NCBI GenBank assembly: GCA_041569895.1
Contig: JBFFXF010000001.1
Coordinates: forward strand, 1,043 to 65,042
From: Planctomycetota bacterium
Lineage (GTDB): Bacteria > Planctomycetota > UBA8108 > JACQVS01
Length of the DNA stretch: 64,000 bases
Direction of reading: 5' to 3'
Shown: one piece after another, positions 1 to 64,000 of the stretch
How the letters are laid out: each line of letters begins with the position of its first letter
Numbering within the stretch: the stretch's first letter is position 1
Notes under the pieces: model-generated
The model's input: the letters and a program-made list of their open reading frames with translations, nothing else
What the model was told of the DNA's origin: nothing
Databases searched by the model: none
Position numbers and translations under genes: made by a program

Positions 1-95
1 CGCGAACGCCACGACGTCGGGCGCGGCGTCGAACCGACCGGTGAAGACCTCTCCCGCTCGCCGCAGGAGCGCCGCCTTCGGATCGCCGGCGAGCG
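1..95 (-). CDS. 5' end of an unidentified gene continuing off the left edge (GTG start sharing bases with the lysA stop)
   Basis: Minus-strand frame is open from 95 to the window edge (VTLAGDPKAALLRRAGEVFTGRFDAAPDVVAFA). The GTGA overlap with the lysA stop is the same coupling pattern seen repeatedly in this window. Confidence 0.3.
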
Positions 96-1403
96 TCACA
101 GCTCCTCGGCGCACTCCGTGCGCACGATGTCCTCGACGGTCTCGCGACGGGTGATCAGCAGCGCCCTGCCGCCCTCGATCCACACCTGCGGCGGGCGGCC
201 GATCGAGTTGTAGTTCGAGCTCATCGAGTATCCGTACGCGCCGGCGTCGTGGATCAGCAGCAGGTCCCCGGCCTCGGCGCGCGGCAACGACCGCGGATCG
301 AGGAGCTCATCCGATTCGCGGGTGAAGACATCACCCGACTCGCACAGCGGGCCGGCGACGACCTGTGGCTCGAGCTCGGCGTCGCCGCCGGTCTTGCCGA
401 GCACGTCGATGCGGTGGTACGAGCCGTACATCGCGGGCCGCACGAGATCGCAGAAGCCCGCGTCGACCATGACGAATGTGTGGCCCGGCCCGCGCTCGTT
501 GGTGCGCGTCGTCTTTCGCCCGCGAACGCGTGTCACGAGCCCCGCTCCCGGCGCGACGTAGTGCCGGCCGGGCTCCATCTCGACGCGGATCTCGCGCCCG
601 GCCCGCGCGGACAGCTCGGTCCGCGCCTTGCGGAGCTGCTCGACGCACTCCTCGAGATCGATCCGCGGCGCCCCCGGGCGGTAGGGATAGGGAATGCCAC
701 CACCGAAGTTGACCGCCTCGAGGTCGGGGTATTCCCGGACCCGCTCGCAGAAGAAGTCGGCCAGCCGGGCGATGTTCGTCCGGAACTCCGCGATCTCCGG
801 ACCGGTTCCGATGTGGGCGTGCAGCAGCGTCACCTTGAGGCCGCACTCGGCGATCAGCCGTCGCAGCTCCGGCTCGTCCTCGAACCAGACGCCGTGCTTC
901 GACGCCGGTCCGCCGGTGTCGCACTGCTTCACGTGTCCGTGGCCGAAGCCGGGATTCAGCCGGATGCCGACCGGCCCGGCGAAACCCGACGTGGCGAGCT
1001 CCGGGACCATCTGCGGTGTGCCGATGGTGACCAGGATGCGGTTCTCGACAATGACGCGCAGCGCGTCATCGCGAAAGACGTCCGCGGTGAAGAGTATCTC
1101 GGGAGGATCGAAGCCGCCCTCGAACCCGGCGCGCCGCGCGCGCAGCACCTCGTTGCCGGAGACCGTGTCGAGCCAGACGCCGTGCTCGAGGCAGATGTCC
1201 AGCACGGGCCGCGCCGAGCACGCCTTCATGGCGTAACGGGGCTGCAGGTGCGGCGAGTTCATCAGCGAGCGCACATGCTGGACACGGCGGCGGATCTCGT
1301 CACCGTCGTAGAGGTAAAACGGCGTGCCGACGCGTTCGGCGAGGCGCTCGATCGCGGCCCTGTCGACGCCGGGGGTCGCGCGGGTGTCCATGGCGGAATC
1401 CAT
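96..1403 (-). CDS. lysA: diaminopimelate decarboxylase (PLP-dependent Orn/DAP/Arg decarboxylase fold)
   Basis: Motifs FYLYD, YAMKAC, GGGIPYPY, EPGR and CESGD. Start taken at MDSAMDTR (ATG 1401-1403) rather than the longer ORF start. Confidence 0.85.
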   Translation of the reverse strand: MDSAMDTRATPGVDRAAIERLAERVGTPFYLYDGDEIRRRVQHVRSLMNSPHLQPRYAMKACSARPVLDICLEHGVWLDTVSGNEVLRARRAGFEGGFDPPEILFTADVFRDDALRVIVENRILVTIGTPQMVPELATSGFAGPVGIRLNPGFGHGHVKQCDTGGPASKHGVWFEDEPELRRLIAECGLKVTLLHAHIGTGPEIAEFRTNIARLADFFCERVREYPDLEAVNFGGGIPYPYRPGAPRIDLEECVEQLRKARTELSARAGREIRVEMEPGRHYVAPGAGLVTRVRGRKTTRTNERGPGHTFVMVDAGFCDLVRPAMYGSYHRIDVLGKTGGDAELEPQVVAGPLCESGDVFTRESDELLDPRSLPRAEAGDLLLIHDAGAYGYSMSSNYNSIGRPPQVWIEGGRALLITRRETVEDIVRTECAEEL

Positions 1404-1581
1404 CGTCCTCGTTCGATGCTTCTTCGAGGTGCCTGTTCGTGTCTGGTCGCGAAAGAGCTCGGCGGGTCGCGGGATCGACGGCCGGCGGCCGCGAGATATC
1501 GGAACAATCATTTGAACTTGTCATTGTAACCGCGAGACGTGGCGTTGAGAAACGAGGACTTCGCGGTTATTCTCGCGTTCA

Positions 1582-3252
1582 ATGGCGAAAACCGCGAAGA
1601 GTCGACCGAGCGCGCCTCCGGCGCCGCGCCCTCCGCGAGAGCGGGAGGCGGTGCTCGTCGCCAGCGGCGACCTGCGGCTCTCGGCGAACCAGGTCTGCTG
1701 GCCGGCGCAGAAGGAGATGGAGAAGCGCCTCGGCGATGCGGTCGCGCGCGAGGGCTGGCGGATCCGGCGAGGCCACGCCTACGACTCGGGGCAGCGTCAC
1801 GGCTTCATCGACAGCCAGAAGCGCGGCATGGAGGTCTTCCGCGGCATCCATCCCGACGCGCCCCTCATCGTCGCCGAGGCGGTGTGGCAGTACAGCCACC
1901 ACGTCCTCCACGGGCTCGCGACGCACCGCGGACCGATCCTCACCGTCGCCAACTGGAGCGGGCAGTGGCCGGGGCTCGTCGGCATGCTCAACCTCAACGG
2001 GTCGCTGACCAAGGCCGGCGTCGAGTACTCGTCTCTCTGGAGCGAGCGCTTCACCGATCGGTTCTTCCGCGCGGGTCTGCGCCAGTGGCTGCGCACCGGC
2101 CGGATCGCGCATGACACGTCGCACGTGCGCGACCTCGACCACTTCGTGCTCCCCGAGAAGGACGAGGCGCTCGGCAGGCGGCTCGGCGAGGAGCTCAGGC
2201 GCGACAAGGCGATCATGGGCGTCTTCGACGAGGGCTGCATGGGGATGTTCAACGCCATCATCCCCGACCACCTGCTCAACCCCACCGGCGTCTACAAGGA
2301 ACGACTGAGCCAGTCGGCGCTCTGGGCGGCCATGCGCCGCGTCGAGCCGGACGAGGCGCTCGACGTGCGGCGCTGGCTGGAGCGCAAGGGGATGCGGTTC
2401 CACACCGGCAAGGACCCCGGAACGGAGCTCACCGACGACCAGATCCTGGAACAGTGCCGCATGTACCTCGCCGCCGTTCGCATGGCGCACGAATTCGGTT
2501 GCGCGACGATCGGCATCCAGTACCAGCAGGGGCTCAAGGACGTCTGTCCCGCCTCGGACCTCGTCGAGGGCCTCCTCAACAACGTCGATCGCCCGCCGGT
2601 CCGCCACGCCGGCAAGGGCGAGGTCCTCTATCGCGGCAAGGCGCTGCCGCATTTCAACGAGGTCGACGAGTGCGCGGGCCTCGACGCGCTGGTGACCAAT
2701 CGCGTCTGGACGGCGATGCGCCTCGAACCCGAGACGACGCTGCATGACCTGCGATGGGGCGATCACTACTCGGGCGACGGCGTCGACGACTACGTCTGGG
2801 TGTTCCTGATCTCCGGGGCGGCGCCGCCGCAGCACTTCATCGGCGGCTATCGCGGCGCCTCCAGCGAGCGCCAGCCGCCGATGTACTTCCCGCTCGGCGG
2901 CGGCACGCTGAAGGGGATCTCGAAGCCGGGGGAGATCGTCTGGAGTCGCGTGTTCGTCATGGACGGTCGCCTCCACTGCGACATCGGCCGGGCGCGCGTC
3001 GTCAAGCTTCCGGAAGGGGAGACGCAACGCCGCTGGCGGCTGACGACGCCCCAGTGGCCGATCATGCACGCGGTGCTCCACGGCGTCTCGCGAGATCAGA
3101 TGATGGCCCGCCACCGGTCGAATCACATCCAGGTCGCCTACGCGCCGAGCGCGGAGCGCGCAGACGCAGCGCTGGCGGCGAAGGCGGCGATGCTGCGCGA
3201 GATCGGCGTCGAGGTGCACGTCTGCGGCAACCGGAACGGACTCGTCGAGTGA
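1582..3252 (+). CDS. sugar isomerase-like protein (L-fucose/L-arabinose isomerase superfamily, tentative)
   Basis: 556-aa ORF with good codon periodicity. Family assignment by loose resemblance only. Its TGA shares a base with the next ATG (3252). Confidence 0.5.
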
Positions 3253-4121
3253 TGCCCATGAGATCTTTCCCCTCTGTCGAGTGCTCTGTTTTCGTCATTG
3301 CCGCGCTTGCCGGGTGCGTCACGACGCCCTCGTCGGTTCACGTCGAGCGCGAGGTGATCGGCCGGTCGCTCGAGGGTCGCCCGATCGAGGCCTACATCGT
3401 CCACGGCCCTGGAGCCGATGAGGCGCTCTTCGACGCCGGCAGCGGCGTCGAGACGCTGCTCATCTTCGGGGGCATCCACGGCAACGAGACGCTCACCGTG
3501 CCTCTCGTCCAGCGCCTGCTCGACATCGCGCTCGTCGATCAATGGCTCGCGAGCGGCAAGCGGCTCGTCATCGTGCCCGCCGCGAACCCCGACGGGCTGG
3601 CCCGCGGCGTGCGGCACAACTCGCGTGGCGTCGACCTCAACCGCAACTTTCCGGCGTCGAACTGGAAGCGGCGCGGACGGCGGCACGGCGTGTTGCCCGC
3701 GAGCGAGCCGGAGACACGCGCGCTGATGGGTCTCGTCGAACGGTACCGTCCCGCCCGCGTCCTCTCCGTGCACGCCCCGCTCCACTGCGTCAACTACGAC
3801 GGTCCCGCGCACGGCGTCGCCCGGGCGATGGCGACGGCATCGGGTTACGAGCTCAGGAGCAGCATCGGATATCAGACGCCGGGCTCGTTCGGCAACTGGG
3901 CCGGCGTCGATCGGCGCATACCGGTGGTGACGCTCGAGCTGCGCCGCGATCTGAGGCGCGGCGAGGTCTGGGACGAGCTCGGCAATGCGGTGCTGACCTT
4001 CGTGCGCTATCCCGCCGGGGAGCTGTTCGCGCAGGGCGATCAGCTCTCGGAGAGTCCGAGCCGCTCGAACCGCCACTCCTCGACCGGCACGCGCTCGTCG
4101 AGCGCCAGCTCGCAGGAATAG
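3252..4121 (+). CDS. M14-type zinc carboxypeptidase / gamma-D-Glu-meso-DAP amidase-like protein (MpaA / succinylglutamate desuccinylase-aspartoacylase family), secreted
   Basis: N-terminal lipoprotein-like signal (AALAGC), HGNE zinc-ligand motif (GGIHGNETL), NPDG and RNFP motifs. ATG at 3252-3254. Confidence 0.7.
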   Translation: MPMRSFPSVECSVFVIAALAGCVTTPSSVHVEREVIGRSLEGRPIEAYIVHGPGADEALFDAGSGVETLLIFGGIHGNETLTVPLVQRLLDIALVDQWLASGKRLVIVPAANPDGLARGVRHNSRGVDLNRNFPASNWKRRGRRHGVLPASEPETRALMGLVERYRPARVLSVHAPLHCVNYDGPAHGVARAMATASGYELRSSIGYQTPGSFGNWAGVDRRIPVVTLELRRDLRRGEVWDELGNAVLTFVRYPAGELFAQGDQLSESPSRSNRHSSTGTRSSSASSQE

Positions 4122-5479
4122 CCGTAGCCCGGCGCGTGCAGCGAGCCGCACTCGATGCGTCCATCCTCGATGCGGACGTGCGGCAGGCCGTCGCGCACGG
4201 TGTAGATGTCAGGATGGGTCCGCGCCGCCGAGTCGCGTTCCCGGACGGGCAGGTGGGCGAGACCGCGGAAGTAGTGGTGGCCGTTCCTCTCGGCATGGGT
4301 GACGCCGACGACGGCGAGCGTCGTCAGGTCCTGCTGCAGCGGCACCACCGCCAGATTGGCGAGGTCCTCGCCGGTCTGGAAGTACCTGCGCTCGCCGCAC
4401 TGCTCGTTCAGCCGGTGGGCGTGCCTGCAAAAGCTCAGCGCCTTGAACACGCCCTTGCAGTTCTTGACGGAGCAGCCACGGTAGCCGAGCTCGGTCGCGC
4501 GGGGGAACGCGTTGAGGTCGTCGTCCGATTCGTCGATGATCACCGGGCGCAGTCGCCCGAGCCGCTCGACCGCCGGCCGCACGTCGTCCTCGAGCGCGAG
4601 CTCGCGCGCCAGCGGCTGCTCGATGAACACGATGCTCTCGACGAACCGCGCGCCCGCCTCGGTGCGGCGGAGCCCCTCGATGAGCTCCTCGAGCACGCCG
4701 AGATCGCGGTACTGCTCGTTGCCGTCGAGGGAGATCCACACGCGGTCGGGACAGACGCTGGCCAGCAACTCGGCGATGCGTCCGAGACGCTCGAGGTCGT
4801 GCGCGGAGTCGCCGCTCACCTTGACCTTGAAGTAACGCAGCCCGTACGCGCGCACCGCCGCCTCGAGCGACTGCGGCAGCCCGTCGTCGAGGCGTTCCTC
4901 GTCGGGGATATCGTCGTCACGGATGAAGTCGCCGAGTCCGACGGTGTGACGCGCGGCGATCGACGCGCGCGGGGTGGCGGGCAGCTCGGGACCGCTCTGA
5001 TAGCCGAGCAGCCCCTCGTGGAGCGCCTCGAAGAACGACACGCCGGCGAGCCGGCACGTCGCGTCGATCAACGATCTCTCGACCAGCGAGCTGCCGAACG
5101 ACGCGGTCAGCTTGTTGAGGCCGAGCTCGCCGCACGCCTCGAGAACGCCGGGATAGGCCGCTCTCCAGAGAGAGTACGACGCCGTCGCCGTCCTGCCGCA
5201 CTCGACGTAGACGCGCCGCGCCGCGTTGATCGCCGCGAGCTGATCGTCGACGTTTCGGCGGAAGTCGCGCCCGGGGTCCTTGTCGAACCACCGCGGCGGC
5301 AGGCAGTCGGCCCCGACGCCGCGGGCGACCCGTCCGCCGCGCGCCTCGACGGTCGTCGCGATGTGCACCAGCGGCACGGCCGTCAGACACGCGTTCCCGT
5401 AACGGAAAGGCATCCGCGTCCACGCCTCGCCGATGCGGACGTCGATCTCGCAGATACGTGATACGATGGCGGTATCCAT
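4040..5479 (-). CDS. enolase-superfamily enzyme (mandelate racemase / muconate lactonizing enzyme-like)
   Basis: KVK catalytic motif (FKVKVSG) and metal ligands LDGNE...EQP...IDESD. Start placed at MDTAIVSRICEID (5477-5479); MMVT at 5521 is an alternative. Confidence 0.7.
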   Translation of the reverse strand: MDTAIVSRICEIDVRIGEAWTRMPFRYGNACLTAVPLVHIATTVEARGGRVARGVGADCLPPRWFDKDPGRDFRRNVDDQLAAINAARRVYVECGRTATASYSLWRAAYPGVLEACGELGLNKLTASFGSSLVERSLIDATCRLAGVSFFEALHEGLLGYQSGPELPATPRASIAARHTVGLGDFIRDDDIPDEERLDDGLPQSLEAAVRAYGLRYFKVKVSGDSAHDLERLGRIAELLASVCPDRVWISLDGNEQYRDLGVLEELIEGLRRTEAGARFVESIVFIEQPLARELALEDDVRPAVERLGRLRPVIIDESDDDLNAFPRATELGYRGCSVKNCKGVFKALSFCRHAHRLNEQCGERRYFQTGEDLANLAVVPLQQDLTTLAVVGVTHAERNGHHYFRGLAHLPVRERDSAARTHPDIYTVRDGLPHVRIEDGRIECGSLHAPGYGYSCELALDERVPVEEWRFERLGLSES

Positions 5480-5565
5480 GACGCCGAGAATAATTGACAC
5501 GTCCCCGAGAGTCACCATCATCGTGGCTGCAGAGGAGTGGACTCGTTCCAAAACAAGACGCCGAC

Positions 5566-6570
5566 ATGGCCCGACTCGCAAAGACTTTCCGAATCGCTCG
5601 CTTCGGCGGGCCTGAAGTGCTCGAGCAGACGACCGTCGAGCTTCCGGAGCCGGGTCCCGGCGAGGTCGCCGTCGACGTCGAGTGGATCGGCCTCAACCGC
5701 GCCGAGATCCTCTGGCGCGAGGGGCGCTACCTCGTCCGTCCCGAGCTCCCGGCGCCGATCGGACTGGAGTGCGCCGGAGTGGTCCTCGACACCGGCGATC
5801 CGTCCGTACGCTTCGCTCCGGGCGACCGCGTCGGCGTCGTGCCGGGCACGTTCGATCCCCGCAAGTACGGGACGTATGCCGACACCATCGTCGTCCCGGC
5901 GCGGTCGCTGTTGCCGACGCCGGGCGAGCTCGACGGACCCGCGACGGCGGCCGTGTGGATGGCGTACCTGACGGCGTGGGGAGGGCTCCTCGACGTCGGT
6001 CAGCTCGAGGAGGGCTGGCACGTCGTCATCCCGGCGGCCTCGAGCTCGGTCGGAACCGCGGCGATCCAGCTCTGCCTGCACGAGGAGGCGGTGCCGATCG
6101 CCGTCACCACGAGACCCGAAAAGGCGGCCGCGCTCCGGGAGCTCGGCGTCGAGCACGTGATCGTGTCGTCGTCGGACGACGTCGTCGAGCGCGTCCTCGA
6201 GATCACCGACGGGGCCGGGGCGCGCCTCTTCTTCGATCCGGTCGGCGGCGCGTTGCTCGGCCAGGAGATTCGCTGCGCGGCGCCAGGGGCGAGAATCGTC
6301 GTCTACGGCATGCTCGATCAGACGCCGGCGACGATCGACACCGCGGGCCTGATCGCCCGCGGGGCGCGAATCGAGGGATACTTGCTTCCGAGGACCACCG
6401 GGGATCCGCAGGTCTTCGACGTCGCCGTCGGACAGATCGTCGACGCGATCTCCAACGGCGAGGTGGAGCCCGTCGTCGACCGCGTCTTCCGGTTCGGCGA
6501 GATCGCGGAAGCACATCGCTACATGGAAGCAGGGAGTCAGGTCGGGAAAGTGGTCGTCGGGGTGCACTGA
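5566..6570 (+). CDS. MDR-family NAD(P)H:quinone oxidoreductase / zinc-type alcohol dehydrogenase-like protein
   Basis: PGPGEVAVDVEWIGLN and AASSSVGTAAIQL Rossmann motifs. ATG at 5566. Divergent from the enolase gene across an AT-richer spacer. Confidence 0.8.
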   Translation: MARLAKTFRIARFGGPEVLEQTTVELPEPGPGEVAVDVEWIGLNRAEILWREGRYLVRPELPAPIGLECAGVVLDTGDPSVRFAPGDRVGVVPGTFDPRKYGTYADTIVVPARSLLPTPGELDGPATAAVWMAYLTAWGGLLDVGQLEEGWHVVIPAASSSVGTAAIQLCLHEEAVPIAVTTRPEKAAALRELGVEHVIVSSSDDVVERVLEITDGAGARLFFDPVGGALLGQEIRCAAPGARIVVYGMLDQTPATIDTAGLIARGARIEGYLLPRTTGDPQVFDVAVGQIVDAISNGEVEPVVDRVFRFGEIAEAHRYMEAGSQVGKVVVGVH

Positions 6571-6602
6571 GCCCCGTCGTCCGCGGCCCGGCCACCGGAA
6601 CC

Positions 6603-8633
6603 GTGTTCTGCCAGCGCTGCGGACTCCACTTCTCAGGCGTACGGACCGGCGGGCACTGCCCGAGCTGCGGTGGTGTCACGGGGGCGACCGCGGCGCCGGG
6701 CGAGCAGGAGGGCAGCGTCGCCGTCATCCACGACGATGGCGTGAAGGACGATGGCGTGAAGGACGATGGCGTGAAGGACGCTGGCGTGAAGGACGCTGGC
6801 GTGAAGGACGCTGGCGTGAACGACGCTGGCGTGATCGACGAGACGAAGACCGAGTCGCGAGACGCCGGCTGGCGACGCGGCGACGTCGTCGCGGGCAAGT
6901 ACGAGATCATTCGCAAGATCGGCTCGGGCGGTTTCGGCACGGTCTACAAGGTGCGTCACATCCAGCGCAAGAAGCTCTACGCGCTGAAGACGCCGCATCC
7001 CGACTACGTCCGCGACGAGGCCTTCCGGAAGCGATTCGAGCGCGAGATCGAGGCGATGGAGCGCTTCGTGCACCAGGACATGGTGGTGGTGCGCGATTCG
7101 GGCATCACCGGCGCCGGCGTCCCGTACTACACCATGGACTTCATCGAGGGCGAGAGCCTGCGCGAGGTGATGGACCGCGAGGGGCAGCTCGAGCTGAGGC
7201 GCGCGTTGAACATCACACGGCACGTCCTCGAGGTGCTCGATGCCGCGCACCGCCATCGCATCATCCACCGCGACATCAAGCCGGACAACGTGCTGCTCAC
7301 TCGGCGCGCGGGGAGGGAAGTCGTCAAGGTCCTCGATTTCGGCGTCGCGAAGCTGCTCGACCTCGTCGGCACCGCGACCATCACGGGGGGCATGCGGGTC
7401 GGCACGCCGAGATACATGTCGCCCGAGCAGGTCGCCGGCGAGGAAGTCGACGGGCGCAGCGACGTCTTCGCCGTCGGCATCGTGCTCTACGAGGCGCTCA
7501 CGGGCAGGCATCCGTTCGCCGTCGACCGCGATCCGATCCGCACGACGGCCGCGATCGTCAGCAAGAAGCCGGAGGCGCCCGAGGTCTACCGGACGGACCT
7601 GCCGCGCGGGCTCTCCGACCTCATCATGCGCATGCTCGAGAAGAAGCCGAGACGGCGTCCCCAGACGGTGGCGGAGGTCATCGAGTCGATCCCCCGGGTC
7701 GACAGCAGCGCCTCGCGCTCGGTAGCGCGGGCCGAGAGCCTCCGCTTCGTCGAGAGCGCGCCGCGGCGCAGCGTGTCGTCGCTCGTCCTCTCGCAGGAGA
7801 CGTCCGTCGGGATTCGGCGTGCGTTCCTCTTCTTCAAGCCGTCAGTGACGCTCGGCCGTTCGAACGACCGCTCGCGCGGAATCGACAACGACATCATCCT
7901 GAGACGCCTGCCGTGCCGGTCATCGCGCCGTGACGCCGAGAACTGGAAGCGCAACCTCACCATCAGCCACCGCGTCGCGTCGATCCGCGTCGACCGCTCG
8001 GCCGCCGTCATCGAGCCCTGGCCGGACTCGATGTCGGGAATCGTCGTCAGCGGGCTCCGGAGCCGCGAGCCGGTGCGCATCCAGTCGGACCGGTTTCACG
8101 TCGCGGTCGGCGAGCGCGCGATCGAGCTCGACGGGTACCGCGTGCTTCGCGACTCCTCCCGGAAGCCGGTCGACCTGTCGTTCATACCGCCGCGTGACAC
8201 CGGCGATGAAGCGGACTCGCCGTCGATCGGCTACTCGAATCCGTCGTGCGAGATCAACTGCGTTCGCCTGACGCGCAGCGAGAATCACCCGCTGCATTCG
8301 TACTTCATCGTGGCGCGACGGCTCGCCATCGGCTCCGGCGCGGGCGCCGAGCTGCGTATCGAGGGCGAGGGTGTCGAGGGGCACCACGCATCGCTCATAT
8401 TCGATCGAGGGGAGCTGTTCCTGATCGCGGTGGGCACCGTGCGCGTCGGTCGCGCCGGCGACGGCGTGCGCGAGGCGTCGCGGTCGCGGGCCGGCGCGAG
8501 CCCGACGGTCGACACCGAGACGATCCTCGCGCCGGGAGACGTCTACCCGGTGACGCCCGGCGTGTCCCTCGCGTTCGGCTCCGCGCGCCTGGTGGCCGAG
8601 GACATTGACGAGTGGATGTTCAAGCGAGCATGA
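6603..8633 (+). CDS. Ser/Thr protein kinase with N-terminal C4 zinc ribbon, DxGVK pentapeptide repeats and two C-terminal FHA domains
   Basis: Hanks kinase motifs [23 protein letters not shown] and SPE. CQRCG...CPSCGG zinc ribbon at the N-terminus. Two FHA-like segments in the last 300 aa. Start assigned to GTG 6603, the first start after the upstream stop. Confidence 0.8.
6729..6840 (+). repeat. 15-bp tandem coding repeat (DxGVK x7) inside the kinase gene
   Basis: Direct reading: gacgatggcgtgaag units repeated 7 times with D->A drift. Confidence 0.8.
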
Positions 8634-9229
8634 CCGACGACGAACCACACGACGTGACGCGCATCCTCGGCGAGATCGCCGCCGGCGACTCCTCGGCCGT
8701 CGGGCGCCTCCTTCCCGTGGTCTACGATCGACTTCGCGCGCTCGCCGGGAGCTACTTCCGCGGACAGCCGGCGGCGCACACGCTCCAGCCGACCGCGCTC
8801 GTCCACGAGGCCTATCTGAAGATGGTCAACCAGCGCGACGCCCAGTTTCGCGATCGCGCGCACTTCCTCGCCGTGTGCGCCGTCGCCATGCGCCAGATTC
8901 TCGTCGATCACGCGCGGGAGCGCGCCGCGGCGAGGCGCGGGGGCGGCTGGCGCCGCATCACGCTGTCGGGCGTCGACACGCCGTCGGGCAACACGCGCCA
9001 GATCGACGTCCTCGCCCTCGACGAGGCGCTCAACGACCTCGCGGAGCTCGACGAGCGTCAGGCGCTCGTCGTCGAGTACCGTTTCTTCGGCGGCATGAGC
9101 GTCGCCGAGGTCGCGGCGCGCATCGGCGTCTCGGAGAGGACCGTCGCGGACGACTGGCGCATGGCGAGGGCGTGGCTCCACGCCAGACTCGACGAGGGCC
9201 CGTCTCACGGCGGAAACGGTGACGTCTGA
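8630..9229 (+). CDS. ECF-type RNA polymerase sigma factor (STK-associated ECF subgroup, no cognate anti-sigma nearby)
   Basis: HDVTRILGEIAAGD and ALVHEAYLKM region 2, C-terminal region 4 with SERTVADDWRMARAWL. ATG overlaps the kinase TGA (ATGA) and its TGA overlaps the next ATG. Confidence 0.85.
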   Translation: MTDDEPHDVTRILGEIAAGDSSAVGRLLPVVYDRLRALAGSYFRGQPAAHTLQPTALVHEAYLKMVNQRDAQFRDRAHFLAVCAVAMRQILVDHARERAAARRGGGWRRITLSGVDTPSGNTRQIDVLALDEALNDLAELDERQALVVEYRFFGGMSVAEVAARIGVSERTVADDWRMARAWLHARLDEGPSHGGNGDV

Positions 9230-12200
9230 TGGACCGCCGCGAGCGTCACCAGCAGGTGCGCCGGCTCTTCCTGGAGGTCTGCGACCGTCCGCCGGAAGAA
9301 CGGCGGTCGTACCTCGAGGAGGCGTGCGACGGCGACCGGGAGCTGATCGACGAGGTCGAGCGGCTGATCGAGCACGACTCGCGCTCGCAGGAGCTGGTCG
9401 ACGAGTCGCAGCTCGAGAAGCGCGCCGACTGGCTCGTCGGCCACCTCGGCGAGGGTGAGGGTGACGGCGAGGGTGACGGCGAGGGTGACGCCGGGGGTGA
9501 CACCGAGGGTTTCGAGGAGACGCTTCCGGAGCGCATCGGGCGCTATCGCGTCGTCGGCGTCCTCGGCCGCGGAGGCATGGGCATCGTCTACGAGGCGGAG
9601 CAGGATGAGCCCCGCCGTCAGGTGGCGCTCAAGGTGATCAACCCCGGTCTCGCCTCGGGCCGCGCTCTCGACCGTTTCCGCCACGAGGCCGAGATCCTCG
9701 GCAAGCTCGAGCACGCGGGAATCGCGCGGATCTACGAGGCCGGCACGGACCGGCGCGGCGGCGCGGTGACGCCGTTCTTCGCCATGGAGCGCATCGCCGG
9801 CAAGCCGATCCTGCAGTTCGCCACCGAGCGTGATCTTTCCGTGCGCGAGCGTGTCGAGCTGATCGCCAGGACGTGTGACGCGCTCGACTACGCGCACTCG
9901 AGGGGCATCGTCCACCGCGACCTGAAGCCCGGGAACATCCTGGTCGACGAGACGTCGTCCGTGCCGCAGCCGAAGATCCTCGACTTCGGCATCGCGCGAA
10001 TCATCGACGTGGACGCCCAGACGGTGACGATGCAGACCGGAACCGGTCAGCTGATCGGCACCGTTCCGTACATGAGCCCCGAGCAGGCCGCCGCGACCGG
10101 TCAGGTCGACGCGCGGAGCGACGTCTACTCGCTCGGCGTCGTGCTCTACGAGCTGCTCGCCGGACGGCTTCCGCTCGACCCCCGCGGCAAGGCGATCCAC
10201 GAGGCGGTTCGCGTGGTCCAGAAGATCGACCCGCCGTCGCTCGGGTCGATCGACACCCGGCTGCGCGGTGACCTCGAGACCATCGTCGCCAAGGCGCTCG
10301 CCAAGGAGCCGCCACGGCGCTACGCGTCCGCCGCCGACCTCGGGGCCGACCTGCGCCGCTACCTCGACGACCAGCCGATCCTGGCGCGTCCGCCGACGAC
10401 CTTCTATCAGCTGTGGAAGTTCGCGCGGCGCAACAAGCCGCTCGTCGCCGGTGTCGTGGTGGCGTTCGTCGCCATGCTCGCGGCGACGATCGTCTCGCTG
10501 CGCCAGGCGAGCATCGCGCTGGATCGAGAGCGCATCGCGCTCCTGCACGCGTACCGCGCCAGCCTCGCCGCCGCGGCGACCGCCGTGCGCGATCGCGACC
10601 CGCTCGCTCACCAGGAAGAGCTCGAGTCGTCGGCGGAGCGGCTGCGCAACTGGGAGTGGCAGTACTGGAAGAGCCGCATCGACAGGAGCTCCGCGGTCAT
10701 CGAGACGGGCGAGCGGATCGTCAATGCGACCTTCTCCGGCGCCGGTGACCGTGTCGTCCTCGTGCGGGGCGACGGCGTCATCGAGACCTGGCGCCCGGAT
10801 CTCTGCACACGGTCGGCCTCGGTTCCGACCGACGCGCGGGTCGTCCACGAGGCCGCCTTCGACCGCGACGTGACGCGCATCGCGTGTGTCACCGGCGCGG
10901 CGCGGGACGAGATCGGGCTCTGGGACGTCTCCTCCGGCGAGCGTCGCGGCGCGATCCGACTCTCCGCGAGCTGTCACAGCCTGCGCTTCTCTCGCGATGC
11001 GCGCTGGATCGTCGGCGCCGGCATCGAACGCGTCGCGTGGATCTGGGACGGCTCGAGCGCCGAGCCGTTGACGGTCGCCAGAAAGGAGCTCGGCAGGGTC
11101 TCGATTCCACGGCCGATCGCGTTCGTGCAGTCGGCCGGCGACGTGGTCATCGGGGGAAGAAGCGGCCTTCTCCACCAGCTCGATCTGCCCACGGGGGAGA
11201 CTGTGAGGCGCGTCAACCTCGACACGCCGGACATCCTGTGCATGGCCTTTTCCTCCGACGACGGCGTGTTCGTCTTCGGCGAGGCGAGCAACAAGGCGTA
11301 CATCTGCGACGCGGTGAACGAATCGGTGAACTGGATCCTCAGGGGGCACAGGGCGCCGATCCGGGCGCTGGCTCTCAGTCGCGACGACGCGCTCCTCGTC
11401 ACGGCCGCCGACAGGACCGTGCGGCTCTGGGACGTCGCCACGGGCGGATCTCTCGCGACCTTCACCGGTCACACGGACGAGCTCTCCGGTGTCGTCATCT
11501 CTCCGGGCGGAGAGAGGATTCTCTCCCGCGCGCTCGACGGCACCGTGCGCGTCTGGGAACCACGGAGCGAGATCGACGTGACGCTCGGGCTCATCGAGGG
11601 CTCGCATCCTCGCGCCGCGCGCCTCACGCCCGACGGACGGCTGCTGCTGGTCGCCGTGTTTCATCGACGCGTCGAGCTCTGGGACCCGCGCACCGCCGAG
11701 CAGATCGTCGCGCACGAGAGCACGCTGTCGCCGAGGCTCACGGACCTCGTGGTCTCGCCGCGCGATGGGAGGCACGTCGCGTTCGCGTCGAGCGCCGGCG
11801 AGATCGAGCTCCGCGAGGTGCTGTCGTGGCGGCGAGTCGCCGCGGCGCGCCATCCGAGCAGGCGCGAGATCGAGCTTGCCTTCAGTCCCTCGGGAGAACA
11901 ACTTGCCTCGACCTCGGCGGACGGTTCGGTGTCGGTCTGGTCGGTCCCCGGCCTCGAGGAGATCGCGTCACGGACGCCGGGCAAGTCGACGCCCTCCGCG
12001 GGGCTCGCTTTCGGTCCCCGGGGGCGAATCGCCACCGGCGTCGGCGCGGACGTCTGGCTCTCCGACGCCGGGACGCTCGACACACGGGTGCTCGCGGTCG
12101 GTTCCGCTGCCGTGACCTGCGTGGCCTGGGACCGCGCCGGCGAGCGGCTCGCGGTGGGGGATGCGGATGGGGCCGTGCACATCCGGCGGCGCGACGGCCG

Positions 12201-12630
12201 GCTCCTCGGCACCCTCCGCGGCCACTCCGAGGCCGTCACGCGTGTCACCTTCTCACCCGACGGGAGCCGCGTCGCCTCCGGAGCCGAGGACACGACGGTC
12301 AGGGTGTGGGACTCGACCGCGTTTCACGAGGTGACGAGGCTGAGCGAGCAGGGGGCGAGGATCCACGACCTCGAGTTCGATTCGCGGGGCACCATGCTCG
12401 TGAGCGCGTCGAACGACGGGTCGATCCGGTTCTTCGACATCGAGCCCGACTGGAAGCGACTGGTGCGACACCGGCGCATCGCCGCGAGAGCCGACGACGC
12501 GCGAAAGGCGGTGGACGCCGTCCTCGAGACCACGGACGACCACGCGCTCGCCCTCGAGCGACTCCGCGCCGAGATCGACGGCGACGACGTTCTGCTCGAT
12601 GCGGCGATCCGGGAGTTGATCCGGCGGTGA
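9229..12630 (+). CDS. Ser/Thr protein kinase with one TM helix and C-terminal extracytoplasmic WD40 beta-propeller
   Basis: GRGGMGIVYEA, HRDLKPGNIL, DFGIAR and SPEQ motifs. TM helix LVAGVVVAFVAMLAATIVSL. At least 7 WD40-like blades (e.g. RLWDV, RVWD). In-frame 12-bp GEGD repeat at 9450-9512. Confidence 0.9.
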   Translation: MDRRERHQQVRRLFLEVCDRPPEERRSYLEEACDGDRELIDEVERLIEHDSRSQELVDESQLEKRADWLVGHLGEGEGDGEGDGEGDAGGDTEGFEETLPERIGRYRVVGVLGRGGMGIVYEAEQDEPRRQVALKVINPGLASGRALDRFRHEAEILGKLEHAGIARIYEAGTDRRGGAVTPFFAMERIAGKPILQFATERDLSVRERVELIARTCDALDYAHSRGIVHRDLKPGNILVDETSSVPQPKILDFGIARIIDVDAQTVTMQTGTGQLIGTVPYMSPEQAAATGQVDARSDVYSLGVVLYELLAGRLPLDPRGKAIHEAVRVVQKIDPPSLGSIDTRLRGDLETIVAKALAKEPPRRYASAADLGADLRRYLDDQPILARPPTTFYQLWKFARRNKPLVAGVVVAFVAMLAATIVSLRQASIALDRERIALLHAYRASLAAAATAVRDRDPLAHQEELESSAERLRNWEWQYWKSRIDRSSAVIETGERIVNATFSGAGDRVVLVRGDGVIETWRPDLCTRSASVPTDARVVHEAAFDRDVTRIACVTGAARDEIGLWDVSSGERRGAIRLSASCHSLRFSRDARWIVGAGIERVAWIWDGSSAEPLTVARKELGRVSIPRPIAFVQSAGDVVIGGRSGLLHQLDLPTGETVRRVNLDTPDILCMAFSSDDGVFVFGEASNKAYICDAVNESVNWILRGHRAPIRALALSRDDALLVTAADRTVRLWDVATGGSLATFTGHTDELSGVVISPGGERILSRALDGTVRVWEPRSEIDVTLGLIEGSHPRAARLTPDGRLLLVAVFHRRVELWDPRTAEQIVAHESTLSPRLTDLVVSPRDGRHVAFASSAGEIELREVLSWRRVAAARHPSRREIELAFSPSGEQLASTSADGSVSVWSVPGLEEIASRTPGKSTPSAGLAFGPRGRIATGVGADVWLSDAGTLDTRVLAVGSAAVTCVAWDRAGERLAVGDADGAVHIRRRDGRLLGTLRGHSEAVTRVTFSPDGSRVASGAEDTTVRVWDSTAFHEVTRLSEQGARIHDLEFDSRGTMLVSASNDGSIRFFDIEPDWKRLVRHRRIAARADDARKAVDAVLETTDDHALALERLRAEIDGDDVLLDAAIRELIRR

Positions 12631-12644
12631 GCCGAGGGAGCGAG

Positions 12645-13060
12645 ACCCGTGCCCGAAAGGCTGCTCGAATAGCGGAGGTTTGCTGTCAGACGATTCATAA
12701 GGAAGGCAGGAAACTCAGGAAGGCAGGAAACGGAAGGATTGATGGGGTCGAGCTTCGTGAGCCTCACTCGCTCCTCGAACGGAGTCGAGAGGTCGGGTCA
12801 TTTGCTGATTCCACTGCGAACACAAAGAAACTCCTCTGTGCGTCTCTGTGCTCTCACGCGGTGCTGCGCTCGCGCAGCGCCGCTGTGGTTCAAATCGTAA
12901 CCGACCCTCGCTTCTCGATGATGTCTTCGAGATCGACAGAGCTCACAAGGCACGACCAGACTCGTTTCCTGCCTTCCTCTTCTTCCTGCCTTCCTTATAA
13001 ACGCGTCGCAGAGTCTCGCGGGCGGAGTCGAGCACCCTTTTCGGGCACGGGCCGGGACCG
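12645..13060. repeat. nested inverted-repeat (MITE-like or structured) element in the STK / tex convergent spacer
   Basis: Outer inverted repeat cccgtgcccgaaagg (12651-12666) vs ccttttcgggcacggg (13038-13055). Inner inverted repeat (ggaaggcaggaaa)x2 (12700-12735) vs tttcctgccttcc x2 (12962-12996). Internal palindrome gcggtgctgcgctcgcgcagcgccgc. First ~85 bp recur at 42770-42860. Confidence 0.6.
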
Positions 13061-13072
13061 GGGACGGAGGGT

Positions 13073-15559
13073 TTACCAGCGGCGCTTGAACTTGTCGAGC
13101 AGGTCGTGGAGGTCCTTCTCCGTGACCGGGCCGCTGTCGCGGCGGTCCTCGCGTGGCTTGCGGGGCGGACGGGATCGGCGCAGCTCGTCCCGCGTGCCGC
13201 GTTGCCCGCGCTCGCCGCCGTTCTGTCGCCGCTTTCCCTGCGCCTGGCCTCGCTTCTTGCGGCGCCCGCGCTCGTGTCGGGGCTTCGGCTGGAGCGCCTT
13301 CATCGAGAGCGTGATGCGCTCGCGCTCGCGGTCGACCTCGACGACCTTGACCTTGACCACCTGGCCGACGTGGATCACCTCGCGCGGGTCCTGCACCCAT
13401 CGGTGCGAGAGCTCCGAGAGGTGCACGAGACCGTCTCGCTTGACGCCGATGTCGACGAACGCGCCGAAGTTGGTGACGTTCGACACGCGTCCCTCGAGGA
13501 CCATCTCGGGCTGGACGTCCTCGATCGACTGCACGTCGTCGCGCCACTTCGGCGTCGCGAACTTTGGTCGCGGGTCGCGGCCGGGGCGCTCGAGCTCGGC
13601 GCGGATGTCGCGAAGGGTGAACTCTCCGATGCCCTGCTCGACGTCGACGAACTTGCTGAAGTCGACGCGCGAGACGAGCTCCGGCTCGCCGATCAGCTTG
13701 CCGATGTCGACTCCGAGCTCCCCCGCCATCGCCTCGACGAGCTCGTAGCGCTCCGGGTGGATCGCGGTGCCGTCGAGCGATGGCTGGTCGCCGCGGATGC
13801 GCAGGAAGCCCGCGGACTGCTCGAACGTTCGCGGACCGAAACCGCTCACCCCGAGCAGGTCCTGGCGAGAGCCGAAGCGGCCGTGCTCGTCACGGAAGGC
13901 GACGACGCTCCGGGCGAGGCGCTCGGAGAGACCCGACACGCGTCGCAGGAGCGCCACGGACGCGGTGTTCAGCTCGACACCGACACTGTTGACGACGGAC
14001 TCGACGGCGAAGTCCAGCTCGCTCGCGAGCTGCTTCTGGTTGACGTCGTGCTGGTACTGTCCGACACCGAGCGACTTCGGCGTGATCTTCACCAGCTCGG
14101 CGAGCGGGTCCTGCAGCCGGCGCGCGATCGAGACCGCCCCGCGATGCGCGACGTCCAGCTCCGGCAGCTCCTCCCGCGCGAGCGGCGACGCGGAGTACAC
14201 CGAGGCGCCGGTCTCCGGAACGATGGTGACGATCACCCCGGACAGCGCCTCGCCGCCGTGGTCGCGGATCGCCGCGCGGGCGAATGTCTCGGTCTCGCGG
14301 CTGCCGGTGCCGTTGCCGACGGCGATCGCGCTGACCTGGTGCTTGCGAGTGAGCTCGACGATGGTCGCCGCGGCCTCCTCCGGTCTCGCCTCCGGCGGCG
14401 TCGGAAAGATCGTCGACGTCGCCAGGACCTTGCCAGTGCCGTCGACCACCGCGATCTTGCACCCCGTGCGATATCCCGGGTCGATGCCCATGACGTGAAG
14501 CTGGCCGAGCGGTGGCTGCAGCAGAAGCGCCTCGAGGTTGGCGCGGAAGACGCGGATCGCCTCGCCCTCGGCCTGCTCGCGCGCGGAGGCGCGGATCTCG
14601 TTGGTGATCGAGGGGCGTAGCAGCCTGCGGTACCCGTCGCGCGTCGCGTCGGCGACCTCCTTGCCGCACGGCGAATCGATCGATACGCCCCAGCTGCGGA
14701 CGAGGCGGTCGATCTCGCGCTCGTCGTCGATCTCGAGTGTCACCAGAAGGACTCCCGCGCGCTCTCCCCGGAAGATGGCGAGCCGCCGGTGCGACGGCGC
14801 GCGGGCGAGCGGCTCCCGGTGATCGAAGTAGTCGCGATAGACGGAGCCCTTTTCCTCCTTGCCGGTGACCACCTTGACGGCCAGCCGGGCCTCGGCGGCC
14901 ATGACGCCGCGCAGGTGCGCGCGATGCCCGGCGTCGTCGGCGACACGCTCCGCGAGGATGTCACGCGCGCCTGCGATCGCGTCCGCCGCGGTGGCGACGC
15001 CCTTCTCGGCGTCGACGAACTCGGCGGCGAGCTCCTCCGGCGTGATCGTCTCACCCGCGCGCGCCAGGAGGGCGTCCGCGAGCGGCTCCAGCCCTTTCTC
15101 ACGCGCGTCGCGCGCCCGGGATTTCTTCTTCCTGCGGTAGGGCTGGTAGAGATCCTCGAGCGCCTGCTTCGTGGTCGCCGCGTGGATGGCACGCTCGAGC
15201 TCCTCGGTGAGCTGGCCCTGGTCCGAGATGCTCGCGAGGATCACGTCGCGTCTGGCGGCCAGCTCGAGGAAGTACGCCCTGCGCTTGTAGATGGTCTCGA
15301 GCTGCTCGTCGAGCAGGCCGCCGGTCGCCTCCTTGCGGTAGCGGGCGACGAAGGGGACGGTGCATTCGTCCGCGAACAGCGCGTCCGCCGCCTGCACCTG
15401 CTGCTTTCGCAGACCGAGCTCGCCGGCGATGGCGCCGACGAACCGGTCCTCGAGACGCGGCGCCTCGAGACGCGGTGCATCAAGACGCGATGCATCAGGA
15501 CGCGAAGCATCAGGACGCGAAGCATCGGGACGCGATGCGGTCTCCGTCTCAGTCGACAT
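13073..15559 (-). CDS. tex: transcription accessory protein Tex (YqgF/RNase H-like, HhH and S1 domains)
   Basis: VPFVARYRKE N-terminus, YqgF region (HVMGIDPGYRTGCKIAVVD), S1 domain (EGRVSNVTNFGAFVDIG), basic C-terminal tail. Confidence 0.9.
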   Translation of the reverse strand: MSTETETASRPDASRPDASRPDASRLDAPRLEAPRLEDRFVGAIAGELGLRKQQVQAADALFADECTVPFVARYRKEATGGLLDEQLETIYKRRAYFLELAARRDVILASISDQGQLTEELERAIHAATTKQALEDLYQPYRRKKKSRARDAREKGLEPLADALLARAGETITPEELAAEFVDAEKGVATAADAIAGARDILAERVADDAGHRAHLRGVMAAEARLAVKVVTGKEEKGSVYRDYFDHREPLARAPSHRRLAIFRGERAGVLLVTLEIDDEREIDRLVRSWGVSIDSPCGKEVADATRDGYRRLLRPSITNEIRASAREQAEGEAIRVFRANLEALLLQPPLGQLHVMGIDPGYRTGCKIAVVDGTGKVLATSTIFPTPPEARPEEAAATIVELTRKHQVSAIAVGNGTGSRETETFARAAIRDHGGEALSGVIVTIVPETGASVYSASPLAREELPELDVAHRGAVSIARRLQDPLAELVKITPKSLGVGQYQHDVNQKQLASELDFAVESVVNSVGVELNTASVALLRRVSGLSERLARSVVAFRDEHGRFGSRQDLLGVSGFGPRTFEQSAGFLRIRGDQPSLDGTAIHPERYELVEAMAGELGVDIGKLIGEPELVSRVDFSKFVDVEQGIGEFTLRDIRAELERPGRDPRPKFATPKWRDDVQSIEDVQPEMVLEGRVSNVTNFGAFVDIGVKRDGLVHLSELSHRWVQDPREVIHVGQVVKVKVVEVDRERERITLSMKALQPKPRHERGRRKKRGQAQGKRRQNGGERGQRGTRDELRRSRPPRKPREDRRDSGPVTEKDLHDLLDKFKRRW
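15448..15538 (-). repeat. 15-bp tandem coding repeat (ASRPD/APRLE pentapeptides) at the tex N-terminus
   Basis: Direct reading of cgcgatgcatcaggacg-type units. Encodes SRPDASRPDASRPDASRLDAPRLEAPRLE. Confidence 0.75.
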
Positions 15560-15717
15560 CGAAACGGCGATTCAAGCGGCGCTTCGACCGCGGTTCATGC
15601 GGGTTCGCCTGCCTCACGTCAAGGGCCGAACCACGAAACGCCCTGCACCGGGGCGATCGGTCATCCTGCCAAGATTCTTGTAAAGGTCAAGGTCCGAAAT
15701 AAGATGGACCAGCGTCC

Positions 15718-16140
15718 ATGATCTCCCACATCGTCACCCTTGCACTCATCAATATCGCGCGAGCGATCGCCGGCTTCGCGCTCGGCGTGCTGCTCCTCTA
15801 CTCGAGCGACGCGTCGGGCTATGACGGCGAGCGCGCGAAGCGGATCGTCGAGGGTGACCTGACCGCGTTCCTGGTCATCGGCTGCGTCGTGATCGCGGTG
15901 TCCTGTCTCCGCCTCGTCCAGGGCGGGGCGTCCGTGCTCGACGTCTTTCGATCGCGACGCGCGCGCGGCGGGCGCCCGCCTCGATCGCAGCTCTCGCGGC
16001 GCCTCGGACTCGGACTGTCGATCCTCGACCTGGTCAACATCGTGCTCTTCCCGCTCTCGACCGCGTGCGGCGTCTACGGACTGATCGTCTGCCGCCACCC
16101 GGATACCATCGACTTCTACGAGGGGAGATTCTCTGCATGA
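15718..16140 (+). CDS. small hypothetical membrane protein (140 aa, 3-4 predicted TM helices)
   Basis: Hydrophobic segments. Stop TGA overlaps the ATG of the downstream gene (ATGA at 16137-16140), which suggests translational coupling. Confidence 0.45.
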   Translation: MISHIVTLALINIARAIAGFALGVLLLYSSDASGYDGERAKRIVEGDLTAFLVIGCVVIAVSCLRLVQGGASVLDVFRSRRARGGRPPRSQLSRRLGLGLSILDLVNIVLFPLSTACGVYGLIVCRHPDTIDFYEGRFSA

Positions 16141-17225
16141 AATCCCGATCGACGCCCGGCGGGACGCGTCCGCGGGCGGCGAGGACCATCGTCGCCGCCT
16201 CGGCGCTCGGTCTCGCCGTCGCCCTCGGCGTGTCGTGCGCCATGCTGACGTCCCTGGCCACCGGCCAGGAGAAGGACGAGCCGCCGCTCCGCTGGTTCAA
16301 GGGCAACACCCACACCCACACCTTGAACTCCGACGGCGACAGCCCACCTGGCGAGGTCGCCCACTGGTATCGGGATCACCGGTACGACTTCCTCATGCTC
16401 TCCGACCACAACTACTACACGGTGATCGACGAGCTCCAGCGCGAGCTCGACCGCGAGCACGAGCGCCTGGACAAGCACAGGCTGCTGCTGATCCCCGGCG
16501 AGGAGGTGACCGATCAGTTTGTCGAGGGCAAGCGCGGGTACGCGCTCCACGTCAACGGTATCGACACGAGCCGGGTCGTCGGCGCCCAGGGCGGTGATTC
16601 GGTCGTCGGCGTGTTGCAGCGCTGCATCGACGCGATCCACGCCGCGGGCGGTCTCCCGCACGTCAACCACCCGAACTTCCGCTGGTCCCTCACCGCGGAC
16701 GACATCTACTCTCTCGAGCGGCTGCAGCACTTCGAGATCTACAACGGTCACCCGCTCGTCCACAACCTCGGAGGCGGCGACCGGCCCAGCCTCGAGGAGA
16801 TGTGGGACGCGATCCTCTCACGCGGCCGCCAGATCTTCGGCGTCGCCGTCGACGACGCGCACGAGTTCCAGCGATTCGGTCCCGAGCGCTCGAACCCCGG
16901 CCGCGGCTGGGTGGTCGTCCGCGCTCGCCGCCTCGACCGCAAGACCATCGTCGGCGCGCTGAAGCGCGGCGACTTCTACTGCTCGACGGGCGTCGAGCTC
17001 GAGACGGTCGACGTCGACGCCGGCACCCTGAGCCTGCGCATCCGACGCGCGAACGACTCGCTCTACCGCACCGAGTTCATCGGCCGGAACGGCCGCGTCC
17101 TCGCCGTCGACACGACCCTCGAGCCGTCCTACACGCTCCGGGAGGGCGACCTCTACGTCCGGGCGCGGGTGCGCTCGAGCGGTGGGGGGATGGCGTGGAC
17201 GCAGGCGGTGTTCGCGGGGAGTTGA
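16137..17225 (+). CDS. secreted PHP-domain metal-dependent phosphoesterase
   Basis: Signal peptide with lipobox-like GVSC. PHP signature GNTHTHTLNSDGD (HxHTxxSDG). Additional His/Asp ligands (LSDHN, HVNHPN). Confidence 0.7.
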   Translation: MKSRSTPGGTRPRAARTIVAASALGLAVALGVSCAMLTSLATGQEKDEPPLRWFKGNTHTHTLNSDGDSPPGEVAHWYRDHRYDFLMLSDHNYYTVIDELQRELDREHERLDKHRLLLIPGEEVTDQFVEGKRGYALHVNGIDTSRVVGAQGGDSVVGVLQRCIDAIHAAGGLPHVNHPNFRWSLTADDIYSLERLQHFEIYNGHPLVHNLGGGDRPSLEEMWDAILSRGRQIFGVAVDDAHEFQRFGPERSNPGRGWVVVRARRLDRKTIVGALKRGDFYCSTGVELETVDVDAGTLSLRIRRANDSLYRTEFIGRNGRVLAVDTTLEPSYTLREGDLYVRARVRSSGGGMAWTQAVFAGS

Positions 17226-17500
17226 GCCCGCGGATACGGTTGGCGAGACGGAGGACGGAGACGGAGCACAGAGACCAGAGGACAGAGACCAGAACCCGCG
17301 GGTCGGAATCGGTCATCGGAATCGGAATCGGCGTCGGCATCGGACATCGGACATCGGAGTCGGTTCTCTGATATCGGCCTCGGTCATCGGCCTCGAACTC
17401 CCCCTACCCGGCCCGGACGTCGGCCACCACAGCGACTCCGAGAGTCTTCGGGCACGGGCACGGGCACGGGCACGGGCACGGGGACGGGGACGGTACGCCC
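17226..17500. repeat. composite intergenic hexamer-repeat element: GA-rich module, (GGAATC/GGACAT)n and (GGGCAC)n arrays
   Basis: Direct reading. Fills the convergent spacer between the PHP gene and the Kazal gene. Confidence 0.75.
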
Positions 17501-19384
17501 CTACGGACACTCCCCCTCCCCCGCGATGCTGACGCCCTGTGAGGCCGCGACGCAGGCGTTCGAGTAGGTGCGGCCGTCGCACCCGCAGACCGGATCGAAG
17601 ACGGCCGGGCAGATGCCCGGGCGTTCCCGGCACGTGCCGCGCGCGTCGCACTGGCCGGGCTCCTTGGCGCAGACCTGATCGGCGTTGCAGTCGCGATTGT
17701 CGGCGCAGCCGCCCGGCTCGTCGCACGGGCCCCTCGACGCGACGCTGGCGCCTGCCGCGAACGCCAGACAGGCGTTCGAGTAGGTCCTGCCGTCGCAGCC
17801 GCAGACCGGATCGAGGATGCGCGGACACGCGAGCGGTCGGGGCTCGCACGCGCCGGCGACGTCGCACTCGCCGTCGGGACGCCGGCAGAGGAACCCCTCG
17901 CCGCACTCGGCGTTTGCACGGCACTTCCGTGGCGCTTCACATTCGCCCTCGTGGAGGATGCTGACGCCGGCCGAGGCCGCGTTGCACGCGTTGCCGTACG
18001 TCCTGCCGTCACAGCCGCAGACCGGGTCGAAGAGCGCGATGCAGATCTCCGGTCGGGGCGCGCAGTCGCCCGGAGCGCCGCACCGTCCGGGCGGCCGCGA
18101 GCAGAAGGAGCCCGCGCCGCACTCCTCGTTCGTCGTGCAGCCGTCGACCGGCTCGCACTCGCCGCGGCTCGCCACGTTGACGCCGGCCGCGGCGGCCTCG
18201 CACGCGTTGCCGTAGGTCTCGCCGTCGCATCCGCAGACGGGATCGAAGACGTCGGGACACGCCACCGGAATTTCCGAGCAGGCTCCCGGGCCGGCGCAGT
18301 CTCCGGGCTCGCGTTGACAGTACCGGCCGCGAGGGCAGTCGATGTTCGTCTTGCACTCGACGTCGGCGCACTGCCCGCCGTGCAGGACGTTGACACCGAC
18401 CGAGGCCGCCTCGCACTCGTTTCCGTACGTCCTGCCGTCGCACCCGCACACCGGGTCGAAGATCTCGGGACAGCCGAGGGGACGCACGGCGCACTCCCCG
18501 GCCGCGTCGCATTCGCCCGGCGCCCTCTTGCAGTACTGGGCGCGATCGCACTCGCCGTTGTCGACGCATCGTTCGGTCGGCTCGCACGGCCCGGGCCGGA
18601 GGACGCTGACGCCGGCGCGCGCCGCCTCGCAGCGGTTGCCGTAGGTCACGCCGTCGCAGCCGCAGACCGGATCGAAGATCAGCGGACATATGCCCGGCAC
18701 TGCCTGGCAGATCCCCTCGCCGTCGCAGTCGCCGTCGGACCGCGCGCACCAGAGGCCCTTGGCGCATTCCGCGTTCGACGCGCACGCTTCCTGGCCGCAC
18801 TCGCCCTCGCTGGCCACGTTGACGCCGGCCGCGGCAGCCTCGCACGCGTTGCCGTACGTCTTTCCGTCGCAGCCGCAGACCGGATCGAAGATGCGCGGAC
18901 ACGCCTGCGGTCGCTCGCGGCAGGAGCCGACGCCCTCGCAGTCGCCGGTCGCCTTCGCGCAGAAGAAGCCCTCGGGACAGCAGTCGTTCGTGTCGCAGCC
19001 CTCGTCGCACCGTGGGTAGCTGACGCAATCGAGCCGGTCGGGGGTCGGGTCCGGACCGCAGCGATCGGGTCCGGGCGCGGGAGGCGGCGGTCCGCCTCCG
19101 AAGAGGAAGGTGAAGATATAGATCGGGTCGCTGAGGTCGAGCCCGCCGGTGTCGTTGGAGTCGGCGGCGTCGCGGCACGTCGGCTCCTTGCCGCCGAGGA
19201 AGAGGAATCCGAGGATCATCACGCCGTCGGAGAGATCGAGAACGGCGTCGACGTTGGCGTCACCTCGGCGGAAGCCGCAGTCGGCCGCGACCCGCGGCGG
19301 GACCACGGCGCAAATCAGAACGGCGACGACCGCGGTGACCGCGACCACGCGCGGGACCGGGAAAGAGCGACGGCTTTTGGACAT
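17501..19384 (-). CDS. secreted multi-Kazal serine protease inhibitor-like protein (7 Kazal domains) with N-terminal dockerin-like EF-hand pair
   Basis: Signal peptide ([28 protein letters not shown]). Dockerin-like [24 protein letters not shown] and [24 protein letters not shown]. Seven repeats of [27 protein letters not shown]. ATG at 19382-19384. Confidence 0.8.
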
Positions 19385-19745
19385 GGCGGTAGCGTCCTCC
19401 CTCGCACCGGTGTACGGCGCCCTGAACGCGCCGAGTGCACGCGCAGCGCGCGCCCGGCAGCGTTCTCGGCCTGCGGCAAACAGGACCCACCCAGAAGGAC
19501 CTTGAAGAGCGAGTATACCAGAACGTAGCATGACGTGAACGGATTTCGTCCAAGGCCGCCGTTTCGGGCCCGGTCGGTCCGCACGGATCGACGCGCACGG
19601 CAAGGCTCGGGCCACGTTCGGAAAAAAGAGTGGCACGTTCGAGTGGCCGGAGCCGATAGACGTGCTGATGCGGGGGCCCGCTCCCCCGATTCGGAGCATC
19701 GGTTCTCGGAATTCATCAGGACAGAGACGCTCGGGAATTCGAACC

Positions 19746-21173
19746 ATGGCAGCGCATAGATCAAAGAAGGCGGCTCCGATTCGCTTTCTCTTCGAGAACT
19801 CCCTCTTTCTCATCGTCGGCGCCGTCGCCGGGCTTGTCTGGGCGAACTACGATCCGGAGAGCTACGACGCGTTCAAGCACCTCGAGATCTGGCCGTTCGA
19901 GGAGACCGTCGAACAGGTCGGCGGAGGCGCCGTCGAGGATGGCGGCGAGGTCGCGGCGGTCCCGGGGGAGCCGGTCGCGGTCGATGCGGGTGTCGCCGCC
20001 GAGGGCGCGGTCGCCGCGGCTGCGGGAGCCGTGGGCGGTCAGGGAACGCAGAAACACGACCACAACACGCTCCTCTTCCTGATCAACGACATCCTGATGG
20101 CGCTCTTCTTCGCCATCGCCGCCAAGGAGGTCTGGGAGGCCTTGCTTCCCGGCGGGGCGCTGTCGAGCCGGCGAAAGGCCGCGACACCGCTGATGGCGAC
20201 GCTCGGCGGCATGGTCGGTCCGGCGGGGCTCTTCCTGCTGGGCGTCTGGATCTTCAAAGCGCCCGAGCTGTCTCGCGGGTGGGCGATCCCCTGCGCCACG
20301 GACATCGCATTCAGCTACATGATCGCGCGGCTGATCTTCGGCGCCGGCCACCCGGCGATCGCCTTCCTCCTCCTGCTCGCCATCGCCGACGACGCCGCGG
20401 GTCTGATGATCCTCGCCGCCTTCTACCCGCAAGCCGAGCCGGCTCCGATGTGGCTGCTGGTGACGGTCGGGGCGGTGGTCCTCGGCTTCGTGCTCCGCAA
20501 GTTCCGCCTGCAGAGCTTCTGGTGGTACCTGCTGATCCCCGGCGTCCTCAGCTGGTACTCCATGCTCAAGGCGGGGCTTCACCCGGCGCTCGGGCTGGTG
20601 CCGATCATCCCGACGATGCCCCACGCGCACACCGACCTGGGCGTGTTCGCGCGCGAGGAGCTCAACCGCGACGACACGCTGAACGCCTTCGAGCACTGGT
20701 GGAAGAACCCGGTGGAGCTCATCCTCGGGCTCTTCGGTCTGGTCAACGCGGGCGTCGTCTTCTCGAACGTCGGGCTGGCGACGTGGCTCGTGCTCGTCGG
20801 TCTCCTGGTCGGCAAGCCCCTCGGCGTCGCCGTCTTCACGTGGATCGGCCAGAAGATGTTCCGCCTGGAGATACCCAACGGCATGGGCTACCGCGAGGTG
20901 ATCACCATCGGCATGATCGCCGGTATCGGGTTCACCGTCGCGCTCTTCGTGGCGACAGCGGCATTCCCGCCGGGCACCGCGCTCGACGCGGCGAAGATGG
21001 GCGCCCTGGCGAGCTTCTTCGCAGCCGTGCTCGCGTACGTCTTCGCGCGCGCCGTCGGCATCCGGCGGACGCAGTCGCAGTCGTCGCGCACGGCGCCGCC
21101 ACCGCCGCAGGCCAGCGAGCCGATGGACGACACCGGCGAGCCGCAGAACGCGGAAGAGGAAGTCACCGCGTGA
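19746..21173 (+). CDS. nhaA: Na+/H+ antiporter NhaA
   Basis: NhaA TM2-like [28 protein letters not shown] and [22 protein letters not shown] motifs. Carries an unusual Gly/Ala-rich insertion of about 60 aa near the N-terminus. Confidence 0.85.
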
Positions 21174-21210
21174 TCGGCGTGTGACGTCGCCACCGCGCCG
21201 CGCTCCGACT

Positions 21211-21786
21211 TTACGACCTGAAGTAGTCCGGCTCGTTCCCCGGCCGCCATTTGATGTTGCAGCCGATGCTGTTCTTCTGCTCGGCCGGCGGCTCCTTCTT
21301 CGACAGCAACGCCTCGACCGCCGCCGTCAGGTCGGCTCCGGTCGGCGCGGCTCCGTCCGGGCGTGACTCGTCGTAGCGCCCCCGGTAGAAGAGACGGTGG
21401 TCGGCGTCGAAGAGGAAGAAGTCGGGCGTGCACGCCGCCCGGTACGCCTTCGCGACCTCCTGGCTCTCGTCGTAGAGGTAGGGGAACGTGTAGCCGATCT
21501 CCGCCACCTCGAGCGTCATCATCTCGGGACTGTCGTCCGGATGCGTCTCGACGTCGTTGGACGAGATCCCCACCACGGCGACGCCCTTCTCCTGGTAAGT
21601 CTCGCACGTCTTCGCGAGGTGCTCGCGGATGTGCTTGACGAACGGGCAGTGGTTGCAGATGAACATGACGAGGAGCGGTTTGCCCTCGAAGTCCGTCCTG
21701 GTGACCGTCTCGAGGTCGGTGTCGGGCAGGGAGAAATCCGGCGCGCGAGTGCCGAGCTCGACCATCGTCGATGGCGTCAGTACCAT
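21211..21786 (-). CDS. thioredoxin-fold thiol:disulfide oxidoreductase (redoxin / AhpC-TSA-like)
   Basis: CNHCPFV CxxC motif in a thioredoxin-like context, about 190 aa. Confidence 0.7.
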   Translation of the reverse strand: MVLTPSTMVELGTRAPDFSLPDTDLETVTRTDFEGKPLLVMFICNHCPFVKHIREHLAKTCETYQEKGVAVVGISSNDVETHPDDSPEMMTLEVAEIGYTFPYLYDESQEVAKAYRAACTPDFFLFDADHRLFYRGRYDESRPDGAAPTGADLTAAVEALLSKKEPPAEQKNSIGCNIKWRPGNEPDYFRS

Positions 21787-21853
21787 GTCACTCTCCTTCG
21801 GTGTGTTGTCGACCCGGACCTGCTAAACATAGATAGGCGAATAGAGCAGGTCG

Positions 21854-23071
21854 TCACCTCCGTGTCGCCCACCGCACGGCGTTGGCGAGCACGCGCCGGT
21901 GCGGCTCCTCGGAGGCGTAGTAATCCCAGCCGCAGTAGACCACCGCGCCCTCTCCGAGCCTCGACAGGCCGACGACGATGCCGCCGTCCTGCGCGGTGGC
22001 GAGCGCCGTCATGCGCGCGGCCGACTGGACGCGGATGGGGAAAGTCGCGTTGGCGTACGGAATCGTCGACGGGACGCCGCGGACGATGGCGTGCTTCTTG
22101 ACGACGGTGGCCGTGGACGAGTTCGACGACCCCGAGCAGGACAGCAGCCGGCTCGCCGACAGGAACTGCAGGTTCGCCGTGCCGCCGCACGAGATCACCA
22201 CGCCACCCTCCCGGACGAAGCGCACGAGGTCGCGAGAGCACTCGGTTGCGAGGACCGACAGTTGCTCGTTGCTGCTCTCGAACTCCGGCAGCAGCACCGC
22301 GCCGCAGCGCTTCAGCCGCCGGCGAAAATCGGGCGCCGACGTGCTCTCGAACTCGTCGAGCCGCGCTCGCGTGCCGCGGAGGATCTCGGACACGTTCGCG
22401 TACTCGCCGGACACGTCGGTCCACGTCTTGATGACGAGGAGCCGGTCGGAGCCGCCTCGCCCCGGTCCCGTGCCGATGGTGATGCGCTCGACGTCGCGTC
22501 GCGCCAGGCGAAGCGCGCCATAGGACGACCTCATGCCGACGGAGTCGAGCTCCACCTCGCCGGTGATGGTGAATCGTCTCGCCACCACGGTGTCGTGCGT
22601 GGTGCGCGCCTCCGGCTCGAGCTCGATGATGGTCTCGATGAGGTCTCCGAGCGCCTGCCGGAGCTCATCGGCGTCCTTGCCGTCGATCGCGTTCGCGGCC
22701 GCCTCGCGGAGAACGTCGAGGGCGAGGCTGCCCGCGTCGACGATCGCCTGCCGGCAGCGCTGGCGGGCCTCCGGCTCCTCGGCGTTCCGGAGCGCCTCGA
22801 TCTCGTCCTCGATCGCCGCACGCTCCTCCTCGGAGAGTCGCGCCGCGAGCTCGATGCTGCGGACCTCGGCGATCGGCACCGTGAGGACCCCGTACTTCGT
22901 TGCGACGCGCACGGCGTCGACGTCGATGAAGCCGACGATGACGTCGCCATGCCACGTCAGCACCCGGACCGGCTCGGGCTCCTTCGCGGCCGTGGCATCA
23001 CCGGCCCCATCCGGAGCGGAGGGGATGACGGCGGGGAGGACGACGAGGAGAAGAGAGCAGAGGCTGTTCAT
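21854..23071 (-). CDS. hypothetical secreted protein
   Basis: Start placed at MNSLCSLLLVVLPAVIPSAP signal peptide. No confident family assignment by eye. Confidence 0.5.
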   Translation of the reverse strand: MNSLCSLLLVVLPAVIPSAPDGAGDATAAKEPEPVRVLTWHGDVIVGFIDVDAVRVATKYGVLTVPIAEVRSIELAARLSEEERAAIEDEIEALRNAEEPEARQRCRQAIVDAGSLALDVLREAAANAIDGKDADELRQALGDLIETIIELEPEARTTHDTVVARRFTITGEVELDSVGMRSSYGALRLARRDVERITIGTGPGRGGSDRLLVIKTWTDVSGEYANVSEILRGTRARLDEFESTSAPDFRRRLKRCGAVLLPEFESSNEQLSVLATECSRDLVRFVREGGVVISCGGTANLQFLSASRLLSCSGSSNSSTATVVKKHAIVRGVPSTIPYANATFPIRVQSAARMTALATAQDGGIVVGLSRLGEGAVVYCGWDYYASEEPHRRVLANAVRWATRR

Positions 23072-23211
23072 GACGATCGGGGCCGGGCCGCTCCGGAGGC
23101 GGGGGACAGGTGGCAGTATCCCTCGAGTGTTGTCGCTCGAGTTTCCCCCGGACGCCGCCGGGGACGACAGCCGGCCATCAGTTGCCAGCATAGGGCACCC
23201 CGGGAGGGCGG

Positions 23212-24261
23212 TCAAACTCCGATTTGCGCCCCGGCGCCTGGCGGGGACAGTCGCGCGGCGATCTCGTCCGCGGTTGCCGTCCCGGTGGTGCCGAGCTTGT
23301 GGATGACGACCGCCGCCGCCGCCACCGCGATGCGCAGGGCCTGTTCGAGCGTCGCTCCGCTGGCGAGCATGGCGGTCAGATGCGCAGTGACGGCGTCCCC
23401 GGCTCCGACGATGTCGATCTCGCCGCGCACCGGCTCGGCGAGCACGTGATGGGCGGCGCCCCCGGGCGTCGCGCCGACGATACCATCGGCTGCCAGCGTG
23501 ACCACGCCGGGACGGCCGATGCGTCGCACGACGCCCGCGAGGCGCTCCGCCACGCGCTCGATCGCGGGATCGTCGCCGAGTCCCTGCCAGGCCGTGAACT
23601 CGGCGCGGTTCATCTTGAATCCGACCGGCGGGAAGTGCGCCAGGCCGCGACGGCTGTCGGCGATCATGAACACGTCGGGCCGCTGCGCGGCGACCTCGTC
23701 GACCGTGGCGAGCACGCCGTCCGTGAAGACACCGGTGCCCGCGACGTCGACCTGCTCGAGGAAGATCAGCGCGTCCACCTCGCCGGCCCCGAGCGATCGC
23801 AGCGACTCGCAGAGCCGCTCGGTGACCCCGGGCGGCGTCGGCGACCAGTTCTTGATGTCGATGCGCTCGAGCTCGCGCGGCGGGCGACCCGCCTCCATCA
23901 CGAGCGGCTTGGTGTACGTGAACGTCCGGCGCTCCCCGGTCCTGAAAAAATGGTCGAGCCGCACGCCCGGAAGCGCCTCGAGCGCGCGGACCAGCTCCCA
24001 GCCCTCGCCGTCCTCGCCGGCGAAGCCGACCGGCAGCAGCGTGCCGACACCGAGCGCGGCGAGGTTGGTGAGAATGGTGCCGGCGCCGCCGGGCTGGCAG
24101 CGAACCGAGACCACGTTGCGGACCGGCAGGCCGGTCTCGAGAGAGTCCTCTCGGCGATCCGGGTCGATCTCGAAGTAGCGGTCGAGGCAGTAGTCGCCGG
24201 CGACGGCCACGCGCAGCCCGCCGAGGCGGGAAGCGAGCTGACGGTACGTTTCAGGGTTCAT
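23212..24261 (-). CDS. PfkB-family carbohydrate kinase (RfaE/HldE domain I-like heptose-7-phosphate kinase candidate)
   Basis: GGAGTILTNLAALG and DIVGAGDAVTAHL (DxxGAGD) motifs. Divergent from gmhA. Confidence 0.7.
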   Translation of the reverse strand: MNPETYRQLASRLGGLRVAVAGDYCLDRYFEIDPDRREDSLETGLPVRNVVSVRCQPGGAGTILTNLAALGVGTLLPVGFAGEDGEGWELVRALEALPGVRLDHFFRTGERRTFTYTKPLVMEAGRPPRELERIDIKNWSPTPPGVTERLCESLRSLGAGEVDALIFLEQVDVAGTGVFTDGVLATVDEVAAQRPDVFMIADSRRGLAHFPPVGFKMNRAEFTAWQGLGDDPAIERVAERLAGVVRRIGRPGVVTLAADGIVGATPGGAAHHVLAEPVRGEIDIVGAGDAVTAHLTAMLASGATLEQALRIAVAAAAVVIHKLGTTGTATADEIAARLSPPGAGAQIGV

Positions 24262-24400
24262 GAAGCGCTCCAGGAGCCGTGTTCGGGCGGCATTCGCCGC
24301 CCCGCCCTGTTATAGTTCGCTCCGTCGCCGGGATCGACCCCCCGCTCGGAGATCTCCGGGCGAGATGCCGGCCGCACGCTCGGCTGCACGGAGAGACGTC

Positions 24401-25048
24401 ATGGCCAGAAAAGCCACGAAGAGAGAGACGAAGGGAGCCGCGTCGCGCTTCGACGCAGATTCCGCGGGCCGCTGGGTCGAGGACTACATCGACGCCCACA
24501 AGCGAGCGCTCGACTCGATCCCCAGGCAGCAAGTCACGGCGCTCCTGGAGGAGCTGCAGGCCGCCCTCCGCGAGGACCGCGGCATCTTCGTGTTCGGCAA
24601 CGGCGGCAGCGCCGCCAACGCCTCGCACTTCATCACCGATCTCGGCAAGGGCGCGTCGGACGTGACCGAGCCCGCCGGCGCGGGCCGCTTCCGCTGCCTG
24701 TCGCTCAACGACAACGTCAGCTGGATGACCGCGATCGGCAACGACTACGCCTACCAGGACATCTTTCGCCGCCAGCTCGAGAACTTCGCCCGCCCCGGCG
24801 ACATCGCCATGACGCTGAGCGTCAGCGGCAGCTCCCCGAACGTCGTCGAGGCGATCACGTGGGCCCGCGAGCACGGCCTCAGGACCATCGCGCTCGTCGG
24901 CGGCAAGAAGGGAAAGCTCGCCGAGGTTGCCGAGGAGGTGATCGTCATCGACGACCGCCACTACGGCCGCGTCGAGGATGTCCAGATGACGATCTGCCAC
25001 ATGCTCTGCTACGCGTTCATGGAAGGAGCGGTGCCGCCGCCGGCGTGA
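24401..25048 (+). CDS. gmhA: phosphoheptose isomerase (SIS domain)
   Basis: GNGGSAANASHFITDL and SVSGSS motifs, about 215 aa. Confidence 0.85.
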   Translation: MARKATKRETKGAASRFDADSAGRWVEDYIDAHKRALDSIPRQQVTALLEELQAALREDRGIFVFGNGGSAANASHFITDLGKGASDVTEPAGAGRFRCLSLNDNVSWMTAIGNDYAYQDIFRRQLENFARPGDIAMTLSVSGSSPNVVEAITWAREHGLRTIALVGGKKGKLAEVAEEVIVIDDRHYGRVEDVQMTICHMLCYAFMEGAVPPPA

Positions 25049-25412
25049 GCCGGTCCCGCACCCGTCCCCGTTCCCGTCCCCGTCCCCGTTCCCGTCCCCG
25101 TTCCCGTCCCCGTTCCCGGTCCCGGTCCCGGTCCCGGTCCCGTGCCCGTGCCCGTGCCCGTGCCCGTGCCCGTGCCCGAACTCGTGCTCGTCGGCGTACA
25201 CCCGATGAGACTCGGAGTTCTCACTCTCGCGGGGAGCAAGGAACGGGAACGCAGCTGACGCAGATTGAGAAAGCCGCGATCGGCGGGAATCGGTCTCGGA
25301 TCTCTGTCCTCCGACGTCGGACATCGGACATCGGACTCGGGCTCGGAGTCGGAATCGGAGTCGGAGTCGCGTCTTCGAGGACGAGGACGAGGACGAGAGC
25401 AGGGTCCGGGGC
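25049..25412. repeat. composite intergenic hexamer-repeat element: (CCCGTN)n array, conserved core in reverse orientation, (CGGANN)n array and (GAGGAC)n
   Basis: Direct reading. Convergent spacer between gmhA and the M28 peptidase gene. Contains gacgcagattgag, the reverse complement of CTCAATCTGCGTC. Confidence 0.75.
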
Positions 25413-27017
25413 CTAAAAGCGCTGCAGGCGCCGGAAGCGGGGTCGTTCCGCCGCGTTCGCGACCATCCACGTCGTGTCCGCCACCGCGTGGACGATGCGC
25501 TGCATCATGTCGAGCGTCAGTTTCTCGACGTCGTCGCCCGGCTGGTGGTAGTCTCCCTCGTCGTCGGAGTGGAAGACGAGGACGGGGATCTCCCGCGCGA
25601 AGAAGGGGAAGTGGTCGCTTCTCGCGTTGACACGCGAGCCGGCGAAGTTTGGCTCGGCGATTCCAGCGCGCTCCAGGGCGAGGCGCGCCGATCGGTCGAG
25701 GACGTGGCAGTAGAACCCACCCATCGCCAGGACGGTGTTCCTGGTCGAGCGCCCGACCATGTCCATGTTGATCATCGCCACCGTCTGGTCGAGCGGCACC
25801 AGCGGGTGCTCGACGTAGTAGCGTGATCCGAGGAGGCCCTTCTCCTCCGCGTTGAACGCGATGAAGAGCACGCTCCGGCGCGGACGTACCGGCTGGTGAA
25901 CGAACGCGCCGGCGATCTCGAGGAGCGCCGCGGTGCCGCTCGCGTTGTCGTTGGCGCCGTTCATCACCTCGCCGCCGCGGATGCCCTCGTGGTCGAGGTG
26001 CGCCCCGATGACCACCCACTCGTCGCGCACCGCCGGGTCGGCGCCGCGCAGCGCCGCCGCGACGTTCCAGGTCGGCAGCGTCTCGCGCCGGCGATCGAGC
26101 CCGAGCGTCACCTGCACGCCGGTGGCGCGTGAGCGCGGCTGGCGGGACGCATCGATCTCGCGCTGGAGGGCCTCGAGGTCGATCGCTCGCGAGACCTGCT
26201 CGACGAGCCGCTTGCCGGCGAAGACGAAGGGGATGCCCGGGCCGCCGTCGTCATCGGGCCGATCGCCGTCGCCGTTCGCCCCGCCGGCGAGCCCGGAGAT
26301 CGCCCGCCCGCCGCTCGAGCCGAAGTGGCGCTGCCCGCCGCAGTGGATCGGATCGTTGACCAGCACGAGGCCGGCGGCGCCGTGTCGGATGGCGTTCTCG
26401 AGCTTGGTGTCGAAGCGAGCGTGCCGGGTGTGGGTCCTCCCCTCGAACCACGACTCGCGTTCCCGCTCGCGCGGCTCGTGACGCAGGACGAGGACGACCT
26501 TGCCCTTGATGTCGATGCCGTCGTAGTCGTCGTAGTCGTGCTCGGGGGCCGTGATGCCGTAGCCGCAGAAGACGAGCTCCGACGTTGCGCGCCCGCCGCC
26601 GCTCCACGGAAAGATCGCGAAGTCCGGTCCCGGTCGGAGAGGCTGGCCGTCGACCTCGAGGCTGACGTTCTCGAACGCGGTCGCCGCGAGCCGGAACGGT
26701 TGAAAGAAGCGGCGGGGACCGGTGGCGCCGTCCGGCGTCGACCCGACCGGCTCGAGTCCGAGTTGCTCGAAGTGCGACGCGATGTAGAGCGTCGCGAGCT
26801 CGTTCCCGCGCGAGGCCGAGTCGCGCCCCTCGAGCTGATCGCTGGCGAGGAAGCGGACGTGCGCGAGCAGGCGCCGCTGTGTGATGCGAGCGGGATCGAG
26901 AACGGCTGCCGCGTCCGCCACCGCAAGCGGCGACGGGCTCCCGGCGAACGCCAGTGGCTGGAGCAGCGCGACGGCGATCGGAATGACCGTCACCGCCAGC
27001 GCGCGCCGCGTCAGCAC
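25413..27017 (-). CDS. M28-family aminopeptidase with PA domain, secreted
   Basis: GANDNASG, FNAEEKGLLGS and DHFPF motifs. GTG start at 27015-27017 gives signal peptide LTRRALAVTVIPIAVALLQPLAFAG and sits 1 nt after the upstream stop. Confidence 0.75.
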   Translation of the reverse strand: MLTRRALAVTVIPIAVALLQPLAFAGSPSPLAVADAAAVLDPARITQRRLLAHVRFLASDQLEGRDSASRGNELATLYIASHFEQLGLEPVGSTPDGATGPRRFFQPFRLAATAFENVSLEVDGQPLRPGPDFAIFPWSGGGRATSELVFCGYGITAPEHDYDDYDGIDIKGKVVLVLRHEPRERERESWFEGRTHTRHARFDTKLENAIRHGAAGLVLVNDPIHCGGQRHFGSSGGRAISGLAGGANGDGDRPDDDGGPGIPFVFAGKRLVEQVSRAIDLEALQREIDASRQPRSRATGVQVTLGLDRRRETLPTWNVAAALRGADPAVRDEWVVIGAHLDHEGIRGGEVMNGANDNASGTAALLEIAGAFVHQPVRPRRSVLFIAFNAEEKGLLGSRYYVEHPLVPLDQTVAMINMDMVGRSTRNTVLAMGGFYCHVLDRSARLALERAGIAEPNFAGSRVNARSDHFPFFAREIPVLVFHSDDEGDYHQPGDDVEKLTLDMMQRIVHAVADTTWMVANAAERPRFRRLQRF

Positions 27018-27018
27018 G

Positions 27019-28602
27019 TCAACACTCCGGGAGCCCGTCCGGCGTCGGATCGAGACCGGCTTCCGGGAACGGCTCCGGCATCGGCGGTCCACCCTGGAAG
27101 AGGAAGTTCAGGATGTAGACGCCGTCGGAGAGGTCCGTGTTGCCGTCGTCGTTGGCATCGAGGGAGTCGCGGCACGGAGACGCGGCCGGCTGGCCGAGGA
27201 ACAGGTCGTTGAAGACGGAGACGCCGTCGGAGAGGTCGACGTTGCCGCTGTTGTTGGTGTCGCCGCGAATGAAAGGCGTCCCCGCGGGGTAGCAGAAACC
27301 CCTGTCGTCGAAGTCACAGCCCGCGTCGGTGCACACCTCGACGCGCACGCAACCCCCCGCGTCACACTCGGGGGCGGTCACGAGGAGCTGTGACCCCCCG
27401 CCGCCGAGCTCCGCGGGCACGACGACACCGCACACGCGGACGACGAGGTTCGGGGCGTCGGTGAAGTTGCGGCCGATGATGAAGAACGTCGATCCGGCCT
27501 CACCCTCGTTGTTGACGAAGGAGTCGATGACCGGGACGCCCGGCGGCTCGGGATAGGTGAAGCCGTCGGGATCCGTCACGCAGCCGAAATCGTTGCAGAC
27601 CTCGACCCCGGCGGGGCCCGGACCGCAGTCGGGCGCGGTCACCTGGATCGTCTGCGGGTTCGGCACGTTGAAGGTCGCCTCGGCGCCGAAGACCCGGACG
27701 GTGGTCCCCGGCTTGTCGAAGTTCTCGCCGACGACGATGAACACCGTTCCCGGCGGGCCGCTGTTGTTGATGTACTGGTCCTCGAAGATCACCGGCGCGT
27801 TCGACGGGTACTCGAACCCCTCGGGCTCGACGGTGCAGCCGAAGTCGTTGCAGACCTCGATGCGCGCCTTGCCAGGAGTGCACTCTGGAGCCGTCACCTG
27901 GAGGTTCTCGTCATCGATCACGATGAACTCCGCCGGCTTGTTGCAGACCGAGACGCGCAATCCCGGCTGTTCGAAGTTCTCGCCGACGATGAAGAAGATC
28001 GTTCCCGGATCGCCGCGGTTCTGGGCGAAGTCGGTCAGCTTCGGCCGCGGATCGATGATGGTGAGGTCTCCATCCTCGAGATTCGGGGGCGGCGAGAAGG
28101 AGTTCCCGTCGGAGTCGGTCATGACGTTCGTCCGCACGGGGCTGACGTTCGTCCGGTTGACGAGGTTGAGCACGGTCTCCGTGGCAGTCGAGGAACGCAC
28201 GTCGATGACGAGTCGCAGGAGCTCGAGATCGGATCCCGGCTCGAGGTGCCGATCCGCGGTCGCCTGCGACGTGCTGAAGACGACGCCCCAGACCACGCGG
28301 CCGGCGCTGTCGTCGATGGTCCCGTCGGCCCATTCGGGGGACAGGCCGGCGACGGCGTCGCCGAGCTGGACCTCCTTGATCCGGATCTTCGTGCGCTCGT
28401 ACTCGATGGAGATCGAGAATCCGTAGAGGTCCTCGTCGACATCCGCGCGGATCGAGATGACCTGGTTCGCCGCGTTGATCGGCAGCCTCGCGTCCTCGAT
28501 GGAGAAGCGATTCACCGCCTGGAGGTCCGTTCCCGTGGTCAGGATGACGACAAGGAGAAGCACGCCGAGGAGCGCGCCCGTGTGCGACTGTCGAAAGCTC
28601 AT
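27019..28602 (-). CDS. secreted protein with four IPT/TIG-like repeats and C-terminal dockerin-like EF-hand pair
   Basis: Signal peptide. Repeated ~90-aa units (GTIFFIVGENF...VTAPECxPG...VEVCNDFGC). C-terminal GDTNNSGNVDLSDGVSVFNDLFLG and DANDDGNTDLSDGVYILNFLFQGG. Confidence 0.7.
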   Translation of the reverse strand: MSFRQSHTGALLGVLLLVVILTTGTDLQAVNRFSIEDARLPINAANQVISIRADVDEDLYGFSISIEYERTKIRIKEVQLGDAVAGLSPEWADGTIDDSAGRVVWGVVFSTSQATADRHLEPGSDLELLRLVIDVRSSTATETVLNLVNRTNVSPVRTNVMTDSDGNSFSPPPNLEDGDLTIIDPRPKLTDFAQNRGDPGTIFFIVGENFEQPGLRVSVCNKPAEFIVIDDENLQVTAPECTPGKARIEVCNDFGCTVEPEGFEYPSNAPVIFEDQYINNSGPPGTVFIVVGENFDKPGTTVRVFGAEATFNVPNPQTIQVTAPDCGPGPAGVEVCNDFGCVTDPDGFTYPEPPGVPVIDSFVNNEGEAGSTFFIIGRNFTDAPNLVVRVCGVVVPAELGGGGSQLLVTAPECDAGGCVRVEVCTDAGCDFDDRGFCYPAGTPFIRGDTNNSGNVDLSDGVSVFNDLFLGQPAASPCRDSLDANDDGNTDLSDGVYILNFLFQGGPPMPEPFPEAGLDPTPDGLPEC

Positions 28603-28744
28603 ATTTGACTCTGCAGTCCTGTTTTCCACGCTGGAAGAGGATCCCGGACGGCTCTGGCCGACCAGCCACGTCGAGCGCCCGGGTACCGTGAGCCGGGACC
28701 CACCCCACCCCAATCCGCAGATTATCTCACAGCTCGCGGGCGGC

Positions 28745-28835
28745 TTGCAGAAATTTCTCGGGCGCCTTCGGCGGGGACGGGGACGGGCACGGGCACGGGT
28801 ACGGGAACGGGTACGGGAACGATTACGGGAGTCAC
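28745..28835. repeat. hexamer array (GGGGAC/GGGCAC/GGGTAC/GGGAAC)n
   Basis: Direct reading. Between the M29 aminopeptidase stop and the IPT-protein start. Confidence 0.7.
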
Positions 28836-28851
28836 GACCGCGTCCGTGTGT

Positions 28852-29973
28852 TCAGCTCTCGCCCAGGCGGTCCGGATTGAGGCCGGCGAGGTCGTCGGTG
28901 ACGAAGATCCCGTCCCTGCGGATCGGCTCGCCGTCGAAACGGATCTCGCCGCCGCCGTACTCGGGTCGCTGGATCGTCACCAGGTCCCAGTGGATCTCGG
29001 AGCGGTTGCCGTTGTCGGCCTCCTCGTACGCCTGGCCGGGAGTGAAGTGGAACGAGCCGGCGATCTTCTCGTCGAAGAGGATGTCGAGCATCGGCGTCAG
29101 GATGCGCGGGTTGAATGCGATCGAGAACTCGCCGACGTACCGCGCTCCCTCGTCCGAGTCGAGGATCTCCTCGATGCGCTTCTGGGGCCTCGCCGAGACG
29201 TTGACGACGCGGCCGCGCTCGAACTCGAGGACGATGTTCTCGAAGACGACCCCGTGGTACGGGCTCGGGGTGTTCACCGAGAGCTTCCCCTCGACCGAAT
29301 CGCGCACCGGCGCGGTGAACACCTCGCCGTCCGGGATGTTCTGGGTTCCGGCGCAGCCGATCGCCGGGATGCCCTCGATCGAGAAACGGAGATCGGTGCC
29401 GGGACCGATGATGTGCACTTCGCGCGTCTTCTCCATGCGCTCCACCAGCGGCTCCATCGCCCGCGCCATGGCGACGTAGTCGAGCGTCGACACGTCGAAG
29501 AAGAAGTCCTCGAACGCCTCCGTCGATTGCCGCGCGAGCTGCGCCATCGAGGGGTTCGGCCAGCGCAGCACGACCCATTTCGTCTTCGGCACGCGGATCT
29601 CGCTGTGCACTCTCTTCCAGAGCGTGCGCTGGAAGATCGCCAGACGTTCCTGGGGGATGTCGGAGTGCTCCGAGATGTTGCTCGAGCCGCGGACGCCGAT
29701 GTAGGCCTGCACGTTCTCCATCTGGAGCTTCTCGACCTCGGCCCAGAGCTCCATCTGCTCCGCGCTCGCGTTCAGGTAGAGCTCGCGAAGAACACGGTTG
29801 TGCTTCGTCATGCAGAGGGGCACGCCGCCGGCCTCGACGACCGCGCGGATGAGAACGACGAGGAACTCCTCCGGGATGTCGTAGGCCTCGATGAGCACCT
29901 TCTCGTCGGGGTTGATCTTGGTCGAGTGGCCGACCAGAATGTCGGCGAGTTTCCTGTAGCGTGGATCGAACAC
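28852..29973 (-). CDS. M29-family aminopeptidase (AmpS/PepS-like)
   Basis: About 370 aa with typical M29 length and conserved acidic/His positions. GTG start chosen at VFDPRYRKLADILV; a longer ATG start at 30084 is possible. Confidence 0.65.
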   Translation of the reverse strand: MFDPRYRKLADILVGHSTKINPDEKVLIEAYDIPEEFLVVLIRAVVEAGGVPLCMTKHNRVLRELYLNASAEQMELWAEVEKLQMENVQAYIGVRGSSNISEHSDIPQERLAIFQRTLWKRVHSEIRVPKTKWVVLRWPNPSMAQLARQSTEAFEDFFFDVSTLDYVAMARAMEPLVERMEKTREVHIIGPGTDLRFSIEGIPAIGCAGTQNIPDGEVFTAPVRDSVEGKLSVNTPSPYHGVVFENIVLEFERGRVVNVSARPQKRIEEILDSDEGARYVGEFSIAFNPRILTPMLDILFDEKIAGSFHFTPGQAYEEADNGNRSEIHWDLVTIQRPEYGGGEIRFDGEPIRRDGIFVTDDLAGLNPDRLGES

Positions 29974-30115
29974 AGACCGTCTCCCTTCGCTGATCGAGGC
30001 CTCAGTCCGGCCGTCTCGGTCGTCGAGATCGTTGGTCGCGGGTTCCGGAGAATGTACCCGGAACGGTTCACGACCTGAATCCAAAACCTGATTCCCGGCT
30101 CCCGGGTCGCGCGTC

Positions 30116-31510
30116 GTGGCCAGTCACTCAGAGCACTCGGAGAAACCAGCGACGTCCGCGGGAGCAGGGCGACTCCAGCGCATCGTCGGCCGCCTGCGCT
30201 GTCTCGCCGGCCACCGGCGGGTGCCGCCCTACCTGTTCACGATCGTCATCGTGGCGCTCTCGCTCGCGCTGGTGCACTCCGCGTTCCGCAAGGGCGGGCT
30301 CTGGGACGCGGACCGCGCCAACGATTTTCGCGCGTACCATCAGGCGGCGCGCGCCGCGCTCGGGCGCGACCTCGCGTCGGCCTACAGCGCGCCCGAGAAG
30401 CCGTACCAGTACCCGCCGACCCTCGCGTCGATCGTCGTTCCGCTCGGCCTGCTGCCCGCGCGCGCGGCGCTCGTTCTCTGGGTGCTCGGCAGCCTCGCGC
30501 TCCTGCTCTGGTCGTTTCGCGTGCTCGAGCGGGTGCTCTGTCCGCCCGTCCGCGGCGTCGACAAGTTCCTCGGCTTCCTGATGGTCTTCCGCATGATCGA
30601 GAGCGACTTCGCCAACACCAACGCGAACACGCTCGTGCTCGGGCTCATCATCTGGGGCTTCTCGCTCGAGCGGCGCGGGCGCTCCGGTTTCGCCGGCGTG
30701 GTGATCGCCCTGGCGACGTGCATCAAGGTCTTTCCGGCTCTGCTGGCGCCGTGGATGCTCTACCGCGCTCGCTGGCGGATGACCGGGGGGTTCCTCGCCG
30801 GGCTGGTGGTGTGGGGCGCCCTGGTCCCGGGCACGGTGCTCGGGCCGGCGGATTTCTCGCGGAGCTTCGCGTCCTGGTATCGCGGCGTGGTCGCGCCGAT
30901 GAGCCCCGCGGCCGTCGAGTACGGCGATGAGGCGCCGGGCGGCTACCTGCCCGGGCAGTCGCTCCGCGTGCTGCTGCACCGGGTTGCGCGCCCCATCGAC
31001 GCCACGGCGCACGACGACGAGGAGGTGCCGCTCAACGTCATGACGCTCTCGAAGAGCGCGGTCGACATGGTCTGGGTGGGGCTCGCCGTCGTCTTGCTTG
31101 GCGGGTTGATGGTCTTCTTTCGCCGCCGCAGCTCGAGCCCGATCTGGGGCGGGGGCGAGATCGCGGTCGCGCTGACGCTCACGGTGCTCCTGTCGCCCCT
31201 CGCCAGAAAGGCCCACTTCGTCGTGCTGCTGCCCGCCGCGACCTACGCTTTCATGCTGGCTCGCATCTCCACCGGAGCGCGCCGGACGGTGTCCCGGACG
31301 CTCTGGTGGGCGGCGCTCGGCGTCATCCTGCTGACGTCGCCCTCGATCATCGGCGACCGGTGGTCGGCGATCGCGCTCGGCCTCTGCCCGCTCTCCGTCG
31401 CCGGGCTGATGCTCGTGGCCGTCCACGTCATCGAGGGGTCGCGACCGGAGCTCGATGAGTCGCGGGATGAAGATCGACCGCCGGAGCTTCGAGCCGCGGA
31501 CGGCGATTGA
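30116..31510 (+). CDS. DUF2029 / GT87-like integral membrane glycosyltransferase
   Basis: About 10 TM helices. N-terminal DFRAYHQAARAAL motif typical of the alpha-1,2-mannosyltransferase-like family. Confidence 0.6.
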   Translation: MASHSEHSEKPATSAGAGRLQRIVGRLRCLAGHRRVPPYLFTIVIVALSLALVHSAFRKGGLWDADRANDFRAYHQAARAALGRDLASAYSAPEKPYQYPPTLASIVVPLGLLPARAALVLWVLGSLALLLWSFRVLERVLCPPVRGVDKFLGFLMVFRMIESDFANTNANTLVLGLIIWGFSLERRGRSGFAGVVIALATCIKVFPALLAPWMLYRARWRMTGGFLAGLVVWGALVPGTVLGPADFSRSFASWYRGVVAPMSPAAVEYGDEAPGGYLPGQSLRVLLHRVARPIDATAHDDEEVPLNVMTLSKSAVDMVWVGLAVVLLGGLMVFFRRRSSSPIWGGGEIAVALTLTVLLSPLARKAHFVVLLPAATYAFMLARISTGARRTVSRTLWWAALGVILLTSPSIIGDRWSAIALGLCPLSVAGLMLVAVHVIEGSRPELDESRDEDRPPELRAADGD

Positions 31511-31602
31511 GCGTTTTTTTGAAACGGAAACGAGTACAATGGGCGCCCGGCGGTGACGGCCCGTCGCCGCCGTGTGTCGATCCAGCAGAAGGAGGAATCG
31601 CC

Positions 31603-32394
31603 ATGCTCTCGAGAAGAACCGTCCTCGTCACGCTCGCGTTCGGACTGTTCGCCCTGGTTGTCACGGTGGGATCCGCCGTCACGCAGGACAAACCGGCGAA
31701 GATCAAGACGCTCGTCGTCACCGGCTTCGACGTCGGCTCGCACAGGTGGCGCGAGACGACCGAGCTGACGCGCAAGACGCTCGAGGAGTCGGGACGCTTC
31801 GATGTCAAGGTCTGCGAGGACATCGGCATCTTCGAGTCGTCCGGACTCGACGCCTACGACGTCATCGTGCTCAACTACGGCTTCTGGGCGGCGCCCGAGC
31901 CGAGCGCCGAGGGCAAGGCCGGACTGCTGAAGTTCGTCAAGGGCGGCAAGGGGCTCGTGGCGCTCCACTTCGCGTGCAGCTCCTTTCAGGATTGGGACGA
32001 GTACGCCAACCTGCTCGGCCGCGTCTGGAAGAAGGGCATCGGCGGTCACGGTCCGAAGGGTGACTTCACCGTGAAGATCGTCAACGAGGATCACCCGATC
32101 ACACGCGGGCTCGAGAGCTTCACCACCGACGACGAGCTCTACGCCAAGCTCAGCGGCGAAGCCGAGATCCAGATCCTGGCGTCGGCGTACTCCGAGTGGA
32201 GCAAGAAGGTCGAGCCGATCGTCTTCGTCAAGCCCTACGGCAAGGGCCGCGTCTTCCACAACGTCCTCGGCCACGGCCTGCAGCCGCGCCAGCACGAGTC
32301 CTTCAAGGAGCTCCTCCGCCGTGGCACCGAATGGGCAGCGACGGGCAAGGTGACGACCGGCAAGGCAACGAGAACGGCCCGCTCGGCGGATTGA
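31603..32394 (+). CDS. ThuA-like (trehalose-utilisation / class-I glutamine amidotransferase-like) secreted protein
   Basis: GGAGGA Shine-Dalgarno 7 nt upstream. Signal peptide. ThuA-like VIVLNYGFW...LVALHFACSSF...FHNVLGH. Confidence 0.7.
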   Translation: MLSRRTVLVTLAFGLFALVVTVGSAVTQDKPAKIKTLVVTGFDVGSHRWRETTELTRKTLEESGRFDVKVCEDIGIFESSGLDAYDVIVLNYGFWAAPEPSAEGKAGLLKFVKGGKGLVALHFACSSFQDWDEYANLLGRVWKKGIGGHGPKGDFTVKIVNEDHPITRGLESFTTDDELYAKLSGEAEIQILASAYSEWSKKVEPIVFVKPYGKGRVFHNVLGHGLQPRQHESFKELLRRGTEWAATGKVTTGKATRTARSAD

Positions 32395-32447
32395 CGCGGG
32401 GAATCGGGTCCGGGGACCGGGCGGGAGCCCTTCCCCGGGCCTCGAAG

Positions 32448-32774
32448 TCAGCGCGTGAGCTTCCAGAGCACGGCCTGGACGTGGTCGATCCGCTGCTGTG
32501 CCTCCCTGACCTGCCGCTCGGCGATATACCCCCACGCCATGGCGACACGCAGAGCCGTCCGCACCTCCTCGGCGCTCCCCGAGGCGACGCGCCAGAGGTG
32601 AAGCCGATCCCCACCCGCGCGCCGGTTCCCCTCGCCGAGATTGAGCGCAACGGACGACGCCGCATCCCGAATCTGCGTCGCCAGCCGCGAATCGCGACGA
32701 CGAATCGACATCACCAACGGACGCAACGAACGAACAGCAGCCAGAGCGATCTCGAGAGCCTCGAAGGGTTTCAT
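32448..32774 (-). CDS. four-helix-bundle protein (TIGR02436 family, the type often found in 23S rRNA intervening sequences)
   Basis: About 108 aa, MKPFEALEIALAA...QIRDAASSVALNLGEG. Confidence 0.55.
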   Translation of the reverse strand: MKPFEALEIALAAVRSLRPLVMSIRRRDSRLATQIRDAASSVALNLGEGNRRAGGDRLHLWRVASGSAEEVRTALRVAMAWGYIAERQVREAQQRIDHVQAVLWKLTR

Positions 32775-32984
32775 GAGAACCTCCGATCGAGTGAGAGAAA
32801 GGAATCCGTGGCCGCCGGCCCAAAGCGGCGGCGCTTTCCCCCCGCACAACCGGAGCGCAGGCCGTGTCAAGGACGACGAAGTCGCCGAGCAAAGCGAGGG
32901 AATCCTTGATATGGCCGAGCACCGGTTACAATCGACCGGTCGACGCCGCCGCCCCCCGCCGATCTGAACGCCTCCGCATCGACT

Positions 32985-33060
32985 CTGCCCTCTGCCCTCT
33001 GATCTCTGATCTCTGATCTCTGATTTCTGGTCTCTGATCTCTGATCTCTGTCTCCGTCCC
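32985..33060. repeat. heptamer tandem repeat (CTCTGAT)n with (CCCTCTG) lead-in
   Basis: Direct reading: ctctgatctctgatctctgatctctgatttctggtctctgatctctgatctctg. Confidence 0.75.
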
Positions 33061-33066
33061 CCCCCC

Positions 33067-34026
33067 TCACCTCACCGACCGATACGACACCGACCCGTTC
33101 CGTGACTGGATACGGATCGACCCCCCGCCGCCGTTCAGTCTGGCGTGCAGGCGTCTCTTGTCGCTCTCGATGAGCTCCGCGCTGGTGCCGTGAAAGTCGG
33201 TCGACAGGCTGCCGTTCGAGGTCTCCATCTCGAGGACGGCGCGGACGGTCGCGGGGAGGTCGACGCTGATCTTTCCGTTCGAGGTCGCGATGTCGATCTC
33301 CGGCGTCTCCGGCAACGCGACCGCGACCAGCTCGATCGGGCCGTTGCTCGAGCGCAGGTGCGCGTTTCCCTTGACGCCGTGCGCCACGATCTTGCCGTTC
33401 GAGGTCACTGCCTTGACTTTCTCCCGGCCGCCGCCGTCGATGCGGATGGCGCCGTTCGACGTGCGCAGGTCGAGGTCGCCAGTGACCGCCTTTACCTCGA
33501 TCTTGCCGTTCGAGGAACGCGCGTTCACCGACCCGTCGATTGACGCGACGTTCACCGCGCCGTTGCTCGACTCGATTGTGACGCTGCCGCGCGTGCCCTC
33601 GGCCGTGACCCGGCCGTTGCTCGTCCGGGCACCCAGATCGATCTCCGGCGGCAGCACGATCTCGAAATCGACTCCGGGAGATCGCCGACGGAGCGCTTCG
33701 GGGATCACCGCGGCGATCCGCAGGGTGTCACCGTCCTCCACGCGCTCGACCGTGACGTCGATCTTCTCCGCGTGCTCTCGGGCGTCATCGTCGGATACTC
33801 CGCGCGCGAACTTGGCCCCGCGGATGCTCGCCTGCTCGACGCCGTCGCGGCACGCCACGGTGATGGCGCCGTTGCGCGTCTCGACCTCCACTCGGGTGAG
33901 GCCGCCGACGTCCGCCGACAACTCGAACGGGATCCTGGCCCTCGACGGGTACGCCTCGCAGCCGACGGCGACGATGGCGACGATGGCGACGATGACGACG
34001 AATGGGACGAAGAGCTCGACTCTCAT
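33067..34026 (-). CDS. DUF4097-like beta-helical lipoprotein (SNGxI repeat adhesin-like)
   Basis: Lipobox VAVGC. About 10 repeats of TSNGxI. Confidence 0.6.
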   Translation of the reverse strand: MRVELFVPFVVIVAIVAIVAVGCEAYPSRARIPFELSADVGGLTRVEVETRNGAITVACRDGVEQASIRGAKFARGVSDDDAREHAEKIDVTVERVEDGDTLRIAAVIPEALRRRSPGVDFEIVLPPEIDLGARTSNGRVTAEGTRGSVTIESSNGAVNVASIDGSVNARSSNGKIEVKAVTGDLDLRTSNGAIRIDGGGREKVKAVTSNGKIVAHGVKGNAHLRSSNGPIELVAVALPETPEIDIATSNGKISVDLPATVRAVLEMETSNGSLSTDFHGTSAELIESDKRRLHARLNGGGGSIRIQSRNGSVSYRSVR

Positions 34027-34071
34027 GGCGATCCCTCCTCTCGGTCGAGAGAAATCGTGCCGTGACGCGGC

Positions 34072-35223
34072 TCAGGTTCGCAGGCGCGGATCCATCGCGT
34101 CGCGAAGCGCCTGGCCGACCAGATTGAACGACGTCACCGTGATGAAGATCGCGAGCCCCGGAGCCCACGCCAGGTAGAAGAGTCCCTCGCCGACGAACTC
34201 GCGGCCCTGCGCGACGATCTCGCCCCACGACGCCGTCGGCGGGACGACGCCGAAACCGAGGAACGACAGGGCGTTCTCCGTCAGCACCGCCGCCGCGACA
34301 CCGAACGTCGCGGTGACGAAAACCGGCTGGATGGCGTTCGGCAGGATGTGGCGAAACATCACGCGTCGCGGCGGCGCCCCGAGCGCGCGAGAGGCGTCGC
34401 AGTACTCGAGCGTCTTCACGCGCAGCACCTCGCCCCGCATCAGCCGGAAGATGGCCGTCCACCTGGTCAGCCCGATGACCAGCATGATGGTATAGATCGA
34501 CTTCGGCAAAAAAGCGATCATCGTGATGATCAGAAAGAAGGTCGGGAAGCACATCACGACCTCGGTGATGCGCGAGAGCACGGTGTCGATCCAGCCGCCG
34601 GCGTAGCCGGCGATCAGCCCCAGCACGACACCGATGATGACGTAAATCGACACCGCCACGACGCCGACCGAGAGCGAGACGATGGTCCCGTGGATCAGTC
34701 GCGCGAGGACGTCACGGCCCTGTCCGTCGGTGCCGAGGAGGTGCGTCTCGACCTGGTCGGGCGCCGGGCCCCAGCGGGTGGTCTCGAGCGGCCGGAGCTT
34801 GAACGCGTTGATCTCCCTGTAGCCGGAGAAGATCGGCGGCGCGATGTACCAGTCGCCGCGCGACGGGTCCCAGTCGGTCGCGATGGTCTCCTTCCAGCTC
34901 TTGCGGCCGAGCTCGGGATAGAAGTCGGAAAACGGGTTGCCGTCGCCGATTCGCAGTCGCCTCAGCCAGTCGACGACGACGCCGGGGAGCGGGAAGGAGT
35001 CGAGGTACGTCGGGAACGCCGGGAAGCAGAGCGAGCCCTGGTATCGCGCGACGATCGGGACATCGTTCGCGAGCAGAGGCGCGAGGAGGGCGACGACCAC
35101 CAGCACGGAGAGCACCGCGAGTCCCAGGACTCCCAGGCGGCTCTTCATGAACTGCCGCCGGACGATGGTCCAGGAGCTCCTGGCGCGCGGGAGCGGATCG
35201 GCTCGGACTGCAGGTCGCATCAT
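34072..35223 (-). CDS. ABC transporter permease, DppC/OppC-like
   Basis: N-terminal periplasmic extension, BPD transporter EAA-like motif region, 6 TM helices. ATGA overlap with the upstream permease. Confidence 0.85.
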   Translation of the reverse strand: MMRPAVRADPLPRARSSWTIVRRQFMKSRLGVLGLAVLSVLVVVALLAPLLANDVPIVARYQGSLCFPAFPTYLDSFPLPGVVVDWLRRLRIGDGNPFSDFYPELGRKSWKETIATDWDPSRGDWYIAPPIFSGYREINAFKLRPLETTRWGPAPDQVETHLLGTDGQGRDVLARLIHGTIVSLSVGVVAVSIYVIIGVVLGLIAGYAGGWIDTVLSRITEVVMCFPTFFLIITMIAFLPKSIYTIMLVIGLTRWTAIFRLMRGEVLRVKTLEYCDASRALGAPPRRVMFRHILPNAIQPVFVTATFGVAAAVLTENALSFLGFGVVPPTASWGEIVAQGREFVGEGLFYLAWAPGLAIFITVTSFNLVGQALRDAMDPRLRT

Positions 35224-37112
35224 TTCAGCTCGATCCTCGGGTCGACGATGCAGTAGAGCAGGTCGGAGATCAGGATGCCGATCATCGTCAGCACCGCGAC
35301 GAGCGTCGTGATCCCCATGATCACCGGATAGTCGCGCTGGAGGACGGCCTCGAAGCCGAGCGATCCCATGCCGGGAAGCGAGTAGATGCGCTCGATGATC
35401 ACCGAGCCGCCGATCACCGTCGGCAGCAGGTTCCCGAACACGGTGACGACCGGCAGCAGCCCGTTGCGCAGCGCGTGCACGCCGACGACGCGGCGCTCGG
35501 GCAGCCCCTTGGCGCGGGCCGTGCGCACGGCGTCCTGCGAGAGCGCCTCGAGCATGCTGGAGCGAACCAGCCGCGACAGGAACGCGAAGCTCGCGTACGT
35601 CAGCGCGGTCAGGGGCAGCACCAGGTGCAGCAGGTGATCCCAGACGTAGCTCAGGAACGGCAGGTCGCCGGCGTTGTCGGAGTGGAGGTTGACGAACGGC
35701 AGGATGCCGCCGGTCGGCCCCGCCGGACTTCCCAGCAGAATGATCAACATCGTCGCGACCCAGAAGCTCGGCATGCTGTAGAGCAGGAAGAGGACGAGTG
35801 TCGTCGCCTGATCGGACATCGAGTTCCGCCGGGCGGCGGAGAAGACGCCGAGCGGGATCGAGAGCAGATAGGTGATCAGGATCGAGACCAGGTTGAGCTC
35901 CAGGGTCACCGGCATCGCCTCGACGATCTTGTCCCAGACGGGACGGTCGTCCTTGAAGGAGAGGCCGAAATCGAGCCGGACAAGGCGCGAGAGCCAGTCG
36001 ACGTACGCCGGCACGAGCGGGACGTCGTCGACGTCGAGCGCGGCGGAGACGACACGCCCACCGTCACCGACCGCGACGGCGCGGACGACTCCCGAGTGGC
36101 CGGCGAGCGTGGCGCGCAGTCGACCCGCGGCGACATCCCAGAGCCGCACCGAGGCATCACGGCCGCCGGAGACGAGCAGATCTCCATCGCCGAGAGCGAC
36201 CGATTCGACGACCGCCGTGTGGCCGTCGAGGCGCGCCGTCACGGCGCGCCGGGCGGTGTCGATGAGCGCCACCGCGTTGTCGCCGAGACCCGCGGCGATC
36301 CGGCTGCCATCGGCGGCGACGTCGATCGCGTGGACCGGCGCACCGCAGTCGACCGGCGCGCCGACCTCCCTCCGTGTCGCGGCGTCCCAGAAACGCACCG
36401 TCCGGTCTCGCGAGGCCGACACGAGCACGCCGCCGGACAGCGACTCGACTCCGGTGACCTCGCCGATGTGCGCCTCGATCACATCCACGAGCTCGCCGGT
36501 GCGCGCGTTCCAGACCCGGACGGTCGCATCGCGTGAGCCGGTGATCAGGAGGTCGTCGTCCGCGAACGCGGCGCACCGGACGAGCAGGCCGTGCCCGGCG
36601 CACGTGGCCACCGGGCGGCCGGTCTCGACGTCCCACACGCGAGCGGTGCGGTCGTCGGAGCACGACGCGATGAGCGTCCCGTCGGGCGAGAAGGCCACGG
36701 CGTTGATCGCCGCTCCGTGGGCCTCGATGGTCCGCGGAGCGCGTCCCGGCTCGATCGGTCGCAGCACGATGCGTCCGTCGGCGGTGCCCGCGGCGACGAT
36801 CGTGCCTCCCGGCGACGTCGCCAGCGCGAGGACCGCGTCAGTCTCCGTCGTCGTGCCGACTCGCCTGCCGCTCCCGGAGTCCCACGATCGGATGGTCGCG
36901 GTCTCCTCGAGCAGGCCGAGCCGGATCTTCGAGCGCACGATCTGACGCTCGCGGTCGGAGAAATCACCGCCGCCCTCGAAGCCGCCGCTCGCCGCGATCG
37001 AGAACGCCACGGGGTCACCGGGCGCGAGGCGGATGATGAGAAACGTCACCATGGTGATCCCGAGGAGTGTCGGGATCATCAGCAGCAATCGTCGTGTGAT
37101 GTACTGGATCAC
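35220..37112 (-). CDS. ABC transporter permease, DppB/OppB-like, with a seven-blade WD40 beta-propeller of about 290 aa inserted in the first periplasmic loop
   Basis: N-terminal MIQYITRRLLLMIPTLLGITMVTFLIIRLAPGDPV and C-terminal ...DLLYCIVDPRIELK are canonical DppB ends in one continuous 630-aa frame. Residues ~95-385 contain WD repeats (SDDRTARVWDV, RDATVRVWNA, RDRTVRFWDA, RDASVRLWDV). Confidence 0.85.
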   Translation of the reverse strand: MIQYITRRLLLMIPTLLGITMVTFLIIRLAPGDPVAFSIAASGGFEGGGDFSDRERQIVRSKIRLGLLEETATIRSWDSGSGRRVGTTTETDAVLALATSPGGTIVAAGTADGRIVLRPIEPGRAPRTIEAHGAAINAVAFSPDGTLIASCSDDRTARVWDVETGRPVATCAGHGLLVRCAAFADDDLLITGSRDATVRVWNARTGELVDVIEAHIGEVTGVESLSGGVLVSASRDRTVRFWDAATRREVGAPVDCGAPVHAIDVAADGSRIAAGLGDNAVALIDTARRAVTARLDGHTAVVESVALGDGDLLVSGGRDASVRLWDVAAGRLRATLAGHSGVVRAVAVGDGGRVVSAALDVDDVPLVPAYVDWLSRLVRLDFGLSFKDDRPVWDKIVEAMPVTLELNLVSILITYLLSIPLGVFSAARRNSMSDQATTLVLFLLYSMPSFWVATMLIILLGSPAGPTGGILPFVNLHSDNAGDLPFLSYVWDHLLHLVLPLTALTYASFAFLSRLVRSSMLEALSQDAVRTARAKGLPERRVVGVHALRNGLLPVVTVFGNLLPTVIGGSVIIERIYSLPGMGSLGFEAVLQRDYPVIMGITTLVAVLTMIGILISDLLYCIVDPRIELK

Positions 37113-37161
37113 GATCGAGGCGGAGCTCGCCAGGCATCCGCGGGCGCGGCCGCGGCGACGG

Positions 37162-39183
37162 TCAGCTGTCGTCGTCCTTCGCGTCGTCCTTCAGCCAGAT
37201 GGTCGTCGGCCTCAAGCCGGTCTTGCCGATCCGGACGCCGCCGAACTTCTTGTTGATCAGCGCGCCGACTCTCCCGTGCGTGAGGAGAAGCATCGGCACG
37301 TCCTCGTGGAAATGACGGTTGAAGCGGTGAAACATCTCGGCGCGCTTTTCATCGTCGAACTCGCGACGCATCGCCTCGAGGAGCCGGTCGACCTCCTCGT
37401 TCTTCCAGCCGGCATGATTTCCGGCCCGCTCGATGCCCTGCGACGAGTGGAAGTTGTCGTAGGGGTCCATCCACGGGTCTTCCGGAGAGAGGAGCAGGCA
37501 GATGGCGTCGAACTCGCGATTGAAGAGCGCCTCGGTGAACTGCGACCACTCGGATTTGTCGATCGTGCAGTCGACGCCGACCGACTTGCACGCGTCGTTG
37601 ACCAGCACGCCGATGGTGTCGTACCAGGTCCTGCCGGCGGGAACGGTGAGCTCGAAGCGCAGCGGGACGCCGCCACGGTCGCGCACGCCGTCGCCGTCGC
37701 TGTCCTTCCATCCCGCCTCGTCGAGGAGGCGAGCCGCGAGCTGCGGATCGAAGCGACGCGGCTCGATGTCGTGCGAGTACTCGCGGTAGATCGGCTTCGT
37801 GGGGCAGGTCGCGATCTGGCCGCGCCCGCGTTCCATGTCCTTCCAGATGCGCTCGCGGTCGACGAGGTGGGCGATGGCGCGGCGGACCCGGACGTCGTCG
37901 AAGGGCGGGCGTCGGCAGTTGAACGTGATGTGCGAGAAACCGATGCGCGTGTGGTCGTACTCGTACCGGTCCGCGATCCCGGTGATCGTCGGATCGTTCT
38001 CGAGCTGGTCCTCCCACATCGAATGCTCGACGGAGACGACGTGAATCAGCCCCTTCCGGAACGCCTCGATCATCGATACGCGGTCCCGCACCCAGCGCCA
38101 CCGCAGCCGCTCGAGACGGTAGTGGTCGGGGTTCAGCGCGCGCAGCCACGCCCGGCCGTTCGCGAACAGCGTGACGTGCTGCGAGACCACCCGTGACTGG
38201 CCCTCGACCCACGTGTAGGGGCCCGTTCCCGGCGGCATCTCCTGCCCGAGGAGGTTGAAGACCTCCGCGAAACCGGGCTCGAGCGGCGTGACGCTGAAAC
38301 GCTCGATCCCCCGCTCTCGCGCCACGGCGGGGATCTTCCGCTCGTAGTACTCCTGCGGGAAGATCCGCAGCGCGTACCCGAACTGCTTGAGCGCCTTCCA
38401 GTACTTTCGCCGCATGCGCACCTCGACGGTGAGGGGATCGATCTTGCGCACGCTCGCCACGTCGTTGAAGGACGACTTGCGGCTCTCCGACTTGACGTCG
38501 GGATCGGCGACGAGGTTGTAGCTGAAGATGACGTCGTCGGCGTCGAAGGGAGACCCATCGGAAAAGGTCACGCCGCGGCGCAGGTGGAACCGGTAGGTGA
38601 GGCCATCGTCGCCGGTCTCCCATGCCACGGCGAGCTCCGGCCAGAGCTCCTGCGGGTTGTCGGGATTGACCGTGAAGAGCCGCTCGTGCACCTGCTCGTC
38701 GATCACCGACGCCATGCCGTCGTTGGTGAGGTAGTAGTTGTAGAGGCCGGGCTCGGCCATCCATCCGAAGATGAATGTCCCGCGCCGCGGCGGGATGAAG
38801 GCGGGTTGCCGTGCGGTGGTGCGGCCCGGAATCTCGGCGCCCGGAGGCGGCTCGATGGTGAAGCCGGGCGTCGCCTCGAGCGGTCGCCCGATGGCGTCCT
38901 TGCCGTCACCGAACCGTGCGGCGCCGGTCGAATCGGACCCGGCCCCCGTACCCGGCGCGGCGTCGATCCGCACCGGCCCGCCGGAGCCACGCACCTCGAG
39001 GACGATCCGATCGAGCCCCTCGACGCGCACCGACCGCGCCTGCACCTCCTCGATCTCGCGCCGCAGCTCGATGATCTTCTCCTGCTGGTGATCGAGAGAA
39101 CGCAGGATCATCCAGAGCGTGACGAGGATCAGACCGAGGAGAAAGACGATGATCACTCGTCCTGTGGTCCAGCCTTCGTTCAC
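37162..39183 (-). CDS. ABC transporter substrate-binding protein, family 5 (DppA/OppA-like), membrane-anchored with coiled-coil linker
   Basis: SBP_bac_5-type sequence. N-terminal TM anchor (RVIIVFLLGLILVTLWMIL) followed by a charged linker. GTG start at 39181-39183; the longer ORF start lies inside a hexamer repeat. Confidence 0.75.
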   Translation of the reverse strand: MNEGWTTGRVIIVFLLGLILVTLWMILRSLDHQQEKIIELRREIEEVQARSVRVEGLDRIVLEVRGSGGPVRIDAAPGTGAGSDSTGAARFGDGKDAIGRPLEATPGFTIEPPPGAEIPGRTTARQPAFIPPRRGTFIFGWMAEPGLYNYYLTNDGMASVIDEQVHERLFTVNPDNPQELWPELAVAWETGDDGLTYRFHLRRGVTFSDGSPFDADDVIFSYNLVADPDVKSESRKSSFNDVASVRKIDPLTVEVRMRRKYWKALKQFGYALRIFPQEYYERKIPAVARERGIERFSVTPLEPGFAEVFNLLGQEMPPGTGPYTWVEGQSRVVSQHVTLFANGRAWLRALNPDHYRLERLRWRWVRDRVSMIEAFRKGLIHVVSVEHSMWEDQLENDPTITGIADRYEYDHTRIGFSHITFNCRRPPFDDVRVRRAIAHLVDRERIWKDMERGRGQIATCPTKPIYREYSHDIEPRRFDPQLAARLLDEAGWKDSDGDGVRDRGGVPLRFELTVPAGRTWYDTIGVLVNDACKSVGVDCTIDKSEWSQFTEALFNREFDAICLLLSPEDPWMDPYDNFHSSQGIERAGNHAGWKNEEVDRLLEAMRREFDDEKRAEMFHRFNRHFHEDVPMLLLTHGRVGALINKKFGGVRIGKTGLRPTTIWLKDDAKDDDS

Positions 39184-39480
39184 ATCACGTCTCCGTTCTT
39201 CTTCCGGGCCCGGTTCTCGTCCTCGTCCTCGTCCTCGTCCTCGAAAACCCCTCGTCACCGCGTTGGATGTCCGATACCGAGACCGCTTTCGACCCTGACT
39301 CTGACTCCGACGCCGACCCCGATACCGACTCCGATACCGCTTCCGACCCCGATTCCGATACCGGCGCCGACACCGACCCCGACTCCGACACCGACACCGA
39401 TTCCGACTCCGATACCGATATCCTCGCGTGTGCTCTGCTCTGTCCGGTCACTTTCCGCGTGCTCTTCGTTTCCGCCCCCC
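39184..39480. repeat. composite intergenic hexamer-repeat element: (TCCTCG)n then (CCGAYN)n x~25
   Basis: Direct reading. Divergent spacer between the SBP gene and the FHA-M64 gene. Confidence 0.75.
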
Positions 39481-39583
39481 GCTTCCCGATCCCACCCTCT
39501 GGCCGTCGAGTGTATCATAGACCCTCTTGTTTCGACTCTCCCGCGTGAAGAGAGGCCGGCGCACCCATCACGGAGTTCCTCGC

Positions 39584-42500
39584 ATGAGAATCGTTCTCGA
39601 GGAGAACGCCGCCCGGCGCGTGTTCGAGTTCGAGGAGGGTCGCGAGCTGGTCCTCGGCCGCGCCCCGGACTGCGATATCCCGCTCGCGACGCTGCGCGCG
39701 TCGCGTCACCATGCCCGGATCGTCCTCGAGGACGGCCGGCACTGGCTGGTCGACGAGGGCTCGTCGAACGGGACTCTGGTCAACGGCGCGCGGGTGGACC
39801 GGCGCGCGCTCTCATCGGGGGACGTCATCGCCATCGGCGAGGCGCTGCTCCGCTTCGAGACCCACCGCCGGACCGGACTGGCGTTTCCCGGCGTCTACGC
39901 CGCGTTCCTCGCGCTGCTCTGGGCGGTGCTGGTGGTCTCGCTGGTCGTGCTGGCCGTGCGCCAGCTCACCGACGAGGGGGAGCGGCTGGCGGTGCGACGG
40001 GCGGGGTCGGTCTCCGGCATGGAGTCGGCCGGGGATCGCGGGAGCGCCGCGGATTCGGGTGCGGGTGCCGTACCCGTTCCCGTACCCGCTCCCGTACCCG
40101 TACCCGTACCCGTACCCGTTCCCGTACCCGTTCCCGACACCGACATCGAAACCGACACCGAAACCGACACCGATACCGATACCGATACCGATACCAAGAC
40201 CGACAGCGATTCCCGGGTGGCCGATGTGCTTCGTCCCATCATTGCCGGGGAGCGTGGCTGGGAGGGTGTCGATGCGCTCGTCGCGCTGCGCTCCGGGTCG
40301 CCGGATGCCGAGGACATGCCGTTTCTCGATCGGCTCGTGCCGGTGCTGCGCGGGCTTCGCGAGGGCGCGTGGCGTCGTCTCGACGAGCAGGCGGCGACCG
40401 CGATCGCGGCGCTCGTCGAGCGCGGCGAGGCGCGTTCCGCGGCGGCGACGGCGCGCTTCCTGGCGGTGGTCGCGCCGGGGGAGGACGCTCGTTCGCGCTG
40501 GGAGTCGGCGGCGCGATCGATCGAGGACAGCGTGGACCTCGAGTCGGACGGCGAGACGCAGCCTGTCGTGCCGCGCGAGGATCGGCGGCCCGACGACGAG
40601 CCGCTCTCATCGCCCGAGGCGCTCGCGCTCAAGGATCGCATCGCCGAGGCGATCGAGCAGTGTCGTTTCGATGAGCTCTCCTCGATCTACCACGCCCTGC
40701 TCGCCCTCGGGCCGTCGCCCGGCGAGCGCCTCCGCCTGCTCGAGGGATTGCTCGCGGCGTACGCGATGGAGGTGATGTTCGGCGAGTTCGTCGCGCGTGC
40801 GGCGACCGACCCGCCCGCGGTGAGCCCGTACGCGGGCTACGAGGGGCGCGTCCTCGAGGTGTCGCGCGATGCCGTCCGCTTCGAGCTCGACATCGAGGGG
40901 CGCGAGGGCGCGTACCGTGACAGCACGACGTGGCGCCGGATCACCTGGCCGAAGAAGCTCGAGCTCTTCAGCAGCGTCCCCCTGAGCCCGCGCGGCCTCG
41001 TCGGCGTCGCGCTCTACGCCTTTCACCACGGACACGAGGAGGGCGCGCACGCGGCGCTGATCCGCCTTCGCAAGCGCAAGGATGGCGCGACGCTCGCGGA
41101 CAGCGTCCTCGCGAGCCGGCTCGGCGTGCCGGTGCCGCCTGGCGGGTTCGTCGAGTATCGCGGCCGTCTCGTCACGCCGGAGTATCGCGCCGCCGAGATC
41201 GCCCGCCGCGAGCGCCTCGAGGAGGAGGAGCGCGCCGCGCGAGCGGAGCTCGAGCAGCTCAAGAAGGAGGCGGGGCTCGCCGCGTACGTGCAGGTCGCCC
41301 GCCGCTATCGCGAACGCGGGCTCTTCGAGCTCGCCCAGCACATCCTCGAGGTCCTCGCGCGACGCTTCTCGAACACCGAGGCCGGCGCGGAAGCGAGGCG
41401 GCTCGCCGATGATCCCGTCCTCGTCGTCAGGCCGATCGCCGCTTCCGGTCCGTCGAGCAACCGACTCGACATCTGCCTCCTCGGCGAGGGTTACACGCTC
41501 GACGACGAGGCGCAGGACGCGTTCCTCGCGCGCGCCCGCTCGGCGGCGTCGCTGCTCTTCAGGGAGGAGCCGTACCGCGAGTACGCCTCGTACTTCAGCC
41601 TGCACGCCGTGCAGGTCGCCTCGGCAGAGCACGGTCTCGATCGCGAGCCCGGCGGAGTGGCTCGCGACACCGCTCTCGGCGGCCGAGTCGAGTGGGACCG
41701 CTTCACCGTGGACGAGTCGCTGGTGCGCGCGATCCTCGCACGACTCGGCGATCGCGGCCGCGACGGACAGGCGGTGGTGATCGGGAACGCCCACGCCGGC
41801 GTGGCGACCGCGAGCCCCGGCATCGCGTGCATCTCGAAGATCGCGGTCGCCTCGCTCGGGCACGAGCTCGGCCACTCGCTCGGCAGCCTGCGCGACGAGT
41901 ACGACTTCGAGCCCGGCACCGATCCCGAGCGCCACGTCGACAACCGCCGCGAGCCCGACGTCCCGACCGCCGCGCTGCCGCCGAACATCATGCGCGGCTC
42001 GGACCGCGACGACGTGCTCGAGAAGGCCATCTGGCGGCCGTGGATCGAGGCGGGCGAGTCGCGGTGGTGGAACGGCGCCGGGGTCTCCGCCTTCCAGGGC
42101 GGCAACCGCAGGCGCTTCAACTACTGGCGCCCGCAGGCGACATGCAAGATGCGCACGTCGAGCGCGGAGTTCTGCGTCGTTTGCATGGAAGCGATGGTGA
42201 AGAGCATCTACCGCCACGTGCGCCCGATCGATCGCGTCGAGCCGTCGAGCGAGGAGGTCACCATCGACGAGGGCGGCTCGACGAGCGTGCGCGTCTGGAC
42301 CCTGAAGCCGCGCTCGCGATTCCTCGAGACGACCTGGCGCCTGGTCGAGCTCCAGGCGGAGCCGAACGCGACCGGAACCACCTCGGTCGCCGGCGACACA
42401 CGACCGGTCCCGCTCGCCAGGACCGGCCGCCGCATCGACCCGTCAGGCGCGCCGATCGAAATCGCCATCCTCCGGGACCTGGCGCCCGGACGCTACCGGC

Positions 42501-42601
42501 TTCAGGTCACCGTGCGAGACACGACGCCGTGGGTGCTCGACGACGGTGAGGGGCTGCTGTCGGAGGTGCGGGACTGGACGGTGGTGGTGCGGGGGCGGTG
42601 A
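39584..42601 (+). CDS. FHA-domain transmembrane protein with extracytoplasmic peptidase M64 (IgA-peptidase-like HExxH...DEY) domain
   Basis: N-terminal FHA (GRAPDCDIPL...SRHHARI...SSNGTLVNG). TM helix AFLALLWAVLVVSLVVLAV. C-terminal HELGHSLGSLRDEYD zinc-metallopeptidase motif. Confidence 0.8.
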   Translation: MRIVLEENAARRVFEFEEGRELVLGRAPDCDIPLATLRASRHHARIVLEDGRHWLVDEGSSNGTLVNGARVDRRALSSGDVIAIGEALLRFETHRRTGLAFPGVYAAFLALLWAVLVVSLVVLAVRQLTDEGERLAVRRAGSVSGMESAGDRGSAADSGAGAVPVPVPAPVPVPVPVPVPVPVPDTDIETDTETDTDTDTDTDTKTDSDSRVADVLRPIIAGERGWEGVDALVALRSGSPDAEDMPFLDRLVPVLRGLREGAWRRLDEQAATAIAALVERGEARSAAATARFLAVVAPGEDARSRWESAARSIEDSVDLESDGETQPVVPREDRRPDDEPLSSPEALALKDRIAEAIEQCRFDELSSIYHALLALGPSPGERLRLLEGLLAAYAMEVMFGEFVARAATDPPAVSPYAGYEGRVLEVSRDAVRFELDIEGREGAYRDSTTWRRITWPKKLELFSSVPLSPRGLVGVALYAFHHGHEEGAHAALIRLRKRKDGATLADSVLASRLGVPVPPGGFVEYRGRLVTPEYRAAEIARRERLEEEERAARAELEQLKKEAGLAAYVQVARRYRERGLFELAQHILEVLARRFSNTEAGAEARRLADDPVLVVRPIAASGPSSNRLDICLLGEGYTLDDEAQDAFLARARSAASLLFREEPYREYASYFSLHAVQVASAEHGLDREPGGVARDTALGGRVEWDRFTVDESLVRAILARLGDRGRDGQAVVIGNAHAGVATASPGIACISKIAVASLGHELGHSLGSLRDEYDFEPGTDPERHVDNRREPDVPTAALPPNIMRGSDRDDVLEKAIWRPWIEAGESRWWNGAGVSAFQGGNRRRFNYWRPQATCKMRTSSAEFCVVCMEAMVKSIYRHVRPIDRVEPSSEEVTIDEGGSTSVRVWTLKPRSRFLETTWRLVELQAEPNATGTTSVAGDTRPVPLARTGRRIDPSGAPIEIAILRDLAPGRYRLQVTVRDTTPWVLDDGEGLLSEVRDWTVVVRGR
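40070..40210 (+). repeat. in-frame hexamer arrays (CCCGTN)n + (ACCGAY)n encoding (PV)n and (TD)n inside the FHA-M64 gene
   Basis: Same two hexamer families as the intergenic elements; here the frame is maintained. Confidence 0.8.
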
Positions 42602-42649
42602 GGGGGGGCTCGTTCGCGAGATTCGACAACGAGCCTCGAATCGTCGTCG

Positions 42650-42860
42650 TCCTCGAAAGCCTTGGATGGCGGAGTCCGATGTCCGATTCCGCGATCCGAG
42701 TCCGATTCCGATGACCGATTCCGAGGTCCGACTCCGACGTCGACGTTGTAAGGAATGCGTTCCCGTACCCGAAAAGCCGGCGACTCACGCGAGGCTCACG
42801 AGGCTCGACCCACTCATGACTTCCGTTTCCTGCTTTCCCTGAGTTTCCTGCCTTCCTCAT
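42650..42860. repeat. (TCCGAN)n hexamer array plus second copy (about 85% identical, reverse orientation) of the first ~85 bp of the 12645-13060 element
   Basis: Direct alignment of the reverse complement of 42770-42860 with 12690-12780 (ggaaggcaggaaactcag...gggtcgagcytcgtgagcctc). Confidence 0.65.
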
Positions 42861-42917
42861 GGGTCGTTTGCAGGGTTTCGCCCGGGAAGTCGAGCAGCGT
42901 TCGGGACGGAAGAAGGC

Positions 42918-43904
42918 TCAGTTGCGCTCCGCCCGCAGCTCGTCCACGCGGCCCTCGAGGAAGCGGGTCAGGGCTCGTTCCATCTCGCGGGCGTTCTGGA
43001 AGCGCTGGCGCGGGTCCTTCGCCAGCGCTTTCGCGAGGACGCTCGTGAAGGTGCGTGGCACGTCCGGTCGGAGCTGGTGGGGCGGCTGGAACTCCTCCAC
43101 CTCGATGGCACGCAGCAGCTCGTGCAGGTCGTCGCGCACGACGGGGTAGTGGCCGGTGACGAGGTGGTAGAGGGCGACTCCGAGCGTGTAGATGTCGGTG
43201 CGCTCGTCAACGCCGTCGCCACGGACCTGCTCGGGGGCCATGAAGAGAGGCGAGCCGGCGATGCGGCCGGCGTCGTCGCTCGTCTCGCCGTGATGCTCTC
43301 GCGACAGGCCGAGACCGAAGTCGGCGAGCACGATCCGTCCGTTCTCCTCGCGGAGGAGATTGGCGGTCTTCAGGTCGCGGTGCACCAGTCCCGCCTCGTG
43401 CACGGCACGAAGGGCCCGGCAGACCGAGATGCCGATACGCGCGACCTCGCGCGCCGGCAACGGACCGTGCCTGGCGAGCGACGACTCGAGCGAGTCGCCG
43501 CGTACGTACTCGGTGACGAGCACGAGCTGGTCGTCCTCGAGCTCGAGGACGCCGAAGATGGTCAACACGTTCGGGTGGCGCACGCGCGCGAGCGCGCGGG
43601 CCTCACGGAGAAAGCTCTCGCGCGCGGACCGACTGAAGCGCAGGTGCGGCAGCGGAATCTTCAGCGCGACGTCGCGACCGAGCAGCTCATCGCGGGCGCG
43701 GTACACCTCTCCGAACGCGCCCTCTCCGATCTTCGACTCGATGGTGAAGCCAGGGATTTCGGGGAGCTGTTCGAGCGCCGCGGCGTCGTCGGGCATCGCG
43801 CGGAAGCGATCCTCGCGCCCCGGATCGAGGTCCAGGGTCTCCGCGAGGTCGTCGAGCGCGATCGACGCTGCGCGTTCTCGTGAGTCACTCGGTGTGGCGG
43901 ACAT
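42918..43904 (-). CDS. Ser/Thr protein kinase (kinase domain only, about 328 aa)
   Basis: GEGAFGEVYRA, ALK, HRDLKTANLL, DFGLG and APEQ motifs. ATG at 43902-43904. Confidence 0.8.
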   Translation of the reverse strand: MSATPSDSRERAASIALDDLAETLDLDPGREDRFRAMPDDAAALEQLPEIPGFTIESKIGEGAFGEVYRARDELLGRDVALKIPLPHLRFSRSARESFLREARALARVRHPNVLTIFGVLELEDDQLVLVTEYVRGDSLESSLARHGPLPAREVARIGISVCRALRAVHEAGLVHRDLKTANLLREENGRIVLADFGLGLSREHHGETSDDAGRIAGSPLFMAPEQVRGDGVDERTDIYTLGVALYHLVTGHYPVVRDDLHELLRAIEVEEFQPPHQLRPDVPRTFTSVLAKALAKDPRQRFQNAREMERALTRFLEGRVDELRAERN

Positions 43905-44164
43905 TCTGTTTTTCCAAACCCGCCGTCGTCGGTCGGGTTTCTCCTGTCCTGTCTCCCCTTGATGTCTCTCTCGCGTCGTTTTTTTTTCTCGCTCGCTCGT
44001 GATGAGAGACGTCGGAGAGCCCCATCCTTTCACAGGAAACCGCCGATTTTTCGCGGAAGGCCGGGGACGGACCACGTAAGTCCTTTGTCCAGGCCAGCCG
44101 GGGCGAAACCGGGAGACGCCGCTCGTTACAACGCCGTGACGGAAACGCGACGGTCGGCGGCGTC

Positions 44165-45319
44165 TCAGCCGACCGGGAAGCCGGTGTGGTGGGACATCCA
44201 GGCGGCGAGCCGCCGGATTCGGGTGGCGCTCCGGTCGCGGAAGAGAGTCTCGCGCCGGCCGCGCGTATCGTGGACCTGGAGCAGGTGGAGGATGCGCGGT
44301 GCGCGTCCCCGCGCGAAACGCGACGCGCGGTGCAGGACGATTCGCCCGTCCTCGAAGGTGCGTCGTATGCGCGTGCCGGGCGAGGAGACGAGCACCTCGA
44401 GCCGCCCCGGTGTCAGCCGATATCGCGTGCGGCTGAAGCACGAGACGACGAGCACGCCCGCGAGCACGAGGCCGACGAGGATCGACGGTGACAGGAAGAC
44501 CCACGTGCTCCAGTTCGCGGCGTCGAGGAGCGGCTGTCCGTCCGCGATGGGGTCCGGCGCGGCGCCGTGTCCGATGACCGCCACGAGGATGAGCCCGGCG
44601 AGCGCCGCGTTCCAGGCGAAGGTGACCGCGAGGAGCGAGAGGTTGCGTCGCAGGCGACCGAGCGGATCGAGCTCGACCGTCAGACCGTCGAGGTCGAAGA
44701 GCGCGACGAAGCCGCGTGGCGTCTCGTTGGCCGATGGACGGATCGACGCGTCCGCCTCATCGACGTGCGGCAACGCCTGGCGACCGAGCGCCCGCGAAAG
44801 GAGCTTGCGGAGCTTCGCGCGACCGGCTCGCGACGCCGCCGAGCCGATCGCCAGGGCGCCGCTGCCGAGCTGGATCCACAGCCGCTGTCGAGTCAGCGTC
44901 ACGCCGCGGATGGCGCGAGGTTCGATGACGCGCGAGCGGGCGAAGAACGCGACGCTCCGCCGGATCACCCAGCGGTCGCGCCGCACGTCGATGGTCTCGA
45001 CGAGGAACGCCCATCGCAGGAAGGAGATCAGCGCGACGACTCCACACGCGCTCCACACGAAGAGGAGCACCGTCGCGCAGGCGATCGCCGTGGCGCGCCA
45101 GTCCGCGCCGAGGCGCGACGCGCGCAGCAGCAGCTCGACGCCGGAGCACGACACGAGCACCCACAGCAGGGCGACGACGCTGACCGACGCGGCTGTCTCG
45201 ACGGTGGGCAACGGACGCGGCCCGATCGTCACCGTCACGCCGGATCCGTCACGCCGGACCCGCAGGGCGCCCCGCACCGCCCCGTTTCTCCCTGCCTTGC
45301 TTCGCGGAGCGTGACTCAT
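44165..45319 (-). CDS. hypothetical integral membrane protein
   Basis: Multiple hydrophobic helices. No family recognised. Confidence 0.5.
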   Translation of the reverse strand: MSHAPRSKAGRNGAVRGALRVRRDGSGVTVTIGPRPLPTVETAASVSVVALLWVLVSCSGVELLLRASRLGADWRATAIACATVLLFVWSACGVVALISFLRWAFLVETIDVRRDRWVIRRSVAFFARSRVIEPRAIRGVTLTRQRLWIQLGSGALAIGSAASRAGRAKLRKLLSRALGRQALPHVDEADASIRPSANETPRGFVALFDLDGLTVELDPLGRLRRNLSLLAVTFAWNAALAGLILVAVIGHGAAPDPIADGQPLLDAANWSTWVFLSPSILVGLVLAGVLVVSCFSRTRYRLTPGRLEVLVSSPGTRIRRTFEDGRIVLHRASRFARGRAPRILHLLQVHDTRGRRETLFRDRSATRIRRLAAWMSHHTGFPVG

Positions 45320-45356
45320 GCTTCGCGGCCAATCTTTGGTGGGGTGACGCGGCGAG

Positions 45357-46379
45357 TCAACGAAATTCGCCGCCCGCATCGCCGCTCGCGTCCCCCTTCA
45401 TACCGCCCCGCAGGTGCTGCAACGCGCGGGTGAAGTCATCGGGAAGGGGACACGTGAAGTGGCGCGGCTCGTCCCAGTGGGGCGGCAGGGTGTATCGATG
45501 CGCGTGGAGCGTCAGCCGTTCGATGCCGCGCACGGACGTCGGCGCGCGCGCCATCGGACCGACGCGGTACAGGGGATCGACGGCAAGGGGGTGACCGATC
45601 GCCCACGCGTGGACGCGGATCTGATGCGTGCGGCCCGTGAGCGGCAGCGCCCGAACCAGCGTCGCTCTCTCGAAACGCTCGACCACCTCGAAGACGGTGA
45701 CCGCATCCCGAGCCGTCTTGCCCGGCTTGCCGCCCGTCGCCGGCTCCGCGCGCATGCGGCCCTTGCGACCGGGACCGATCGGGCAGTCGATGGTCACGCG
45801 AGCCGGCTCGACGACGCCCTCGACGATCGCGAGGTACTCCTTCTCGATGCGCCGGTGCTCGAAGTCATCGCCGAGTCGGCGCTCCACCTCCGGCGTCAGC
45901 GCGACGATCACCAGTCCGCTCGTCAACCGGTCGATGCGGTGGACGATTCGCGGGCGCACGAAGCGCTCGGGGGGCTTGTCGCGCCGTGCCGCGAGCTCCC
46001 TCCGGATGACCAGCTCCAGACAGCTCGCGATCGCCCGGTCCCGATCGGGCACCACCGGCACGCCCGCGGGCTTGCCGAGCACGACGAGACGTGCGTCCTC
46101 GTGGAGGATGTCGATCTCCCCGGACGCGTCGTCGTTCTCGCTGCCGGCCTCGATCAGCATCGACGGCGTGTCCTCGATCGGTCGCCGGAGCACGAGCGCG
46201 TCGAGGTCGCCGACACGCTCGTCACCCGACAGCGCCCGCTCGCCGCTCCGCACGTCGCCGCGCTCGAGCACCTGCGCGATGGTGCGGCGAGACCGATCGG
46301 GCCAGAGGAGGGCGAGGTAGTCGATGAGGGGGAGGTCGTTGAAGGCGCGGTGGATGGGTACTGATAAGTCGGCGCGCAC
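45357..46379 (-). CDS. RluA-family 23S rRNA pseudouridine synthase
   Basis: VHRIDRLTSGLV catalytic Asp motif, S4-like N-terminus. GTG start at 46377-46379, placed just downstream of a hexamer array that the longer ORF reads through. Confidence 0.75.
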   Translation of the reverse strand: MRADLSVPIHRAFNDLPLIDYLALLWPDRSRRTIAQVLERGDVRSGERALSGDERVGDLDALVLRRPIEDTPSMLIEAGSENDDASGEIDILHEDARLVVLGKPAGVPVVPDRDRAIASCLELVIRRELAARRDKPPERFVRPRIVHRIDRLTSGLVIVALTPEVERRLGDDFEHRRIEKEYLAIVEGVVEPARVTIDCPIGPGRKGRMRAEPATGGKPGKTARDAVTVFEVVERFERATLVRALPLTGRTHQIRVHAWAIGHPLAVDPLYRVGPMARAPTSVRGIERLTLHAHRYTLPPHWDEPRHFTCPLPDDFTRALQHLRGGMKGDASGDAGGEFR

Positions 46380-46384
46380 AGGGT

Positions 46385-46670
46385 CAACTCCCCTGCTCGG
46401 ACCCCTTCCCGGACCCGGCCCCGGGCCCGGTCCCGTGCCCGAGAGCTTTTGGGATCGAGTACTTGGTCGACGTCGGGGCCGGGCTGTCCGGCGTTCAAGG
46501 CCGAGGCCGACGTCCCATCTGATTCCGATGACCGATTCCGATGTCCGACTCCGACTCCGATTCCGATTCCGATTCCGATGACCGAGACCGATGACCGAGA
46601 TCAGAGGCAGAGAACAGAGACCGAGTCCGATCTTCAATCTGCGTAATCGGTGAAATCTGCGTTCCCTTCT
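46385..46670. repeat. composite intergenic hexamer-repeat element: (CCCGGN)n, (CCGATN)n, GAGATCAGAGGCAGAGAACAGAGACC module and TTCAATCTGCGTAATCGGTGAAATCTGCGTTCCC core
   Basis: Direct reading. Confidence 0.8.
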
Positions 46671-46676
46671 CCCGAG

Positions 46677-47333
46677 CTATCCCACCAAACTCCGCATCGC
46701 ACCCGCATCGAGCTCTTCCAGTGACTCGACGATGCGATGCGCGCCGCTCAGGTCGGCGGCGGGGCGGGTCGAGGTCACGGCGATCACCCGGCAGCCGGCG
46801 CGGATGCCCGCCTCGACGCCCTGCGGGGCGTCCTCGATGACGATGCACCGCGCCGGAGGCAGCTCGAGCTTTCGCGAGGCGATGAGGAAGACCTCCGGAT
46901 CGGGCTTGCCGTGCGTCACCTCGTCGCCCGTCGACAGCGCCGTGAAGTGGTCCGAGACGCCGAGGATGCCGAGGACCAGGCGGACGTTCGCGGCGGGCCC
47001 GGAGGATCCGACGGCGAGTCGAGTCCCGGCGCGTGACAGCGACTCGATGAGCGCGACGGCGCCCGGCAGGGGCTCGAGCAACGACGCCGCCTCCTCGCGA
47101 TAGATCGCCTCCTTCTCCGATGACAGCTCCGCGACGCGTTCCGGCGGGAGGTCATCGCCGAGCCAGATCGGGATGATCTGATTGTTGTGCATCCCGAAGG
47201 TGCGATCGAAGAGCTCGCGAGGGCACGGGGTCCCGATGCGCTCGCCGAGACGGCTCCAGGCGACGAAGTGTGCCTCGGTCGAGTCCACGAGCACACCGTC
47301 CATGTCGAAGATGACACCGGTCGAGTCGGGCAT
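46677..47333 (-). CDS. HAD-superfamily hydrolase (beta-phosphoglucomutase-like subfamily IA)
   Basis: FDMDGVLVDS motif I, GSSG motif II, K...EDAPQG motifs III/IV. Confidence 0.8.
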   Translation of the reverse strand: MPDSTGVIFDMDGVLVDSTEAHFVAWSRLGERIGTPCPRELFDRTFGMHNNQIIPIWLGDDLPPERVAELSSEKEAIYREEAASLLEPLPGAVALIESLSRAGTRLAVGSSGPAANVRLVLGILGVSDHFTALSTGDEVTHGKPDPEVFLIASRKLELPPARCIVIEDAPQGVEAGIRAGCRVIAVTSTRPAADLSGAHRIVESLEELDAGAMRSLVG

Positions 47334-47534
47334 GGTGAGGCCGTGGTACTCGACAGCATGTGGGATTTCAAGGTCACTGTCCCGGCGCCAAGTACGCGGA
47401 CATGGTTCTTACCCGTACCCTTCCCGTTCCCGAAACTTCGGACTCGGGAACTCACGTCTCTTCCCCATCCAGCGTTTGGCCGAGGCTGATGAGCAGCTTG
47501 GTCCGAAGTTCCGACGCCGCACGGCATCGGGGTC

Positions 47535-50500
47535 TTACCTCGCGAGCCAGAACTCCGGCCAGTCGAACAGAGGCGGCGTGAGCTGGTGGCAGGAGTAGCA
47601 CTTGGTCTTTCCCGAATGGATCCTGTGCACCTGGAACGGAGACCCGCCGGCGAAGGGCCTGTTGTCATGGCAGAGCAAGCAGGCCAGGGAGGGCTCGGTG
47701 ATGGGCGGGTGCTGGCCCACGGGTCTCGGGTCATCTCCCTCGTGACAGTTGTGACACCACTGCCACTGTCCATTCACGTGCTTCTCGTGCACCATCCGCG
47801 GAGAGGCTGACTCCCCACCCTCGTGGCACAGGAAACATTCGTTGAAGCTCCTGCGGTCAACGAGTGCCCGGACCGGATCGTCGAGACCCGGCATGGGGTC
47901 TCGATCCTCCTGCAGATTCGCGGCCATGTGGCACGCCCCGCAGTCCAGTCTCTCGTCGACGTGCTTCTCGTGGAGTCGCTCGAATCTCCGGTCGAACTCC
48001 CATGGGTCCCTGTCGTTGTGACAGACATCGCAGACCACGGCCGCGCCACCCACAAGGGGACCGAAGGCGACATCGACCGCAGGGCGCTCGCCGTTGTGGC
48101 ACTCGAGACAGCTGAGACCTTTCGACGCGTGTTTCTTGTGAATCGTCCTGATGGAATCATTGCGCGGCCGTTCATGGCAGATGGTACAGACGAGACGCGA
48201 CCCCGAACCGATCTGCGTCCCGGCGTCGGGGATGAACCCGTGGCACACGGCGCAGTCCGCCTTGTCGGCGTGCTTTCGATGGATCTCCCGCGCGTTGGCC
48301 GTGCTCCTCTGTTCGCCGTGGCAGACGACGCACCGGTGGCCCCGTGTGGGTGTCTCCAGGTTTCCGGTCTCGGGGACTCCCGGATTGTGGCAGTGCCAGC
48401 ACTCGCCGTTGAAGGTGCCGAGGGGGCCCAGGATCGTCGAGCGCACATCGACGGGGTGGCATCGGACGCAGTCGGAGCCGTGGATGCCGAGGAGGTCCGG
48501 CTGCTGCGTCTCCGGGTTCAGATGGCAATTGCTGCAGTCGGTCGTCGCCTGGGGGTGGTTCTCCAGAACGACGACATCGACGGTACCGTTGATGTGAAGC
48601 GAGGGGTCGACGAAGTTGAAGACGCCGTCGACGACCATGCCGTGGCAGGTGTCGCACTGCGAGGACGGTGGATGCGGCGCGTCGGGTGGGAGACCGTGGC
48701 AGGTGCCGCACGCTGCCTGGGTGCCGTCGACGATGGTCCAGATCGGCTCGGTGTTCTGGCCACCGGGGATGAGGGTGGGGCCGTGACAGTAGACGCCGGA
48801 ACACGACTCGGCAGCGCGATCGAAGACGGGCAGGGCGCCGTCGGCGGAGGCCAGGGCGCTCCAGGTGAGCTCCGCCGGCGCCGCGTCGATGTGGCCCGGG
48901 TCGGCTGCCTCCGCCGGCACGCGGTGACAGTCGCGGCAGAGGATCTCGCGGTGCCACGCGCTCGTCCCGAGGTGCGACTGGTGCGCGCCGACGGTCACCA
49001 GCGAGACGTCGGTGGCACCGAAGGTGTCGACCGGCGGCGCCGGGTTGACGGGACTGCCGTGACAGTTGCCGCAAACGATGGAGAAGTCGGACGATCCGAT
49101 CAGACCGAGCTCAACCGTCCCCGCATCGGGGTCGTTGCTCGAGATCTCGATGCAGCCGGCGTCGACACCGGCGTCGAGAGGCGTGTACGTGACCGTCAGG
49201 GCCGCGCTGCCTCCAGGCGCGATGATGGTCGAGGTGGGCGGGTCCCAGGTGAATTCGCCGGTGGTTCCCGCGCAGCGAACGAGACTCGAGATCACGAGAT
49301 CCGACTGGCCCATGTTGAGCACCCGCGTGGTCAGGCGCTTCCTGGTGAGGCGGAATACGCTCCCGAAGTCCAGAGAAGTCGGATCGAGGACGATGTCCGC
49401 ACCCCCGGAGACCGCGGCTCCAACCAGGCCGAGTTGGATGGCGGATGTGTCGGGATCGTCGCTGAGGATCTCGAGGCAGCCGGCATCCGTGCCGCGCTCC
49501 GTTGGCGCGTAAGTCACGGTGAGCGTCTCGCTCCCCCCCGGAAGGATGGTCACGGGGTCCAGCGGCGTCCACGTGAACTCCGCACTGGTGCCGGCGCACG
49601 GGACGATCCCCGAGATGGTGAGAGACGTCGTGCCGAGGTTCCACACTCGCGCGGACCGGCTCGCGGCGCCTGCCAGGGAGACGGTGCCGAAGTCGAGCCA
49701 CGACGGGTCGAGAACGATGTCCGGCTGCCGGGCGCCCCCGTTTCCCGCGAGGTCGAGCACCGTGGGCGCGGCCGGGTCGTTGCTGGCAATCTCCAGACAG
49801 CCCGCGTCCCGGCCGGAGTCGACCGGCGAGTACGTCACGATGAGCGTCTCACTCCCGCCCGACGGGATCGTCACCGAGCCCTGGGGCTCCCAGGTGAACT
49901 CTGCGGTCGTGCCCGCGCACCGCACGACATCCGAGACGGAGAGAGGCCCCCTCCCGAGGTTCCATACTCGGACGGTCCGTCTCTGCGTGTCGCCGGAGGA
50001 GACCGTGCCAAAGTCCAGAGCCGGCGGCTCGAGGACGATTCTCGGTTCCGCCGCGGTCGTTCCCGTGCCCCTGAGCGTCAGGCTCACCGTGCGGCTGTCC
50101 GGATCGCTGCTGACGATCTCGAGGCAACCGAGGTCCGTGACCTCCGCTTGCGGTTTATAGCGCACGGTCAGTATTTCGCGATCGCCCGGGGGGATGGAGA
50201 GCAACGGGCTCGGCGTCCAGCTGAAACTCCTGCTGCTTCCCGTGCAGAAGCCGATGTTCCAGATCGTCAGCTCCTGCGTGCCCGTATTCCACAGCTCGGT
50301 GGTTCGCGCGCGCGTGGTCCCGAGCCCGACGCTCCCGAACTCGAGAGCGAGTGGATTCACGACGATGTTCGGCTCGGCTGCCGTGGTGCTGCTCGCCACG
50401 ATCGCGAGCCTGACCACGGGCTCGTCGGGATCGTCGCTCGCCACCTCGAGGCAGCCGAGATCGTGGCCGAGATCGGATGGAGCATAGGTGACCGCGAGGA

Positions 50501-51389
50501 CATGACTCTGAGCCGGCCGGACGGTGAACGTCGCCGGCGTCCAGGTGAACTCGCCACCCGTTCCCCCGCAGCGAGTGATGAGCCTCACCGTGAGATCGGC
50601 GGTGCCGAGGTTCTCCACCCGTGTCGTCAGCCTGAGACTGTCTCCCTGTCCAACGAAGCCGAAGTCCAGAAGAGACGGCGACAGGTTGATATCCGGCTCA
50701 GCCACGAAGCAGTCAGCGTCGTCCCTTTCGTACTGCAGGTCGCCGTCGTTGTCGAGGCCTCTCGAATCTGCGTCGTTCAGCGAGTCCTCGTTGGCACAGG
50801 CATCGGCCGCCTCCCCCGCCAGGGCGACGTCGGACCGGGCGTAGTAGGGGGGATTGACGTTCTCCGGCAAGATCGCCTGCTGGGGGACATCGGCGTGACA
50901 GTCCTGGCAGACCGTGATTCCGTTCCGGAGATGGAGCTTGCGGAGGCCATACCCGCTCGCCTTCGGCTTCCCGAGCGTGGGCAGCCCGCGATAGTCTGAC
51001 TCGACGGTCTCACCGTAATCGCGACCGTGGCAACCCATGCACCCGAGTCCTCCTTGCTTGCTCCACATGACGAGCGGGTTTTCGAAGCTCGCTCCCGTAT
51101 GACACAGCAGGCAGTTGAACGTCAGCGGGTCGACGCCTTCCGCGTGCAGGGCATGAAGCCGGCTGTGGCGACCGCCGACGAAACCCGGGTGGCACGTCGC
51201 GCAGTAACCGCCACCGTTGAGGGTCGGGTCATGGTAGCTCTCGTACGCCAGCGTCTCGAGACAGGCGAGGATGCCGGCGAGGAGGATCGCAATTGCCCCG
51301 GCGATCCGGGCGGCTGGTGATGGCTGGCCTTGTCGGCCGTCGAGAGCACTGCGGCTCCCCGGATTTGGGCCGGATGCGAAGATGCGCAT
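47535..51389 (-). CDS. secreted multihaem c-type cytochrome (about 22 CxxCH motifs) with about 7 DUF1573/Ig-like beta-sandwich repeats
   Basis: 4 CxxCH motifs in the N-terminal part, a run of LDFGxVxxG...NxGxxxL repeats, then about 17 CxxCH plus one CX4CH. Signal peptide. Start placed at MRIFASG; the ORF extends to 51443. Confidence 0.85.
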   Translation of the reverse strand: MRIFASGPNPGSRSALDGRQGQPSPAARIAGAIAILLAGILACLETLAYESYHDPTLNGGGYCATCHPGFVGGRHSRLHALHAEGVDPLTFNCLLCHTGASFENPLVMWSKQGGLGCMGCHGRDYGETVESDYRGLPTLGKPKASGYGLRKLHLRNGITVCQDCHADVPQQAILPENVNPPYYARSDVALAGEAADACANEDSLNDADSRGLDNDGDLQYERDDADCFVAEPDINLSPSLLDFGFVGQGDSLRLTTRVENLGTADLTVRLITRCGGTGGEFTWTPATFTVRPAQSHVLAVTYAPSDLGHDLGCLEVASDDPDEPVVRLAIVASSTTAAEPNIVVNPLALEFGSVGLGTTRARTTELWNTGTQELTIWNIGFCTGSSRSFSWTPSPLLSIPPGDREILTVRYKPQAEVTDLGCLEIVSSDPDSRTVSLTLRGTGTTAAEPRIVLEPPALDFGTVSSGDTQRRTVRVWNLGRGPLSVSDVVRCAGTTAEFTWEPQGSVTIPSGGSETLIVTYSPVDSGRDAGCLEIASNDPAAPTVLDLAGNGGARQPDIVLDPSWLDFGTVSLAGAASRSARVWNLGTTSLTISGIVPCAGTSAEFTWTPLDPVTILPGGSETLTVTYAPTERGTDAGCLEILSDDPDTSAIQLGLVGAAVSGGADIVLDPTSLDFGSVFRLTRKRLTTRVLNMGQSDLVISSLVRCAGTTGEFTWDPPTSTIIAPGGSAALTVTYTPLDAGVDAGCIEISSNDPDAGTVELGLIGSSDFSIVCGNCHGSPVNPAPPVDTFGATDVSLVTVGAHQSHLGTSAWHREILCRDCHRVPAEAADPGHIDAAPAELTWSALASADGALPVFDRAAESCSGVYCHGPTLIPGGQNTEPIWTIVDGTQAACGTCHGLPPDAPHPPSSQCDTCHGMVVDGVFNFVDPSLHINGTVDVVVLENHPQATTDCSNCHLNPETQQPDLLGIHGSDCVRCHPVDVRSTILGPLGTFNGECWHCHNPGVPETGNLETPTRGHRCVVCHGEQRSTANAREIHRKHADKADCAVCHGFIPDAGTQIGSGSRLVCTICHERPRNDSIRTIHKKHASKGLSCLECHNGERPAVDVAFGPLVGGAAVVCDVCHNDRDPWEFDRRFERLHEKHVDERLDCGACHMAANLQEDRDPMPGLDDPVRALVDRRSFNECFLCHEGGESASPRMVHEKHVNGQWQWCHNCHEGDDPRPVGQHPPITEPSLACLLCHDNRPFAGGSPFQVHRIHSGKTKCYSCHQLTPPLFDWPEFWLAR

Positions 51390-51833
51390 CGGTGACTGCC
51401 TCCGCCTCGGGACCTTCACTGGAACGTCGAACGTCGGGGACAAGGCTGAGCGGTCCTCCGGCCTGACATAGCCGGTCCTCGCAATCTGCGTGCCAGCAGC
51501 AAAGCCCGAAGCGATTGCGCGCCCCGAAGGCCGCGGCTTCCCGATCGTCTTCCTGTCGTCCTGTCACGATGGCAGTGTTCCGGGTAATTCCCCACTCTGC
51601 GTGAGTTTTACACCATGCGTCTGCGATCTCGGTCATTGGAACTCTCGCGGCTCGAGGTCTCGGCCAATACGCCGGCGGAACCACCCGCTGTCGTCAAACC
51701 GACCGGGTCCCGCGAGCGTGCTCCCGGCTCGATCCGTCCAATCCCGAACGCCAAAAGCGGAAGCGTTGTTGCGGCCGAAGAAGGAACGTCGAGGACACGA
51801 GAGGTGGAATCCGCTCCGGGGCGAGATCTGAAG

Positions 51834-52112
51834 ATGAATATGTCGCGACTCGAGAAGATCTGTTTCAACGTGTGCACCGTTTCGATCCTCGTGGGATCCG
51901 TCCTGTCGCTGCCGATGATCTGGGGCGGCGTCAGCGACGACGGATGGCTCTGGAAGTCGTGGCTCACGGCCGTGGTCTTCTTCACCGCGTCCGGCCTCAT
52001 TCTCAGCATAAGCCGCGCGATTACCGGCCGGCCCGAGAAACGAGACGCGGGCGCCGATCACGACTCGCGCGTCGTTTCCGGAAGCTCCGCCCCGACAGAC
52101 GCGGCGTCGTAG
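51834..52112 (+). CDS. small hypothetical membrane protein (92 aa)
   Basis: Two hydrophobic helices, lower local GC. Weak call. Confidence 0.3.
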   Translation: MNMSRLEKICFNVCTVSILVGSVLSLPMIWGGVSDDGWLWKSWLTAVVFFTASGLILSISRAITGRPEKRDAGADHDSRVVSGSSAPTDAAS

Positions 52113-52249
52113 AGTGGCGAGATCCGGCGCGAGACGGCAAGCGCGCGCGCCGAGACGCTGGCGTGATCGATCGGATCGGTATTGACCCCGCGGTCGGCCT
52201 GTGTTTCGATCGACGACTCCGAATCGGCTTCACCACCTCGAGTCGCACC

Positions 52250-54169
52250 GTGCACGTCGTCACTCACCGTCGATCTCACGTCGCGCTTCACGTGCTGCTT
52301 CTCTGCGTCGCGCCGGTGGTGACGACCGCGCACGAGCACGCGCCGCGCGTCGTCTCGCCGCACAACGCGGACACGTACAGCATCAAGACCTTTGCGCGCT
52401 TTCACCGCTGGCGCGATCTGGAGGGCGACGCCAAGGTCTACGAGATCTACAAGTACCTGGTCGACCGCCGCACGGGGGTCTACCCGCTCGGCGTGCCGGC
52501 GCGCGAGGACGACGAGGCGCTCTACGACCTCCACGCGGTCCGAGATCCTGTCAAGCTGCTCAACGTCCACACCATCGGCCACTGCGGGACGCTCGGACCG
52601 ATGATGGCCGGCCTGCTGCGTGACGCGGGAGTCGGGCCGACGCGCTCCGTCTTCATGCCCGGCTTCAACCACGTCGTCGCGGAGGTCTCCACCGGTGGCC
52701 GCTGGCACTACGTCGACCTCGATCTGCGCGGCGTGTTCCGTCGCGCCGACGGCACCCTCGCCTCGATGGAGGAGGCGGCGACGGATCCGTCGCTCTGGGA
52801 GGCGCCGAATTCGCCGCTCTTCTTCCCGCTCGACTCCCTGGAGAACGTCCGCCGCGCCTACGCGAAGGAGCGCGTCGAGCATCGCTACGGCGCGAGCACT
52901 GGCGGGCATGCGATGGACTTCGTCCTGCGGCAGGGCGAGATCCTGACTCGCTGGTGGGGGCCGCAGGGCGGTCGCTGGCACCACCATCCGTCCTACCACC
53001 GCCGCCCGTTCCCGCGCTCCATTATCGAGCGAGATCCTCCGGGGCCGAAATGCAAGCACGCGAGCTTCTCGATGCACACGCACGGCAATGGGCGGTTCGT
53101 CTACTCCCCCGATCTGCGGCGAGGATCGAGCGACTTCGACGACGGCGTTCACCACGCGAGGAACGTCGCGCTGACCGACAGTGGGCTCGGACTCGAGAGG
53201 TCCGGTGAGGGATACGCCGTCTTCGAGGTACGTACGCCGTACATCATCGTCCCGAGAGTGGGCGAGCTCGAGACGACCGACGATGACCGCGAGGCCTCGG
53301 TCGTGTCCATCGACGCCTCCGGCGCTTCGCTCGAGCTCTCGACCGACAATGGCCTCTCCTGGATCCCCGTCGAGCGGCGTCCGACCGCTGGTCCGATCGA
53401 CCTGACTCCCATGGTGAGCGGCTCCTACGGCTATCTCCTCAAGATCATCCTCGCGGGAGAGCCCGGCGAGGCGGTCGTCCGTTCTCTCTCGATCACGACG
53501 TGGGTGCAGCTGCACCCCGCGTCGCTGCCGTCGCTTCGCAGGGGACGGAATCGCATGACGTACACGACGGGTGATCACCACGGTCTCGATTCGCACGTGC
53601 TCGAGATCCGACCGCACGGGTACGACCGTGAGGACGTCCTCAAGCACCTGAGCACGCCGGCGACGGACTTCGATCCGGAACGCGCCACCAGCCGGCTGCG
53701 GGGGCCGTTCGTCGTTCGCGTCCCGGCGCCCCCCGGGCTGCGCGTCGCGTGGTTCTCCGCGGGCGGGAGCTTTCGCGCCGGCGGAGCGGAGACCCGCAAC
53801 TCGATGGCCTACGCGGTCGGGGAGAAGGGGGAGTTCACGACGTTCTACACCGCCGATCTCCCGTCCTACCACCGCTACTGGCACTACAACGACGACGTCG
53901 AGGTGCTGCTCGAGGAGCCCGCGCCGACCGTCTTCATCCGCTACGTCGGCGATCCGGCCGTCAACAACGTACGCGTCTACGCGCACTGCGTCCGCGACGG
54001 CGGCTGTCGATCGTCACCGGTGGTCATCACGCACGCGTGGACGGAGGACGGCGTGCGGAAGACGCACACCGCCAGGCTCGATGGTCCGGGCTCCTACGAC
54101 GTGGTGGTCGAGGGCGAGCCGACCGACGACTTCATCGAGCTCTCGGTCCCGAGCGACCGAGCTCACTGA
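52250..54169 (+). CDS. secreted transglutaminase-like cysteine protease-superfamily protein
   Basis: Cys-His-Asp core IGHCGTLGPMMAGLLRDAGVGPTRSV...FNHVVAEV...WHYVDLD. GTG start at 52250 after a signal-like segment. Confidence 0.55.
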   Translation: MHVVTHRRSHVALHVLLLCVAPVVTTAHEHAPRVVSPHNADTYSIKTFARFHRWRDLEGDAKVYEIYKYLVDRRTGVYPLGVPAREDDEALYDLHAVRDPVKLLNVHTIGHCGTLGPMMAGLLRDAGVGPTRSVFMPGFNHVVAEVSTGGRWHYVDLDLRGVFRRADGTLASMEEAATDPSLWEAPNSPLFFPLDSLENVRRAYAKERVEHRYGASTGGHAMDFVLRQGEILTRWWGPQGGRWHHHPSYHRRPFPRSIIERDPPGPKCKHASFSMHTHGNGRFVYSPDLRRGSSDFDDGVHHARNVALTDSGLGLERSGEGYAVFEVRTPYIIVPRVGELETTDDDREASVVSIDASGASLELSTDNGLSWIPVERRPTAGPIDLTPMVSGSYGYLLKIILAGEPGEAVVRSLSITTWVQLHPASLPSLRRGRNRMTYTTGDHHGLDSHVLEIRPHGYDREDVLKHLSTPATDFDPERATSRLRGPFVVRVPAPPGLRVAWFSAGGSFRAGGAETRNSMAYAVGEKGEFTTFYTADLPSYHRYWHYNDDVEVLLEEPAPTVFIRYVGDPAVNNVRVYAHCVRDGGCRSSPVVITHAWTEDGVRKTHTARLDGPGSYDVVVEGEPTDDFIELSVPSDRAH

Positions 54170-55059
54170 CGCTCGAAGCTGACGCGGCAGGGCAGGCCGG
54201 GGACGAGGGGAGTCGTCTCGGGATTCGGGACCTCGAGGAGCACGCGGAACATGCCGGTGTCGACATCGACGAACGGGTCGACCCGCTTGACGCTCGACCG
54301 CGCCTCGAAGGGCTCCGGCAAGACCTCGAGGCGGATGGTCGCCGGGTGCCCGGGCTTCACACGGCCGAACATCGCCACCGGGAGAGCGACCACCGCGCGC
54401 AGCGGATGGACGCGGGCGATCTGCAGGATCCGTGAGCGGTTGTGCCGCGTGACCAGCTCTCCGGGAGAGAGAAAGCGGCGCACGACGACGCCGTCGATCG
54501 GGCTCGTGATGGTGCGCCGATTGAGCGCCGCCTTCGCCCTGTCGAGCTCGAGCTTCGCCAGCCGCGCGTTCTCCCTCGCCTCCTCGACCAGGACCTCCGC
54601 GAGGGCCTTCTCGGTGCGGCTCCTCTCGAGCTCCTCGTGGGAGATCAGTCCCTCGGCGTTGAGCTTCTCGTCGTTCGCGAGCTTCGCCGTGTCGAACGCC
54701 AGTCGCGCCTCGCGTCGCCGCAGCGTGGCCGTGCTCTCCGCTCGCGCCTCCGCGAGCCGCAGGCTGGCGCGATCGACTTCCGAGTGCAGCCGCGCGACGA
54801 CCTGTCCTTCATGGACGACGTCGCCGGGCTCGACCTCGACCGTCTCGAGCACGCCGCCGATGTCGGAGCCGATGTTGAGGGTCCGGGAGGCCTCGAGGAT
54901 GCCGACGAACTCGTTCGGCCCGGCCTGCTCTCCGCGGCTGTAGGCGTGACCCGACAGCGGTGGAAACAGGTCGTCGTCCTGTCCCTGGACGATGCCCGCC
55001 GACAGCGCCAGGAGCGCCCAGGTCAGTCTGATTCTCGTGATCCGCCTTATCGGACTCAC
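54163..55059 (-). CDS. HlyD-family periplasmic adaptor (membrane fusion protein), orphan
   Basis: Signal peptide, biotinyl-lipoyl-like VEVEPGDVVHEGQVVARL, coiled coil, beta-barrel C-terminus. The long upstream extension of the ORF is antisense to the histidine kinase gene and was discarded. Confidence 0.6.
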   Translation of the reverse strand: MSPIRRITRIRLTWALLALSAGIVQGQDDDLFPPLSGHAYSRGEQAGPNEFVGILEASRTLNIGSDIGGVLETVEVEPGDVVHEGQVVARLHSEVDRASLRLAEARAESTATLRRREARLAFDTAKLANDEKLNAEGLISHEELERSRTEKALAEVLVEEARENARLAKLELDRAKAALNRRTITSPIDGVVVRRFLSPGELVTRHNRSRILQIARVHPLRAVVALPVAMFGRVKPGHPATIRLEVLPEPFEARSSVKRVDPFVDVDTGMFRVLLEVPNPETTPLVPGLPCRVSFERQ

Positions 55060-55263
55060 CGCTCCGCCTCCTCCGATCGCTTTCGATGGAATGTCCCCAT
55101 TCTCATATCGTGCGTGCTCGCCCGCGCGCTTGAGACCATCGTGGACGCACCGCGCCGGGTGGAGCTTCAGGCGGTGGCTCTTCCGGCCGAACACATCGAG
55201 TACACCTTCTGGTTTTCTCCTGTGTGACTTCCCCGTGAAGGAAGCTCCGGGCAGCCGCCACCG

Positions 55264-57066
55264 ATGAGACGATTCTCTCCCGCGTTTCGACTCGCCTTCG
55301 GCCTCACCATGCTGAGCATCAGCCTGCTCCTCGCGGGCGACCTGCTCGGCGTCTTTCCCAGGTACTACGACCACCTGATCGGCTATCGGAAGAAGTTCTG
55401 CGAGTCCCTCGCGCTTCACTTCTCGCTCGCCGCCGAGCGGCGCGACGTCGGCTCGGTGCGACGCTTGCTCGAGGCGGTCGTCGAGCGCAACCCGGATGTC
55501 ATCGGGGCGACGATCGTGCGCTCGGACGGCCTCGTGGTGGCGCGCGCCGGCACGGTTCCAGAGTCGCTCCGGGCCGTGGATCCCGAGGGCGAGCCGAAGT
55601 CGAGCTCCGGCAAGGTGCGCGTTCCGATATACTACGGGCCGGCGCCGTGGGGCGCGGTGGACGTCCTCTTCGACGCGCCGTTCGGGACCGGCGTCCTCGG
55701 GCTGTGGCTCGGTCCGTTCGCGCGTCTCGCAGGCTTCCTGGCCCTGACCAGCTTCGGGGCCTACTTCCTCTTCCTGCGCAGGTCCCTGCGTCACCTCGAC
55801 CCCATGGCGGTGGTGCCGGCGCGTGTCCGGAGCACGCTGGACATCCTCGCAGAGGGCGTGATCCTGGTCGACCACACGGGCGTCATCGTGCTCGCCAACT
55901 CGAGCTTCGCCGAGATCGTCGGTGAGCCCGCGGAGGGACTGGTCGGGAGGGACGCTGGCGATTTCGACTGGGTGGCGAGCGCGGCGAGCCAGAAGAACGG
56001 ATTCCCCTGGCAGCAGGCGATATCCCACGGCAGCGTGCTGATCCGCGTCCCGCTCAAGCTCAGGGCGGGGAAGGGCACGCGCTCGCTGGCGGTGAACGCG
56101 TGTCCGATCCTCGGCGAGAGGGACAGGGTCCAGGGCGCGGTGGCCACGTTCGAGGACATGACGCGTGTCGAGCGGACGAACGACCAGTTGAGCCGCACCG
56201 TCACGCTCCTGAAGAAGTCACGCGATGAGGTCGACCGGAAGAACCGCGATCTCGAGGCGACCAACCGCCACATCGAGGCCAAGGTCGAAGAGCGCACGGC
56301 GGAGCTGCAGAGAAGCAAGGAGGAGGCCGAGGCGGCGAGCCGCGCGAAGTCGATCTTCCTCGCGAACATCTCGCACGAGCTGCGCACGCCGATGCACGCA
56401 GTGCTGAGCTTCTCGCAGTTCGGCATGCGCAAGATCGACAGCGCCGAAAAGGACAAGCTGCTCGGCTACTTCGAGAAGATCAACGACAGCGGAAAGAACT
56501 TGTTGACGCTTCTCGACGACCTCCTCGACCTCTCGAAGCTCCACGCCGGCAAGATGACCTACGACATGCAGGAAGCGGACATCATGGGCGTCGTCGATTC
56601 GGTGGTCTCGGAGCTGCAGCAGATGGCGGCCGCCAAGGCGATTCATGTCGACGTCGTCGAGCCGGACCTCGAGACCAGGCTCATCATCGATGAGTTCCGG
56701 ATCGCGCAGGTCGTCCGGAACGTCCTGGCGAACGCGATCAAGTTCTCGCGCGAGAAGGGCGTCATCATGATCTCCTTCGGCAGCGGCACGATCGAGATCG
56801 GCTCGCGCACGATCGACAGTCTGGAAGTCTCGGTCGCGGACGAGGGCATCGGGATCCCGCCGGAGGAGCTCGAGCAGATCTTCGAGCCCTTCACCCAGAG
56901 CGCGCGGACGGAGACCGGAGCGGGCGGCACCGGCCTCGGCCTGCCGATCTGTCGAGAGATCCTCAAGGCGCATCACGGCTGGATTCGCGCCCGCAACCGC
57001 GCCGAGAGGGGCGCGGTGGTGACGTTCGCCCTCCCGCTGGTCCCGATGCACGACCTCGCCCGCTGA
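55264..57066 (+). CDS. sensor histidine kinase (membrane sensor, PAS, HisKA, HATPase_c)
   Basis: H-box FLANISHELRTPMHAV, N-box VRNVLANAIKFS, G-boxes DEGIGIP and GGTGLGL. Confidence 0.85.
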   Translation: MRRFSPAFRLAFGLTMLSISLLLAGDLLGVFPRYYDHLIGYRKKFCESLALHFSLAAERRDVGSVRRLLEAVVERNPDVIGATIVRSDGLVVARAGTVPESLRAVDPEGEPKSSSGKVRVPIYYGPAPWGAVDVLFDAPFGTGVLGLWLGPFARLAGFLALTSFGAYFLFLRRSLRHLDPMAVVPARVRSTLDILAEGVILVDHTGVIVLANSSFAEIVGEPAEGLVGRDAGDFDWVASAASQKNGFPWQQAISHGSVLIRVPLKLRAGKGTRSLAVNACPILGERDRVQGAVATFEDMTRVERTNDQLSRTVTLLKKSRDEVDRKNRDLEATNRHIEAKVEERTAELQRSKEEAEAASRAKSIFLANISHELRTPMHAVLSFSQFGMRKIDSAEKDKLLGYFEKINDSGKNLLTLLDDLLDLSKLHAGKMTYDMQEADIMGVVDSVVSELQQMAAAKAIHVDVVEPDLETRLIIDEFRIAQVVRNVLANAIKFSREKGVIMISFGSGTIEIGSRTIDSLEVSVADEGIGIPPEELEQIFEPFTQSARTETGAGGTGLGLPICREILKAHHGWIRARNRAERGAVVTFALPLVPMHDLAR

Positions 57067-57095
57067 GGTCCGGGGGCCCGCCGGCTCCCGTCGTT

Positions 57096-57911
57096 TCACC
57101 CCTCCGACGTTCGTAATGTATTGAGAAACGCCTCGATCTTCTCGGCGTACTCGGGATCGACCCAGATCGGGTCGTTGTGGTCGGCGCCGCGCACGACGAG
57201 CCACTCCTTCGGCTCCGGCGCGGCCTCGAACAGCGCGCGGCCGAGGCGCATCGGGATGATGGTGTCGCGCTCGCCGTGGATCATCAGCAGCGGGCAACGG
57301 AGGCGCTCGATCCGCGCGCGACACTCGAAACGGTCCCACATCATGAGACGGACGGGGAGAAACGGATAGGCGCTGGCGGCGATGTCGACCGCGGACGTGA
57401 AGCCCGACTGCAGGATCAGTCCGGCGGGCGGGTGGCGCACTGCGAGCTCGACGGCGACGCCGCATCCGAGCGACTCGCCGAGGTAGACGAGTGCTCCGGG
57501 CGCCCGCGCCGCGAGCCACGCGACGGTCGCATCGGCGTCGCGGAAGAGCCCGCGCTCGGTGGGGGCGCCGCCGCTGCCGCCGTAGCCGCGGTAGTCGAGG
57601 CAGAAGACGCCGAACCCGAGATCGTGGAGTTGCACCATCCACGGCAGTCGGTTGCCGCGGTGCCCGGCGTTGCCGTGAAAGATGACGATCGTCGGCGGCC
57701 GCGCCCCGGGCCAGTGCCACGCGGCGAGTCGCACACCGTCGGCGGTGACGAGCTCGACCTCCTCGAGGCCGCGGAACCGCTCGCCGGCGGGAAGCGGTAC
57801 CGGTGAACGGTCGGGGAAGTACTGGAGTTGCCGCTGGAGGAAGAAGGCAAACGCGGTCAGGGCGCCGTAGATCAGAACCGCCCCCAGGAGGAGGCGCAAG
57901 AGAAGGTCCAT
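57096..57911 (-). CDS. alpha/beta-fold hydrolase
   Basis: HGNAG oxyanion motif, GESLG nucleophile elbow, catalytic His near the C-terminus. N-terminal TM helix. Confidence 0.75.
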   Translation of the reverse strand: MDLLLRLLLGAVLIYGALTAFAFFLQRQLQYFPDRSPVPLPAGERFRGLEEVELVTADGVRLAAWHWPGARPPTIVIFHGNAGHRGNRLPWMVQLHDLGFGVFCLDYRGYGGSGGAPTERGLFRDADATVAWLAARAPGALVYLGESLGCGVAVELAVRHPPAGLILQSGFTSAVDIAASAYPFLPVRLMMWDRFECRARIERLRCPLLMIHGERDTIIPMRLGRALFEAAPEPKEWLVVRGADHNDPIWVDPEYAEKIEAFLNTLRTSEG

Positions 57912-58156
57912 CGAGGGATACCTGGAGAGCTCACGCGTCGGTGTCGGGGCCTGTTCCGAGGTCCTCGCCGGTCGAGTGGCGCATGTGGTACTCGAGCGTG
58001 CCGGCGATTTCAAGGCCGACCGCACCGCTCCACGCCGCTTGTCTTGCGTCCGCCGGTGCCGGTAGAATCGGCTCGCTGTCGGACGACCGACGGTAAATAA
58101 AGAACCTCAGGGGCTCGGAAAGAGAGCCAGGGAACCCGAAAGACGCGGGAGGCGAC

Positions 58157-59458
58157 ATGAATCACCCTGCACCGGACCGCACGACGACGCGACGCGACTT
58201 CCTGCAGCGGGGCCTGGCGGCGGGCGCCCTGGTCGCCGCCCCGGCTCTCCTTCGCGGTGGACCGCCTCCCTCGGAGCGGGTGCGGGTCGGGCACATCGGG
58301 CTCGGCGGACGCGGCAGCTCGCTCCTGGCGCAGTCCCTGAAGACCTCCGACGTCGATGTCCTCGCGGTGTGCGATGTCGATCGGAGCCACCTCGACCGCG
58401 CCGTCGCCAGCGTCGGCAAGGGCGCGGCGGCGACCACCGACTACCGGAGGGTGCTCGATCGCGGCGACATCGACGCGGTGATCGTCGCCACCCCCGACCA
58501 CTGGCACGCCCTCGTCACGATCCAGGCGTGCGCCGCCGGCAAGGACGTCTACGTCGAGAAGCCCCTCTGCACCTTCGTGGCGGAGGGACGCCAGATGGTC
58601 GACGTTGCGCGCAAGCACGGTCGCATGGTGCAGGTCGGCATCAACCATCGCTCCGCGGAGTACATTCGCGAGATCGTCGAGATCATCCGCTCCGGCCGCA
58701 TCGGCAAGGTCTCCGAGGTGAAGACCTGGATGTGGGAGAATCGGTTCAAGAAGCGGACCGCGCCCTCGGCGCCTCCGGCGCACCTCGATTACGATCGCTG
58801 GCTCGGCCCGGCTCCGCGCGTGCCGTACCACCCCGACCGCGTCCACTTCAACTTCCGCTGGTGTCTCGACTACGCCGGCGGCTACATGACCGACTGGGGC
58901 GTCCACATGATGAACGTCGTGACGTTCGCGATGGACGTCGATCACAAGGGGCCGAAATCCGTCCGGGCGACCGGCCGTCCCTACGACGACAACCTCTACG
59001 ACTTCCCGCGCACCATGGAGGCGCGCTGGGAGTTCGAGGACCCCGGCTTCACGCTGACGTGGACGCAACCGGCGACCGGTGGCGACGTCCTCCCGGGAGA
59101 GCGCTACGGCATGACGTTCTACGGCGAGGCGGGGCAGCTGCGGACGAAGTTCGGCGGGCACGCCTTCTGGGTCGACGGCAAGGAGGCGCCGCTGCCCGAG
59201 CCGGCGCGCACCGTCGACGTGCCGCGCAGTCCGGGGCACTTCCGCGACTGGCTCGACTCGATCCGGTCACGAGAGCTGCCGATCGCCGACGTCGAGATCG
59301 GCCACCGCACGACCGCGCTCTGCGTCCTCGGAAACATCGCGCTCTTCACCGGTCGTCCCCTCGAGTGGGACTGGAAGCGCGAGCGTTTCATCGACGACCG
59401 TCACGCCGACGCGATGCTGGGTCGCGACGACCGCGAGCCGTACCGGCGCCCCTCGTGA
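58157..59458 (+). CDS. Gfo/Idh/MocA-family NAD(P)-dependent oxidoreductase, Tat-secreted
   Basis: Twin-arginine signal TRRDFLQRGLAAGA. Rossmann VGHIGLGGRG and EKP motifs. Confidence 0.85.
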   Translation: MNHPAPDRTTTRRDFLQRGLAAGALVAAPALLRGGPPPSERVRVGHIGLGGRGSSLLAQSLKTSDVDVLAVCDVDRSHLDRAVASVGKGAAATTDYRRVLDRGDIDAVIVATPDHWHALVTIQACAAGKDVYVEKPLCTFVAEGRQMVDVARKHGRMVQVGINHRSAEYIREIVEIIRSGRIGKVSEVKTWMWENRFKKRTAPSAPPAHLDYDRWLGPAPRVPYHPDRVHFNFRWCLDYAGGYMTDWGVHMMNVVTFAMDVDHKGPKSVRATGRPYDDNLYDFPRTMEARWEFEDPGFTLTWTQPATGGDVLPGERYGMTFYGEAGQLRTKFGGHAFWVDGKEAPLPEPARTVDVPRSPGHFRDWLDSIRSRELPIADVEIGHRTTALCVLGNIALFTGRPLEWDWKRERFIDDRHADAMLGRDDREPYRRPS

Positions 59459-60792
59459 TCCGCCAGGCGGCGAGCGTCGTCCTCTGGCGCGACCGCGGCG
59501 CTCTCGAGGTGTTTCTCGTCGAGCGCGCCCGGCGTCTGGCCTTCTTCGGCGGCTACCACGCATTCCCCGGCGGCGCCATCGAGCCGGGTGATGTCGACCT
59601 GCAAGCGTGCGCCGTGCGCGAGGTACGCGAGGAGACCGGCGTGCGACTCGATCCCGCCGCGCTGCGACCGATCACGCGTCTGGTCACGCCGTGCTTCTCG
59701 CGAGTGCGCTTCGACACGCGCTTCTTCCTCGCGAGGACCGACCGCGAGCCACGAGTCACCGGCGGCGAGCTCGCCGCGGGAGCGTGGCGAAGACCCGCCG
59801 ACGTGATGGCCGCCTGGCGTCGCGGCGACCTGTTGCTCGCGCCGCCGGCGATCGCCGTCCTGCGCGAGCTCGAGCGCGCCGGGGACGACCTCGACACGGC
59901 GGTCGACGCGCTCTCGGCGCTGCCGCCCGAGTACGAGGGCTCGGGTCTGGCGATCCCCTGGACCGCGGGCTACGAGCTCCTCCCGCTGCGCTGCGAGCCG
60001 CTGCCGCCCGAGCTGCCGATGAGCACGATGCTCGTCGGCTGGAACCGCTTCATCGTCATCGACCCTGGAACGCAGGGAGCCGCCGAGCGCGAGCACCTCA
60101 TCGAGGCGGTGGGCCGCCGCATCGACTCGGACGACCGTCTCGAGGCCATCGTCCTGACCCATCACCACGTCGACCATGTCGCCGCGCTCGACCCGCTCCT
60201 CGAGCGGTTCCCCGCGCCGGTCTGGGCCCACCGGATCACCGGCGAGCTGCTCTCTCTCGCGCTCGATCGCGAGCTCGACGACGGCGACCGCATCGAGCTC
60301 GGCGACGACCCGGCTGGCGAGCCGGGATGGGAGCTCGAGTGCGTCTTCACGCCGGGACACGCCGCCGGTCACCCGGCGCTGCACGACCCGAGACATCGCG
60401 CGCTCGTCGCCGGTGACCTCGTCTCGACCGCCGTGAGCATGTACGTCGGCTCGCCGGGCGGGCATCTCGGCACCTACTTCGAGTCGCTCGAACGCATCCG
60501 CGCGCTCGACGCGGCGATCCTCTATCCGTCACACGGCATGCCGACGATCAGCGCCCGCCAGCTGATCGATCGCACCATCAAACATCGCAAGGCGCGCCTC
60601 GACGAGATCGAGCGCCTGGTCGCGGAGCGGGGGGAGATCGACGTCCCGACCGTGGCGGCGACGGTGTACCAGGACGTCCCGCCGCGGTTCGAGGACTTTT
60701 ACCATCGGGCCGCGAGAGCGTCGCTCGAGTATCTGGTCGAGACGGGGAGGGTCGTCGCAGCAGGTGCCGACCGCTTCAGGCCGACAGACTGA
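59455..60792 (+). CDS. Nudix hydrolase fused to MBL-fold metallo-hydrolase
   Basis: Nudix box GGAIEPGDVDLQACAVREVREETG. THHHVDHV beta-lactamase-fold motif plus downstream His/Asp. GTG start overlapping the upstream TGA (GTGA). Confidence 0.7.
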   Translation: MIRQAASVVLWRDRGALEVFLVERARRLAFFGGYHAFPGGAIEPGDVDLQACAVREVREETGVRLDPAALRPITRLVTPCFSRVRFDTRFFLARTDREPRVTGGELAAGAWRRPADVMAAWRRGDLLLAPPAIAVLRELERAGDDLDTAVDALSALPPEYEGSGLAIPWTAGYELLPLRCEPLPPELPMSTMLVGWNRFIVIDPGTQGAAEREHLIEAVGRRIDSDDRLEAIVLTHHHVDHVAALDPLLERFPAPVWAHRITGELLSLALDRELDDGDRIELGDDPAGEPGWELECVFTPGHAAGHPALHDPRHRALVAGDLVSTAVSMYVGSPGGHLGTYFESLERIRALDAAILYPSHGMPTISARQLIDRTIKHRKARLDEIERLVAERGEIDVPTVAATVYQDVPPRFEDFYHRAARASLEYLVETGRVVAAGADRFRPTD

Positions 60793-60829
60793 CCGCGGTT
60801 CCCTGGGCTGTCCTCGGTGTGCTCGTGCC

Positions 60830-61230
60830 ATCGTTTCAAAAACGTACCCGTACCCGTACCCGTTCCCGTTCCCGTTCCCGTCCCCGTGCCCGCGCCCGTC
60901 CCCGTGCCCGCGCCCGTGCCCGTGCCCGTTCCCGTCCTCGAGGGCTCTGGTATCGGAGTCCGATGACCGACTCCGATACCGATGGCCGATACCGATACCG
61001 ATTCCGAGGACAGAGATCAGAGTCCGTTGATGGAGACCGCGCTCGAGACAGACGCGCTGACCGCTTCTTGCTTCAATCTGCGTAATCTGCGTTCCCGTCC
61101 CCGTCGGACTTCGGCCGCGCCTTCGAGACCGAGGATGAGACCGAGGACGAGGACGAGGACGAGGACGAAAGAAAACGGAGCGAGCTGGCAAATGCCGGCT
61201 CGCTCCGTGGTCTCGCAACGATCGCCCTTA
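60830..61230. repeat. composite intergenic hexamer-repeat element: (CCCGTN)n, (CCGATN)n, GAGGACAGAGATCAGAG module, TTCAATCTGCGTAATCTGCGTTCCC core, (GAGGAC)n
   Basis: Direct reading. Convergent spacer between the Nudix-MBL gene and the large secreted protein gene. Confidence 0.8.
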
Positions 61231-61238
61231 CCCGACGA

Positions 61239-63251
61239 TCAACGACACGCGCGAGGCTGATCGCACCCGATCGTGCTGTCGGATTCGAGAGTCCCCGCGC
61301 TGCAGCCCGGGTAGGGGGCGACCGGCTGCGGGCCGCCGAGGAAGAGGAAGTTGAGGAGGTAGCTCGCGTCGGAGACGTCGACCGCGCCGTCGCCGTTCGG
61401 GTTGGCGGCGGCCTTGCAGGACGGCTCGCCGCCGCCGAGGAAGAGCCAGTTGAGCAGGAAGCTGGCGTCCGAGATATCGGTGCCACCGTCGCCGTTGGTG
61501 TCGCCGCGAGTGAAGGTGCCGCCGGCCCGGACGACGATCGGCGAGCCGCCGATGTCCTCGAAGCCGCCGAGCGTGAACTGCGCCTCGTCCTCGTCGTCGA
61601 GGAAGTTCAGGTCGACGAGCTTGACCAGGTCGCTGGTGAGCGACTTGGTGATCTGCACCGCGGCGAACTCGCCGGCCAGGCCCGCTGCGTCGGCCACCAT
61701 GCCCTCGAGTTTGAGCGCGAACACCTTGCCCTCGATGGCGGGGTCGAGCACCAGGTCGGTGTCGTTCGTGAAGACGTTCTCCGCGAGCGAGTAGATCGGC
61801 TCGACGGCGAGCTCGCCGCCGGGGTGGACCACCTTGAGGTCGACGCCACAGGGGATGGTCTTCGACAGCACTTCGTGGAACTTGCCGGACCCCGGGAAGG
61901 TCTCGACCGTCGTCGGCTGGCTGAAGTTGAGCTCGACGACGAGCCGCGGCTCGAAGGAGATCTCCTTGCGGATGCCGAAGAAGTTGGCGCTGTCGACGTC
62001 GAGGACGTTGCCCTCGACGGACAGGAGCGGCCCGACGACCGGGAAGTTGCCGAGCTTCGCCTCGATGCCGAGCGGCGTCGCCCACGCGGCGGCGGTGAGG
62101 ACGTCGAGGTCGAGGTCGAAGCGTCCGAAATCGGCGTCCTGGATGCCGTTCTCGAGCCGCCCCCAGTTGAACAGCGGGCGCTCGCCGGCGGAGACGAAGT
62201 TGGTGATCCTCTGGCCGTCGAACGAGCCGTTGATGCCGAGCCCGTCGAAGCCCGGCGCCACCGGCGTGTCGAGCTCGGGGAAGTAGAGGCCGACGTCGAG
62301 GAGCGGCAAGCCGACGCCGATCGCGCCGCCCTCGACGATCGGGATCGAGTAGCTGTACTCGACGCCCTCGTCGATGACGATGAAGTCCTCGCCGAGGAGC
62401 CGCAGCCGCAGCCCGTCGGTGCCGATCCGGGCCCCGATCAGCTCCTGGTGGTCCTCGCCGTCCGTGTCCTGGTTGAAGATCCGGAGGCGCTCCTCGACCT
62501 GCGAGCCGTCATCGAAGTTCGGATACGCGGCGCGCATCTCGAGCTTCGCGGCGGCGTCGAGGAAGGTGTCGATGAAGGCGTCGACGTAGGGGAACTCGGA
62601 CTCGAGACGCACGTCACCGGCGATCTCGGATGTCCGCAGCGTGAAGACCTCACCGGGCTGGACGTCCCCCTCGAGCACCTCGAGGATCGCCTCGGTGGGG
62701 TACTCGACGTTGACCGTGCCCTCGTCGACGGTGACGCCGCCTCCGACACCCCAGAGAATATGGAAGTCCCAGGCGACCTCGGCGCCGACGTCGAAGGGTC
62801 GCGTGATGGCACCGGCGGGCCGGGCACCGATGCCGTTGATGCGCTTGATCGTGACGCCGAGGATCGACAGCGTCACGCCGTTGATGCACTGGCTGCGCGT
62901 CGGGGAGATGCATCGCCTGCCGATGGGAAAGCCGAAGTCATGGCAGTACTCGGCGCTGTCGCAACGTCGGACGGCCTCTTCCCAGATCTGCACCGCCCTG
63001 CTGTTGTCGAGCTCGACGTCGATGTGGCGGATCTGGCCCTTCGAGCCGATCTCTCCCTCGTCGAGGACGACGGCGCGGAAGGGCTTCGTCCTCTCGCCGC
63101 CCCGCGGGCCCCAGAGGCTCTGGCCGGAGGTGGCGAAGAAGAGCGGCTGGCGCACCGAGATCGTCTCGGCGCGGGTGACGGCCGGAAGGACGAGCGCGAG
63201 CACGAGCGCCGCGCTCGCGACGGCGGCGGACTCCCTGGTGCGGCGGTTCAT
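61239..63251 (-). CDS. large secreted protein with C-terminal dockerin-like EF-hand pair
   Basis: Signal peptide (MNRRTRESAAVASAALVLALVLPAVTRA). C-terminal GDTNGDGGTDISDASFLLNWLFLGG and NPNGDGAVDVSDASYLLNFLFLGG followed by a Cys-rich tail. ATG at 63249-63251. Confidence 0.7.
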   Translation of the reverse strand: MNRRTRESAAVASAALVLALVLPAVTRAETISVRQPLFFATSGQSLWGPRGGERTKPFRAVVLDEGEIGSKGQIRHIDVELDNSRAVQIWEEAVRRCDSAEYCHDFGFPIGRRCISPTRSQCINGVTLSILGVTIKRINGIGARPAGAITRPFDVGAEVAWDFHILWGVGGGVTVDEGTVNVEYPTEAILEVLEGDVQPGEVFTLRTSEIAGDVRLESEFPYVDAFIDTFLDAAAKLEMRAAYPNFDDGSQVEERLRIFNQDTDGEDHQELIGARIGTDGLRLRLLGEDFIVIDEGVEYSYSIPIVEGGAIGVGLPLLDVGLYFPELDTPVAPGFDGLGINGSFDGQRITNFVSAGERPLFNWGRLENGIQDADFGRFDLDLDVLTAAAWATPLGIEAKLGNFPVVGPLLSVEGNVLDVDSANFFGIRKEISFEPRLVVELNFSQPTTVETFPGSGKFHEVLSKTIPCGVDLKVVHPGGELAVEPIYSLAENVFTNDTDLVLDPAIEGKVFALKLEGMVADAAGLAGEFAAVQITKSLTSDLVKLVDLNFLDDEDEAQFTLGGFEDIGGSPIVVRAGGTFTRGDTNGDGGTDISDASFLLNWLFLGGGEPSCKAAANPNGDGAVDVSDASYLLNFLFLGGPQPVAPYPGCSAGTLESDSTIGCDQPRACR

Positions 63252-63379
63252 GGGACTCTCCTGGATAGAGGTGGTTGCTCCGTCGAGCCCGGCGACGATC
63301 GCCTGCTGCTCTATCCAGGGACACGAGATCCGCGCACGAGGGCTGCAGAGAAAAAGCGCCGCGGCGGGCGATTCCTCTC

Positions 63380-64000
63380 TCAGCGTCCGCCGGCGGTCGC
63401 GGGAGCGGGCTTCCCGGGCGTGCCTTCCCGCGGCTTCCGCTGTTTTTCTCGCGGTCCCAGGCCGGTCTCCCGCGCCCACGCGTGCCACGCCGTCGAGAGG
63501 TTGTGGACCACCGCCGGATGGGTGTCGGCGATGTCGGCGGTCTCGGTGCGGTCGACCTCGAGGTCGTGCAGCTCCCACCGCTTGACGAGCTTGTCCCAGA
63601 CCAGCTTCCAGCGCCCCTCGCGCACGGCGCGGTTGCCGGTGAACTCCCAGAAGAGCATGTCGTGGCCACGCCGGGCGCCGCCGCGGAGGATCGGAAGCAG
63701 ACTGCGTCCCTCGCACGGCAGCACGTCGCGTCCGTCGAATGACGCCGGATACTCGACGCCGGCGAGCTCGCACAGCGTCGGCATGACGTCGATGATGTGG
63801 CCGATCTCGTCGGTGATCCGTCCGGCGGGGACGCGGCCCGGCCAGCGCGCGATCATCGGCGTGTTGATGCCGCCCTCGTGCATCCACGACTTGTACCGCC
63901 GGAACGGCGCGTTCTGGGCCCAGCCCCAGGCGGGGCCCACGGCGACGTAATCGTCGACCGGTCCCGGCCTGCGCTTCGACGGATCGCGTCCCCCGGGCTC
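63380..64000 (-). CDS. sulfatase (arylsulfatase-family), C-terminal part; gene continues beyond the right edge
   Basis: KSWMHEGGINTPMIARWPG (KxxxxEGGxRxP motif) and conserved sulfatase C-terminal segment. Frame is open to the window end. Confidence 0.7.
   Translation of the reverse strand, partial: EPGGRDPSKRRPGPVDDYVAVGPAWGWAQNAPFRRYKSWMHEGGINTPMIARWPGRVPAGRITDEIGHIIDVMPTLCELAGVEYPASFDGRDVLPCEGRSLLPILRGGARRGHDMLFWEFTGNRAVREGRWKLVWDKLVKRWELHDLEVDRTETADIADTHPAVVHNLSTAWHAWARETGLGPREKQRKPREGTPGKPAPATAGGR

Follow-up and report, generated by a model that had tools for sequence, protein, structure and literature searches.

An ECF43-type sigma factor and its receptor kinase, probably a self-contained module, beside a second Ser/Thr kinase gene in a planctomycete

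Three overlapping genes of a planctomycete, in which a sigma factor gene lies between two Ser/Thr kinase genes, raise the question of whether the sigma factor answers to both kinases. The preliminary description of the locus had read this arrangement as a dual-kinase sandwich, that is, a two-input phospho-switch acting on one ECF sigma factor, and the tight overlap of the genes alone pointed to such a module. Here, the locus was analyzed within its window, the whole stretch of 64,000 nucleotides of Planctomycetota DNA to which all positions refer; with three kinases within 64 kb, this is a kinase-dense region. The features are as follows.

5566-6570, + strand: ADH, Zn-dependent alcohol dehydrogenase/quinone oxidoreductase-like gene (PF00107, PF13602, PF08240)
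6603-8633, + strand: K1, Ser/Thr kinase gene, GTG start, 676 aa
8630-9229, + strand: sigma, ECF43-type sigma factor gene, 199 aa, its ATG overlapping the K1 stop
8792-8794, + strand: Thr55 codon of sigma in the region 2.2 motif Q53-P-T55-A56, predicted phospho-acceptor
8960-8968, + strand: T111-L-S113 codons of the sigma2-sigma4 linker, candidate second phosphosite region
9229-12630, + strand: K2, receptor Ser/Thr kinase gene, 1133 aa, its ATG overlapping the sigma stop
12631-13072, no strand: palindromic intergenic element, 442 nt, nested inverted repeats, between the convergent K2 and Tex genes
13073-15559, - strand: Tex, S1/YqgF/HHH transcription accessory protein gene (Pfam Tex_N, Tex_central, Tex_YqgF, HHH, S1), convergent with K2
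15718-16140, + strand: small membrane protein gene, 140 aa, no Pfam family, about 7 kb downstream of K1

The open reading frames, the reading of the junctions and the domain matches bore out the three genes, their ATGA and TGATG overlaps and their domain content as first described, and coding in K1, sigma and K2 is backed by codon-position GC (GC3 about 0.9). Identical gene calls are found on a public contig (GCA_041609175.1, locus L089) that is 99.99% identical to the window. At the K1/sigma junction (GC-ATGA-CC), the genes overlap by 4 nt (ATG, 8630-8632; TGA, 8631-8633), such that the sigma ATG is made up of the last base of the final K1 codon and the TG of the K1 stop codon; at the sigma/K2 junction (TC-TGATG-GA), the overlap is 1 nt (TGA, 9227-9229; ATG, 9229-9231). 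Since the ATGA overlap leaves no space for a separate promoter between K1 and sigma, the expression of the sigma-K2 pair is now bound to that of K1. ADH, 33 nt upstream of K1, probably opens the transcription unit; a sigma-70-like hexamer pair, which is a consensus match only, lies upstream of it at 5494-5521. K1, sigma and K2 are probably translationally coupled and transcribed together from an ADH-K1 promoter. Overlaps of the 4-nt ATGA kind are common. In up to 14 of 72 loci with related sigma genes, a same-strand ORF ends no more than 60 nt from the start of sigma, and four such upstream ORFs were scanned against Pfam: three have unrelated functions (M16 peptidase, PCMT and GDPD) and the fourth belongs to no Pfam family.

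The sigma factor matched TIGR02999 at 206.6 bits (cut-off, 126.15) and PF07638 at 189.5 bits over its full length (aa 7-188), two models that we take to correspond to ECF43, and its architecture consists of sigma2 and sigma4 only. The 'HDVTRIL' motif that had been assigned to region 2 is indeed present, but it lies at the N terminus (aa 7-13), ahead of that region. Within region 2.2, QPTA stands in place of the acidic DxxD and is followed by LVHE. Confirmed relatives of sigma in genome contigs number at least 570; in an alignment with the best 80 of them, Thr55 proved invariant (81/81 aligned sequences), the acidic DxxD residues were missing, and T51 of the window sigma was present in 78/81. 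A conserved phospho-acceptor Thr in region 2, which the preliminary description had proposed to search for, can thus be named as a prediction: by analogy with characterized ECF43 factors, Thr55 would be equivalent to T51 of EcfK and to the second Thr of the EcfP motif STTA. The linker residues T111/S113 form a candidate second phosphosite by analogy with EcfK T104/T106. Position 111 is Ser/Thr in 60 of the 81 relatives, and at position 113, where the window sigma has an uncharged Ser, 52 carry Asp/Glu and 15 carry Ser/Thr. No anti-sigma domain was detected by a Pfam scan of the eight flanking genes (about 96-17225), whose products carry domains of metabolism or housekeeping, or none at all, so that the absence of an anti-sigma gene holds for these neighbors. 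Judged by the family models, the QPTA substitution and the kinase gene downstream, sigma belongs to the ECF43-type, kinase-activated ECF factors, in line with the kinase-regulated type initially suggested.

K2 was found to be the transmembrane kinase with a WD40 sensor that had been described. Its N-terminal three-helix extension (aa 3-56, 9235-9396; model pLDDT 96-98 over aa 1-50) is followed by an acidic GEGD repeat linker (9457-9510), a Pkinase domain with intact catalytic motifs (aa 106-365, 9544-10323), one TM helix, seen as a single hydrophobic segment (aa 402-429, 10432-10515), and WD40/beta-propeller matches over aa 634-1085 (best-matched region, 11128-12483), which the topology would place on the periplasmic or extracytoplasmic side. 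Full-length STK-WD40 homologues of K2 number in the hundreds (33-43% identity), and the best of them comes directly after a PF07638 sigma gene. A same-strand kinase directly follows sigma in 59 of the 74 related loci with enough downstream sequence, and 58 of these 59 kinases carry the motif of the K2 extension (RV..LF..A..L.P..R.AFLD.AC.GD..LRAEVE.LL). On this evidence, K2 is the canonical, cognate partner kinase of sigma. The extension has no structural match in PDB and could serve as a sigma-docking element; its near-universal presence in the sigma-partner kinases may be worth specialist attention.

K1 starts with a Zn-ribbon (CxxC...CxxC, 6609-6668) instead of the partner-kinase extension; an HMM of that extension matched neither K1 nor any of 50 K1 orthologues at E <= 1. 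A GVKDx repeat linker (6732-6834), a Pkinase domain with intact catalytic motifs (aa 100-354, 6900-7664; 164 bits) and two FHA folds (7779-8147 and 8253-8600) follow, and a hydrophobic-segment scan revealed no TM helix. The AF2 model of aa 380-676 (pLDDT 90.4, pTM 0.90) contains beta-sandwiches at aa 393-515 and 551-666, and Foldseek gave 16 PDB matches of the C terminus at E <= 0.001, each of them an FHA domain (target TM-score, 0.55-0.69), with GarA, OdhI, FhaA and MDC1 among the best. PF00498 (FHA) reached 17.2 bits, below its cut-off of 20.7, and covered aa 576-611 only. K1 is therefore, as described, a cytoplasmic kinase with FHA-fold domains, but FHA is confirmed in the model at the level of the fold only, the sequence score being under the Pfam threshold. 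Planctomycete kinases in general have FHA as one of their more frequent accessory domains. In fold 1 of K1, G-R and T-I-S are invariant but the His and Asn-Gly are not conserved, and about 17 residues (RLPCRS...ENW) form a conserved insertion; fold 2 reads G-S and E-G-x-H-A and is without the pThr-binding Arg and Ser. As fold 1 keeps the pThr-binding Gly-Arg and Ser, its docking on phospho-K2 or phospho-sigma is conceivable in principle. The tandem C-terminal module of the K1 type is seldom seen, with 67 representative clusters in 1.84 billion proteins, and the full-length orthologues, about 50 at 44-61% identity, come from Planctomycetota MAGs wherever the source is named. K1 belongs to a separate small Planctomycetota family composed of a Zn-ribbon, a kinase and two FHA folds.

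Gene order was then compared at the K1 loci and at the sigma loci. The K1-sigma-K2 order is repeated only in the 99.99% identical contig. Among 13 distinct orthologous K1 loci with downstream sequence (K1 identity, 41-61%), K1 is followed by a sigma gene in none and, at a distance of 5-70 nt, by a small membrane protein gene in 11. Likewise, neither a K1-type kinase nor the K1-type C-terminal module was present at any of 80 loci of sigma relatives (the best 80 of at least 570). The preliminary description had itself counted a lack of synteny against its proposal, and with these counts, and with K1 devoid of the extension, the dual-kinase sandwich does not stand as a conserved module. Since K1 is sigma-less in its orthologous loci and the sigma loci have no K1, sigma-K2 is best read as having been inserted beside K1 by genome rearrangement in the window lineage.

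The conserved neighbors of the K1 family are an enolase-superfamily gene upstream and the small membrane protein gene downstream, and the latter is not linked to sigma genes. K1 and the small membrane protein gene constitute a conserved gene pair in Planctomycetota that may merit specialist attention. In the window, the product of 15718-16140 shares 39% identity over 143 aa (E 3e-22, tblastn) with the gene after K1 in locus L002; by this similarity, it is the ancestral immediate downstream neighbor of K1, displaced by about 7 kb. On the contig of the closest relative in the sample (L004, 61% K1 identity), ADH-K1-Tex is colinear with the window, without sigma-K2 and without the palindrome: the 3' end of Tex lies 236 nt after K1, and no palindrome occurs in the K1-Tex spacer. 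The palindromic element, which folds as one long hairpin (z = -7.4) and has a related 80-nt copy at 42791-42870, marks the right-hand boundary of the sequence present in the window but not in L004. L004 has also lost or rearranged neighboring genes, since the window block 1400-5566 (MR_MLE, M14 peptidase) is common to other K1 loci and missing there.

We consider it probable that sigma and K2 make up a self-contained ECF43-type module and that K1 is a neighbor through lineage rearrangement, not a dedicated sigma regulator. In such a module, sigma would be made inactive, its region 2.2 being without the acidic residues that touch the RNA polymerase beta' clamp. A signal sensed by the extracytoplasmic WD40 propeller would lead to K2 autophosphorylation, upon which K2 would phosphorylate Thr55 of sigma and perhaps the linker site near T111/S113 too; the added negative charge would then allow sigma to bind core RNA polymerase, and the regulon would be switched on. 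In the window lineage, sigma-K2, bordered by the palindromic repeat, would have landed exactly at the K1 stop codon. Phospho-crosstalk between K1 and sigma-K2 is unlikely; a functional link could have evolved since their expression was tied.

Three other readings have to be weighed against this one. K1 might act in this lineage as a second, cytoplasmic input, either by phosphorylating T55 or T111/S113 or by docking of FHA fold 1 on phospho-K2 or phospho-sigma to modulate the output. The translational coupling at ATGA with no intergenic promoter space, the intact catalytic motifs of K1 and the invariant G-R and S of fold 1 speak for such a switch, as do the two functional phosphosites that ECF43 factors can have (EcfK T51 and T106; PMC13147305) and the Ser of the window sigma where most relatives have Asp/Glu. 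We nevertheless regard it as unlikely, because neither the 13 K1 loci nor the 80 sigma loci preserve the adjacency of K1 and sigma, K1 is devoid of the partner-kinase extension, its own conserved partner, the small TM protein, is still in the genome, sigma-K2 is missing at the K1 site of the closest relative, and unrelated enzymes occur among the tight same-strand upstream neighbors of related sigma genes. A specific form of this idea, in which insertion of the ECF43 cassette at the K1 stop created a two-kinase gate in one lineage, with K2 acting on Thr55, K1 acting on T111/S113 or on pThr of K2 or sigma via FHA fold 1, and full activation needing both envelope and cytoplasmic signals, seems quite unlikely to us.

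An ancestral K1-sigma-K2 operon, from which sigma-K2 was deleted in other lineages including L004, would agree with the demonstrable loss or rearrangement of neighbors in that genome, where the block shared by other K1 loci is missing. Yet each of the other K1 lineages sampled would have to have lost sigma-K2 independently, the small TM gene occupies the place 5-70 nt after K1 in other K1 lineages, and a K1-type neighbor is found in 0/80 sigma relatives, which together render this origin very improbable. It is equally hard to believe that sigma escapes control by phosphorylation, being governed by an anti-sigma factor encoded elsewhere or by transcription only while K2 serves other substrates. 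The Thr of region 2.2 can be dispensable, as EcfK T51A still functions in Xanthomonas citri (PMC13147305), but in the present family this Thr is invariant and the acidic residues are missing, kinase linkage is nearly universal among the sigma relatives, two characterized members are phosphorylated directly by the adjacent kinase (PMC13147305, PMC8999054), and the Pfam scan of the flanking genes yielded no anti-sigma domain nearby.

Thus, comparative synteny turned what the overlap had presented as a two-input module into an adjacency that we take to be a recent local rearrangement. The sigma-K2 pair would be a further example of ECF43 activation by phosphorylation, from an uncultured planctomycete. 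Since this mechanism is already understood from EcfP/PknT and EcfK/PknS, the pair contributes little more than a variant with a WD40 sensor.

With regard to known systems, both C-terminal beta-sandwiches of K1 match best the FHA domains of GarA/OdhI and FhaA, pThr readers in Hanks-kinase pathways, from which K1 differs by its sub-threshold Pfam score, the insertion in fold 1 and the missing pThr-binding Arg/Ser in fold 2. The ECF59, ECF61, ECF62 and ECF217 factors of Planctomycetota resemble the window sigma in lying beside a Ser/Thr kinase with no anti-sigma factor, but they are reported to retain a DAED-like acidic motif in region 2.2 (PMC8999054). The window sigma is without this motif, and ECF43 is therefore favored over these four groups.

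EcfP of Vibrio parahaemolyticus is an ECF43 factor with no anti-sigma factor and with STTA in a region 2.2 without DAED; the second Thr of this motif is phosphorylated by the adjacent transmembrane Hanks-type kinase PknT, whose signal is polymyxin (PMC8999054). The published consensus of ECF43 region 2.2 is QTTA, with the Thr at the third position as the phospho-acceptor (PMC13147305, PMC8999054). The window pair shares the lack of an anti-sigma factor, the x-x-T-A motif without DAED and the adjacent transmembrane kinase, here directly downstream; it differs in having QPTA versus STTA, compared by the published motif, and a WD40 propeller as the kinase sensor. In X. citri, the ECF43 factor EcfK is phosphorylated at T51 of region 2.2 and at T104/T106 of the linker (PMC13147305). 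EcfK keeps an acidic residue (QATE) where the window sigma has QPTA, and its locus lies inside a T6SS cluster, whereas no T6SS genes flank the window locus. The window sigma also has Ser/Thr in the linker, at T111/S113, a correspondence that is inferred and not aligned to EcfK. The partner kinase PknS has a helical N-terminal extension of 81 residues ahead of its kinase domain, together with a single TM helix and a domain in the periplasm (PMC13147305); K2 likewise possesses an N-terminal helical extension, one TM helix and an extracytoplasmic domain, and its kinase domain matches the PknS(1-364) crystal chain 9eed_A with an E value of 3e-45.

Three same-strand ORFs fill positions 6603-12630 of the window (G+C, ~70%), and they encode a cytoplasmic Ser/Thr kinase (K1), an ECF sigma factor, and a membrane Ser/Thr kinase with WD40 repeats (K2). 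They are listed here with the associated elements.

Genes and elements of the window
5566-6570, + strand: alcohol dehydrogenase-like gene (ADH)
6603-8633, + strand: K1, GTG start, 676 aa
8630-9229, + strand: sigma factor, 199 aa
9229-12630, + strand: K2, 1133 aa
9235-9396, + strand: K2 N-terminal extension (K2 aa 3-56), three helices, modelled with confidence
12631-13072: palindromic spacer, 442 nt between convergent K2 and Tex, folding as one long hairpin
13073-15559, - strand: Tex
15718-16140, + strand: small membrane protein, 39% identity (E = 3e-22) to the protein of L002, a K1-orthologue locus; no Pfam family
42791-42870: related palindrome copy, 80 nt, 85% identical to the 12631-13072 element
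42921-44756, - strand: third kinase-domain ORF, 128 bits against a K1/K2-derived kinase profile

The K1/sigma junction reads GCATGACC and the sigma/K2 junction reads TCTGATGGA, and thus the ATGA (8630-8633) and TGATG (9227-9231) overlaps are exactly as the preliminary description had placed them. The sigma ATG is formed by the final base of the last K1 codon plus TG from the K1 stop codon, and the K1 C terminus, FKRA, is intact (orthologues end in FKRV or FKRL). GC3 is ~0.9 across K1, as expected of coding sequence, and the same frame 5' of 6603 is not coding-like. Furthermore, a public contig locus (L089, GCA_041609175.1) is 99.99% identical to window positions 2734-12589, and the same three genes are called there. 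Since there is no room for an intergenic promoter between K1 and sigma, sigma-K2 is probably transcribed together with ADH-K1 or from a promoter within K1. A consensus scan of 5400-16200, in which matches are weak evidence, yielded a single sigma-70-like site at 5494-5521, possibly the source of ADH-K1-sigma-K2 transcription, and no convincing terminator after K2. Scanning 5000-17000 against Rfam gave no match that attained the gathering score of its family.

The sigma factor is a full-length match to PF07638 (189.5 bits), with 206.6 bits for TIGR02999 (cut-off, 126.15). ECF43 factors are defined in the literature by the co-occurrence of a Hanks-type kinase, by a region 2.2 devoid of the acidic DAED/DxxD motif, and by a conserved Thr whose phosphorylation by the kinase enables sigma binding to core RNA polymerase; the Thr motif is QTTA in the ECF43 consensus, STTA in EcfP, and QATE in EcfK (PMC13147305, PMC8999054, PMC7826278). 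In the sigma factor studied here, the region 2.2 motif is Q53-P-T55-A56. We then aligned it with the best 80 of at least 570 relatives, which were fetched from genome contigs of Planctomycetota, Acidobacteriota, Gemmatimonadota, Proteobacteria, and others and share 44-58% identity. The conserved region 2 Thr that the preliminary description had proposed to look for was found in this alignment: T55 is invariant (81/81), and T51 is present in 78/81. The xDVTRIL and WRMARAWL motifs it had pointed out are common to the whole family. In the same set (sigma plus the best 80 of at least 570 relatives), 60/81 have Ser/Thr at linker position 111, and at position 113 Asp/Glu occurs in 52/81 and Ser/Thr in 15/81. 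This pattern resembles the published behaviour of EcfK T106, a correspondence that we infer. A sequence search of the PDB returned a marginal region-4 match to SigF as the sole match; therefore, no solved ECF43 structure was usable for alignment. Sigma was compared with EcfP and EcfK through published motif descriptions.

The flanking genes scanned with Pfam (about 96-17225) carry no anti-sigma domain, in line with the earlier remark that no anti-sigma factor gene is present. When the 250 nt 5' of the sigma genes was analyzed for 6-mer enrichment at 77 loci of the best 80 of at least 570 relatives, no -35/-10 ECF motif emerged; the only enriched hexamers were of the housekeeping -10 type (TAGAAT in 13/77 and TATAAT in 10/77 loci), and this search for an ECF-type autoregulatory promoter thus supplied no motif to look for within K1. 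Such enrichment is in keeping with constitutive synthesis of the sigma factors and their activation after translation.

In K2, a Pkinase domain (aa 106-365) follows the N-terminal extension, and a single transmembrane segment (aa 402-429) precedes a region with WD40/beta-propeller matches (aa 634-1085). Its single-segment topology predicts an extracytoplasmic propeller, in agreement with reports on single-pass planctomycete kinases (PMC11032199). Hundreds of full-length kinase-WD40 homologues share 33-43% identity with K2, and the best of them sits directly after a PF07638 sigma gene. Among the loci of the best 80 of at least 570 sigma relatives (L009-L088), 74 have at least 1.2 kb of downstream sequence; a same-strand kinase domain begins 150-900 nt after the sigma gene in 59 of these, and 58 of the 59 kinases carry the K2-type N-terminal motif, RV..LF..A..L.P..R.AFLD.AC.GD..LRAEVE.LL. 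The AlphaFold2 model of this extension is confident over aa 1-50, and Foldseek found no match to it in the PDB at E < 1; an anti-sigma-like identity, considered for the extension, is thereby unsupported either way. The kinase domain of K2 matches PknS(1-364) of Xanthomonas citri (chain 9eed_A); PknS has an equivalent helical extension of 81 residues, which was invisible in the crystal (PMC13147305). We regard the three-helix extension as a candidate sigma-docking element. These data indicated that K2 is, as judged from sequence, the partner kinase of sigma and that the two constitute a canonical ECF43-type pair.

By homology with EcfP/PknT and EcfK/PknS, a phospho-activation mechanism appears likely as a whole. 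The sigma factor would be intrinsically inactive, the WD40 propeller of K2 would sense an envelope signal, K2 would phosphorylate T55 and perhaps the sigma linker too, and the phosphorylated sigma would then bind core RNA polymerase.

K1 is a protein of a different kind. It starts with a CxxC-x12-CxxC ribbon, followed by a linker encoded by an in-frame tandem repeat (6732-6834; 15 nt x 6.9 copies, yielding pentapeptides) and a Pkinase domain (aa 100-354; 164 bits, Pfam) in which the G-loop, HRD, DFG, and SPE motifs are all intact; no hydrophobic segment was found in the protein. The K2 linker likewise contains an in-frame repeat (9457-9510; 12 nt x 4.5 copies, acidic GEGD repeats), and strain-to-strain length variation is likely in both linkers. 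The match of K1 to Pfam FHA was sub-threshold (17.2 bits; cut-off, 20.7). When aa 380-676 were modelled with AlphaFold2 on 47 orthologues, the confident model (pLDDT, 90.4; pTM, 0.90) revealed two beta-sandwiches, and all 16 PDB matches retrieved with Foldseek at E <= 0.001 were FHA domains, including GarA, OdhI, FhaA, MDC1, ArnA, and CT664 (target TM-scores, 0.55-0.69). Fold 1 retains Gly-Arg and the Ser of T-I-S invariantly across the family, and fold 2 has lost both Arg and Ser. The tandem FHA module is rare (67 representative clusters in 1.84 billion proteins); about 50 full-length K1 orthologues share 44-61% identity, and each source-named one derives from a Planctomycetota MAG.

The preliminary description had proposed a dual-kinase sandwich, in which K1 and K2 provide two phospho-inputs on one sigma factor, a module for which we found no description in the literature. 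It failed the recurrence test from both sides. We compared 13 distinct K1-orthologue loci with sequence 3' of K1 (L001, L002, L003, L004, L005, L006 with L007 and L008, L091, L094, L095, L097, L098, L099, and L100), and a sigma gene follows K1 in none of them; searching metagenomes with a profile of the K1 C terminus gave 7 loci, mostly on short contigs, and the 3 with downstream sequence agree with the rest. L002 does have a sigma-kinase pair near K1, encoded on the other strand behind a HicAB pair, and L003 has a sigma gene 7 kb from K1 without an adjacent kinase; we ascribed both to chance, given that these genomes are rich in kinases and ECF factors. From the sigma side, the K1-type C-terminal module is present at 0/80 loci of the best 80 of at least 570 relatives. 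Among these best 80, any same-strand kinase within 3.5 kb 5' of sigma occurs at 4 of the 62 loci having at least 2.5 kb upstream, plus a fifth (L046) on a shorter flank. Every one of these upstream kinases has the partner-type extension, and they are therefore reverse-order partner kinases or parts of tandem modules; L046, where both flanking kinases have it, looks like tandem ECF43 modules and not a second sandwich. The extension model gave no match in K1 or 50 orthologues.

A functional link of K1, whether as a second kinase acting on one of two sigma sites or as an FHA-mediated scaffold, is a minority reading kept in play solely by the tight junction with sigma. Yet tight packing 5' of sigma is not specific and is not evidence for partnership: a long same-strand ORF ends within 60 nt before sigma at up to 14/72 loci among the best 80 of at least 570 relatives, and the four such ORFs scanned against Pfam comprise an M16 peptidase, a PCMT methyltransferase, a GDPD phosphodiesterase, and one without a Pfam family. 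A chance kinase neighbour is also unsurprising, since the window has three kinase genes in 64 kb. We consider such a link improbable and, on comparative grounds, conclude that K1 is not part of the sigma-K2 module.

The K1 neighbourhood has been rearranged repeatedly. At 11 of the 13 K1 loci, a small membrane protein gene (about 100-165 aa) begins 5-70 nt after K1, a conserved adjacent pair that is split in the window, where the small protein lies 7.1 kb past K1 with sigma, K2, and convergent Tex intervening. Its homologues include L002 10045-10503, L097 7824-8315, L098 8006-8410, L099 7963-8367, and L100 7972-8391, among others, and the next window gene (16140-17225) shares 65% identity with the one that follows the small protein gene in L002. 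Beyond it, 17501-19400 (- strand) encodes a large secreted-looking protein with about eight Cys-rich repeats after a dockerin-like N-terminal segment, the repeats being Kazal-like by eye from the translation alone.

The closest relative, L004 (contig DRR683875_8693163), has a K1 61% identical to that of the window and is colinear with it at the DNA level over ADH (5602-6564), K1 (6876-8435), and the Tex 3' end (13075-13633). Its K1-Tex gap is about 235 nt and holds neither sigma-K2 nor the 442-nt spacer. This spacer (MFE, -218.9 kcal/mol; z, -7.4) has nested inverted repeats: the outer arms are perfect and 13 nt long, and the inner arms, of 39 nt, contain two copies of AGGAAGGCAGGAA each. Matching no Rfam family, it looks like a MITE- or REP-like palindromic element, and the 80-nt copy sits between gene 39521-42601 (+ strand) and the third kinase-domain ORF. 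Most parsimoniously, the small membrane protein gene originally followed K1, Tex came between the two in an ancestor shared by the window and L004, and the K1-Tex interval received sigma-K2 afterwards in the window lineage; from the outgroups, we infer gain in the window rather than loss in L004. The window also has an extra 4.2-kb block (1400-5566, versus L004 526-787) between a decarboxylase gene and ADH, with fucose-isomerase-like, M14 peptidase, and enolase-superfamily genes. The latter two recur 5' of K1 orthologues, as in the window; because more distant K1 loci share them, L004 probably lost or moved them.

Taken together, by every criterion that could be tested on sequence, the sigma-K2 pair belongs to the kinase-activated ECF43 factors. 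It differs from EcfP/PknT and EcfK/PknS in the sensor domain, which is WD40, and in the exact motif, QPTA. In contrast, the kinase-linked planctomycete groups ECF59, 61, 62, and 217 reportedly keep an acidic region 2.2 (PMC8999054), which the sigma factor described here lacks.

Follow-up and report, generated by a model that had tools for sequence, protein, structure and literature searches.

A palindromic pair of post-stop repeat units between convergent genes of a Planctomycetota bacterium

The stretch of DNA analysed here (the window, 64 kb) contains a convergent spacer between the gene for an ECF-sigma-linked Ser/Thr kinase with WD40 repeats (STK-WD40, 9229-12630, plus strand) and tex on the minus strand, which is annotated in MAGs as 13073-15397 and whose ORF extends to 15559. 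The 410-bp spacer is non-coding and forms an imperfect palindrome, in which two copies of a unit of about 125 nt meet head-on (Table 1). The left arm begins 15 nt after the TGA of the kinase gene and the right arm 21 nt after the TAA of tex; apart from these 15 and 21 nt, the element fills the gap between the two stops almost exactly. In each arm the purine-rich strand is the sense strand of the upstream gene. A third, solo copy of the unit (copy C) lies in a second convergent spacer, between an M64-FHA peptidase gene (39527-42601, plus strand) and another Ser/Thr kinase (STK) gene (42918-43904, minus strand), and begins about 10-12 nt after the TGA of the latter, again in sense orientation. 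Placement between convergent genes, as described in a first-pass annotation of the sequence, holds for both loci. All three arms start in frame with the upstream ORF (chance 1 in 27). Since a palindrome makes sense-orientation symmetry automatic, the solo copy is the only independent observation of this orientation.

Table 1. Coordinates of the repeat units and their parts in the window
Feature	Coordinates	Strand	Details
Left arm, unit copy 1	12646-12770	+	nhmmer three-arm profile E = 6.7e-35 (match to 12769)
Right arm, unit copy 2, inverted	12936-13051	-	nhmmer E = 2.5e-29
Terminal block of left arm, CCCGTGCCCGAAAGGCTGCTCGAAT	12646-12670	+	includes the generic post-stop motif CCCGTNCCCGAA
Terminal block of right arm, CCCGTGCCCGAAAAGGGTGCTCGAC	13027-13051	-	preceded by hexamer-array-like CCGTCCCCGGTCCCGG at 13052-13069
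Left-arm direct repeats, AGGAAGGCAGGAAAC	12700-12731	+	12700-12714 and 12717-12731
Right-arm direct repeats, AGGAAGGCAGGAAAC	12964-12995	-	minus-strand reading
Third conserved block of left arm, GGGTCGAGCTTCGTGAGCC	12745-12763	+	
Third conserved block of right arm, TGGTCGTGCCTTGTGAGCT	12940-12958	-	
Inner segment, weakly palindromic	12771-12935		165 nt; left half about 40 nt longer than right; fold z = -2.8
GC-rich apex palindrome, GCGGTGCTGCGC-TC-GCGCAGCGCCGC	12858-12883		no T-run on either side
Solo third unit copy (copy C)	42787-42907	-	nhmmer E = 5.5e-33
Generic motif CCCGTACCCGAAAAGC, inverted	42762-42777	+	bounds far side of solo copy

The first-pass annotation had described the spacer as a nested inverted repeat, and the sequence features it named are all present, far beyond chance. 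The outer inverted repeat is a perfect 13-nt match between CCCGTGCCCGAAA (12646-12658) and TTTCGGGCACGGG (13039-13051), about 5 nt on the left and 2-4 nt on the right from where it had been placed. The inner inverted repeat of paired units (12694-12732 against 12963-13001) is 39 nt long and 87% complementary, which makes it the longest in the window among arms lying within 600 nt of each other. Each arm of it contains AGGAAGGCAGGAAAC twice at a 17-nt spacing, starting at 12700 and 12717, with the complements at 12964 and 12981. Allowing up to two mismatches, GGAAGGCAGGAAA is found six times in the window against 0.61 expected, always in the element or in copy C. The internal GC-rich palindrome is paired at 11 of 12 positions (-26.6 kcal/mol on the plus strand and -22.8 on the minus strand), and local GC is indeed lower, at 58% for the element and 69% for the window.

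Judging from the alignments, the nested repeat is better described as a single unit of about 125 nt that is present twice, in opposite orientations. The left half and the reverse complement of the right half are homologous along the arms, with 75% column identity, and a profile built from the three arms (nhmmer --max) has exactly three matches in the 64-kb window. The unit opens with a C-rich post-stop motif; after a spacer come two GGA repeats, purine-rich and 15 nt each, and then a block of 17 nt. Conservation is concentrated in three blocks, namely CCCGTGCCCGAAA.GG.TGCTCGA, 38 nt that contain the purine-rich pair of AGGAAGGCAGGAAAC direct repeats, and the 17-nt GGTCGAGCCTCGTGAGC, while the spacers between all three have freely diverged. 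The 15-mers are the best conserved portion of the unit in both the three-arm alignment and the profile. This block-wise conservation with diverged spacers suggests constraint and not one recent duplication.

Copy C had been reported as a partial second copy of the first 85 bp or so, in reverse orientation at about 85% identity and in a convergent spacer. Orientation, identity and setting stand, and the extent has to be enlarged. By BLASTN, element positions 57-135 align with 42870-42791 (85% identity over 80 nt); the three-arm profile spans 42907-42787, so the shared part is about 120 nt, more than the first 85. Copy C has GGA units at 42844-42856 and 42826-42838 and no complementary arm. Without a partner arm it cannot act as a long hairpin, and its existence indicates that the repeated thing is the unit and not the palindrome. 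Its far side is bounded by an inverted generic motif (Table 1), with a (TCCGAN)n array at 42672-42741 upstream. Aligned with the main element's right end, copy C scores better than any of 500 shuffles; once the generic motif is taken away, however, 136 of 1000 shuffles score equally for the remaining 18 nt, which indicates that the motif supplies the signal.

A Ser/Thr kinase gene adjoins both loci, as had been pointed out, and this association has n = 2. Kinases are three of the roughly 48 genes in the window; two of the three arms follow kinase genes and the third follows tex. A homology search with the kinase adjoining the second locus gave a match on a single 86.6-kb contig and in no other assembly.

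The main correction to the first-pass annotation concerns the outer "terminal inverted repeat", which is not specific to the element; it is where a (CCCGTN)n hexamer array, of a type found behind many stop codons of this genome, comes to its end. Exact CCCGTNCCCGAA occurs six times in the window against 0.08 expected: at the two ends of the element, at 42762 on the far side of copy C, and at 47423-47434, 17447-17458 (minus strand) and 25169-25180 (plus strand). None of the last three has an inverted partner, and at 17447-17458 and 25169-25180 the motif ends (CCCGTN)n arrays. Long arrays of this kind lie at 25061-25178, 17449-17493, 28772-28821 and 60843-60935, and CCCGTNCCCGT is found 42 times in the window where 0.33 would be expected. 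The arrays begin 8-54 nt after stop codons, with the C-rich strand as sense, and mostly (six of seven) keep the reading frame of the upstream ORF; the opposite strand carries runs of the G-quadruplex type. The stretch between the tex stop and the right arm is itself a short hexamer array of the same kind. The apparent terminal inverted repeat thus arises because both convergent genes bear the same post-stop motif. More generally, spacers in the window are mosaics of hexamer and heptamer arrays, including (CCCGTN)n, (TCCGAN)n, (GACTCC)n, (CTCTGAT)n and (CGAGGA)n. About 600 kb of other loci contained no (CCCGTN)n arrays.

For Xanthomonas and Nostoc, Rehm et al. 2015 (PMC4692102) describe G-rich repeats of GGGNATC close to stop codons. 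Of the element, the outer motif alone resembles those repeats, in its tandem units of 6-7 nt, its G3 tracts, its variable unit number and its enrichment outside coding sequence, at up to about 50 bp from stops. It differs from the repeats described there in that the unit is the hexamer CCCGTN, the strand that is sense after the stop is C-rich and not G-rich, and the arrays are mostly in frame.

The whole spacer folds as one hairpin with arms of about 200 bp (-218.9 kcal/mol, z = -7.4), and none of 100 shuffled sequences folded as well. Single arms, in contrast, fold worse than their shuffled controls (z = +1.55, +1.70 and +0.84). Each arm has 4-6 GGA motifs within 52 nt that are 73-75% purine (six motifs and 75% purine around the left-arm direct repeats). 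These motifs lie within arms that are unstructured when alone, and would pair with their complement in the whole palindrome. A conserved GCTCGAC/GTCGAGC stem in each arm was considered and rejected, since in the right arm it has mismatches that nothing compensates, and shuffled sequences fold better than the arms do. The sole strong structure is the arm-to-arm hairpin, and an independently structured ncRNA unit is therefore unsupported.

Codon-position GC in the spacer is flat in all six frames, with GC1, GC2 and GC3 at 0.57-0.58, whereas GC3 is about 0.9 in the genes. The small ORFs at 12739-12900, 12848-13000, 12715-12825 and 12943-13035 have GC3 of 0.51-0.67 and were rejected as coding; the low GC3 and the lack of any ORF conserved among the arms also led us to reject a type I toxin-antitoxin reading. 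Rfam gave no match above its gathering threshold anywhere in the window, and a search of the spacer up to E = 10 returned nothing near the site but sub-threshold matches, one to NiCo within the coding sequence of tex and one to a VEGF IRES at E = 8.4. Consensus scans of the two spacers found neither a sigma-70-like promoter nor a hairpin with a T-run terminator. Among arms inspected by eye, an ECF-type -35/-10 arrangement, GGAAAC-N17-CGAG, was dropped because an 8-nt deletion in the right arm breaks the spacing, and a TATAAG that might serve as a -10 box has no -35 partner. No terminator-like site is present in 12300-13400, where the U-tract is absent and the tails are only UUAUAAAC and UUAUGAAUC; the window does have a canonical hairpin with a T-run at another place (minus strand, 61170-61213). 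The suggestion of a structured ncRNA gene, with no Rfam match, arms that fold worse than shuffles and no promoter or terminator consensus, was not borne out.

The identical sequence is present in two further NCBI assemblies, GCA_041609175.1 (JBFIRG010000566.1) and GCA_041613875.1 (JBFJGJ010000036.1), so that the site is filled, with identical sequence, in three assemblies of the species and the element is not an assembly artefact. In two short-read assemblies contigs end within the left arm, at window positions 12680 and 12719, which fits either extra genomic copies or poor coverage of a strong hairpin. Outside the species, the nearest Tex proteins are 65-69% identical, and their names point to Thermoanaerobaculia/Acidobacteriota. 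The tex loci of these nearest relatives have different neighbours and short spacers, with no synteny and no element. Pattern scans of IMG/VR viral contigs and BLASTN against plasmids and phages gave no match, and a family-specific pattern matched JGI metagenomes once, by chance, in coding sequence (L093). In the literature, sequence strings matched primers only, and a keyword search gave nothing pertinent. The spacer is in our assessment a new, lineage-specific and fairly ordinary intergenic repeat, and its status as a mobile element or an RNA gene is unproven.

We propose a model, to which we assign a probability of roughly 0.4, where the unit is a lineage-specific repeat module of gene 3' ends and the convergent pair may serve as a bidirectional hairpin barrier and 3'-end protector. 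From the sequence and its folding we infer the following course of transcription. A transcript from either gene would first yield an unstructured purine arm; about 250 nt later, the pyrimidine complement of that arm would be transcribed, and the RNA would snap into a single very long hairpin. Such a hairpin could form a barrier that needs no U-tract and works in both directions, halting or pausing transcription before it runs antisense through the neighbouring gene, and shielding 3' ends from exonucleases. In favour of the model are the folding energy and size of the inverted repeat, its fit between the two stops, the sense placement of all three arms shortly behind stops, the block-wise conservation, the non-coding sequence, the membership of the terminal motif in post-stop arrays, the lack of the element behind tex in the nearest relatives and the recurrence of purine-first hairpins in other phyla. 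As to the long-hairpin bidirectional terminator that had been suggested for this spacer, a very stable hairpin does lie exactly between the convergent stops, but the U-tract is missing, and the reading is plausible but unproven. Against the 3'-end module stands the solo copy, for which no function is evident. Independent gain of an arm by two adjacent convergent genes is improbable (about 0.04 by a rough count) and a single event is needed; the palindrome probably arose by insertion of a palindromic unit or by local inverted duplication.

A true MITE or foldback element would be a different account, and we think it unlikely. Here, the 410-bp palindrome would have inserted in a short convergent spacer and a 145-bp copy C would be its internally deleted derivative. 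Two dispersed loci with unrelated flanks, the non-coding sequence and a GC content below that of the flanks agree with the MITE-like element of the first-pass annotation. The terminal inverted repeat with two subterminal 15-bp direct repeats at each end resembles transposon ends with their transposase sites, inverted copies of the terminal motif bound copy C, and the element is missing at the tex loci of relatives; the contig ends in the left arm could mean that further near-identical copies exist. However, a target-site duplication, for which the first-pass annotation had called, was found at neither locus. The main element is flanked by ...GCGAGA|CCCGTG...CACGGG|CCGGGA... and copy C by ...GCGTT|CCCGTA...GGGACGG|AAGAAGG..., without a direct repeat in either case. 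A classical MITE thus fails two defining tests, those of target duplication and of element-specific ends, the terminal motif being generic in this genome and mostly without an inverted partner. With that motif left out, the similarity between copy C's tail and the right end is not significant, and a Pfam scan of the window ORFs found no transposase domain among about 48 genes. The plasmid, phage, viral and metagenome searches likewise speak against mobility, and with arms that differ by 15-25% any mobility would be old. Finally, under a classical MITE the three arms must have fallen in frame behind stops by chance, which is unexpected for random insertion. Because a generic post-stop motif can mimic transposon ends, annotation as a MITE or an sRNA calls for genome-wide copies or transcript mapping.

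The element resembles several known intergenic repeats in kind and is a member of none. Correia/NEMIS elements of Neisseria are short non-coding intergenic inverted repeats with full-length and shorter forms, which are co-transcribed with neighbouring genes into long hairpins that affect termination and RNase III processing. Their terminal inverted repeat of 26 bp is specific, their insertion duplicates a TA target, and they occur in hundreds of copies. The present element is likewise a short non-coding intergenic inverted repeat with a full and a shorter form, but has no duplication, a generic terminal motif and two loci in the 64-kb window. REP/BIME and ERIC sequences are imperfect palindromes as well; they lie in transcribed spacers, often behind stops, between convergent genes and as inverted pairs, and a role in stabilising the mRNA upstream or in dampening read-through has been ascribed to them. 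REP units are about 35 nt long with a GTAG head and a link to the RAYT transposase, and the ERIC unit has 127 bp. Our element shares with them the imperfect palindrome, the post-stop position and the inverted pair between convergent genes; it differs in its 125-nt unit with internal purine direct repeats and has no sequence similarity to them. Neither the GTAG head nor a unit of about 35 nt is present in it, and the window ORFs contain no Y1 transposase (RAYT) domain. Canonical bidirectional terminators are GC stems of 5-15 bp flanked by A- and U-tracts. The spacer has in common with them a symmetric hairpin between two stops that is usable from both strands, yet its arms are about 200 nt long at 75% identity and lack a U-tract.

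It is also conceivable, if rather doubtful in our view, that the palindrome is a neutral by-product of repeat-prone intergenic DNA, produced by slippage arrays together with template switching or inverted duplication at a convergent junction, and merely tolerated. The mosaic of hexamer and heptamer arrays in the spacers of this genome is in keeping with such an origin, as is a 15-nt array in 15453-15538, upstream of tex, that differs by one unit between assemblies. The GGA repeats can be read as degenerate (GGAAGGCA)n, an 8-mer that is a plain microsatellite in many bacteria. Yet the GGA block and the two other blocks are far better conserved than the spacers in three copies, as are blocks in an unrelated multi-copy element of an Acidobacteria MAG, and a dispersed third copy exceeds what local slippage would give. 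The orientation bias of similar hairpins elsewhere, described below, also argues against neutrality.

We regard it as distinctly unlikely that the purine-rich arms are binding platforms, either as a GGA RNA sponge of the CsrA/RsmA type, maybe linked to kinase mRNAs, or as DNA sites; in the DNA variant, four 15-bp sites with two-fold symmetry could be bound by a regulator or a partition-type protein. The density of GGA motifs in a short purine-rich stretch, as in the CsrB/RsmY/RsmZ sponge RNAs, the lack of structure in single arms and the conservation of the 15-mers are all compatible with binding, and the two arms behind kinase genes would suit the kinase link. In the main element, however, each purine arm has its complement downstream, which would sequester the motifs; the GGA motifs are thus paired with their complement in the palindrome and, unlike those of the sponge RNAs, do not sit in hairpin loops. 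Further, no CsrB/RsmY/RsmZ-type Rfam match and no promoter or terminator of its own were found, tex, the gene ahead of one arm, does not encode a kinase, and the neighbours of similar hairpins elsewhere show no enriched gene family.

These similar hairpins came from a genome-contig collection, in which a pattern of two GGAARGCAGGAA units occurs at at least 92 loci, many of them plain (GGAAGGCA)n microsatellites; the genome of the window is not among the matches listed. Among those listed, 34 loci have the unit and its complement within 350 nt and would form hairpins of 30-50 bp. Their hosts are Myxococcota, Acidobacteria, Phycisphaerae, Verrucomicrobia, Lentisphaerae, Nitrospirota, a Sphingomonadales MAG and an archaeal MAG, and the listed hairpins occupy convergent, tandem and divergent spacers beside unrelated housekeeping genes. 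Pfam searches of 101 ORFs around them found no transposase and no enriched gene family, and Rfam returned nothing relevant for 15 of these loci from other phyla. In one Acidobacteria MAG the hairpin is the best conserved part of a 245-bp multi-copy element, with no compensatory changes. Among the matches listed, the purine arm precedes its complement in 13 genomes and follows it in 2 (binomial p = 0.007), as it does in the window element. Long purine-first intergenic hairpins of AGGAARGCAGGAA units, with the 12-mer best conserved, are found in at least eight phyla among these matches. The apparent ubiquity of the motif follows from a query that selected for it, and because the elements of other phyla share only the queried motif with our unit, homology is unproven.

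It is tempting to speculate, at long odds, that the element is the local form of an undescribed signal of gene 3' ends; in this lineage, C-rich (CCCGTN)n arrays lie behind stops and in frame with them. Those hexamer arrays, together with the purine-first hairpins found across phyla, are the parts that most deserve follow-up. To our knowledge, canonical terminators are absent from most genes in high-GC, poorly studied bacterial lineages. If the 3'-end module model is true, a post-stop repeat that pairs into a 200-bp hairpin would be a concrete answer to how convergent transcription is kept separate in this organism. If, in addition, a conserved factor such as an RNA-binding protein, a ribonuclease or Rho recognises these hairpins, they would represent a new and widespread class of termination or 3'-end protection that dispenses with a U-tract.

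Several genes in the window are followed, 8-54 nt after the stop codon, by arrays of the hexamer CCCGTN whose C-rich strand is the sense strand; the same motif lies at both ends of the 410-bp imperfect palindrome (hereafter the element) and in copy C, the solo third copy of its repeat unit. Of the seven cases close to a stop codon, six have CCC GTN in the reading frame of the preceding ORF (binomial p = 0.007, calculated post hoc), so that the array would read (Pro-Val)n-Pro-Glu past TGA, TAA or TAG. A coding Pro-Val linker at 40068-40131 is built from the same hexamer as the post-stop arrays. Loci from other organisms, about 600 kb in all, contain no (CCCGTN)n array.

On the strand opposite the C-rich arrays the sequence is (GGGCAC)n or (GGGGAC)n, and these G3-4 N2-3 runs fit a G-quadruplex motif. 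One such G-run, GGGCACGGGCCGGGACCGGGGACGGAGGG, is located between the tex stop codon and the right end of the element.

Coordinates of genes, arrays and hairpins (window positions unless a locus is named)
Feature	Position	Strand
Ser/Thr kinase	5682-8633	+
ECF sigma factor, PF07638 type	8612-9229	+
Kinase-WD40 protein	9229-12630	+
(CCCGTN)n array	25061-25178	+
(CCCGTN)n array	17449-17493	-
(CCCGTN)n array	28772-28821	-
(CCCGTN)n array	60843-60935	+
(CCCGTN)n motif, element ends and copy C	12646, 13051, 42905	
G-run stretches	17450-17495, 28772-28821, 13046-13072	+
G-run stretches	25061-25178, 60843-60935	-
Short spacer arrays other than CCCGTN	17303-17358, 25317-25369, 42672-42741, 46521-46598, 60959-61007; 39297-39412; 32997-33054; 61124-61168	
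AGGAARGCAGGAA hairpins (examples)	L040:7381-7540, L072:1106-1262, L076:4880-5054, L067:1654-1843	
(CAGGAAAG)n arrays adjoining stem-loop sequences, Photobacterium	L008:1-60, L009:5141-5200, L036:139-230	
(CAGGAAAG)n array adjoining stem-loop sequence, Lonsdalea	L032:3761-3860	

Outside this species, AGGAARGCAGGAA units and their complement form long intergenic hairpins (30-50 bp) in many phyla, with 34 among the listed matches (L001-L092) of a pattern scan for paired purine-rich GGA-type units. Among those matches, 13 genomes have the purine arm first and 2 have the reverse order. None of the 15 hairpin loci from other phyla that were scanned has an Rfam match, and no gene family is enriched among the 101 neighbouring ORFs examined. 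In the acidobacterial MAG JACPPM01, a 245-bp multi-copy intergenic element (L020:5101-5345, L078:4113-4358 and about 20 more loci; 85-98% identity across copies) is frequently located at contig ends and is without a terminal inverted repeat; its core, where GGA units form a hairpin of about 48 bp, is its best-conserved portion. The (CAGGAAAG)n array loci resemble GGA-rich small RNAs and are possibly CsrA-sponge-like. In two of them, L008 and L036, a hairpin with a T-run comes after the array and resembles an intrinsic terminator.

A stem-loop with a T-run, ACGGAGCGAGCCGGCA-TT-TGCCAGCTCGCTCCGT followed by TTTCTTTCG, occurs in the window at 61170-61213 (-), downstream of a gene ending at 61239. 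It looks like a canonical intrinsic terminator, so hairpin-plus-T-run terminators are in use at places in this genome. The kinase, ECF sigma factor and kinase-WD40 genes form one apparent operon (5682-12630, +), and the element lies directly 3' of this cluster. A sub-threshold NiCo riboswitch match in Rfam (13085-13170, +; E = 0.0015, 26.2 bits where the gathering score is 37) is antisense inside the tex coding region and is most likely due to chance. At another kinase gene, a purine-rich leader with an A9 run (43933-43998, -) precedes the probable ATG (43904); the long ORF reaching 44504 overlaps the neighbouring gene, and 44504 is probably not the true start.

Contigs from two independent same-species MAG assemblies, L094 and L098, end within the left arm of the element, at window positions 12680 and 12719, respectively. 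These breaks fit either extra near-identical copies in the genome or low read coverage of the hairpin.

The intergenic spacers of the window are mosaics that include (TCCGAN)n, (GACTCC)n, (CTCTGAT)n and (CGAGGA)n arrays besides (CCCGTN)n, and several share strings resembling TCCGATGACCGATTCCGA. Upstream of the annotated tex start (15397) lies a 15-nt tandem array (15453-15538), in which the window and the same-species contig JBFIRG010000566.1 are exactly one unit apart (a 15-nt gap at ~15492-15537), making this array a variable-number repeat among near-identical genomes.

Follow-up and report, generated by a model that had tools for sequence, protein, structure and literature searches.

A lineage-specific family of modular hexamer-array repeats in spacers that hold gene 3' ends

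What are the degenerate period-6 repeats that recur between the genes of this bacterium, and do they serve their host? We analyzed a window of 64,000 nucleotides (assembly GCA_041569895.1, contig JBFFXF010000001.1, positions 1,043 to 65,042), whose host is an uncultured, soil-type organism with Thermoanaerobaculia (Acidobacteriota) as its closest named relatives. A sequence-only reading had listed nine loci with such arrays. Mapping with TRF and regular expressions confirmed the positions of the period-6 arrays, although the locus at 47395-47465 proved weak, with about four degenerate units. The (CCCGNN)3 pattern CCCGNNCCCGNNCCCG gave 57 matches, against 0.15 +/- 0.36 expected from dinucleotide shuffles, and the (CCGAYN)3 pattern CCGAYNCCGAYNCCGA gave 26 against 0.02 expected. 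The core D sequence TTCAATCTGCGTAATC was found three times (0.18 expected), as exact matches at 46633 and 61072 and, allowing 3 mismatches, at 25254-25269 on the minus strand. Altogether, about 2% of the window is array. The segments 46365-46676 and 47334-47534 show zero differences from JBFIRG010000307.1 (GCA_041609175.1) and from a Logan contig of the same organism; as these two loci are identical in independent assemblies, the arrays are not assembly artefacts. The hexamer-array family is real and previously undescribed.

A full copy of the element reads, in order, A (CCCGTN)n, a junction j, B (NCCGAY)n, C (CAGAGAN/GAGACN)n and core D, and it is often joined to E, (GAGGAC)n (Table 1). The earlier claim of a composite intergenic family with a recurring module order is upheld, and further modules extend it: E, the junction after A, a C-type 7-mer array and a ~170-nt F element. 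In the A unit, positions 1-5 are nearly invariant while position 6 is free to vary. Many arrays have a 12-nt superperiod, TRF also reported periods of 7, 8 and 13 nt, and many unit types stand side by side. Modules E and F carry AGGA every 6-8 nt.

Table 1 Modules of the repeat family and associated features in the window, in order of position.
Feature	Position	Strand	Evidence and setting
F element, two inverted copies	12631..13072	.	Outside the range of the sequence-only reading; spans a convergent spacer completely, between the two stop codons; predicted RNA fold -219.8 kcal/mol, z -9.0
Module C, purine-rich (GAGACNG/CAGAGAC) array	17245..17293	+	TRF periods 6/7/13/14; sequence; spacer S2, between convergent genes 16065..17225(+) and 17501..19813(-)
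Module B (NCCGAY)n	17302..17390	-	Sense of Kazal-domain gene; TRF, regex, pattern scan
Junction j, unique sequence after A	17405..17448	-	Aligns with 46441-46480 and 60937-60959; inverted pair I13
Module A (CCCGTN)8	17447..17496	-	5-8 nt past stop (17501-17503) of Kazal gene (Pfam)
Module A, ~20 units	25055..25180	+	7 nt past stop of SIS-domain gene 24260..25048(+)
Core D, degenerate copy CTCAATCTGCGTCAGCTGCGTTCCCGTTCC on minus strand	25240..25269	-	
Module C, GGAGGACAGAGATCCGAGACCGA on minus strand	25290..25312	-	Alignment A1
Module B	25313..25369	-	Sense of M28 peptidase gene 25413..27092(-) (Pfam)
Module E (GAGGAC)3.7	25376..25397	+	TRF, 100% match; (GTCCTC)n in M28 gene sense, 16 nt past M28 stop
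Module A alone	28770..28830	-	22 nt past stop of M29 peptidase gene 28852..30084(-) (Pfam); upstream of TIG gene; both neighbours minus-strand
C-type 7-mer array, (CTCTGAT)10 on plus strand	32983..33054	-	TRF; direct-repeat family D19 ties it to 25295-25327; adjoins four-helix-bundle protein gene 32448..32774(-) (TIGR02436)
Module E reverse-complemented, (CTCGTC)4.7 on plus strand	39216..39243	-	TRF; 5' region of SBP_bac_5 gene
Module B, ~20 units, 12-nt superperiod	39297..39420	+	Sole copy in a divergent (promoter-side) spacer
In-frame A-B composite (A 40068-40136, B 40134-40209), read (VP)11(DT)12	40068..40209	+	Within FHA/M64 peptidase gene 39527..42601
Module B	42672..42744	+	70 nt past stop of plus-strand gene (42601)
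D-like remnant GGAATGCGTTCCCGTACCCG and third ~170-nt F copy	42745..42917	+	Inverted pair I18, 85% over 48 nt; alignment A2; CCCG-rich end of F abuts stop of kinase gene 42918..44504(-)
Module A, CCCGGN-type	46390..46443	+	11-64 nt upstream of pseudouridine synthase start; antisense (G-rich) in that minus-strand mRNA
Junction j	46441..46520	+	Alignment with other junctions
Module B	46521..46600	+	TRF, regex, pattern scan
Module C GAGATCAGAGGCAGAGAACAGAGACCGAG and core D (46633-46666)	46597..46666	+	D ends 10 nt from stop of HAD hydrolase gene 46677..47333(-)
Degenerate short A remnant, ~4 units	47405..47431	+	Both flanking genes minus-strand; PQS scan
Module A, 15.5 units	60843..60937	+	51 nt past stop (60792) of NUDIX/MBL gene (Pfam)
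j (60937-60959), B (60959-61009), C (61006-61023), D with A-like tail (61072-61105)	60937..61105	+	
Module E (GAGGAC)6.5	61124..61168	+	TRF; (GTCCTC)n in minus-strand gene sense
Canonical intrinsic terminator, hairpin then UUUUCUUUCG	61176..61207	-	Fold -40.2 kcal/mol, z -4.1; terminator of gene 61239..63887(-)

B-C-D can be aligned at three loci, as can the junction after A, and the three copies of the F element have 71% column identity. These alignments indicate that the loci are all copies of a single modular element, dispersed by copy-and-paste or recombination. Because they have unique-sequence modules and module order in common, the copies descend from one another and not from independent slippage, and the same shared modules support the modular assembly suggested earlier. 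The description of 25049-25412 as reverse-complemented is correct for B-C-D but not for A, which lies on the plus strand. After landing, the arrays grow and shrink by replication slippage: runs of identical units occur within degenerate arrays (e.g., CCCGGTx4, CCCGTGx7), and in 10.6 kb compared between two strains of this organism, the sole indel is a single unit of a 15-nt array. The strains do not differ in spacers S8 and S9, against 12 SNPs in the flanking genes, numbers too small for significance. Neither target-site duplications nor terminal inverted repeats were found for A-B-C-D, and the window holds no rho gene, transposase or RAYT. No Rfam family was found for the elements, and C-D has no conserved secondary structure.

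Placement was evaluated on our own gene map of the window. All nine spacers of at least 100 bp that hold a gene 3' end carry arrays, versus one of five divergent spacers (hand-calculated Fisher p ~0.005); it should be noted that the statement that all large spacers have arrays is partly circular, as the arrays themselves make spacers large. The element had been described as filling convergent spacers, and it does fill 17226-17500, 25049-25412, 42602-42917 and 60793-61238. It is not specific to them, however, and also occurs in same-strand spacers (28714-28851, 46380-46676, 47334-47534 and 32775-33066), in a divergent one (39187-39526) and once within a gene. Beside the divergent spacer, the real start of the SBP_bac_5 gene is probably the GTG at ~39186; its translation has an RGRGRG stretch upstream of the signal/TM segment. 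The plus-strand gene formerly placed next to 46385-46670 turned out to be a shadow ORF of the pseudouridine synthase, the real gene being 45357..46379 on the minus strand (PseudoU_synth_2; start per the NCBI gene call), such that both flanking genes are minus-strand.

Module A starts 7, 8, 22 and 51 nt past stop codons in the sense orientation, and in the six convergent spacers the tract nearest the stop is C/pyrimidine-rich in gene sense at 10 of the 12 stops. On unrelated metagenome contigs, seven arrays are C-rich just past the end of a coding-like ORF versus three in the opposite sense. Orientation is put to a real test only in same-strand spacers, and these are evenly split, with four sense cases (A at 28770; A and (GTCTCN)n in the relative L120; C at 46597) and four antisense ones (A and B at 46390-46600; the remnant at 47405; (CTCTGAT)n at 32983). 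All of these samples are small, with a combined p of ~0.1. The arrays mark spacers holding gene 3' ends and are usually C-rich in sense just past stop codons.

The C-rich arrays have a predicted mfe/nt of -0.07 to -0.21, compared with about -0.4 to -0.5 for whole spacers, and the RNA centroid predicted for 25049-25190 is entirely unpaired. The proposal of bidirectional terminators found no support, since the arrays lack hairpin character on RNA folding (z ~0) and the only canonical hairpin terminator, behind the last gene of Table 1, is separate from the repeat family. Matches to a terminator consensus at these gene ends were not above shuffles. Of the 11 G-quadruplex motifs in the window, nine are A arrays, and at six of the eight intergenic A-array motifs the neighbouring gene has the G-rich strand as its template.

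The family is lineage-specific. Array density is 20.2 bases/kb in this window, compared with 8.9 and 1.8 in the closest relative, and five more distant relatives have none. The closest relative has kept an array in only one of ~5 comparable spacers, and the orthologous Kazal/hydrolase spacer of the relative is 21 bp long with no array. Behind the relative's SIS gene, an A array of similar length lies at the equivalent position (L120 13612-13700), 11 nt past the ortholog stop, with coding DNA only ~75-80% identical. The SIS ORFs of both lineages end at the C-terminal motif MLCYAF-EG, and the array lies outside the ORF in both.

The exclusion of CRISPR and of strict REP/BIME or MITE families was borne out. 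Enterobacterial REP/BIME sequences resemble this family in being extragenic and concentrated where genes end, whether the spacer is convergent or same-strand, and in being many-copy, lineage-specific mosaics of short motifs in variable combinations and orientations. The literature ties them to Rho-dependent attenuation, to the protection of mRNA 3' ends and to binding of gyrase/IHF. A REP unit, however, is a ~35-nt imperfect palindrome in alternating orientation, whereas the arrays here have non-palindromic units of 6-7 nt and a hairpin z of ~0, and no RAYT transposase was seen in the window. BOX elements of Streptococcus pneumoniae (boxA-boxB(n)-boxC) are likewise intergenic, with a fixed module order and variable internal tandem copies, but their modules are 45-59 nt long and fold stably, in contrast to the hexamer units, several arrays per element and weak predicted structure seen here. 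MITEs and ERIC/Correia elements are also short, non-autonomous, dispersed and co-transcribed with neighbours, and the long palindrome that fills the spacer at 12631-13072 is MITE-like; A-B-C-D differs in its microsatellite-like body and in the terminal repeats and duplications not found. Contingency loci of Neisseria, Haemophilus and Campylobacter share slippage-prone short tandem repeats, and one array in the window differs by one unit between strains. Those tracts are perfect repeats of 1-7-nt units placed within ORFs or promoters, where length switches expression, whereas the units here are degenerate and mostly downstream of genes, and two loci are strain-invariant. As in bacterial G-quadruplex/i-motif repeats, (GGGNAC)n meets the G3N1-7 x4 rule by motif prediction, but only module A qualifies and the composite holds other array types. 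Finally, rut sites of Rho-dependent terminators are similarly C-rich, G-poor and unstructured over ~60-140 nt past the stop, with C at 6 and 12 nt; known rut sites are neither tandem arrays nor dispersed repeats, and here the sense orientation is inconsistent and a Rho role putative.

Our leading reading, to which we give a probability of about 40%, is that of a BIME/BOX-like mosaic repeat serving as Rho-loading terminator/insulator tracts. Copies would survive in spacers with a gene 3' end and be transcribed as 3' UTR. Next to a stop codon, the common orientation would yield C-rich, G-poor RNA that is free of structure over 60-140 nt and has C residues every 6 and 12 nt, which is what the termination factor Rho requires for loading. 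The G3N3 repeats that come to lie on the template strand could further act as a G-quadruplex roadblock. Against Rho loading stand the even same-strand split, the copy in a divergent spacer and the one in a coding region; furthermore, the more distant relatives do without arrays, the closest keeps few, and rho is missing from the window. The roles floated by the sequence-only reading (terminator or insulator, protein-binding array, selfish microsatellite) are all still live, and we rank them here.

Nearly as likely is a selfish or neutral micro- or minisatellite-like family that spreads by recombination or through a trans-supplied transposition function, expands by slippage and has no host function. 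Such DNA would persist only where harmless, behind genes and in disordered protein linkers, and selection against G-rich non-template strands prone to R-loops or G4 would account for the C-rich-in-sense bias. The lineage-specific burst, the lack of arrays in most orthologous spacers of the closest relative, the 4:4 same-strand orientation, the coexistence of many unit types, the unit-length indel between strains at another array, the in-frame copy with non-host codon usage, and C-D without conserved structure or an Rfam family all fit this account. It explains less well the similar-length array behind the diverged SIS gene, the array starts 7-22 nt from stop codons and the sense orientation of 10 of 12 convergent-side tracts. 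Useless DNA is normally lost from bacterial genomes, yet array makes up about 2% of the window, and S8 and S9 are unchanged between strains, although on numbers too small to weigh.

An unlikely third possibility is a structural or protein-binding element acting at the DNA level, in which YCCG(T/A) hexamers, (GGGNAC)n on the opposite strand, would form a G-quadruplex/i-motif or serve, in 6-bp register, as binding sites for an oligomeric nucleoid protein or gyrase, organizing supercoiling or blocking polymerases between transcription units as proposed for BIMEs. In a variant, the purine-rich strands (GAG every 6-7 nt; AGGA-rich E and F, with their 6-8-nt spacing) would bind a TRAP- or CsrA-like RNA-binding protein. 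The near-invariance of A unit positions 1-5 beside a free position 6 and the share of G4 motifs that are A arrays are consistent with it, and both orientations and the promoter-side copy suit a strand-independent role, but the analysis yielded no candidate binding protein, B, C and E arrays are incapable of three-tetrad G4s, and there are relatives without arrays.

The in-frame copy bears on the weakest alternative. All 10 of its Val codons are GTA or GTT, which account for 1.2% and 3.6% (4.8% together) of genome usage, and this non-host usage argues for a DNA-level element rather than a coding remnant; the element exists as DNA regardless of coding, with one copy in a protein linker. The view that the arrays are low-complexity coding remnants, whether pseudogene tails or linkers of dipeptide repeats ((PV)n, (DS/DT)n or (ED)n, for example) or stop-truncated C-termini, is close to refuted: array periods throughout amount to two codons, A stays in the Pro-Val frame past three stops (25048, 60792 and 17501) and one A-B copy is translated, but the arrays do not follow the genome's codon usage, the frame is a different one behind the stop at 28852 and in L120 (a shared frame in three of five cases is not significant), the SIS protein terminates with its conserved motif ahead of the array, 7-, 8- and 13-nt periods occur, and the unique non-coding modules j, C and D accompany the arrays.

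If the arrays do load Rho, the element would work as a factor-dependent terminator, or would insulate converging or neighbouring genes from each other, in a genome of 69% G+C that otherwise offers little unstructured RNA of this kind and has few canonical hairpin/U-tract terminators.

Period-6 arrays were detected by Tandem Repeats Finder and pattern scans at every one of the loci where the sequence-only reading had placed them. In the window, whose G+C content is 68.7%, (CCCGNN)3 gave 57 matches against 0.15 expected from dinucleotide shuffles, (CCGAYN)3 gave 26 against 0.02, and of the 16-nt core two exact copies and one copy with 3 mismatches were found (0.18 expected). Arrays make up about 2% of the window. 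They are not assembly artefacts, as zero differences from the window were found over 46365-46676 and 47334-47534 in two further assemblies, namely contig JBFIRG010000307.1 (GCA_041609175.1), which is from the same organism (99.8% identity), and an SRR29257483 Logan contig. The array family is real and robust, and the interpretation first placed on it is supported in part.

The composite element is built of modules A-j-B-C-D, often followed by E (see table). This order is kept on the + strand at 46390-46666 and 60843-61105. The copy at 25049-25412 had been described as reverse-complemented as a whole, which holds for B-C-D but not for A: A lies on the + strand, D, C and B on the minus strand, and E(+) follows. 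On the minus strand of 17245-17496, A-j-B is followed by an inverted C. B-C-D can be aligned across three loci, and the junction j across 17405-17448, 46441-46480 and 60937-60959 (also an inverted-repeat pair). Judging from these alignments, the composite copies have unique sequence in common, beyond simple repeats. Within arrays, identical units cluster in runs, with most of the variation at unit position 6, a pattern typical of what slippage with occasional point mutation would leave.

Modules of the composite element and copies of the related F element (window coordinates)
Feature	Coordinates	Description
Module A		(CCCGTN)n
Module j		~40-nt unique junction, 3' of A
Module B		(NCCGAY)n
Module C		purine-rich (CAGAGAN/GAGACN)n
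Module D		TTCAATCTGCGTAATC..ATCTGCGTTCCCGT
Module E		(GAGGAC)n
F element		~170 nt; carries (AGGAAGGC)n, terminates in CCCGTGCCCGAAAGG
F copies 1 and 2	12631-13072	inverted pair
F copy 3	42745-42917	alignment

Flanking genes were identified with Pfam and NCBIfam, and the gene map was curated from these together with sequence reading. The + strand gene previously implied at 45414..46364 proved to be a shadow ORF; the true gene is on the minus strand and encodes a pseudouridine synthase (45357..46379). Both neighbours of the 46390-46666 element are therefore minus-strand genes, and the element is antisense to the two of them. On the curated map, all nine spacers of at least 100 bp with a gene 3' end have arrays or array-bearing elements, compared with one of the five divergent spacers (39187-39526), although this comparison (hand-calculated Fisher p ~0.005) is partly circular because the arrays themselves lengthen those spacers. 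Beside most stop codons the arrays are oriented so as to be C-rich and G-poor. A starts 7, 8, 22 and 51 nt past stop codons, and E, as (GTCCTC)n, 16 and 71 nt past them. In convergent spacers, 10 of the 12 stop-proximal tracts are pyrimidine-rich in sense, and the skew flips sign mid-spacer at 25049-25412 and 60793-61238. In same-strand spacers, where alone orientation is truly put to the test, sense and antisense are equal (4:4), and a symmetric count on unrelated metagenome contigs gave 7 sense and 3 antisense. Combined, the orientation evidence is suggestive (p about 0.1).

Other features of the gene map were observed in passing. The 807-aa ORF at 58369..60792 is partly a shadow of 58157..59458, and the true NUDIX and metallo-beta-lactamase gene probably starts near 59455. 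The overlapping + ORFs 5494..6570 and 5682..8633 are in different frames and both coding-like by GC3, as would be expected if a single long gene carried a frameshift or had been misread in sequencing; within it lies a near-perfect in-frame array of 6.9 copies of a 15-nt unit (6732-6834). The gene at 17501-19813(-), like positions 1-1591 of locus L244 of a metagenomic relative, encodes a secreted-type protein with ~7-10 tandem Kazal protease-inhibitor domains and a 216-nt DNA period, conserved in that relative. Multi-Kazal secreted-type proteins are unusual for bacteria.

RNA that is C-rich, G-poor and weakly structured past stop codons has the textbook properties of Rho loading sites. The A unit has three C to one G, and in the C-rich sense the predicted fold of A and B arrays is no more stable than that of shuffled sequence (z -0.6 to +2.9; mfe/nt -0.07 to -0.21). 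The 142-nt tract past the stop codon of the SIS-domain gene (25049-25190) has a wholly unpaired predicted centroid, and the arrays offer the stretch of at least 60-80 nt of C>G RNA, weakly structured by prediction, that characterizes rut sites. Consensus scans for hairpin/U-tract terminators found none in the arrays and no enrichment at these gene ends; the sole good intrinsic terminator (61176-61207) is separate from the arrays and indicates that the organism is able to use terminators of this kind. No rho gene lies within the 64-kb window, no conserved RNA structure was found in C-D, and no tRNA or tmRNA was found. Our main reading, held tentatively at roughly 40%, is a mosaic dispersed repeat that has been co-opted, or at least is tolerated, as putative Rho-loading or insulator tracts. 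The 4:4 same-strand split, the one promoter-side copy and the relatives devoid of arrays all count against a simple terminator model, with the 7:3 metagenome count set beside them.

That the repeat family is purely selfish or neutral is almost as probable as the main reading, and its distribution bears on this. In the protein collection the organism is represented by the fragmented MAG GCA_041609175.1 alone, and exact-protein look-ups with two window genes gave no match. The Tex protein has 63-69% identity to its best other matches, the named ones being Thermoanaerobaculia (Acidobacteriota). The closest relative found is represented by two loci of JGI metagenome 3300037422 (L120 and L244), syntenic with the window and about 71-82% identical in coding DNA. 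In its orthologue of the SIS-domain gene, an 89-nt A array begins 11 nt past the stop codon and gives way to (GTCTCN)17, while the remaining comparable spacers have no array; the Kazal/hydrolase spacer, for example, is 21 bp in the relative versus 275 bp in the window. Array bases amount to 20.2 per kb in the window; the two loci of the relative have 8.9 and 1.8 per kb, and five more distant relatives have 0. On these densities the family is a lineage-specific expansion. The relative has its own (CACGGAGA)n hairpins: a dispersed form, (CACGGAGA)3-5 ... (TCTCCGTG)n with unrelated loops, was seen at L120 277-445 and L244 7977-8190, one copy directly 5' of a gene of the GxxExxY type (TIGR04256), the second standing by itself.

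Like REP/BIME and BOX elements, the arrays are extragenic, 3'-end biased, mosaic, variable in copy number and lineage-specific. They differ in having no palindromic unit, the defining feature of those elements, which in REP/BIME is a 20-40 nt imperfect palindrome forming a stem-loop. No RAYT (IS200/IS605-like) transposase gene lies within the 64-kb window, and where the ends of A-j-B-C-D were aligned across three or four copies, neither a MITE-type TIR nor a TSD was apparent; in an empty-site comparison with the relative for TSDs, the flanks had diverged. CRISPR arrays have repeats of 23-50 nt and unique spacers of similar length, whereas the units here are 6-7 nt, head to tail and spacer-less. 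The earlier view that the arrays are neither CRISPR nor a REP/BIME or MITE family in the strict sense was borne out. Phase-variable contingency repeats are perfect, lie in ORFs or promoters and vary in length between close strains; the present arrays have degenerate units, lie mostly 3' of genes and are identical between two strains (99.8% identity) in the spacers 46380-46676 and 47334-47534. Rfam 15 gave no match at the gathering score for the window and related loci, and only two chance-level matches at E<1, both outside the arrays. We found no description of this repeat family in the literature searched, and we file it with the interspersed mosaic intergenic repeats as an undescribed form. 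A 2025 survey reported 6-9-nt tandem repeats to be enriched in prokaryotic phyla and weakly enriched beside genes (PMC12699852).

A more far-reaching proposal, which we regard as doubtful, is that of a self-spreading "terminator cassette". Such a putative mobile element would copy itself behind stop codons and bring a length-tunable Rho-loading platform, with YC-rich hexamers in 6/12-nt register with the Rho hexamer and template-strand G-quadruplex repeats as backing; the outcome would be a lineage whose termination and insulation are rewired genome-wide by a repeat family. Alternatively, and as part of the same doubtful proposal, a putative nucleic-acid-binding protein that forms rings or filaments might dock at regular intervals along the arrays. 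Nine of the 11 G-quadruplex motifs in the window (at least four G3 runs, 1-7 nt apart) are A arrays, mostly on the template strand of the adjoining gene; of the modules, A alone yields the predicted motif. That the family is in essence a DNA-structure or protein-binding array seems quite unlikely.

One A-B copy lies within an FHA/M64 peptidase gene, where it is translated as (VP)11(DT)12. All ten of its Val codons are GTA or GTT, versus 4.8% of Val codons in the window genes; it is the same DNA element, tolerated in a linker and not shaped by translation. That the modules are low-complexity coding remnants of pseudogenes, an alternative raised in the sequence-only reading, is very improbable, given these non-host Val codons and a SIS stop codon that is conserved before the array, which lies outside the ORF in both lineages. 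A homologue search with the FHA/M64 protein, asking whether the in-frame array was inserted, gave one match, to the FHA domain only. Length change between strains was seen in one array of a different kind, the A and B arrays being unchanged at two loci: a 10.6-kb comparison of two strains showed a single indel, of one unit, in the 15-nt array at 15453-15538. This array (ATGCATCGCGTCYTG, 5.7 copies) lies at the 5' end of tex, the NCBI tex start being downstream of it, and its one-unit difference between the window and GCA_041609175.1 is the sole indel in 4.1 kb.

The family has two further relatives, a (CTCTGAT)10 array and the F element. (CTCTGAT)10 at 32983-33054 is an expanded C module, which a direct-repeat family links to 25295-25327. 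The two inverted F copies fill the entire convergent spacer between a WD40-kinase gene and tex, which is predicted to fold as a single rod-like hairpin of 440 nt that spans the distance between the two stop codons (-219.8 kcal/mol, z -9.0); the palindrome consists of the F copies and not of TIRs. A short-read NCBI contig of the same organism ends within this spacer. Pairing between distant array arms was found only there, and not at 32390-33072 or 42745-42920. A four-helix-bundle protein gene of TIGR02436, the 23S rRNA intervening-sequence protein family (32448-32774(-)), stands alone in a convergent spacer, between a short (NNCGGG)4 tract and (CTCTGAT)10, and resembles an inserted cassette. 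This gene and positions 513..887 of L120 prompted the idea that arrays flank IVS-like elements with four-helix-bundle or GxxExxY genes; it was rejected as a general explanation, since among all the loci fetched, phmmer and motif scanning revealed only four more such ORFs.

A scan of the genome collection with the 16-mer core gave at least 119 matches, mostly by chance, the pattern being too short. The 9-mer of core D, (AATCTGYGK)n, was seen in Planctomycetota, Acidobacteriota, Chloroflexota, Bacteroidota and other phyla (L001-L119), often as long hairpins whose arms are the 9-mer and its complement (L029 1340-1440, L007, L021, L055, L083). Another 9-mer unit continues 57 of 123 matches to the 16-mer (1.6% expected), and an inverted unit lies at most 120 nt away in 41 of 123 (2.9% expected). 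Rfam has no match for these structures, which appear to be an undescribed type of repeat-armed hairpin with a very wide distribution. A metagenome scan with (CCCGTN)5 returned at least 120 mixed loci (GC 0.30-0.76, some coding, some eukaryote-like), and control hexamers saturated a viral scan likewise, so the breadth of these matches is not evidence for a special motif; the loci were used only for the symmetric orientation count. The metagenome loci L208, L235 and L238, from unrelated bacteria, have (CCCGTG)n or (CCCGTT)n and inverted (CACGGG)n or (AACGGG)n, 15-40 nt apart. From their sequence, these are hairpins with repeat-built stems, hinting at a possible origin of single-arm arrays through slippage in stems like those of terminators.

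REP/BIME, BOX, ERIC and MITEs have palindromic units, and knowledge of them comes mainly from a small number of cultured phyla. The family in the window comes from an uncultured, Acidobacteriota-like lineage and is built of strings of degenerate microsatellite arrays. Such repeats disrupt short-read assembly, the NCBI MAG of this organism consisting of 4-5 kb contigs that terminate in them, and lead to spurious long ORF calls across them. If the family is selfish, it would show that microsatellite-like DNA is able to multiply in dispersed copies across a bacterial genome and to become part of proteins, as in-frame (VP)n(DT)n linkers. Should the arrays be Rho-loading tracts, they would constitute a natural, modular and tunable factor-dependent terminator, and would open a way to study termination in high-G+C bacteria, which are without classical terminators.

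Follow-up and report, generated by a model that had tools for sequence, protein, structure and literature searches.

The window, by which we mean the whole 64-kb stretch of planctomycetotal DNA that was analysed, contains intergenic mosaics of ~300 bp made of short-unit arrays (CCCGTN, TCCGAT, GAGGAC, CTCTGAT). Four of these composites (A–D) have one module order in common, with a core at the same place in each. The composites and cores, a lone core unit, a related mosaic and a complete foldback are arranged as follows:

12640-13056: complete foldback of the same broad class, 417 nt long, with (AGGAAGGC)n and (GCCTTCCT)n as arms
17245-17493: related mosaic without the ATCTGCGT core; in minus-strand reading, (CCCGTN)n, (TCCGAT)n, then CTCTGTG/CTCCGTC units
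25049-25412: composite A; in plus-strand order, (CCCGTN)20, reverse-complement core, (GGANTC)n, (GACGAG)n
25245-25268, minus strand: core A, TCAATCTGCGTCAGCTGCGTTCCC; two ATCTGCGT-type units and a terminal TTCCC, no inverted partner
42640-42860: composite D; GTCCTCGAAAGCCTTGG linker, (TCCGAT)n, degenerate core, then GTTTCCTG-type units
42755-42770, plus strand: degenerate core D, ATGCGTTCCCGTACCC; same position, after the TCCGAT array
46365-46676: composite B; CCCGGN arrays, (GATTCC)n, GAGATCAGAGGCAGAGAACAGAGA, core
46634-46666, plus strand: core B, TCAATCTGCGTAATCGGTGAAATCTGCGTTCCC; three 9-nt units and TTCCC, the middle unit AATCGGTGA degenerate
51482-51491, plus strand: isolated CAATCTGCGT unit, in the divergent region that precedes the multihaem cytochrome gene
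60843-61168: composite C; (CCCGTN)15, TCCTCGAGGGCTCTGG linker, (CCGATA)n, GAGGACAGAGATCAGAG, core, (GAGGAC)n
61073-61096, plus strand: core C, TCAATCTGCGTAATCTGCGTTCCC; perfect tandem pair AATCTGCGT AATCTGCGT and TCCC

Composite A occupies the entire convergent intergenic region between an SIS gene (plus strand) and an M28 peptidase gene (minus strand). Composite B lies between pseudouridine synthase and HAD genes, both on the minus strand, with the end of core B located 10 nt from the stop codon of the HAD hydrolase gene. Cores A and C are situated between convergent 3' ends, and core B is situated between co-directional genes, antisense to both. The outer arrays of composite C form a 26-nt inverted repeat with 77% complementarity. 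The (CCCGTN)15-20 arrays at 25061-25178 and 60843-60935 read as (NACGGG)n on the opposite strand, and these flanking CCCGTN arrays are candidate G-quadruplex sequences, with at least four consecutive G3 tracts and short loops on one strand. The foldback at 12640-13056 also occupies a convergent intergenic region, with a free energy of -212 kcal/mol (z -8.7).

Comparison with shuffled sequences indicated that the core is non-random and common to three composite repeat elements, as the initial annotation had proposed: the gapped pattern TCAATCTGCGT-N(3 or 12)-CTGCGTTCCC has three matches in the window versus 0.00 expected from 100 dinucleotide-preserving shuffles, and the exact 10-mer CAATCTGCGT has four versus 0.04 expected. 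Cores A, B and C each contain at least two tandem ATCTGCGT(N) units and end in ...CTGCGTTCCC, in agreement with the tandem construction first described; their sequences stand, their coordinates needed slight corrections, and the degenerate copy at 42755-42770 is an addition to the set. All of the three to four copies in 64 kb are intergenic, and cores A–C, with core lengths of 24–33 bases, lie amid hexamer arrays. No left-arm units of the ACGCAGAT type (the reverse-complement arm) were found within 400 nt of any window copy, and a tblastn search with the GxxExxY protein of locus L060 as query revealed no homologue (PF13366 / TIGR04256), enclosed or otherwise, in the 64-kb window. The related copy that had been placed in a divergent promoter is present as the exact 10-mer at 51482-51491 and, given the count above, is unlikely to be a chance match. 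It consists of one unit, with the second unit, the TTCCC and the surrounding arrays all absent, and a second similar 11-mer lies 111 bp downstream. This unit is a different object from cores A–C, with at most a putative tie to them, and is possibly a relic.

To examine the core beyond the window, we scanned two large collections, 596 Gb of genomes and a metagenome collection, with a pattern of 21 specified bases. The genome scan matched 54 stretches, ~46 of them in one Anaerolineae metagenome-assembled genome (MAG); further matches came from two other Anaerolineae MAGs and from three Bacteroidetes MAGs with a common orthologous locus, and two (L028 and L032) look like chance matches. The metagenome scan matched 65 stretches, at loci with a GC content of 0.36 to 0.71. 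Soil bacteria are also among the carriers of the motif. The possibility raised at the outset, that the motif is not enriched or is duplicated only within this window, is contradicted by these scans, since a core strongly enriched in other genomes and present in several phyla is not a local duplication. Similarity across lineages breaks off directly after TTCCC. At least two reverse-complement units lie within 400 nt upstream in 66 of 83 distinct copies, with a mean per copy of 3.6 such units upstream versus 0.24 downstream. The foldback arms are formed by tandem 9–11-nt units; one arm consists of ATCTGCGTN units and the opposite arm of their reverse complement. At L121 there is a perfect 20-bp inverted repeat (GGAACGCAGATGACGCAGAT / ATCTGCGTCATCTGCGTTCC), at L085 (4+4 units) the A/G differences between units of the left arm are mirrored in the right arm, and an Anaerolineae copy is predicted to form a single long hairpin (-53 kcal/mol, z -2.5). 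No GxxExxY gene was found in ~350 kb of the Anaerolineae MAG with the 46 hairpins, and no target-site duplication was seen at the boundaries read. The elements are polymorphic in array length and insertion: octamer unit number differs between strains, and a precise 164-nt insertion distinguishes some alleles from others that lack it, this sole clean presence/absence case being a second, different and nested MITE, not an ATCTGCGT element.

Analysis of the L060 locus revealed two arms enclosing a 134-aa ORF for a GxxExxY protein (TIGR04256, E 8e-41; PF13366, E 5e-42). The left arm of this cassette is an exact match to the pattern of the window cores and departs from core C at one of 24 bases. 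Units of the ATCTGCGT type were also found at independent GxxExxY loci in Methylobacter (between cheD and cheB), a Bacteroidetes MAG and a viral contig, and a soil bacterium locus of this unit type has a 34-bp inverted repeat with two mismatches. Flanking inverted repeats unmatched by any of 100 shuffles are present at seven of the 12 independent GxxExxY loci, and three more carry short or imperfect same-unit arrays that are below significance in the shuffle test. Other GxxExxY protein clades have other unit types, CACGGAGA/TCTCCGTG, CACAGAG/CTCTGTG, CTTTGTG and GGACTGAAGAA, with CTCCGTG and CTCTGTG as examples; the CTCTGTG/CTCCGTC units of the 17245-17493 mosaic resemble the right arms of such clades. 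The full-length cassette is ~450 bp; its left arm, made up of tandem units such as GGGAACGCAGAT and NACGCAGAT, overlaps the start codon, and its right arm of reverse-complement units (ATCTGCGTN ... ATCTGCGTTCCC) comes after the gene. According to the gene tables, the cassettes lie inside host operons, co-oriented with their neighbours, with the exception of the rearranged right flank of L146; intergenic gaps are short, and the called start overlaps the upstream gene end in two loci. The gene product of ~130 aa has a PD-(D/E)XK nuclease fold with invariant catalytic D...ELK residues and is a putative nuclease; the solved folds nearest to its confident AlphaFold model (pLDDT 89) are Cas4, lambda exonuclease and Hjc resolvase, and no solved structure of a GxxExxY protein was found by sequence search. 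The family is very large (at least 8000 matches), and the protein identity of ~80% between Bacteroidota and Methylobacter is an apparent sign of horizontal transfer. We found no paper on the core motif, GxxExxY cassettes or GxxExxY biology.

We define here a GxxExxY-associated foldback family of the ATCTGCGT unit type. Judged by nucleotide identity, the core is the same as cassette and hairpin arms in other phyla, where the arms pair and are associated with GxxExxY genes. The core is probably, though by no means certainly, the conserved terminal arm of widespread small foldback selfish elements, with the window copies in a reduced, one-armed and gene-less state. Because the window contains neither an inverted partner nor a GxxExxY homologue, the membership of its copies is read from 22–24 nt of identity together with their context. 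Gene loss from the cassette would give MITE-like hairpins of 70–230 nt, such hairpins would multiply inside a genome, as the ~46 Anaerolineae copies suggest, and further reduction would leave the window copies with one intact arm, without gene or complementary partner. We infer that the element spreads by homing or transposition, driven by a GxxExxY nuclease that would recognise or cut the arms. Paired arms in transcripts may form a double-stranded stem cleavable by RNase III, by analogy with 23S rRNA intervening sequences, and replication slippage may expand the array units. For the window, the practical upshot is modest: its cores most likely represent orphaned termini of these elements and do not regulate neighbouring genes, and they may be passive relics or derivatives mobilised in trans. 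Cores A, B and C are near-identical, whereas the arrays around them are degenerate, a pattern that could reflect selection for a host function instead of a relic. More tentatively, it is possible that GxxExxY (PF13366) genes and their inverted arrays constitute an unrecognised pan-bacterial class of mobile element with a minimal PD-(D/E)XK nuclease, of the same kind as 23S rRNA intervening sequences; its gene-less derivatives and orphan arms would seed many 6–11-nt intergenic arrays, including the window mosaics, and the cross-phylum 24-mer would be a recognition module of the nuclease.

The core may instead be a cis-acting RNA element in 3' untranslated regions, carried on read-through transcripts and acting in processing, stability or termination, for instance as a target of RNase III or RNase E, as a C-rich region where Rho loads or as a protein-binding platform, an explanation that we consider unlikely. 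Between convergent genes, cores A, C and D follow closely on stop codons, the strand after each convergent gene is C-rich in A and C, and the solo cores in Bacteroidetes and at L069 lie in sense orientation after a gene; however, core B is antisense to both adjoining genes, most other intergenic regions do not show the C-rich polarity, and in the Anaerolineae MAG, where gene calls are noisy, the element is found in every orientation with respect to genes. Structure prediction of the core with its arrays, as initially suggested, gave a divided result: in C, pairing is possible between the outer arrays, and none of the shuffles folded as well as the region (z -5.3), whereas region A showed no gain in folding over its shuffles (z +0.7) and the core is unpaired in the predicted folds. 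An RNA element is favoured by the Coxiella intervening sequence, the nearest analogue on record, whose stem has the same architecture and is cleaved by RNase III. The window and seven loci have no match to Rfam 15 families at the gathering threshold, with only noise at E>0.4 in permissive mode, and the window copies have no complementary partner, which argues against the free-standing structured RNA that the initial annotation envisaged.

The operator for a host DNA-binding regulator or nucleoid protein that it offered beside this, with the tandem half-sites as binding sites and the 51482 copy as a promoter site, deserves very little credence. Direct tandem repeats with a 9-bp period are typical of protein-binding arrays, and the lone 10-mer in the divergent promoter region, improbable by chance, and the 11-mer downstream of it fit such a site. 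None of cores A–C lies in a promoter, however; the positions of A and C between convergent 3' ends, the antisense position of B and the functionally unrelated adjoining genes do not fit a transcription-factor operator, and no regulator gene co-occurs with the motif. Elsewhere the motif is a foldback arm flanking GxxExxY nuclease genes, which tells against operator and structured RNA alike, and its identical occurrence in phyla of 36% to 71% GC is not expected of a lineage-specific regulon. For the family, protein recognition and hairpin formation are both plausible. It is very improbable that the core is an ordinary simple-sequence 9-mer expanded by replication slippage in each genome, its similarity across genomes reflecting convergence or chance. 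Formally it is a tandem 9-mer of two to three copies amid many other short-unit arrays, and array copy number differs between strains; yet at least eight unrelated lineages share the 21-specified-base pattern together with an identical non-repeat prefix (TCAA) and suffix (TTCCC), the prefix is explained by codons at the GxxExxY gene start (CGC AGA TTG AA, R R L N), and chance would give only a few hits in the 596-Gb scan, as estimated from database size and pattern length. The few isolated single-copy hits, among them L028, L032 and the Bacteroidetes locus, are of another kind than the multi-copy Anaerolineae cluster.

Among described systems, the selfish foldback element that we favour is closest in architecture to the 23S rRNA intervening sequence of Coxiella. 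Intervening sequences with an S23p ORF are found in Coxiella burnetii, Leptospira and Salmonella, lie in helix 25 or 45 of 23S rRNA, encode a four-helix-bundle protein and have been shown to be cleaved by RNase III (PMC4990558). In Coxiella, the small ORF lies inside terminal inverted repeats forming a long stem, with tandem short units (heptamer GACAGAT) in the 5' arm immediately ahead of the start codon; strains differ in the number of units, and the element is regarded as selfish, its mobility being unknown (PMC4990558). The cassettes likewise have an ORF between inverted short-unit arms of variable unit number, and the ...AGAT pattern recurs in ACGCAGAT and CACAGAT. Unlike the intervening sequence, the present elements lie between protein-coding genes, carry a PD-(D/E)XK GxxExxY protein or no gene, are only presumed to be cleaved by RNase III and are one-armed in the window, where an Rfam gathering search detected no rRNA. 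The GGGAATC / GGGGAYT heptamer arrays of Xanthomonas and Nostoc are abundant, intergenic, strand-asymmetric tandem arrays of 6–7-nt G3 units near ORF ends, with variable copy number and no function assigned in that paper (Rehm et al. 2015, PMC4692102). The window CCCGTN arrays similarly read as GGGNAC on the other strand; in contrast, their unit is a hexamer, and that paper reports neither a conserved non-array core nor an associated gene for the heptamers.

Like MITEs, REPINs and BIMEs, the present elements are short, gene-less, intergenic, multi-copy hairpin repeats that derive from or depend on a protein-coding partner, with mosaic and nested arrangements and presence/absence polymorphism (of the nested element). 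A REPIN is a REP doublet mobilised by a RAYT transposase, and a BIME is a mosaic intergenic element; REPs are imperfect palindromes of 20–40 nt with a conserved 5' GTAG, and the RAYT (Y1 transposase) gene is flanked by REPs. By comparison, the present arms are arrays of 7–11-nt direct units instead of one terminal inverted repeat or a GTAG palindrome, and the protein is a ~130-aa PD-(D/E)XK nuclease, not a DDE or Y1 transposase, with the partner not found in the window. A classical MITE was rejected for the window copies on their missing inverted partner, the boundaries free of duplication and the putative PD-(D/E)XK nuclease as the only associated protein, and a REP or REPIN-RAYT system on the non-palindromic ATCTGCGT unit without GTAG and the absence of a transposase domain from the 20 window proteins scanned. 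Free-standing homing endonuclease genes undergo intron-less homing in phages, and I-Ssp6803I is a PD-(D/E)XK homing enzyme. The cassettes resemble them as small nuclease genes between host genes, co-oriented and with signs of horizontal transfer. Unlike homing enzymes, GxxExxY proteins have no known cleavage target, and we know of no homing genes flanked by inverted short-unit arrays or spawning gene-less hairpins.

GxxExxY proteins have no assigned function. If the arrays are recognition or processing sites, the role of the GxxExxY nuclease, the origin of gene-less hairpins in Chloroflexi and other phyla, and the packing of intergenic regions with strand-asymmetric 6–11-nt arrays become testable. 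In practical terms, short-read assemblies may be broken by the repeats, and the matching short-read MAG contigs retrieved were only ~4-12 kb. The repeats are, in addition, markers of rearrangement breakpoints and can become part of coding sequence in frame; at the soil bacterium GxxExxY locus, the units encode the N-terminus QMNADERRLNE.

The window is an ordinary chromosome segment of 69% GC, whose genes include LysA, Ser/Thr kinases, an M28 peptidase, a HAD hydrolase, a pseudouridine synthase, and a multihaem cytochrome; the closest named relative of its LysA, from a Planctomycetes MAG, is only 64% identical. Analysis of the window confirmed the sequences of the three near-identical repeat cores (A, B, and C) described in the initial annotation and revealed a fourth, degenerate copy (D) that had been overlooked:

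25245-25268, minus strand: core A, TCAATCTGCGTCAGCTGCGTTCCC
46634-46666, plus strand: core B, TCAATCTGCGTAATCGGTGAAATCTGCGTTCCC
61073-61096, plus strand: core C, TCAATCTGCGTAATCTGCGTTCCC
42755-42770: core D, degenerate

The pattern TCAATCTGCGT-N(1-12)-CTGCGTTCCC matches 3 times in the window (0.00 in 100 shuffles), and the exact 10-mer CAATCTGCGT 4 times (0.04 expected). No reverse-complement partner was found for any of the window cores. Cores A, C, and D are located between convergent 3' ends; core B is flanked by two minus-strand genes, with the stop codon of the HAD gene 10 nt away. Every core sits inside an intergenic region of approximately 300 bp made almost wholly of short-unit tandem arrays, and these four composite elements share one module order, which starts with CCCGTN or CTCGTC arrays and a TCCTCGARGGCYYTGG linker and proceeds through (TCCGAT)n, GAGGACAGAGATCAGAG, and a short spacer to the core, with the terminal GTTCCC of the window cores continuing into more CCCGTN-type units. 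Adjoining composite element C, the minus strand carries a GC-rich hairpin and then a T-run (61170-61213), likely an intrinsic terminator serving the dockerin-domain gene (61239-63887).

The window also contains intergenic mosaics of 6-7-nt arrays (unit types GGGCAC, CGGAAT, CTCTGAT, GACTCC, and CTCGTC) that lack the ATCTGCGT core, together with one complete foldback:

17245-17493: core-less mosaic, with CTCTGTG/CTCCGTC units at its end
28772-28830: core-less mosaic
32983-33054: core-less mosaic
39216-39412: core-less mosaic
12640-13056: near-perfect foldback of 417 nt (-212 kcal/mol, z -8.7)

The foldback fills a whole convergent intergenic region; its arms consist of (AGGAAGGC)n on one side and (GCCTTCCT)n on the other, the outer arms being CCCGTGCCCGAAA and TTTCGGGCACGGG, and no ORF of a recognisable family was found inside it. 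Array types of the intergenic mosaics also occur in frame within the FHA/M64-peptidase gene (39527-42601), in which CCCGTN and then NCCGAN arrays at 40068-40209 encode a (VP)n(DT)n linker, apparently an array element that the coding sequence has tolerated or co-opted.

When species-representative genomes (596 Gb) were scanned with a 21-base pattern, 54 stretches matched: approximately 46 in one Anaerolineae MAG (JALXCB01), a single stretch in each of two more Anaerolineae MAGs, three at an orthologous locus in Bacteroidetes MAGs, and two that look like chance. A metagenome scan added 65 stretches, whose loci range between 36% and 71% GC. The initial annotation would have been refuted by copies confined to the window as local duplications; the scans show instead that the motif occurs in other genomes, with massive enrichment in some. 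The similarity between lineages reaches upstream of the core into more ATCYGCGT units and stops immediately behind TTCCC, which thus behaves as a terminus. At the Bacteroidetes locus (L023, L027, L039, L079, L097, and L118), the array of TGAAGGAY octamers upstream of the core varies in copy number among strains (spacing 159-351 nt) and acts as a variable-number tandem repeat.

Comparison of the copies from other genomes revealed that the core is typically one arm of a hairpin, in which tandem units on one side pair with their reverse complement on the other. At least two reverse-complement units lie within 400 nt upstream in 66 of the 83 distinct copies, with a mean of 3.6 units per copy upstream versus 0.24 downstream. 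Locus L121 carries a perfect 20-bp inverted repeat (GGAACGCAGATGACGCAGAT / ATCTGCGTCATCTGCGTTCC); in L085, with 4+4 units, CAGAT/CGGAT variants of the left arm are matched by ATCTG/ATCCG in the right arm, and L063 is a miniature version of 70 nt. The Anaerolineae copies align as hairpins of approximately 130 nt (-53 kcal/mol, z -2.5) and occur in all four orientations relative to genes, although gene calling is noisy at a GC content of about 60%. Within the Anaerolineae population, the T-run loop of the ATCTGCGT hairpin bears a precise insertion of approximately 164 nt in one allele that is absent from the other (L004 versus L082, and L101 versus L053); the insert is a second hairpin element with terminal GTAACTGCTAA and internal CACGAAG units. 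Inverted-core pairs 340-410 nt apart have a second MITE nested inside. A search of approximately 1 Mb of retrieved loci for a gene between inverted cores 0.3-6 kb apart returned L060 only.

In L060 (36% GC), arms approximately 400 bp apart enclose a 134-aa ORF encoding a GxxExxY protein (TIGR04256, E 8e-41; PF13366 PDDEXK_3, E 5e-42), a family of about 130 aa with a PD-(D/E)XK nuclease fold. Reverse-complemented, the left arm (GGGAACGCAGATAACGCAGATTGAT-ATG) gives the window pattern, with one mismatch to core C in 24 bases. At L060 1398-2604, tandem ssb paralogues stand directly on either side of the cassette, a duplication that may be linked to its insertion. Units of the ATCTGCGT type also flank GxxExxY genes in Methylobacter, where the cassette lies between cheD and cheB, in a Bacteroidetes MAG, in a viral contig (viral contigs yielded only 5 GxxExxY loci), and in a soil bacterium, whose 34-bp inverted repeat has two mismatches and includes the start codon. 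The arm units of the soil bacterium encode the N-terminus MEPQMNADERRLNE, with CGC AGA TTG AA coding for R R L N, and the core's non-repeat prefix, TCAA, is thereby explained.

Other GxxExxY clades are flanked by other units, namely CACGGAGA / TCTCCGTG (N-terminus HHGDTEARR), CACAGAG / CTCTGTG, CTTTGTG, and, in Gemmatirosa, whole hairpins of GGACTGAAGAA. In the G. kalamazoonensis plasmid (NZ_CP007129, 1091764-1093520; organism 72% GC), an unannotated record, complete hairpins (GGACTGAAGAA)n / (TTCTTCAGTCC)n stand on either side of the gene, and their unit closely resembles the TGAAGGAC arrays adjoining the core in Bacteroidetes. Flanking inverted repeats exceed all 100 shuffles in 7 of 12 independent GxxExxY loci. 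In the gene tables read, the cassettes are co-oriented with their neighbours in host operons, with the exception of the rearranged right flank of L146; intergenic gaps are short, and in two loci the upstream gene extends past the called start of the cassette. Between L143 and L146, and also in L153, L154, and L155, the upstream gene and cassette are the same and the sequence past the right arm differs, indicating either genome rearrangement or an assembly chimera with its breakpoint at the arm. The catalytic D...ELK motif is invariant among the proteins. A sequence-profile search of the PDB gave no match; the structure is predicted with confidence (pLDDT 89), and among solved folds the model comes closest to Cas4, lambda exonuclease, and Hjc.

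The best reading of the window cores is that they represent orphan arms of this GxxExxY-associated foldback family, each being one intact ATCTGCGT-type arm, geneless and partnerless, set in mosaics of other arrays. We rate the family as a foldback selfish element with gene-less derivatives, of which the window holds reduced copies only. The 12640-13056 foldback is of the same general class, and the units ending the 17245-17493 mosaic are like right arms of other GxxExxY clades. Judged by eye, further window arrays appear to resemble units beside those clades: CTCTGAT and GACAGAGATCAGAG resemble CTCTGTG / CACAGAG, CCCGTG resembles CTCCGTG, and AGGAAGGC resembles GAAGGAC. The nuclease may recognise or cut the arms, so spreading the cassette. 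The hairpins would be internal-deletion derivatives of cassettes; the Anaerolineae left arm retains AAAATGAGAACGCTGAT, in which arm units follow an ATG. Solo arms may arise through deletion or recombination, to which the right-flank breakpoints point, and the arrays would lengthen through replication slippage.

Full-text literature searches returned no published description of the motif, the GxxExxY cassettes, or the cassette repeats, and PF13366 is catalogued as 'unknown' and as having been transferred multiple times among lineages. The Coxiella 23S rRNA intervening sequence offers a precedent for RNA-level behaviour: it carries strain-variable numbers of tandem GACAGAT heptamers before a small ORF, and RNase III cuts its terminal stem of 28 bp (PMC4990558). 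The nearest literature also includes unexplained GGGAATC / GGGGAYT arrays in Xanthomonas and Nostoc (PMC4692102) and the general MITE and REPIN concept.

A role of the core as RNA in 3' UTRs is less probable than the orphan-arm reading. It would suit the positions of A, C, and D after stop codons, and the outer arrays of composite C are able to pair (region C, z -5.3). However, the core itself is unpaired in the predicted folds, the fold of region A does not surpass its shuffles, both genes beside core B have it in antisense, and the placement of the C-rich strand after each stop breaks down elsewhere. Rfam gave no match in a gathering search of the window and 7 loci or in a permissive search of two elements. 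Rho loading on the C-rich strand behind each stop codon, true for A and C and failing in most other intergenic regions, is retained solely as part of the 3'-UTR reading. A pure slippage product, similar by convergence, is unlikely because the non-repeat prefix and suffix are conserved. The core locations and cross-phylum identity likewise make the protein-binding site proposed initially, a host operator, unlikely. The core fits none of the DnaA box, IHF, parS, or dif consensus sequences; identity with a tRNA T-arm or an integrase att site was dropped by eye, since the complementary 5' half-stem is absent.

The fourth CAATCTGCGT match, at 51482, had been taken as a related copy; its count argues against chance, but it is a lone unit lacking TTCCC and flanking arrays and a different object from A-C. 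The divergent region upstream of the multihaem cytochrome gene carries it within a pair of similar 11-mers, CAATCTGCGTG and CACTCTGCGTG (51482-51491 and 51593-51602), equally oriented and spaced by 111 bp, and this pair could be a genuine operator, separate from the repeat family.
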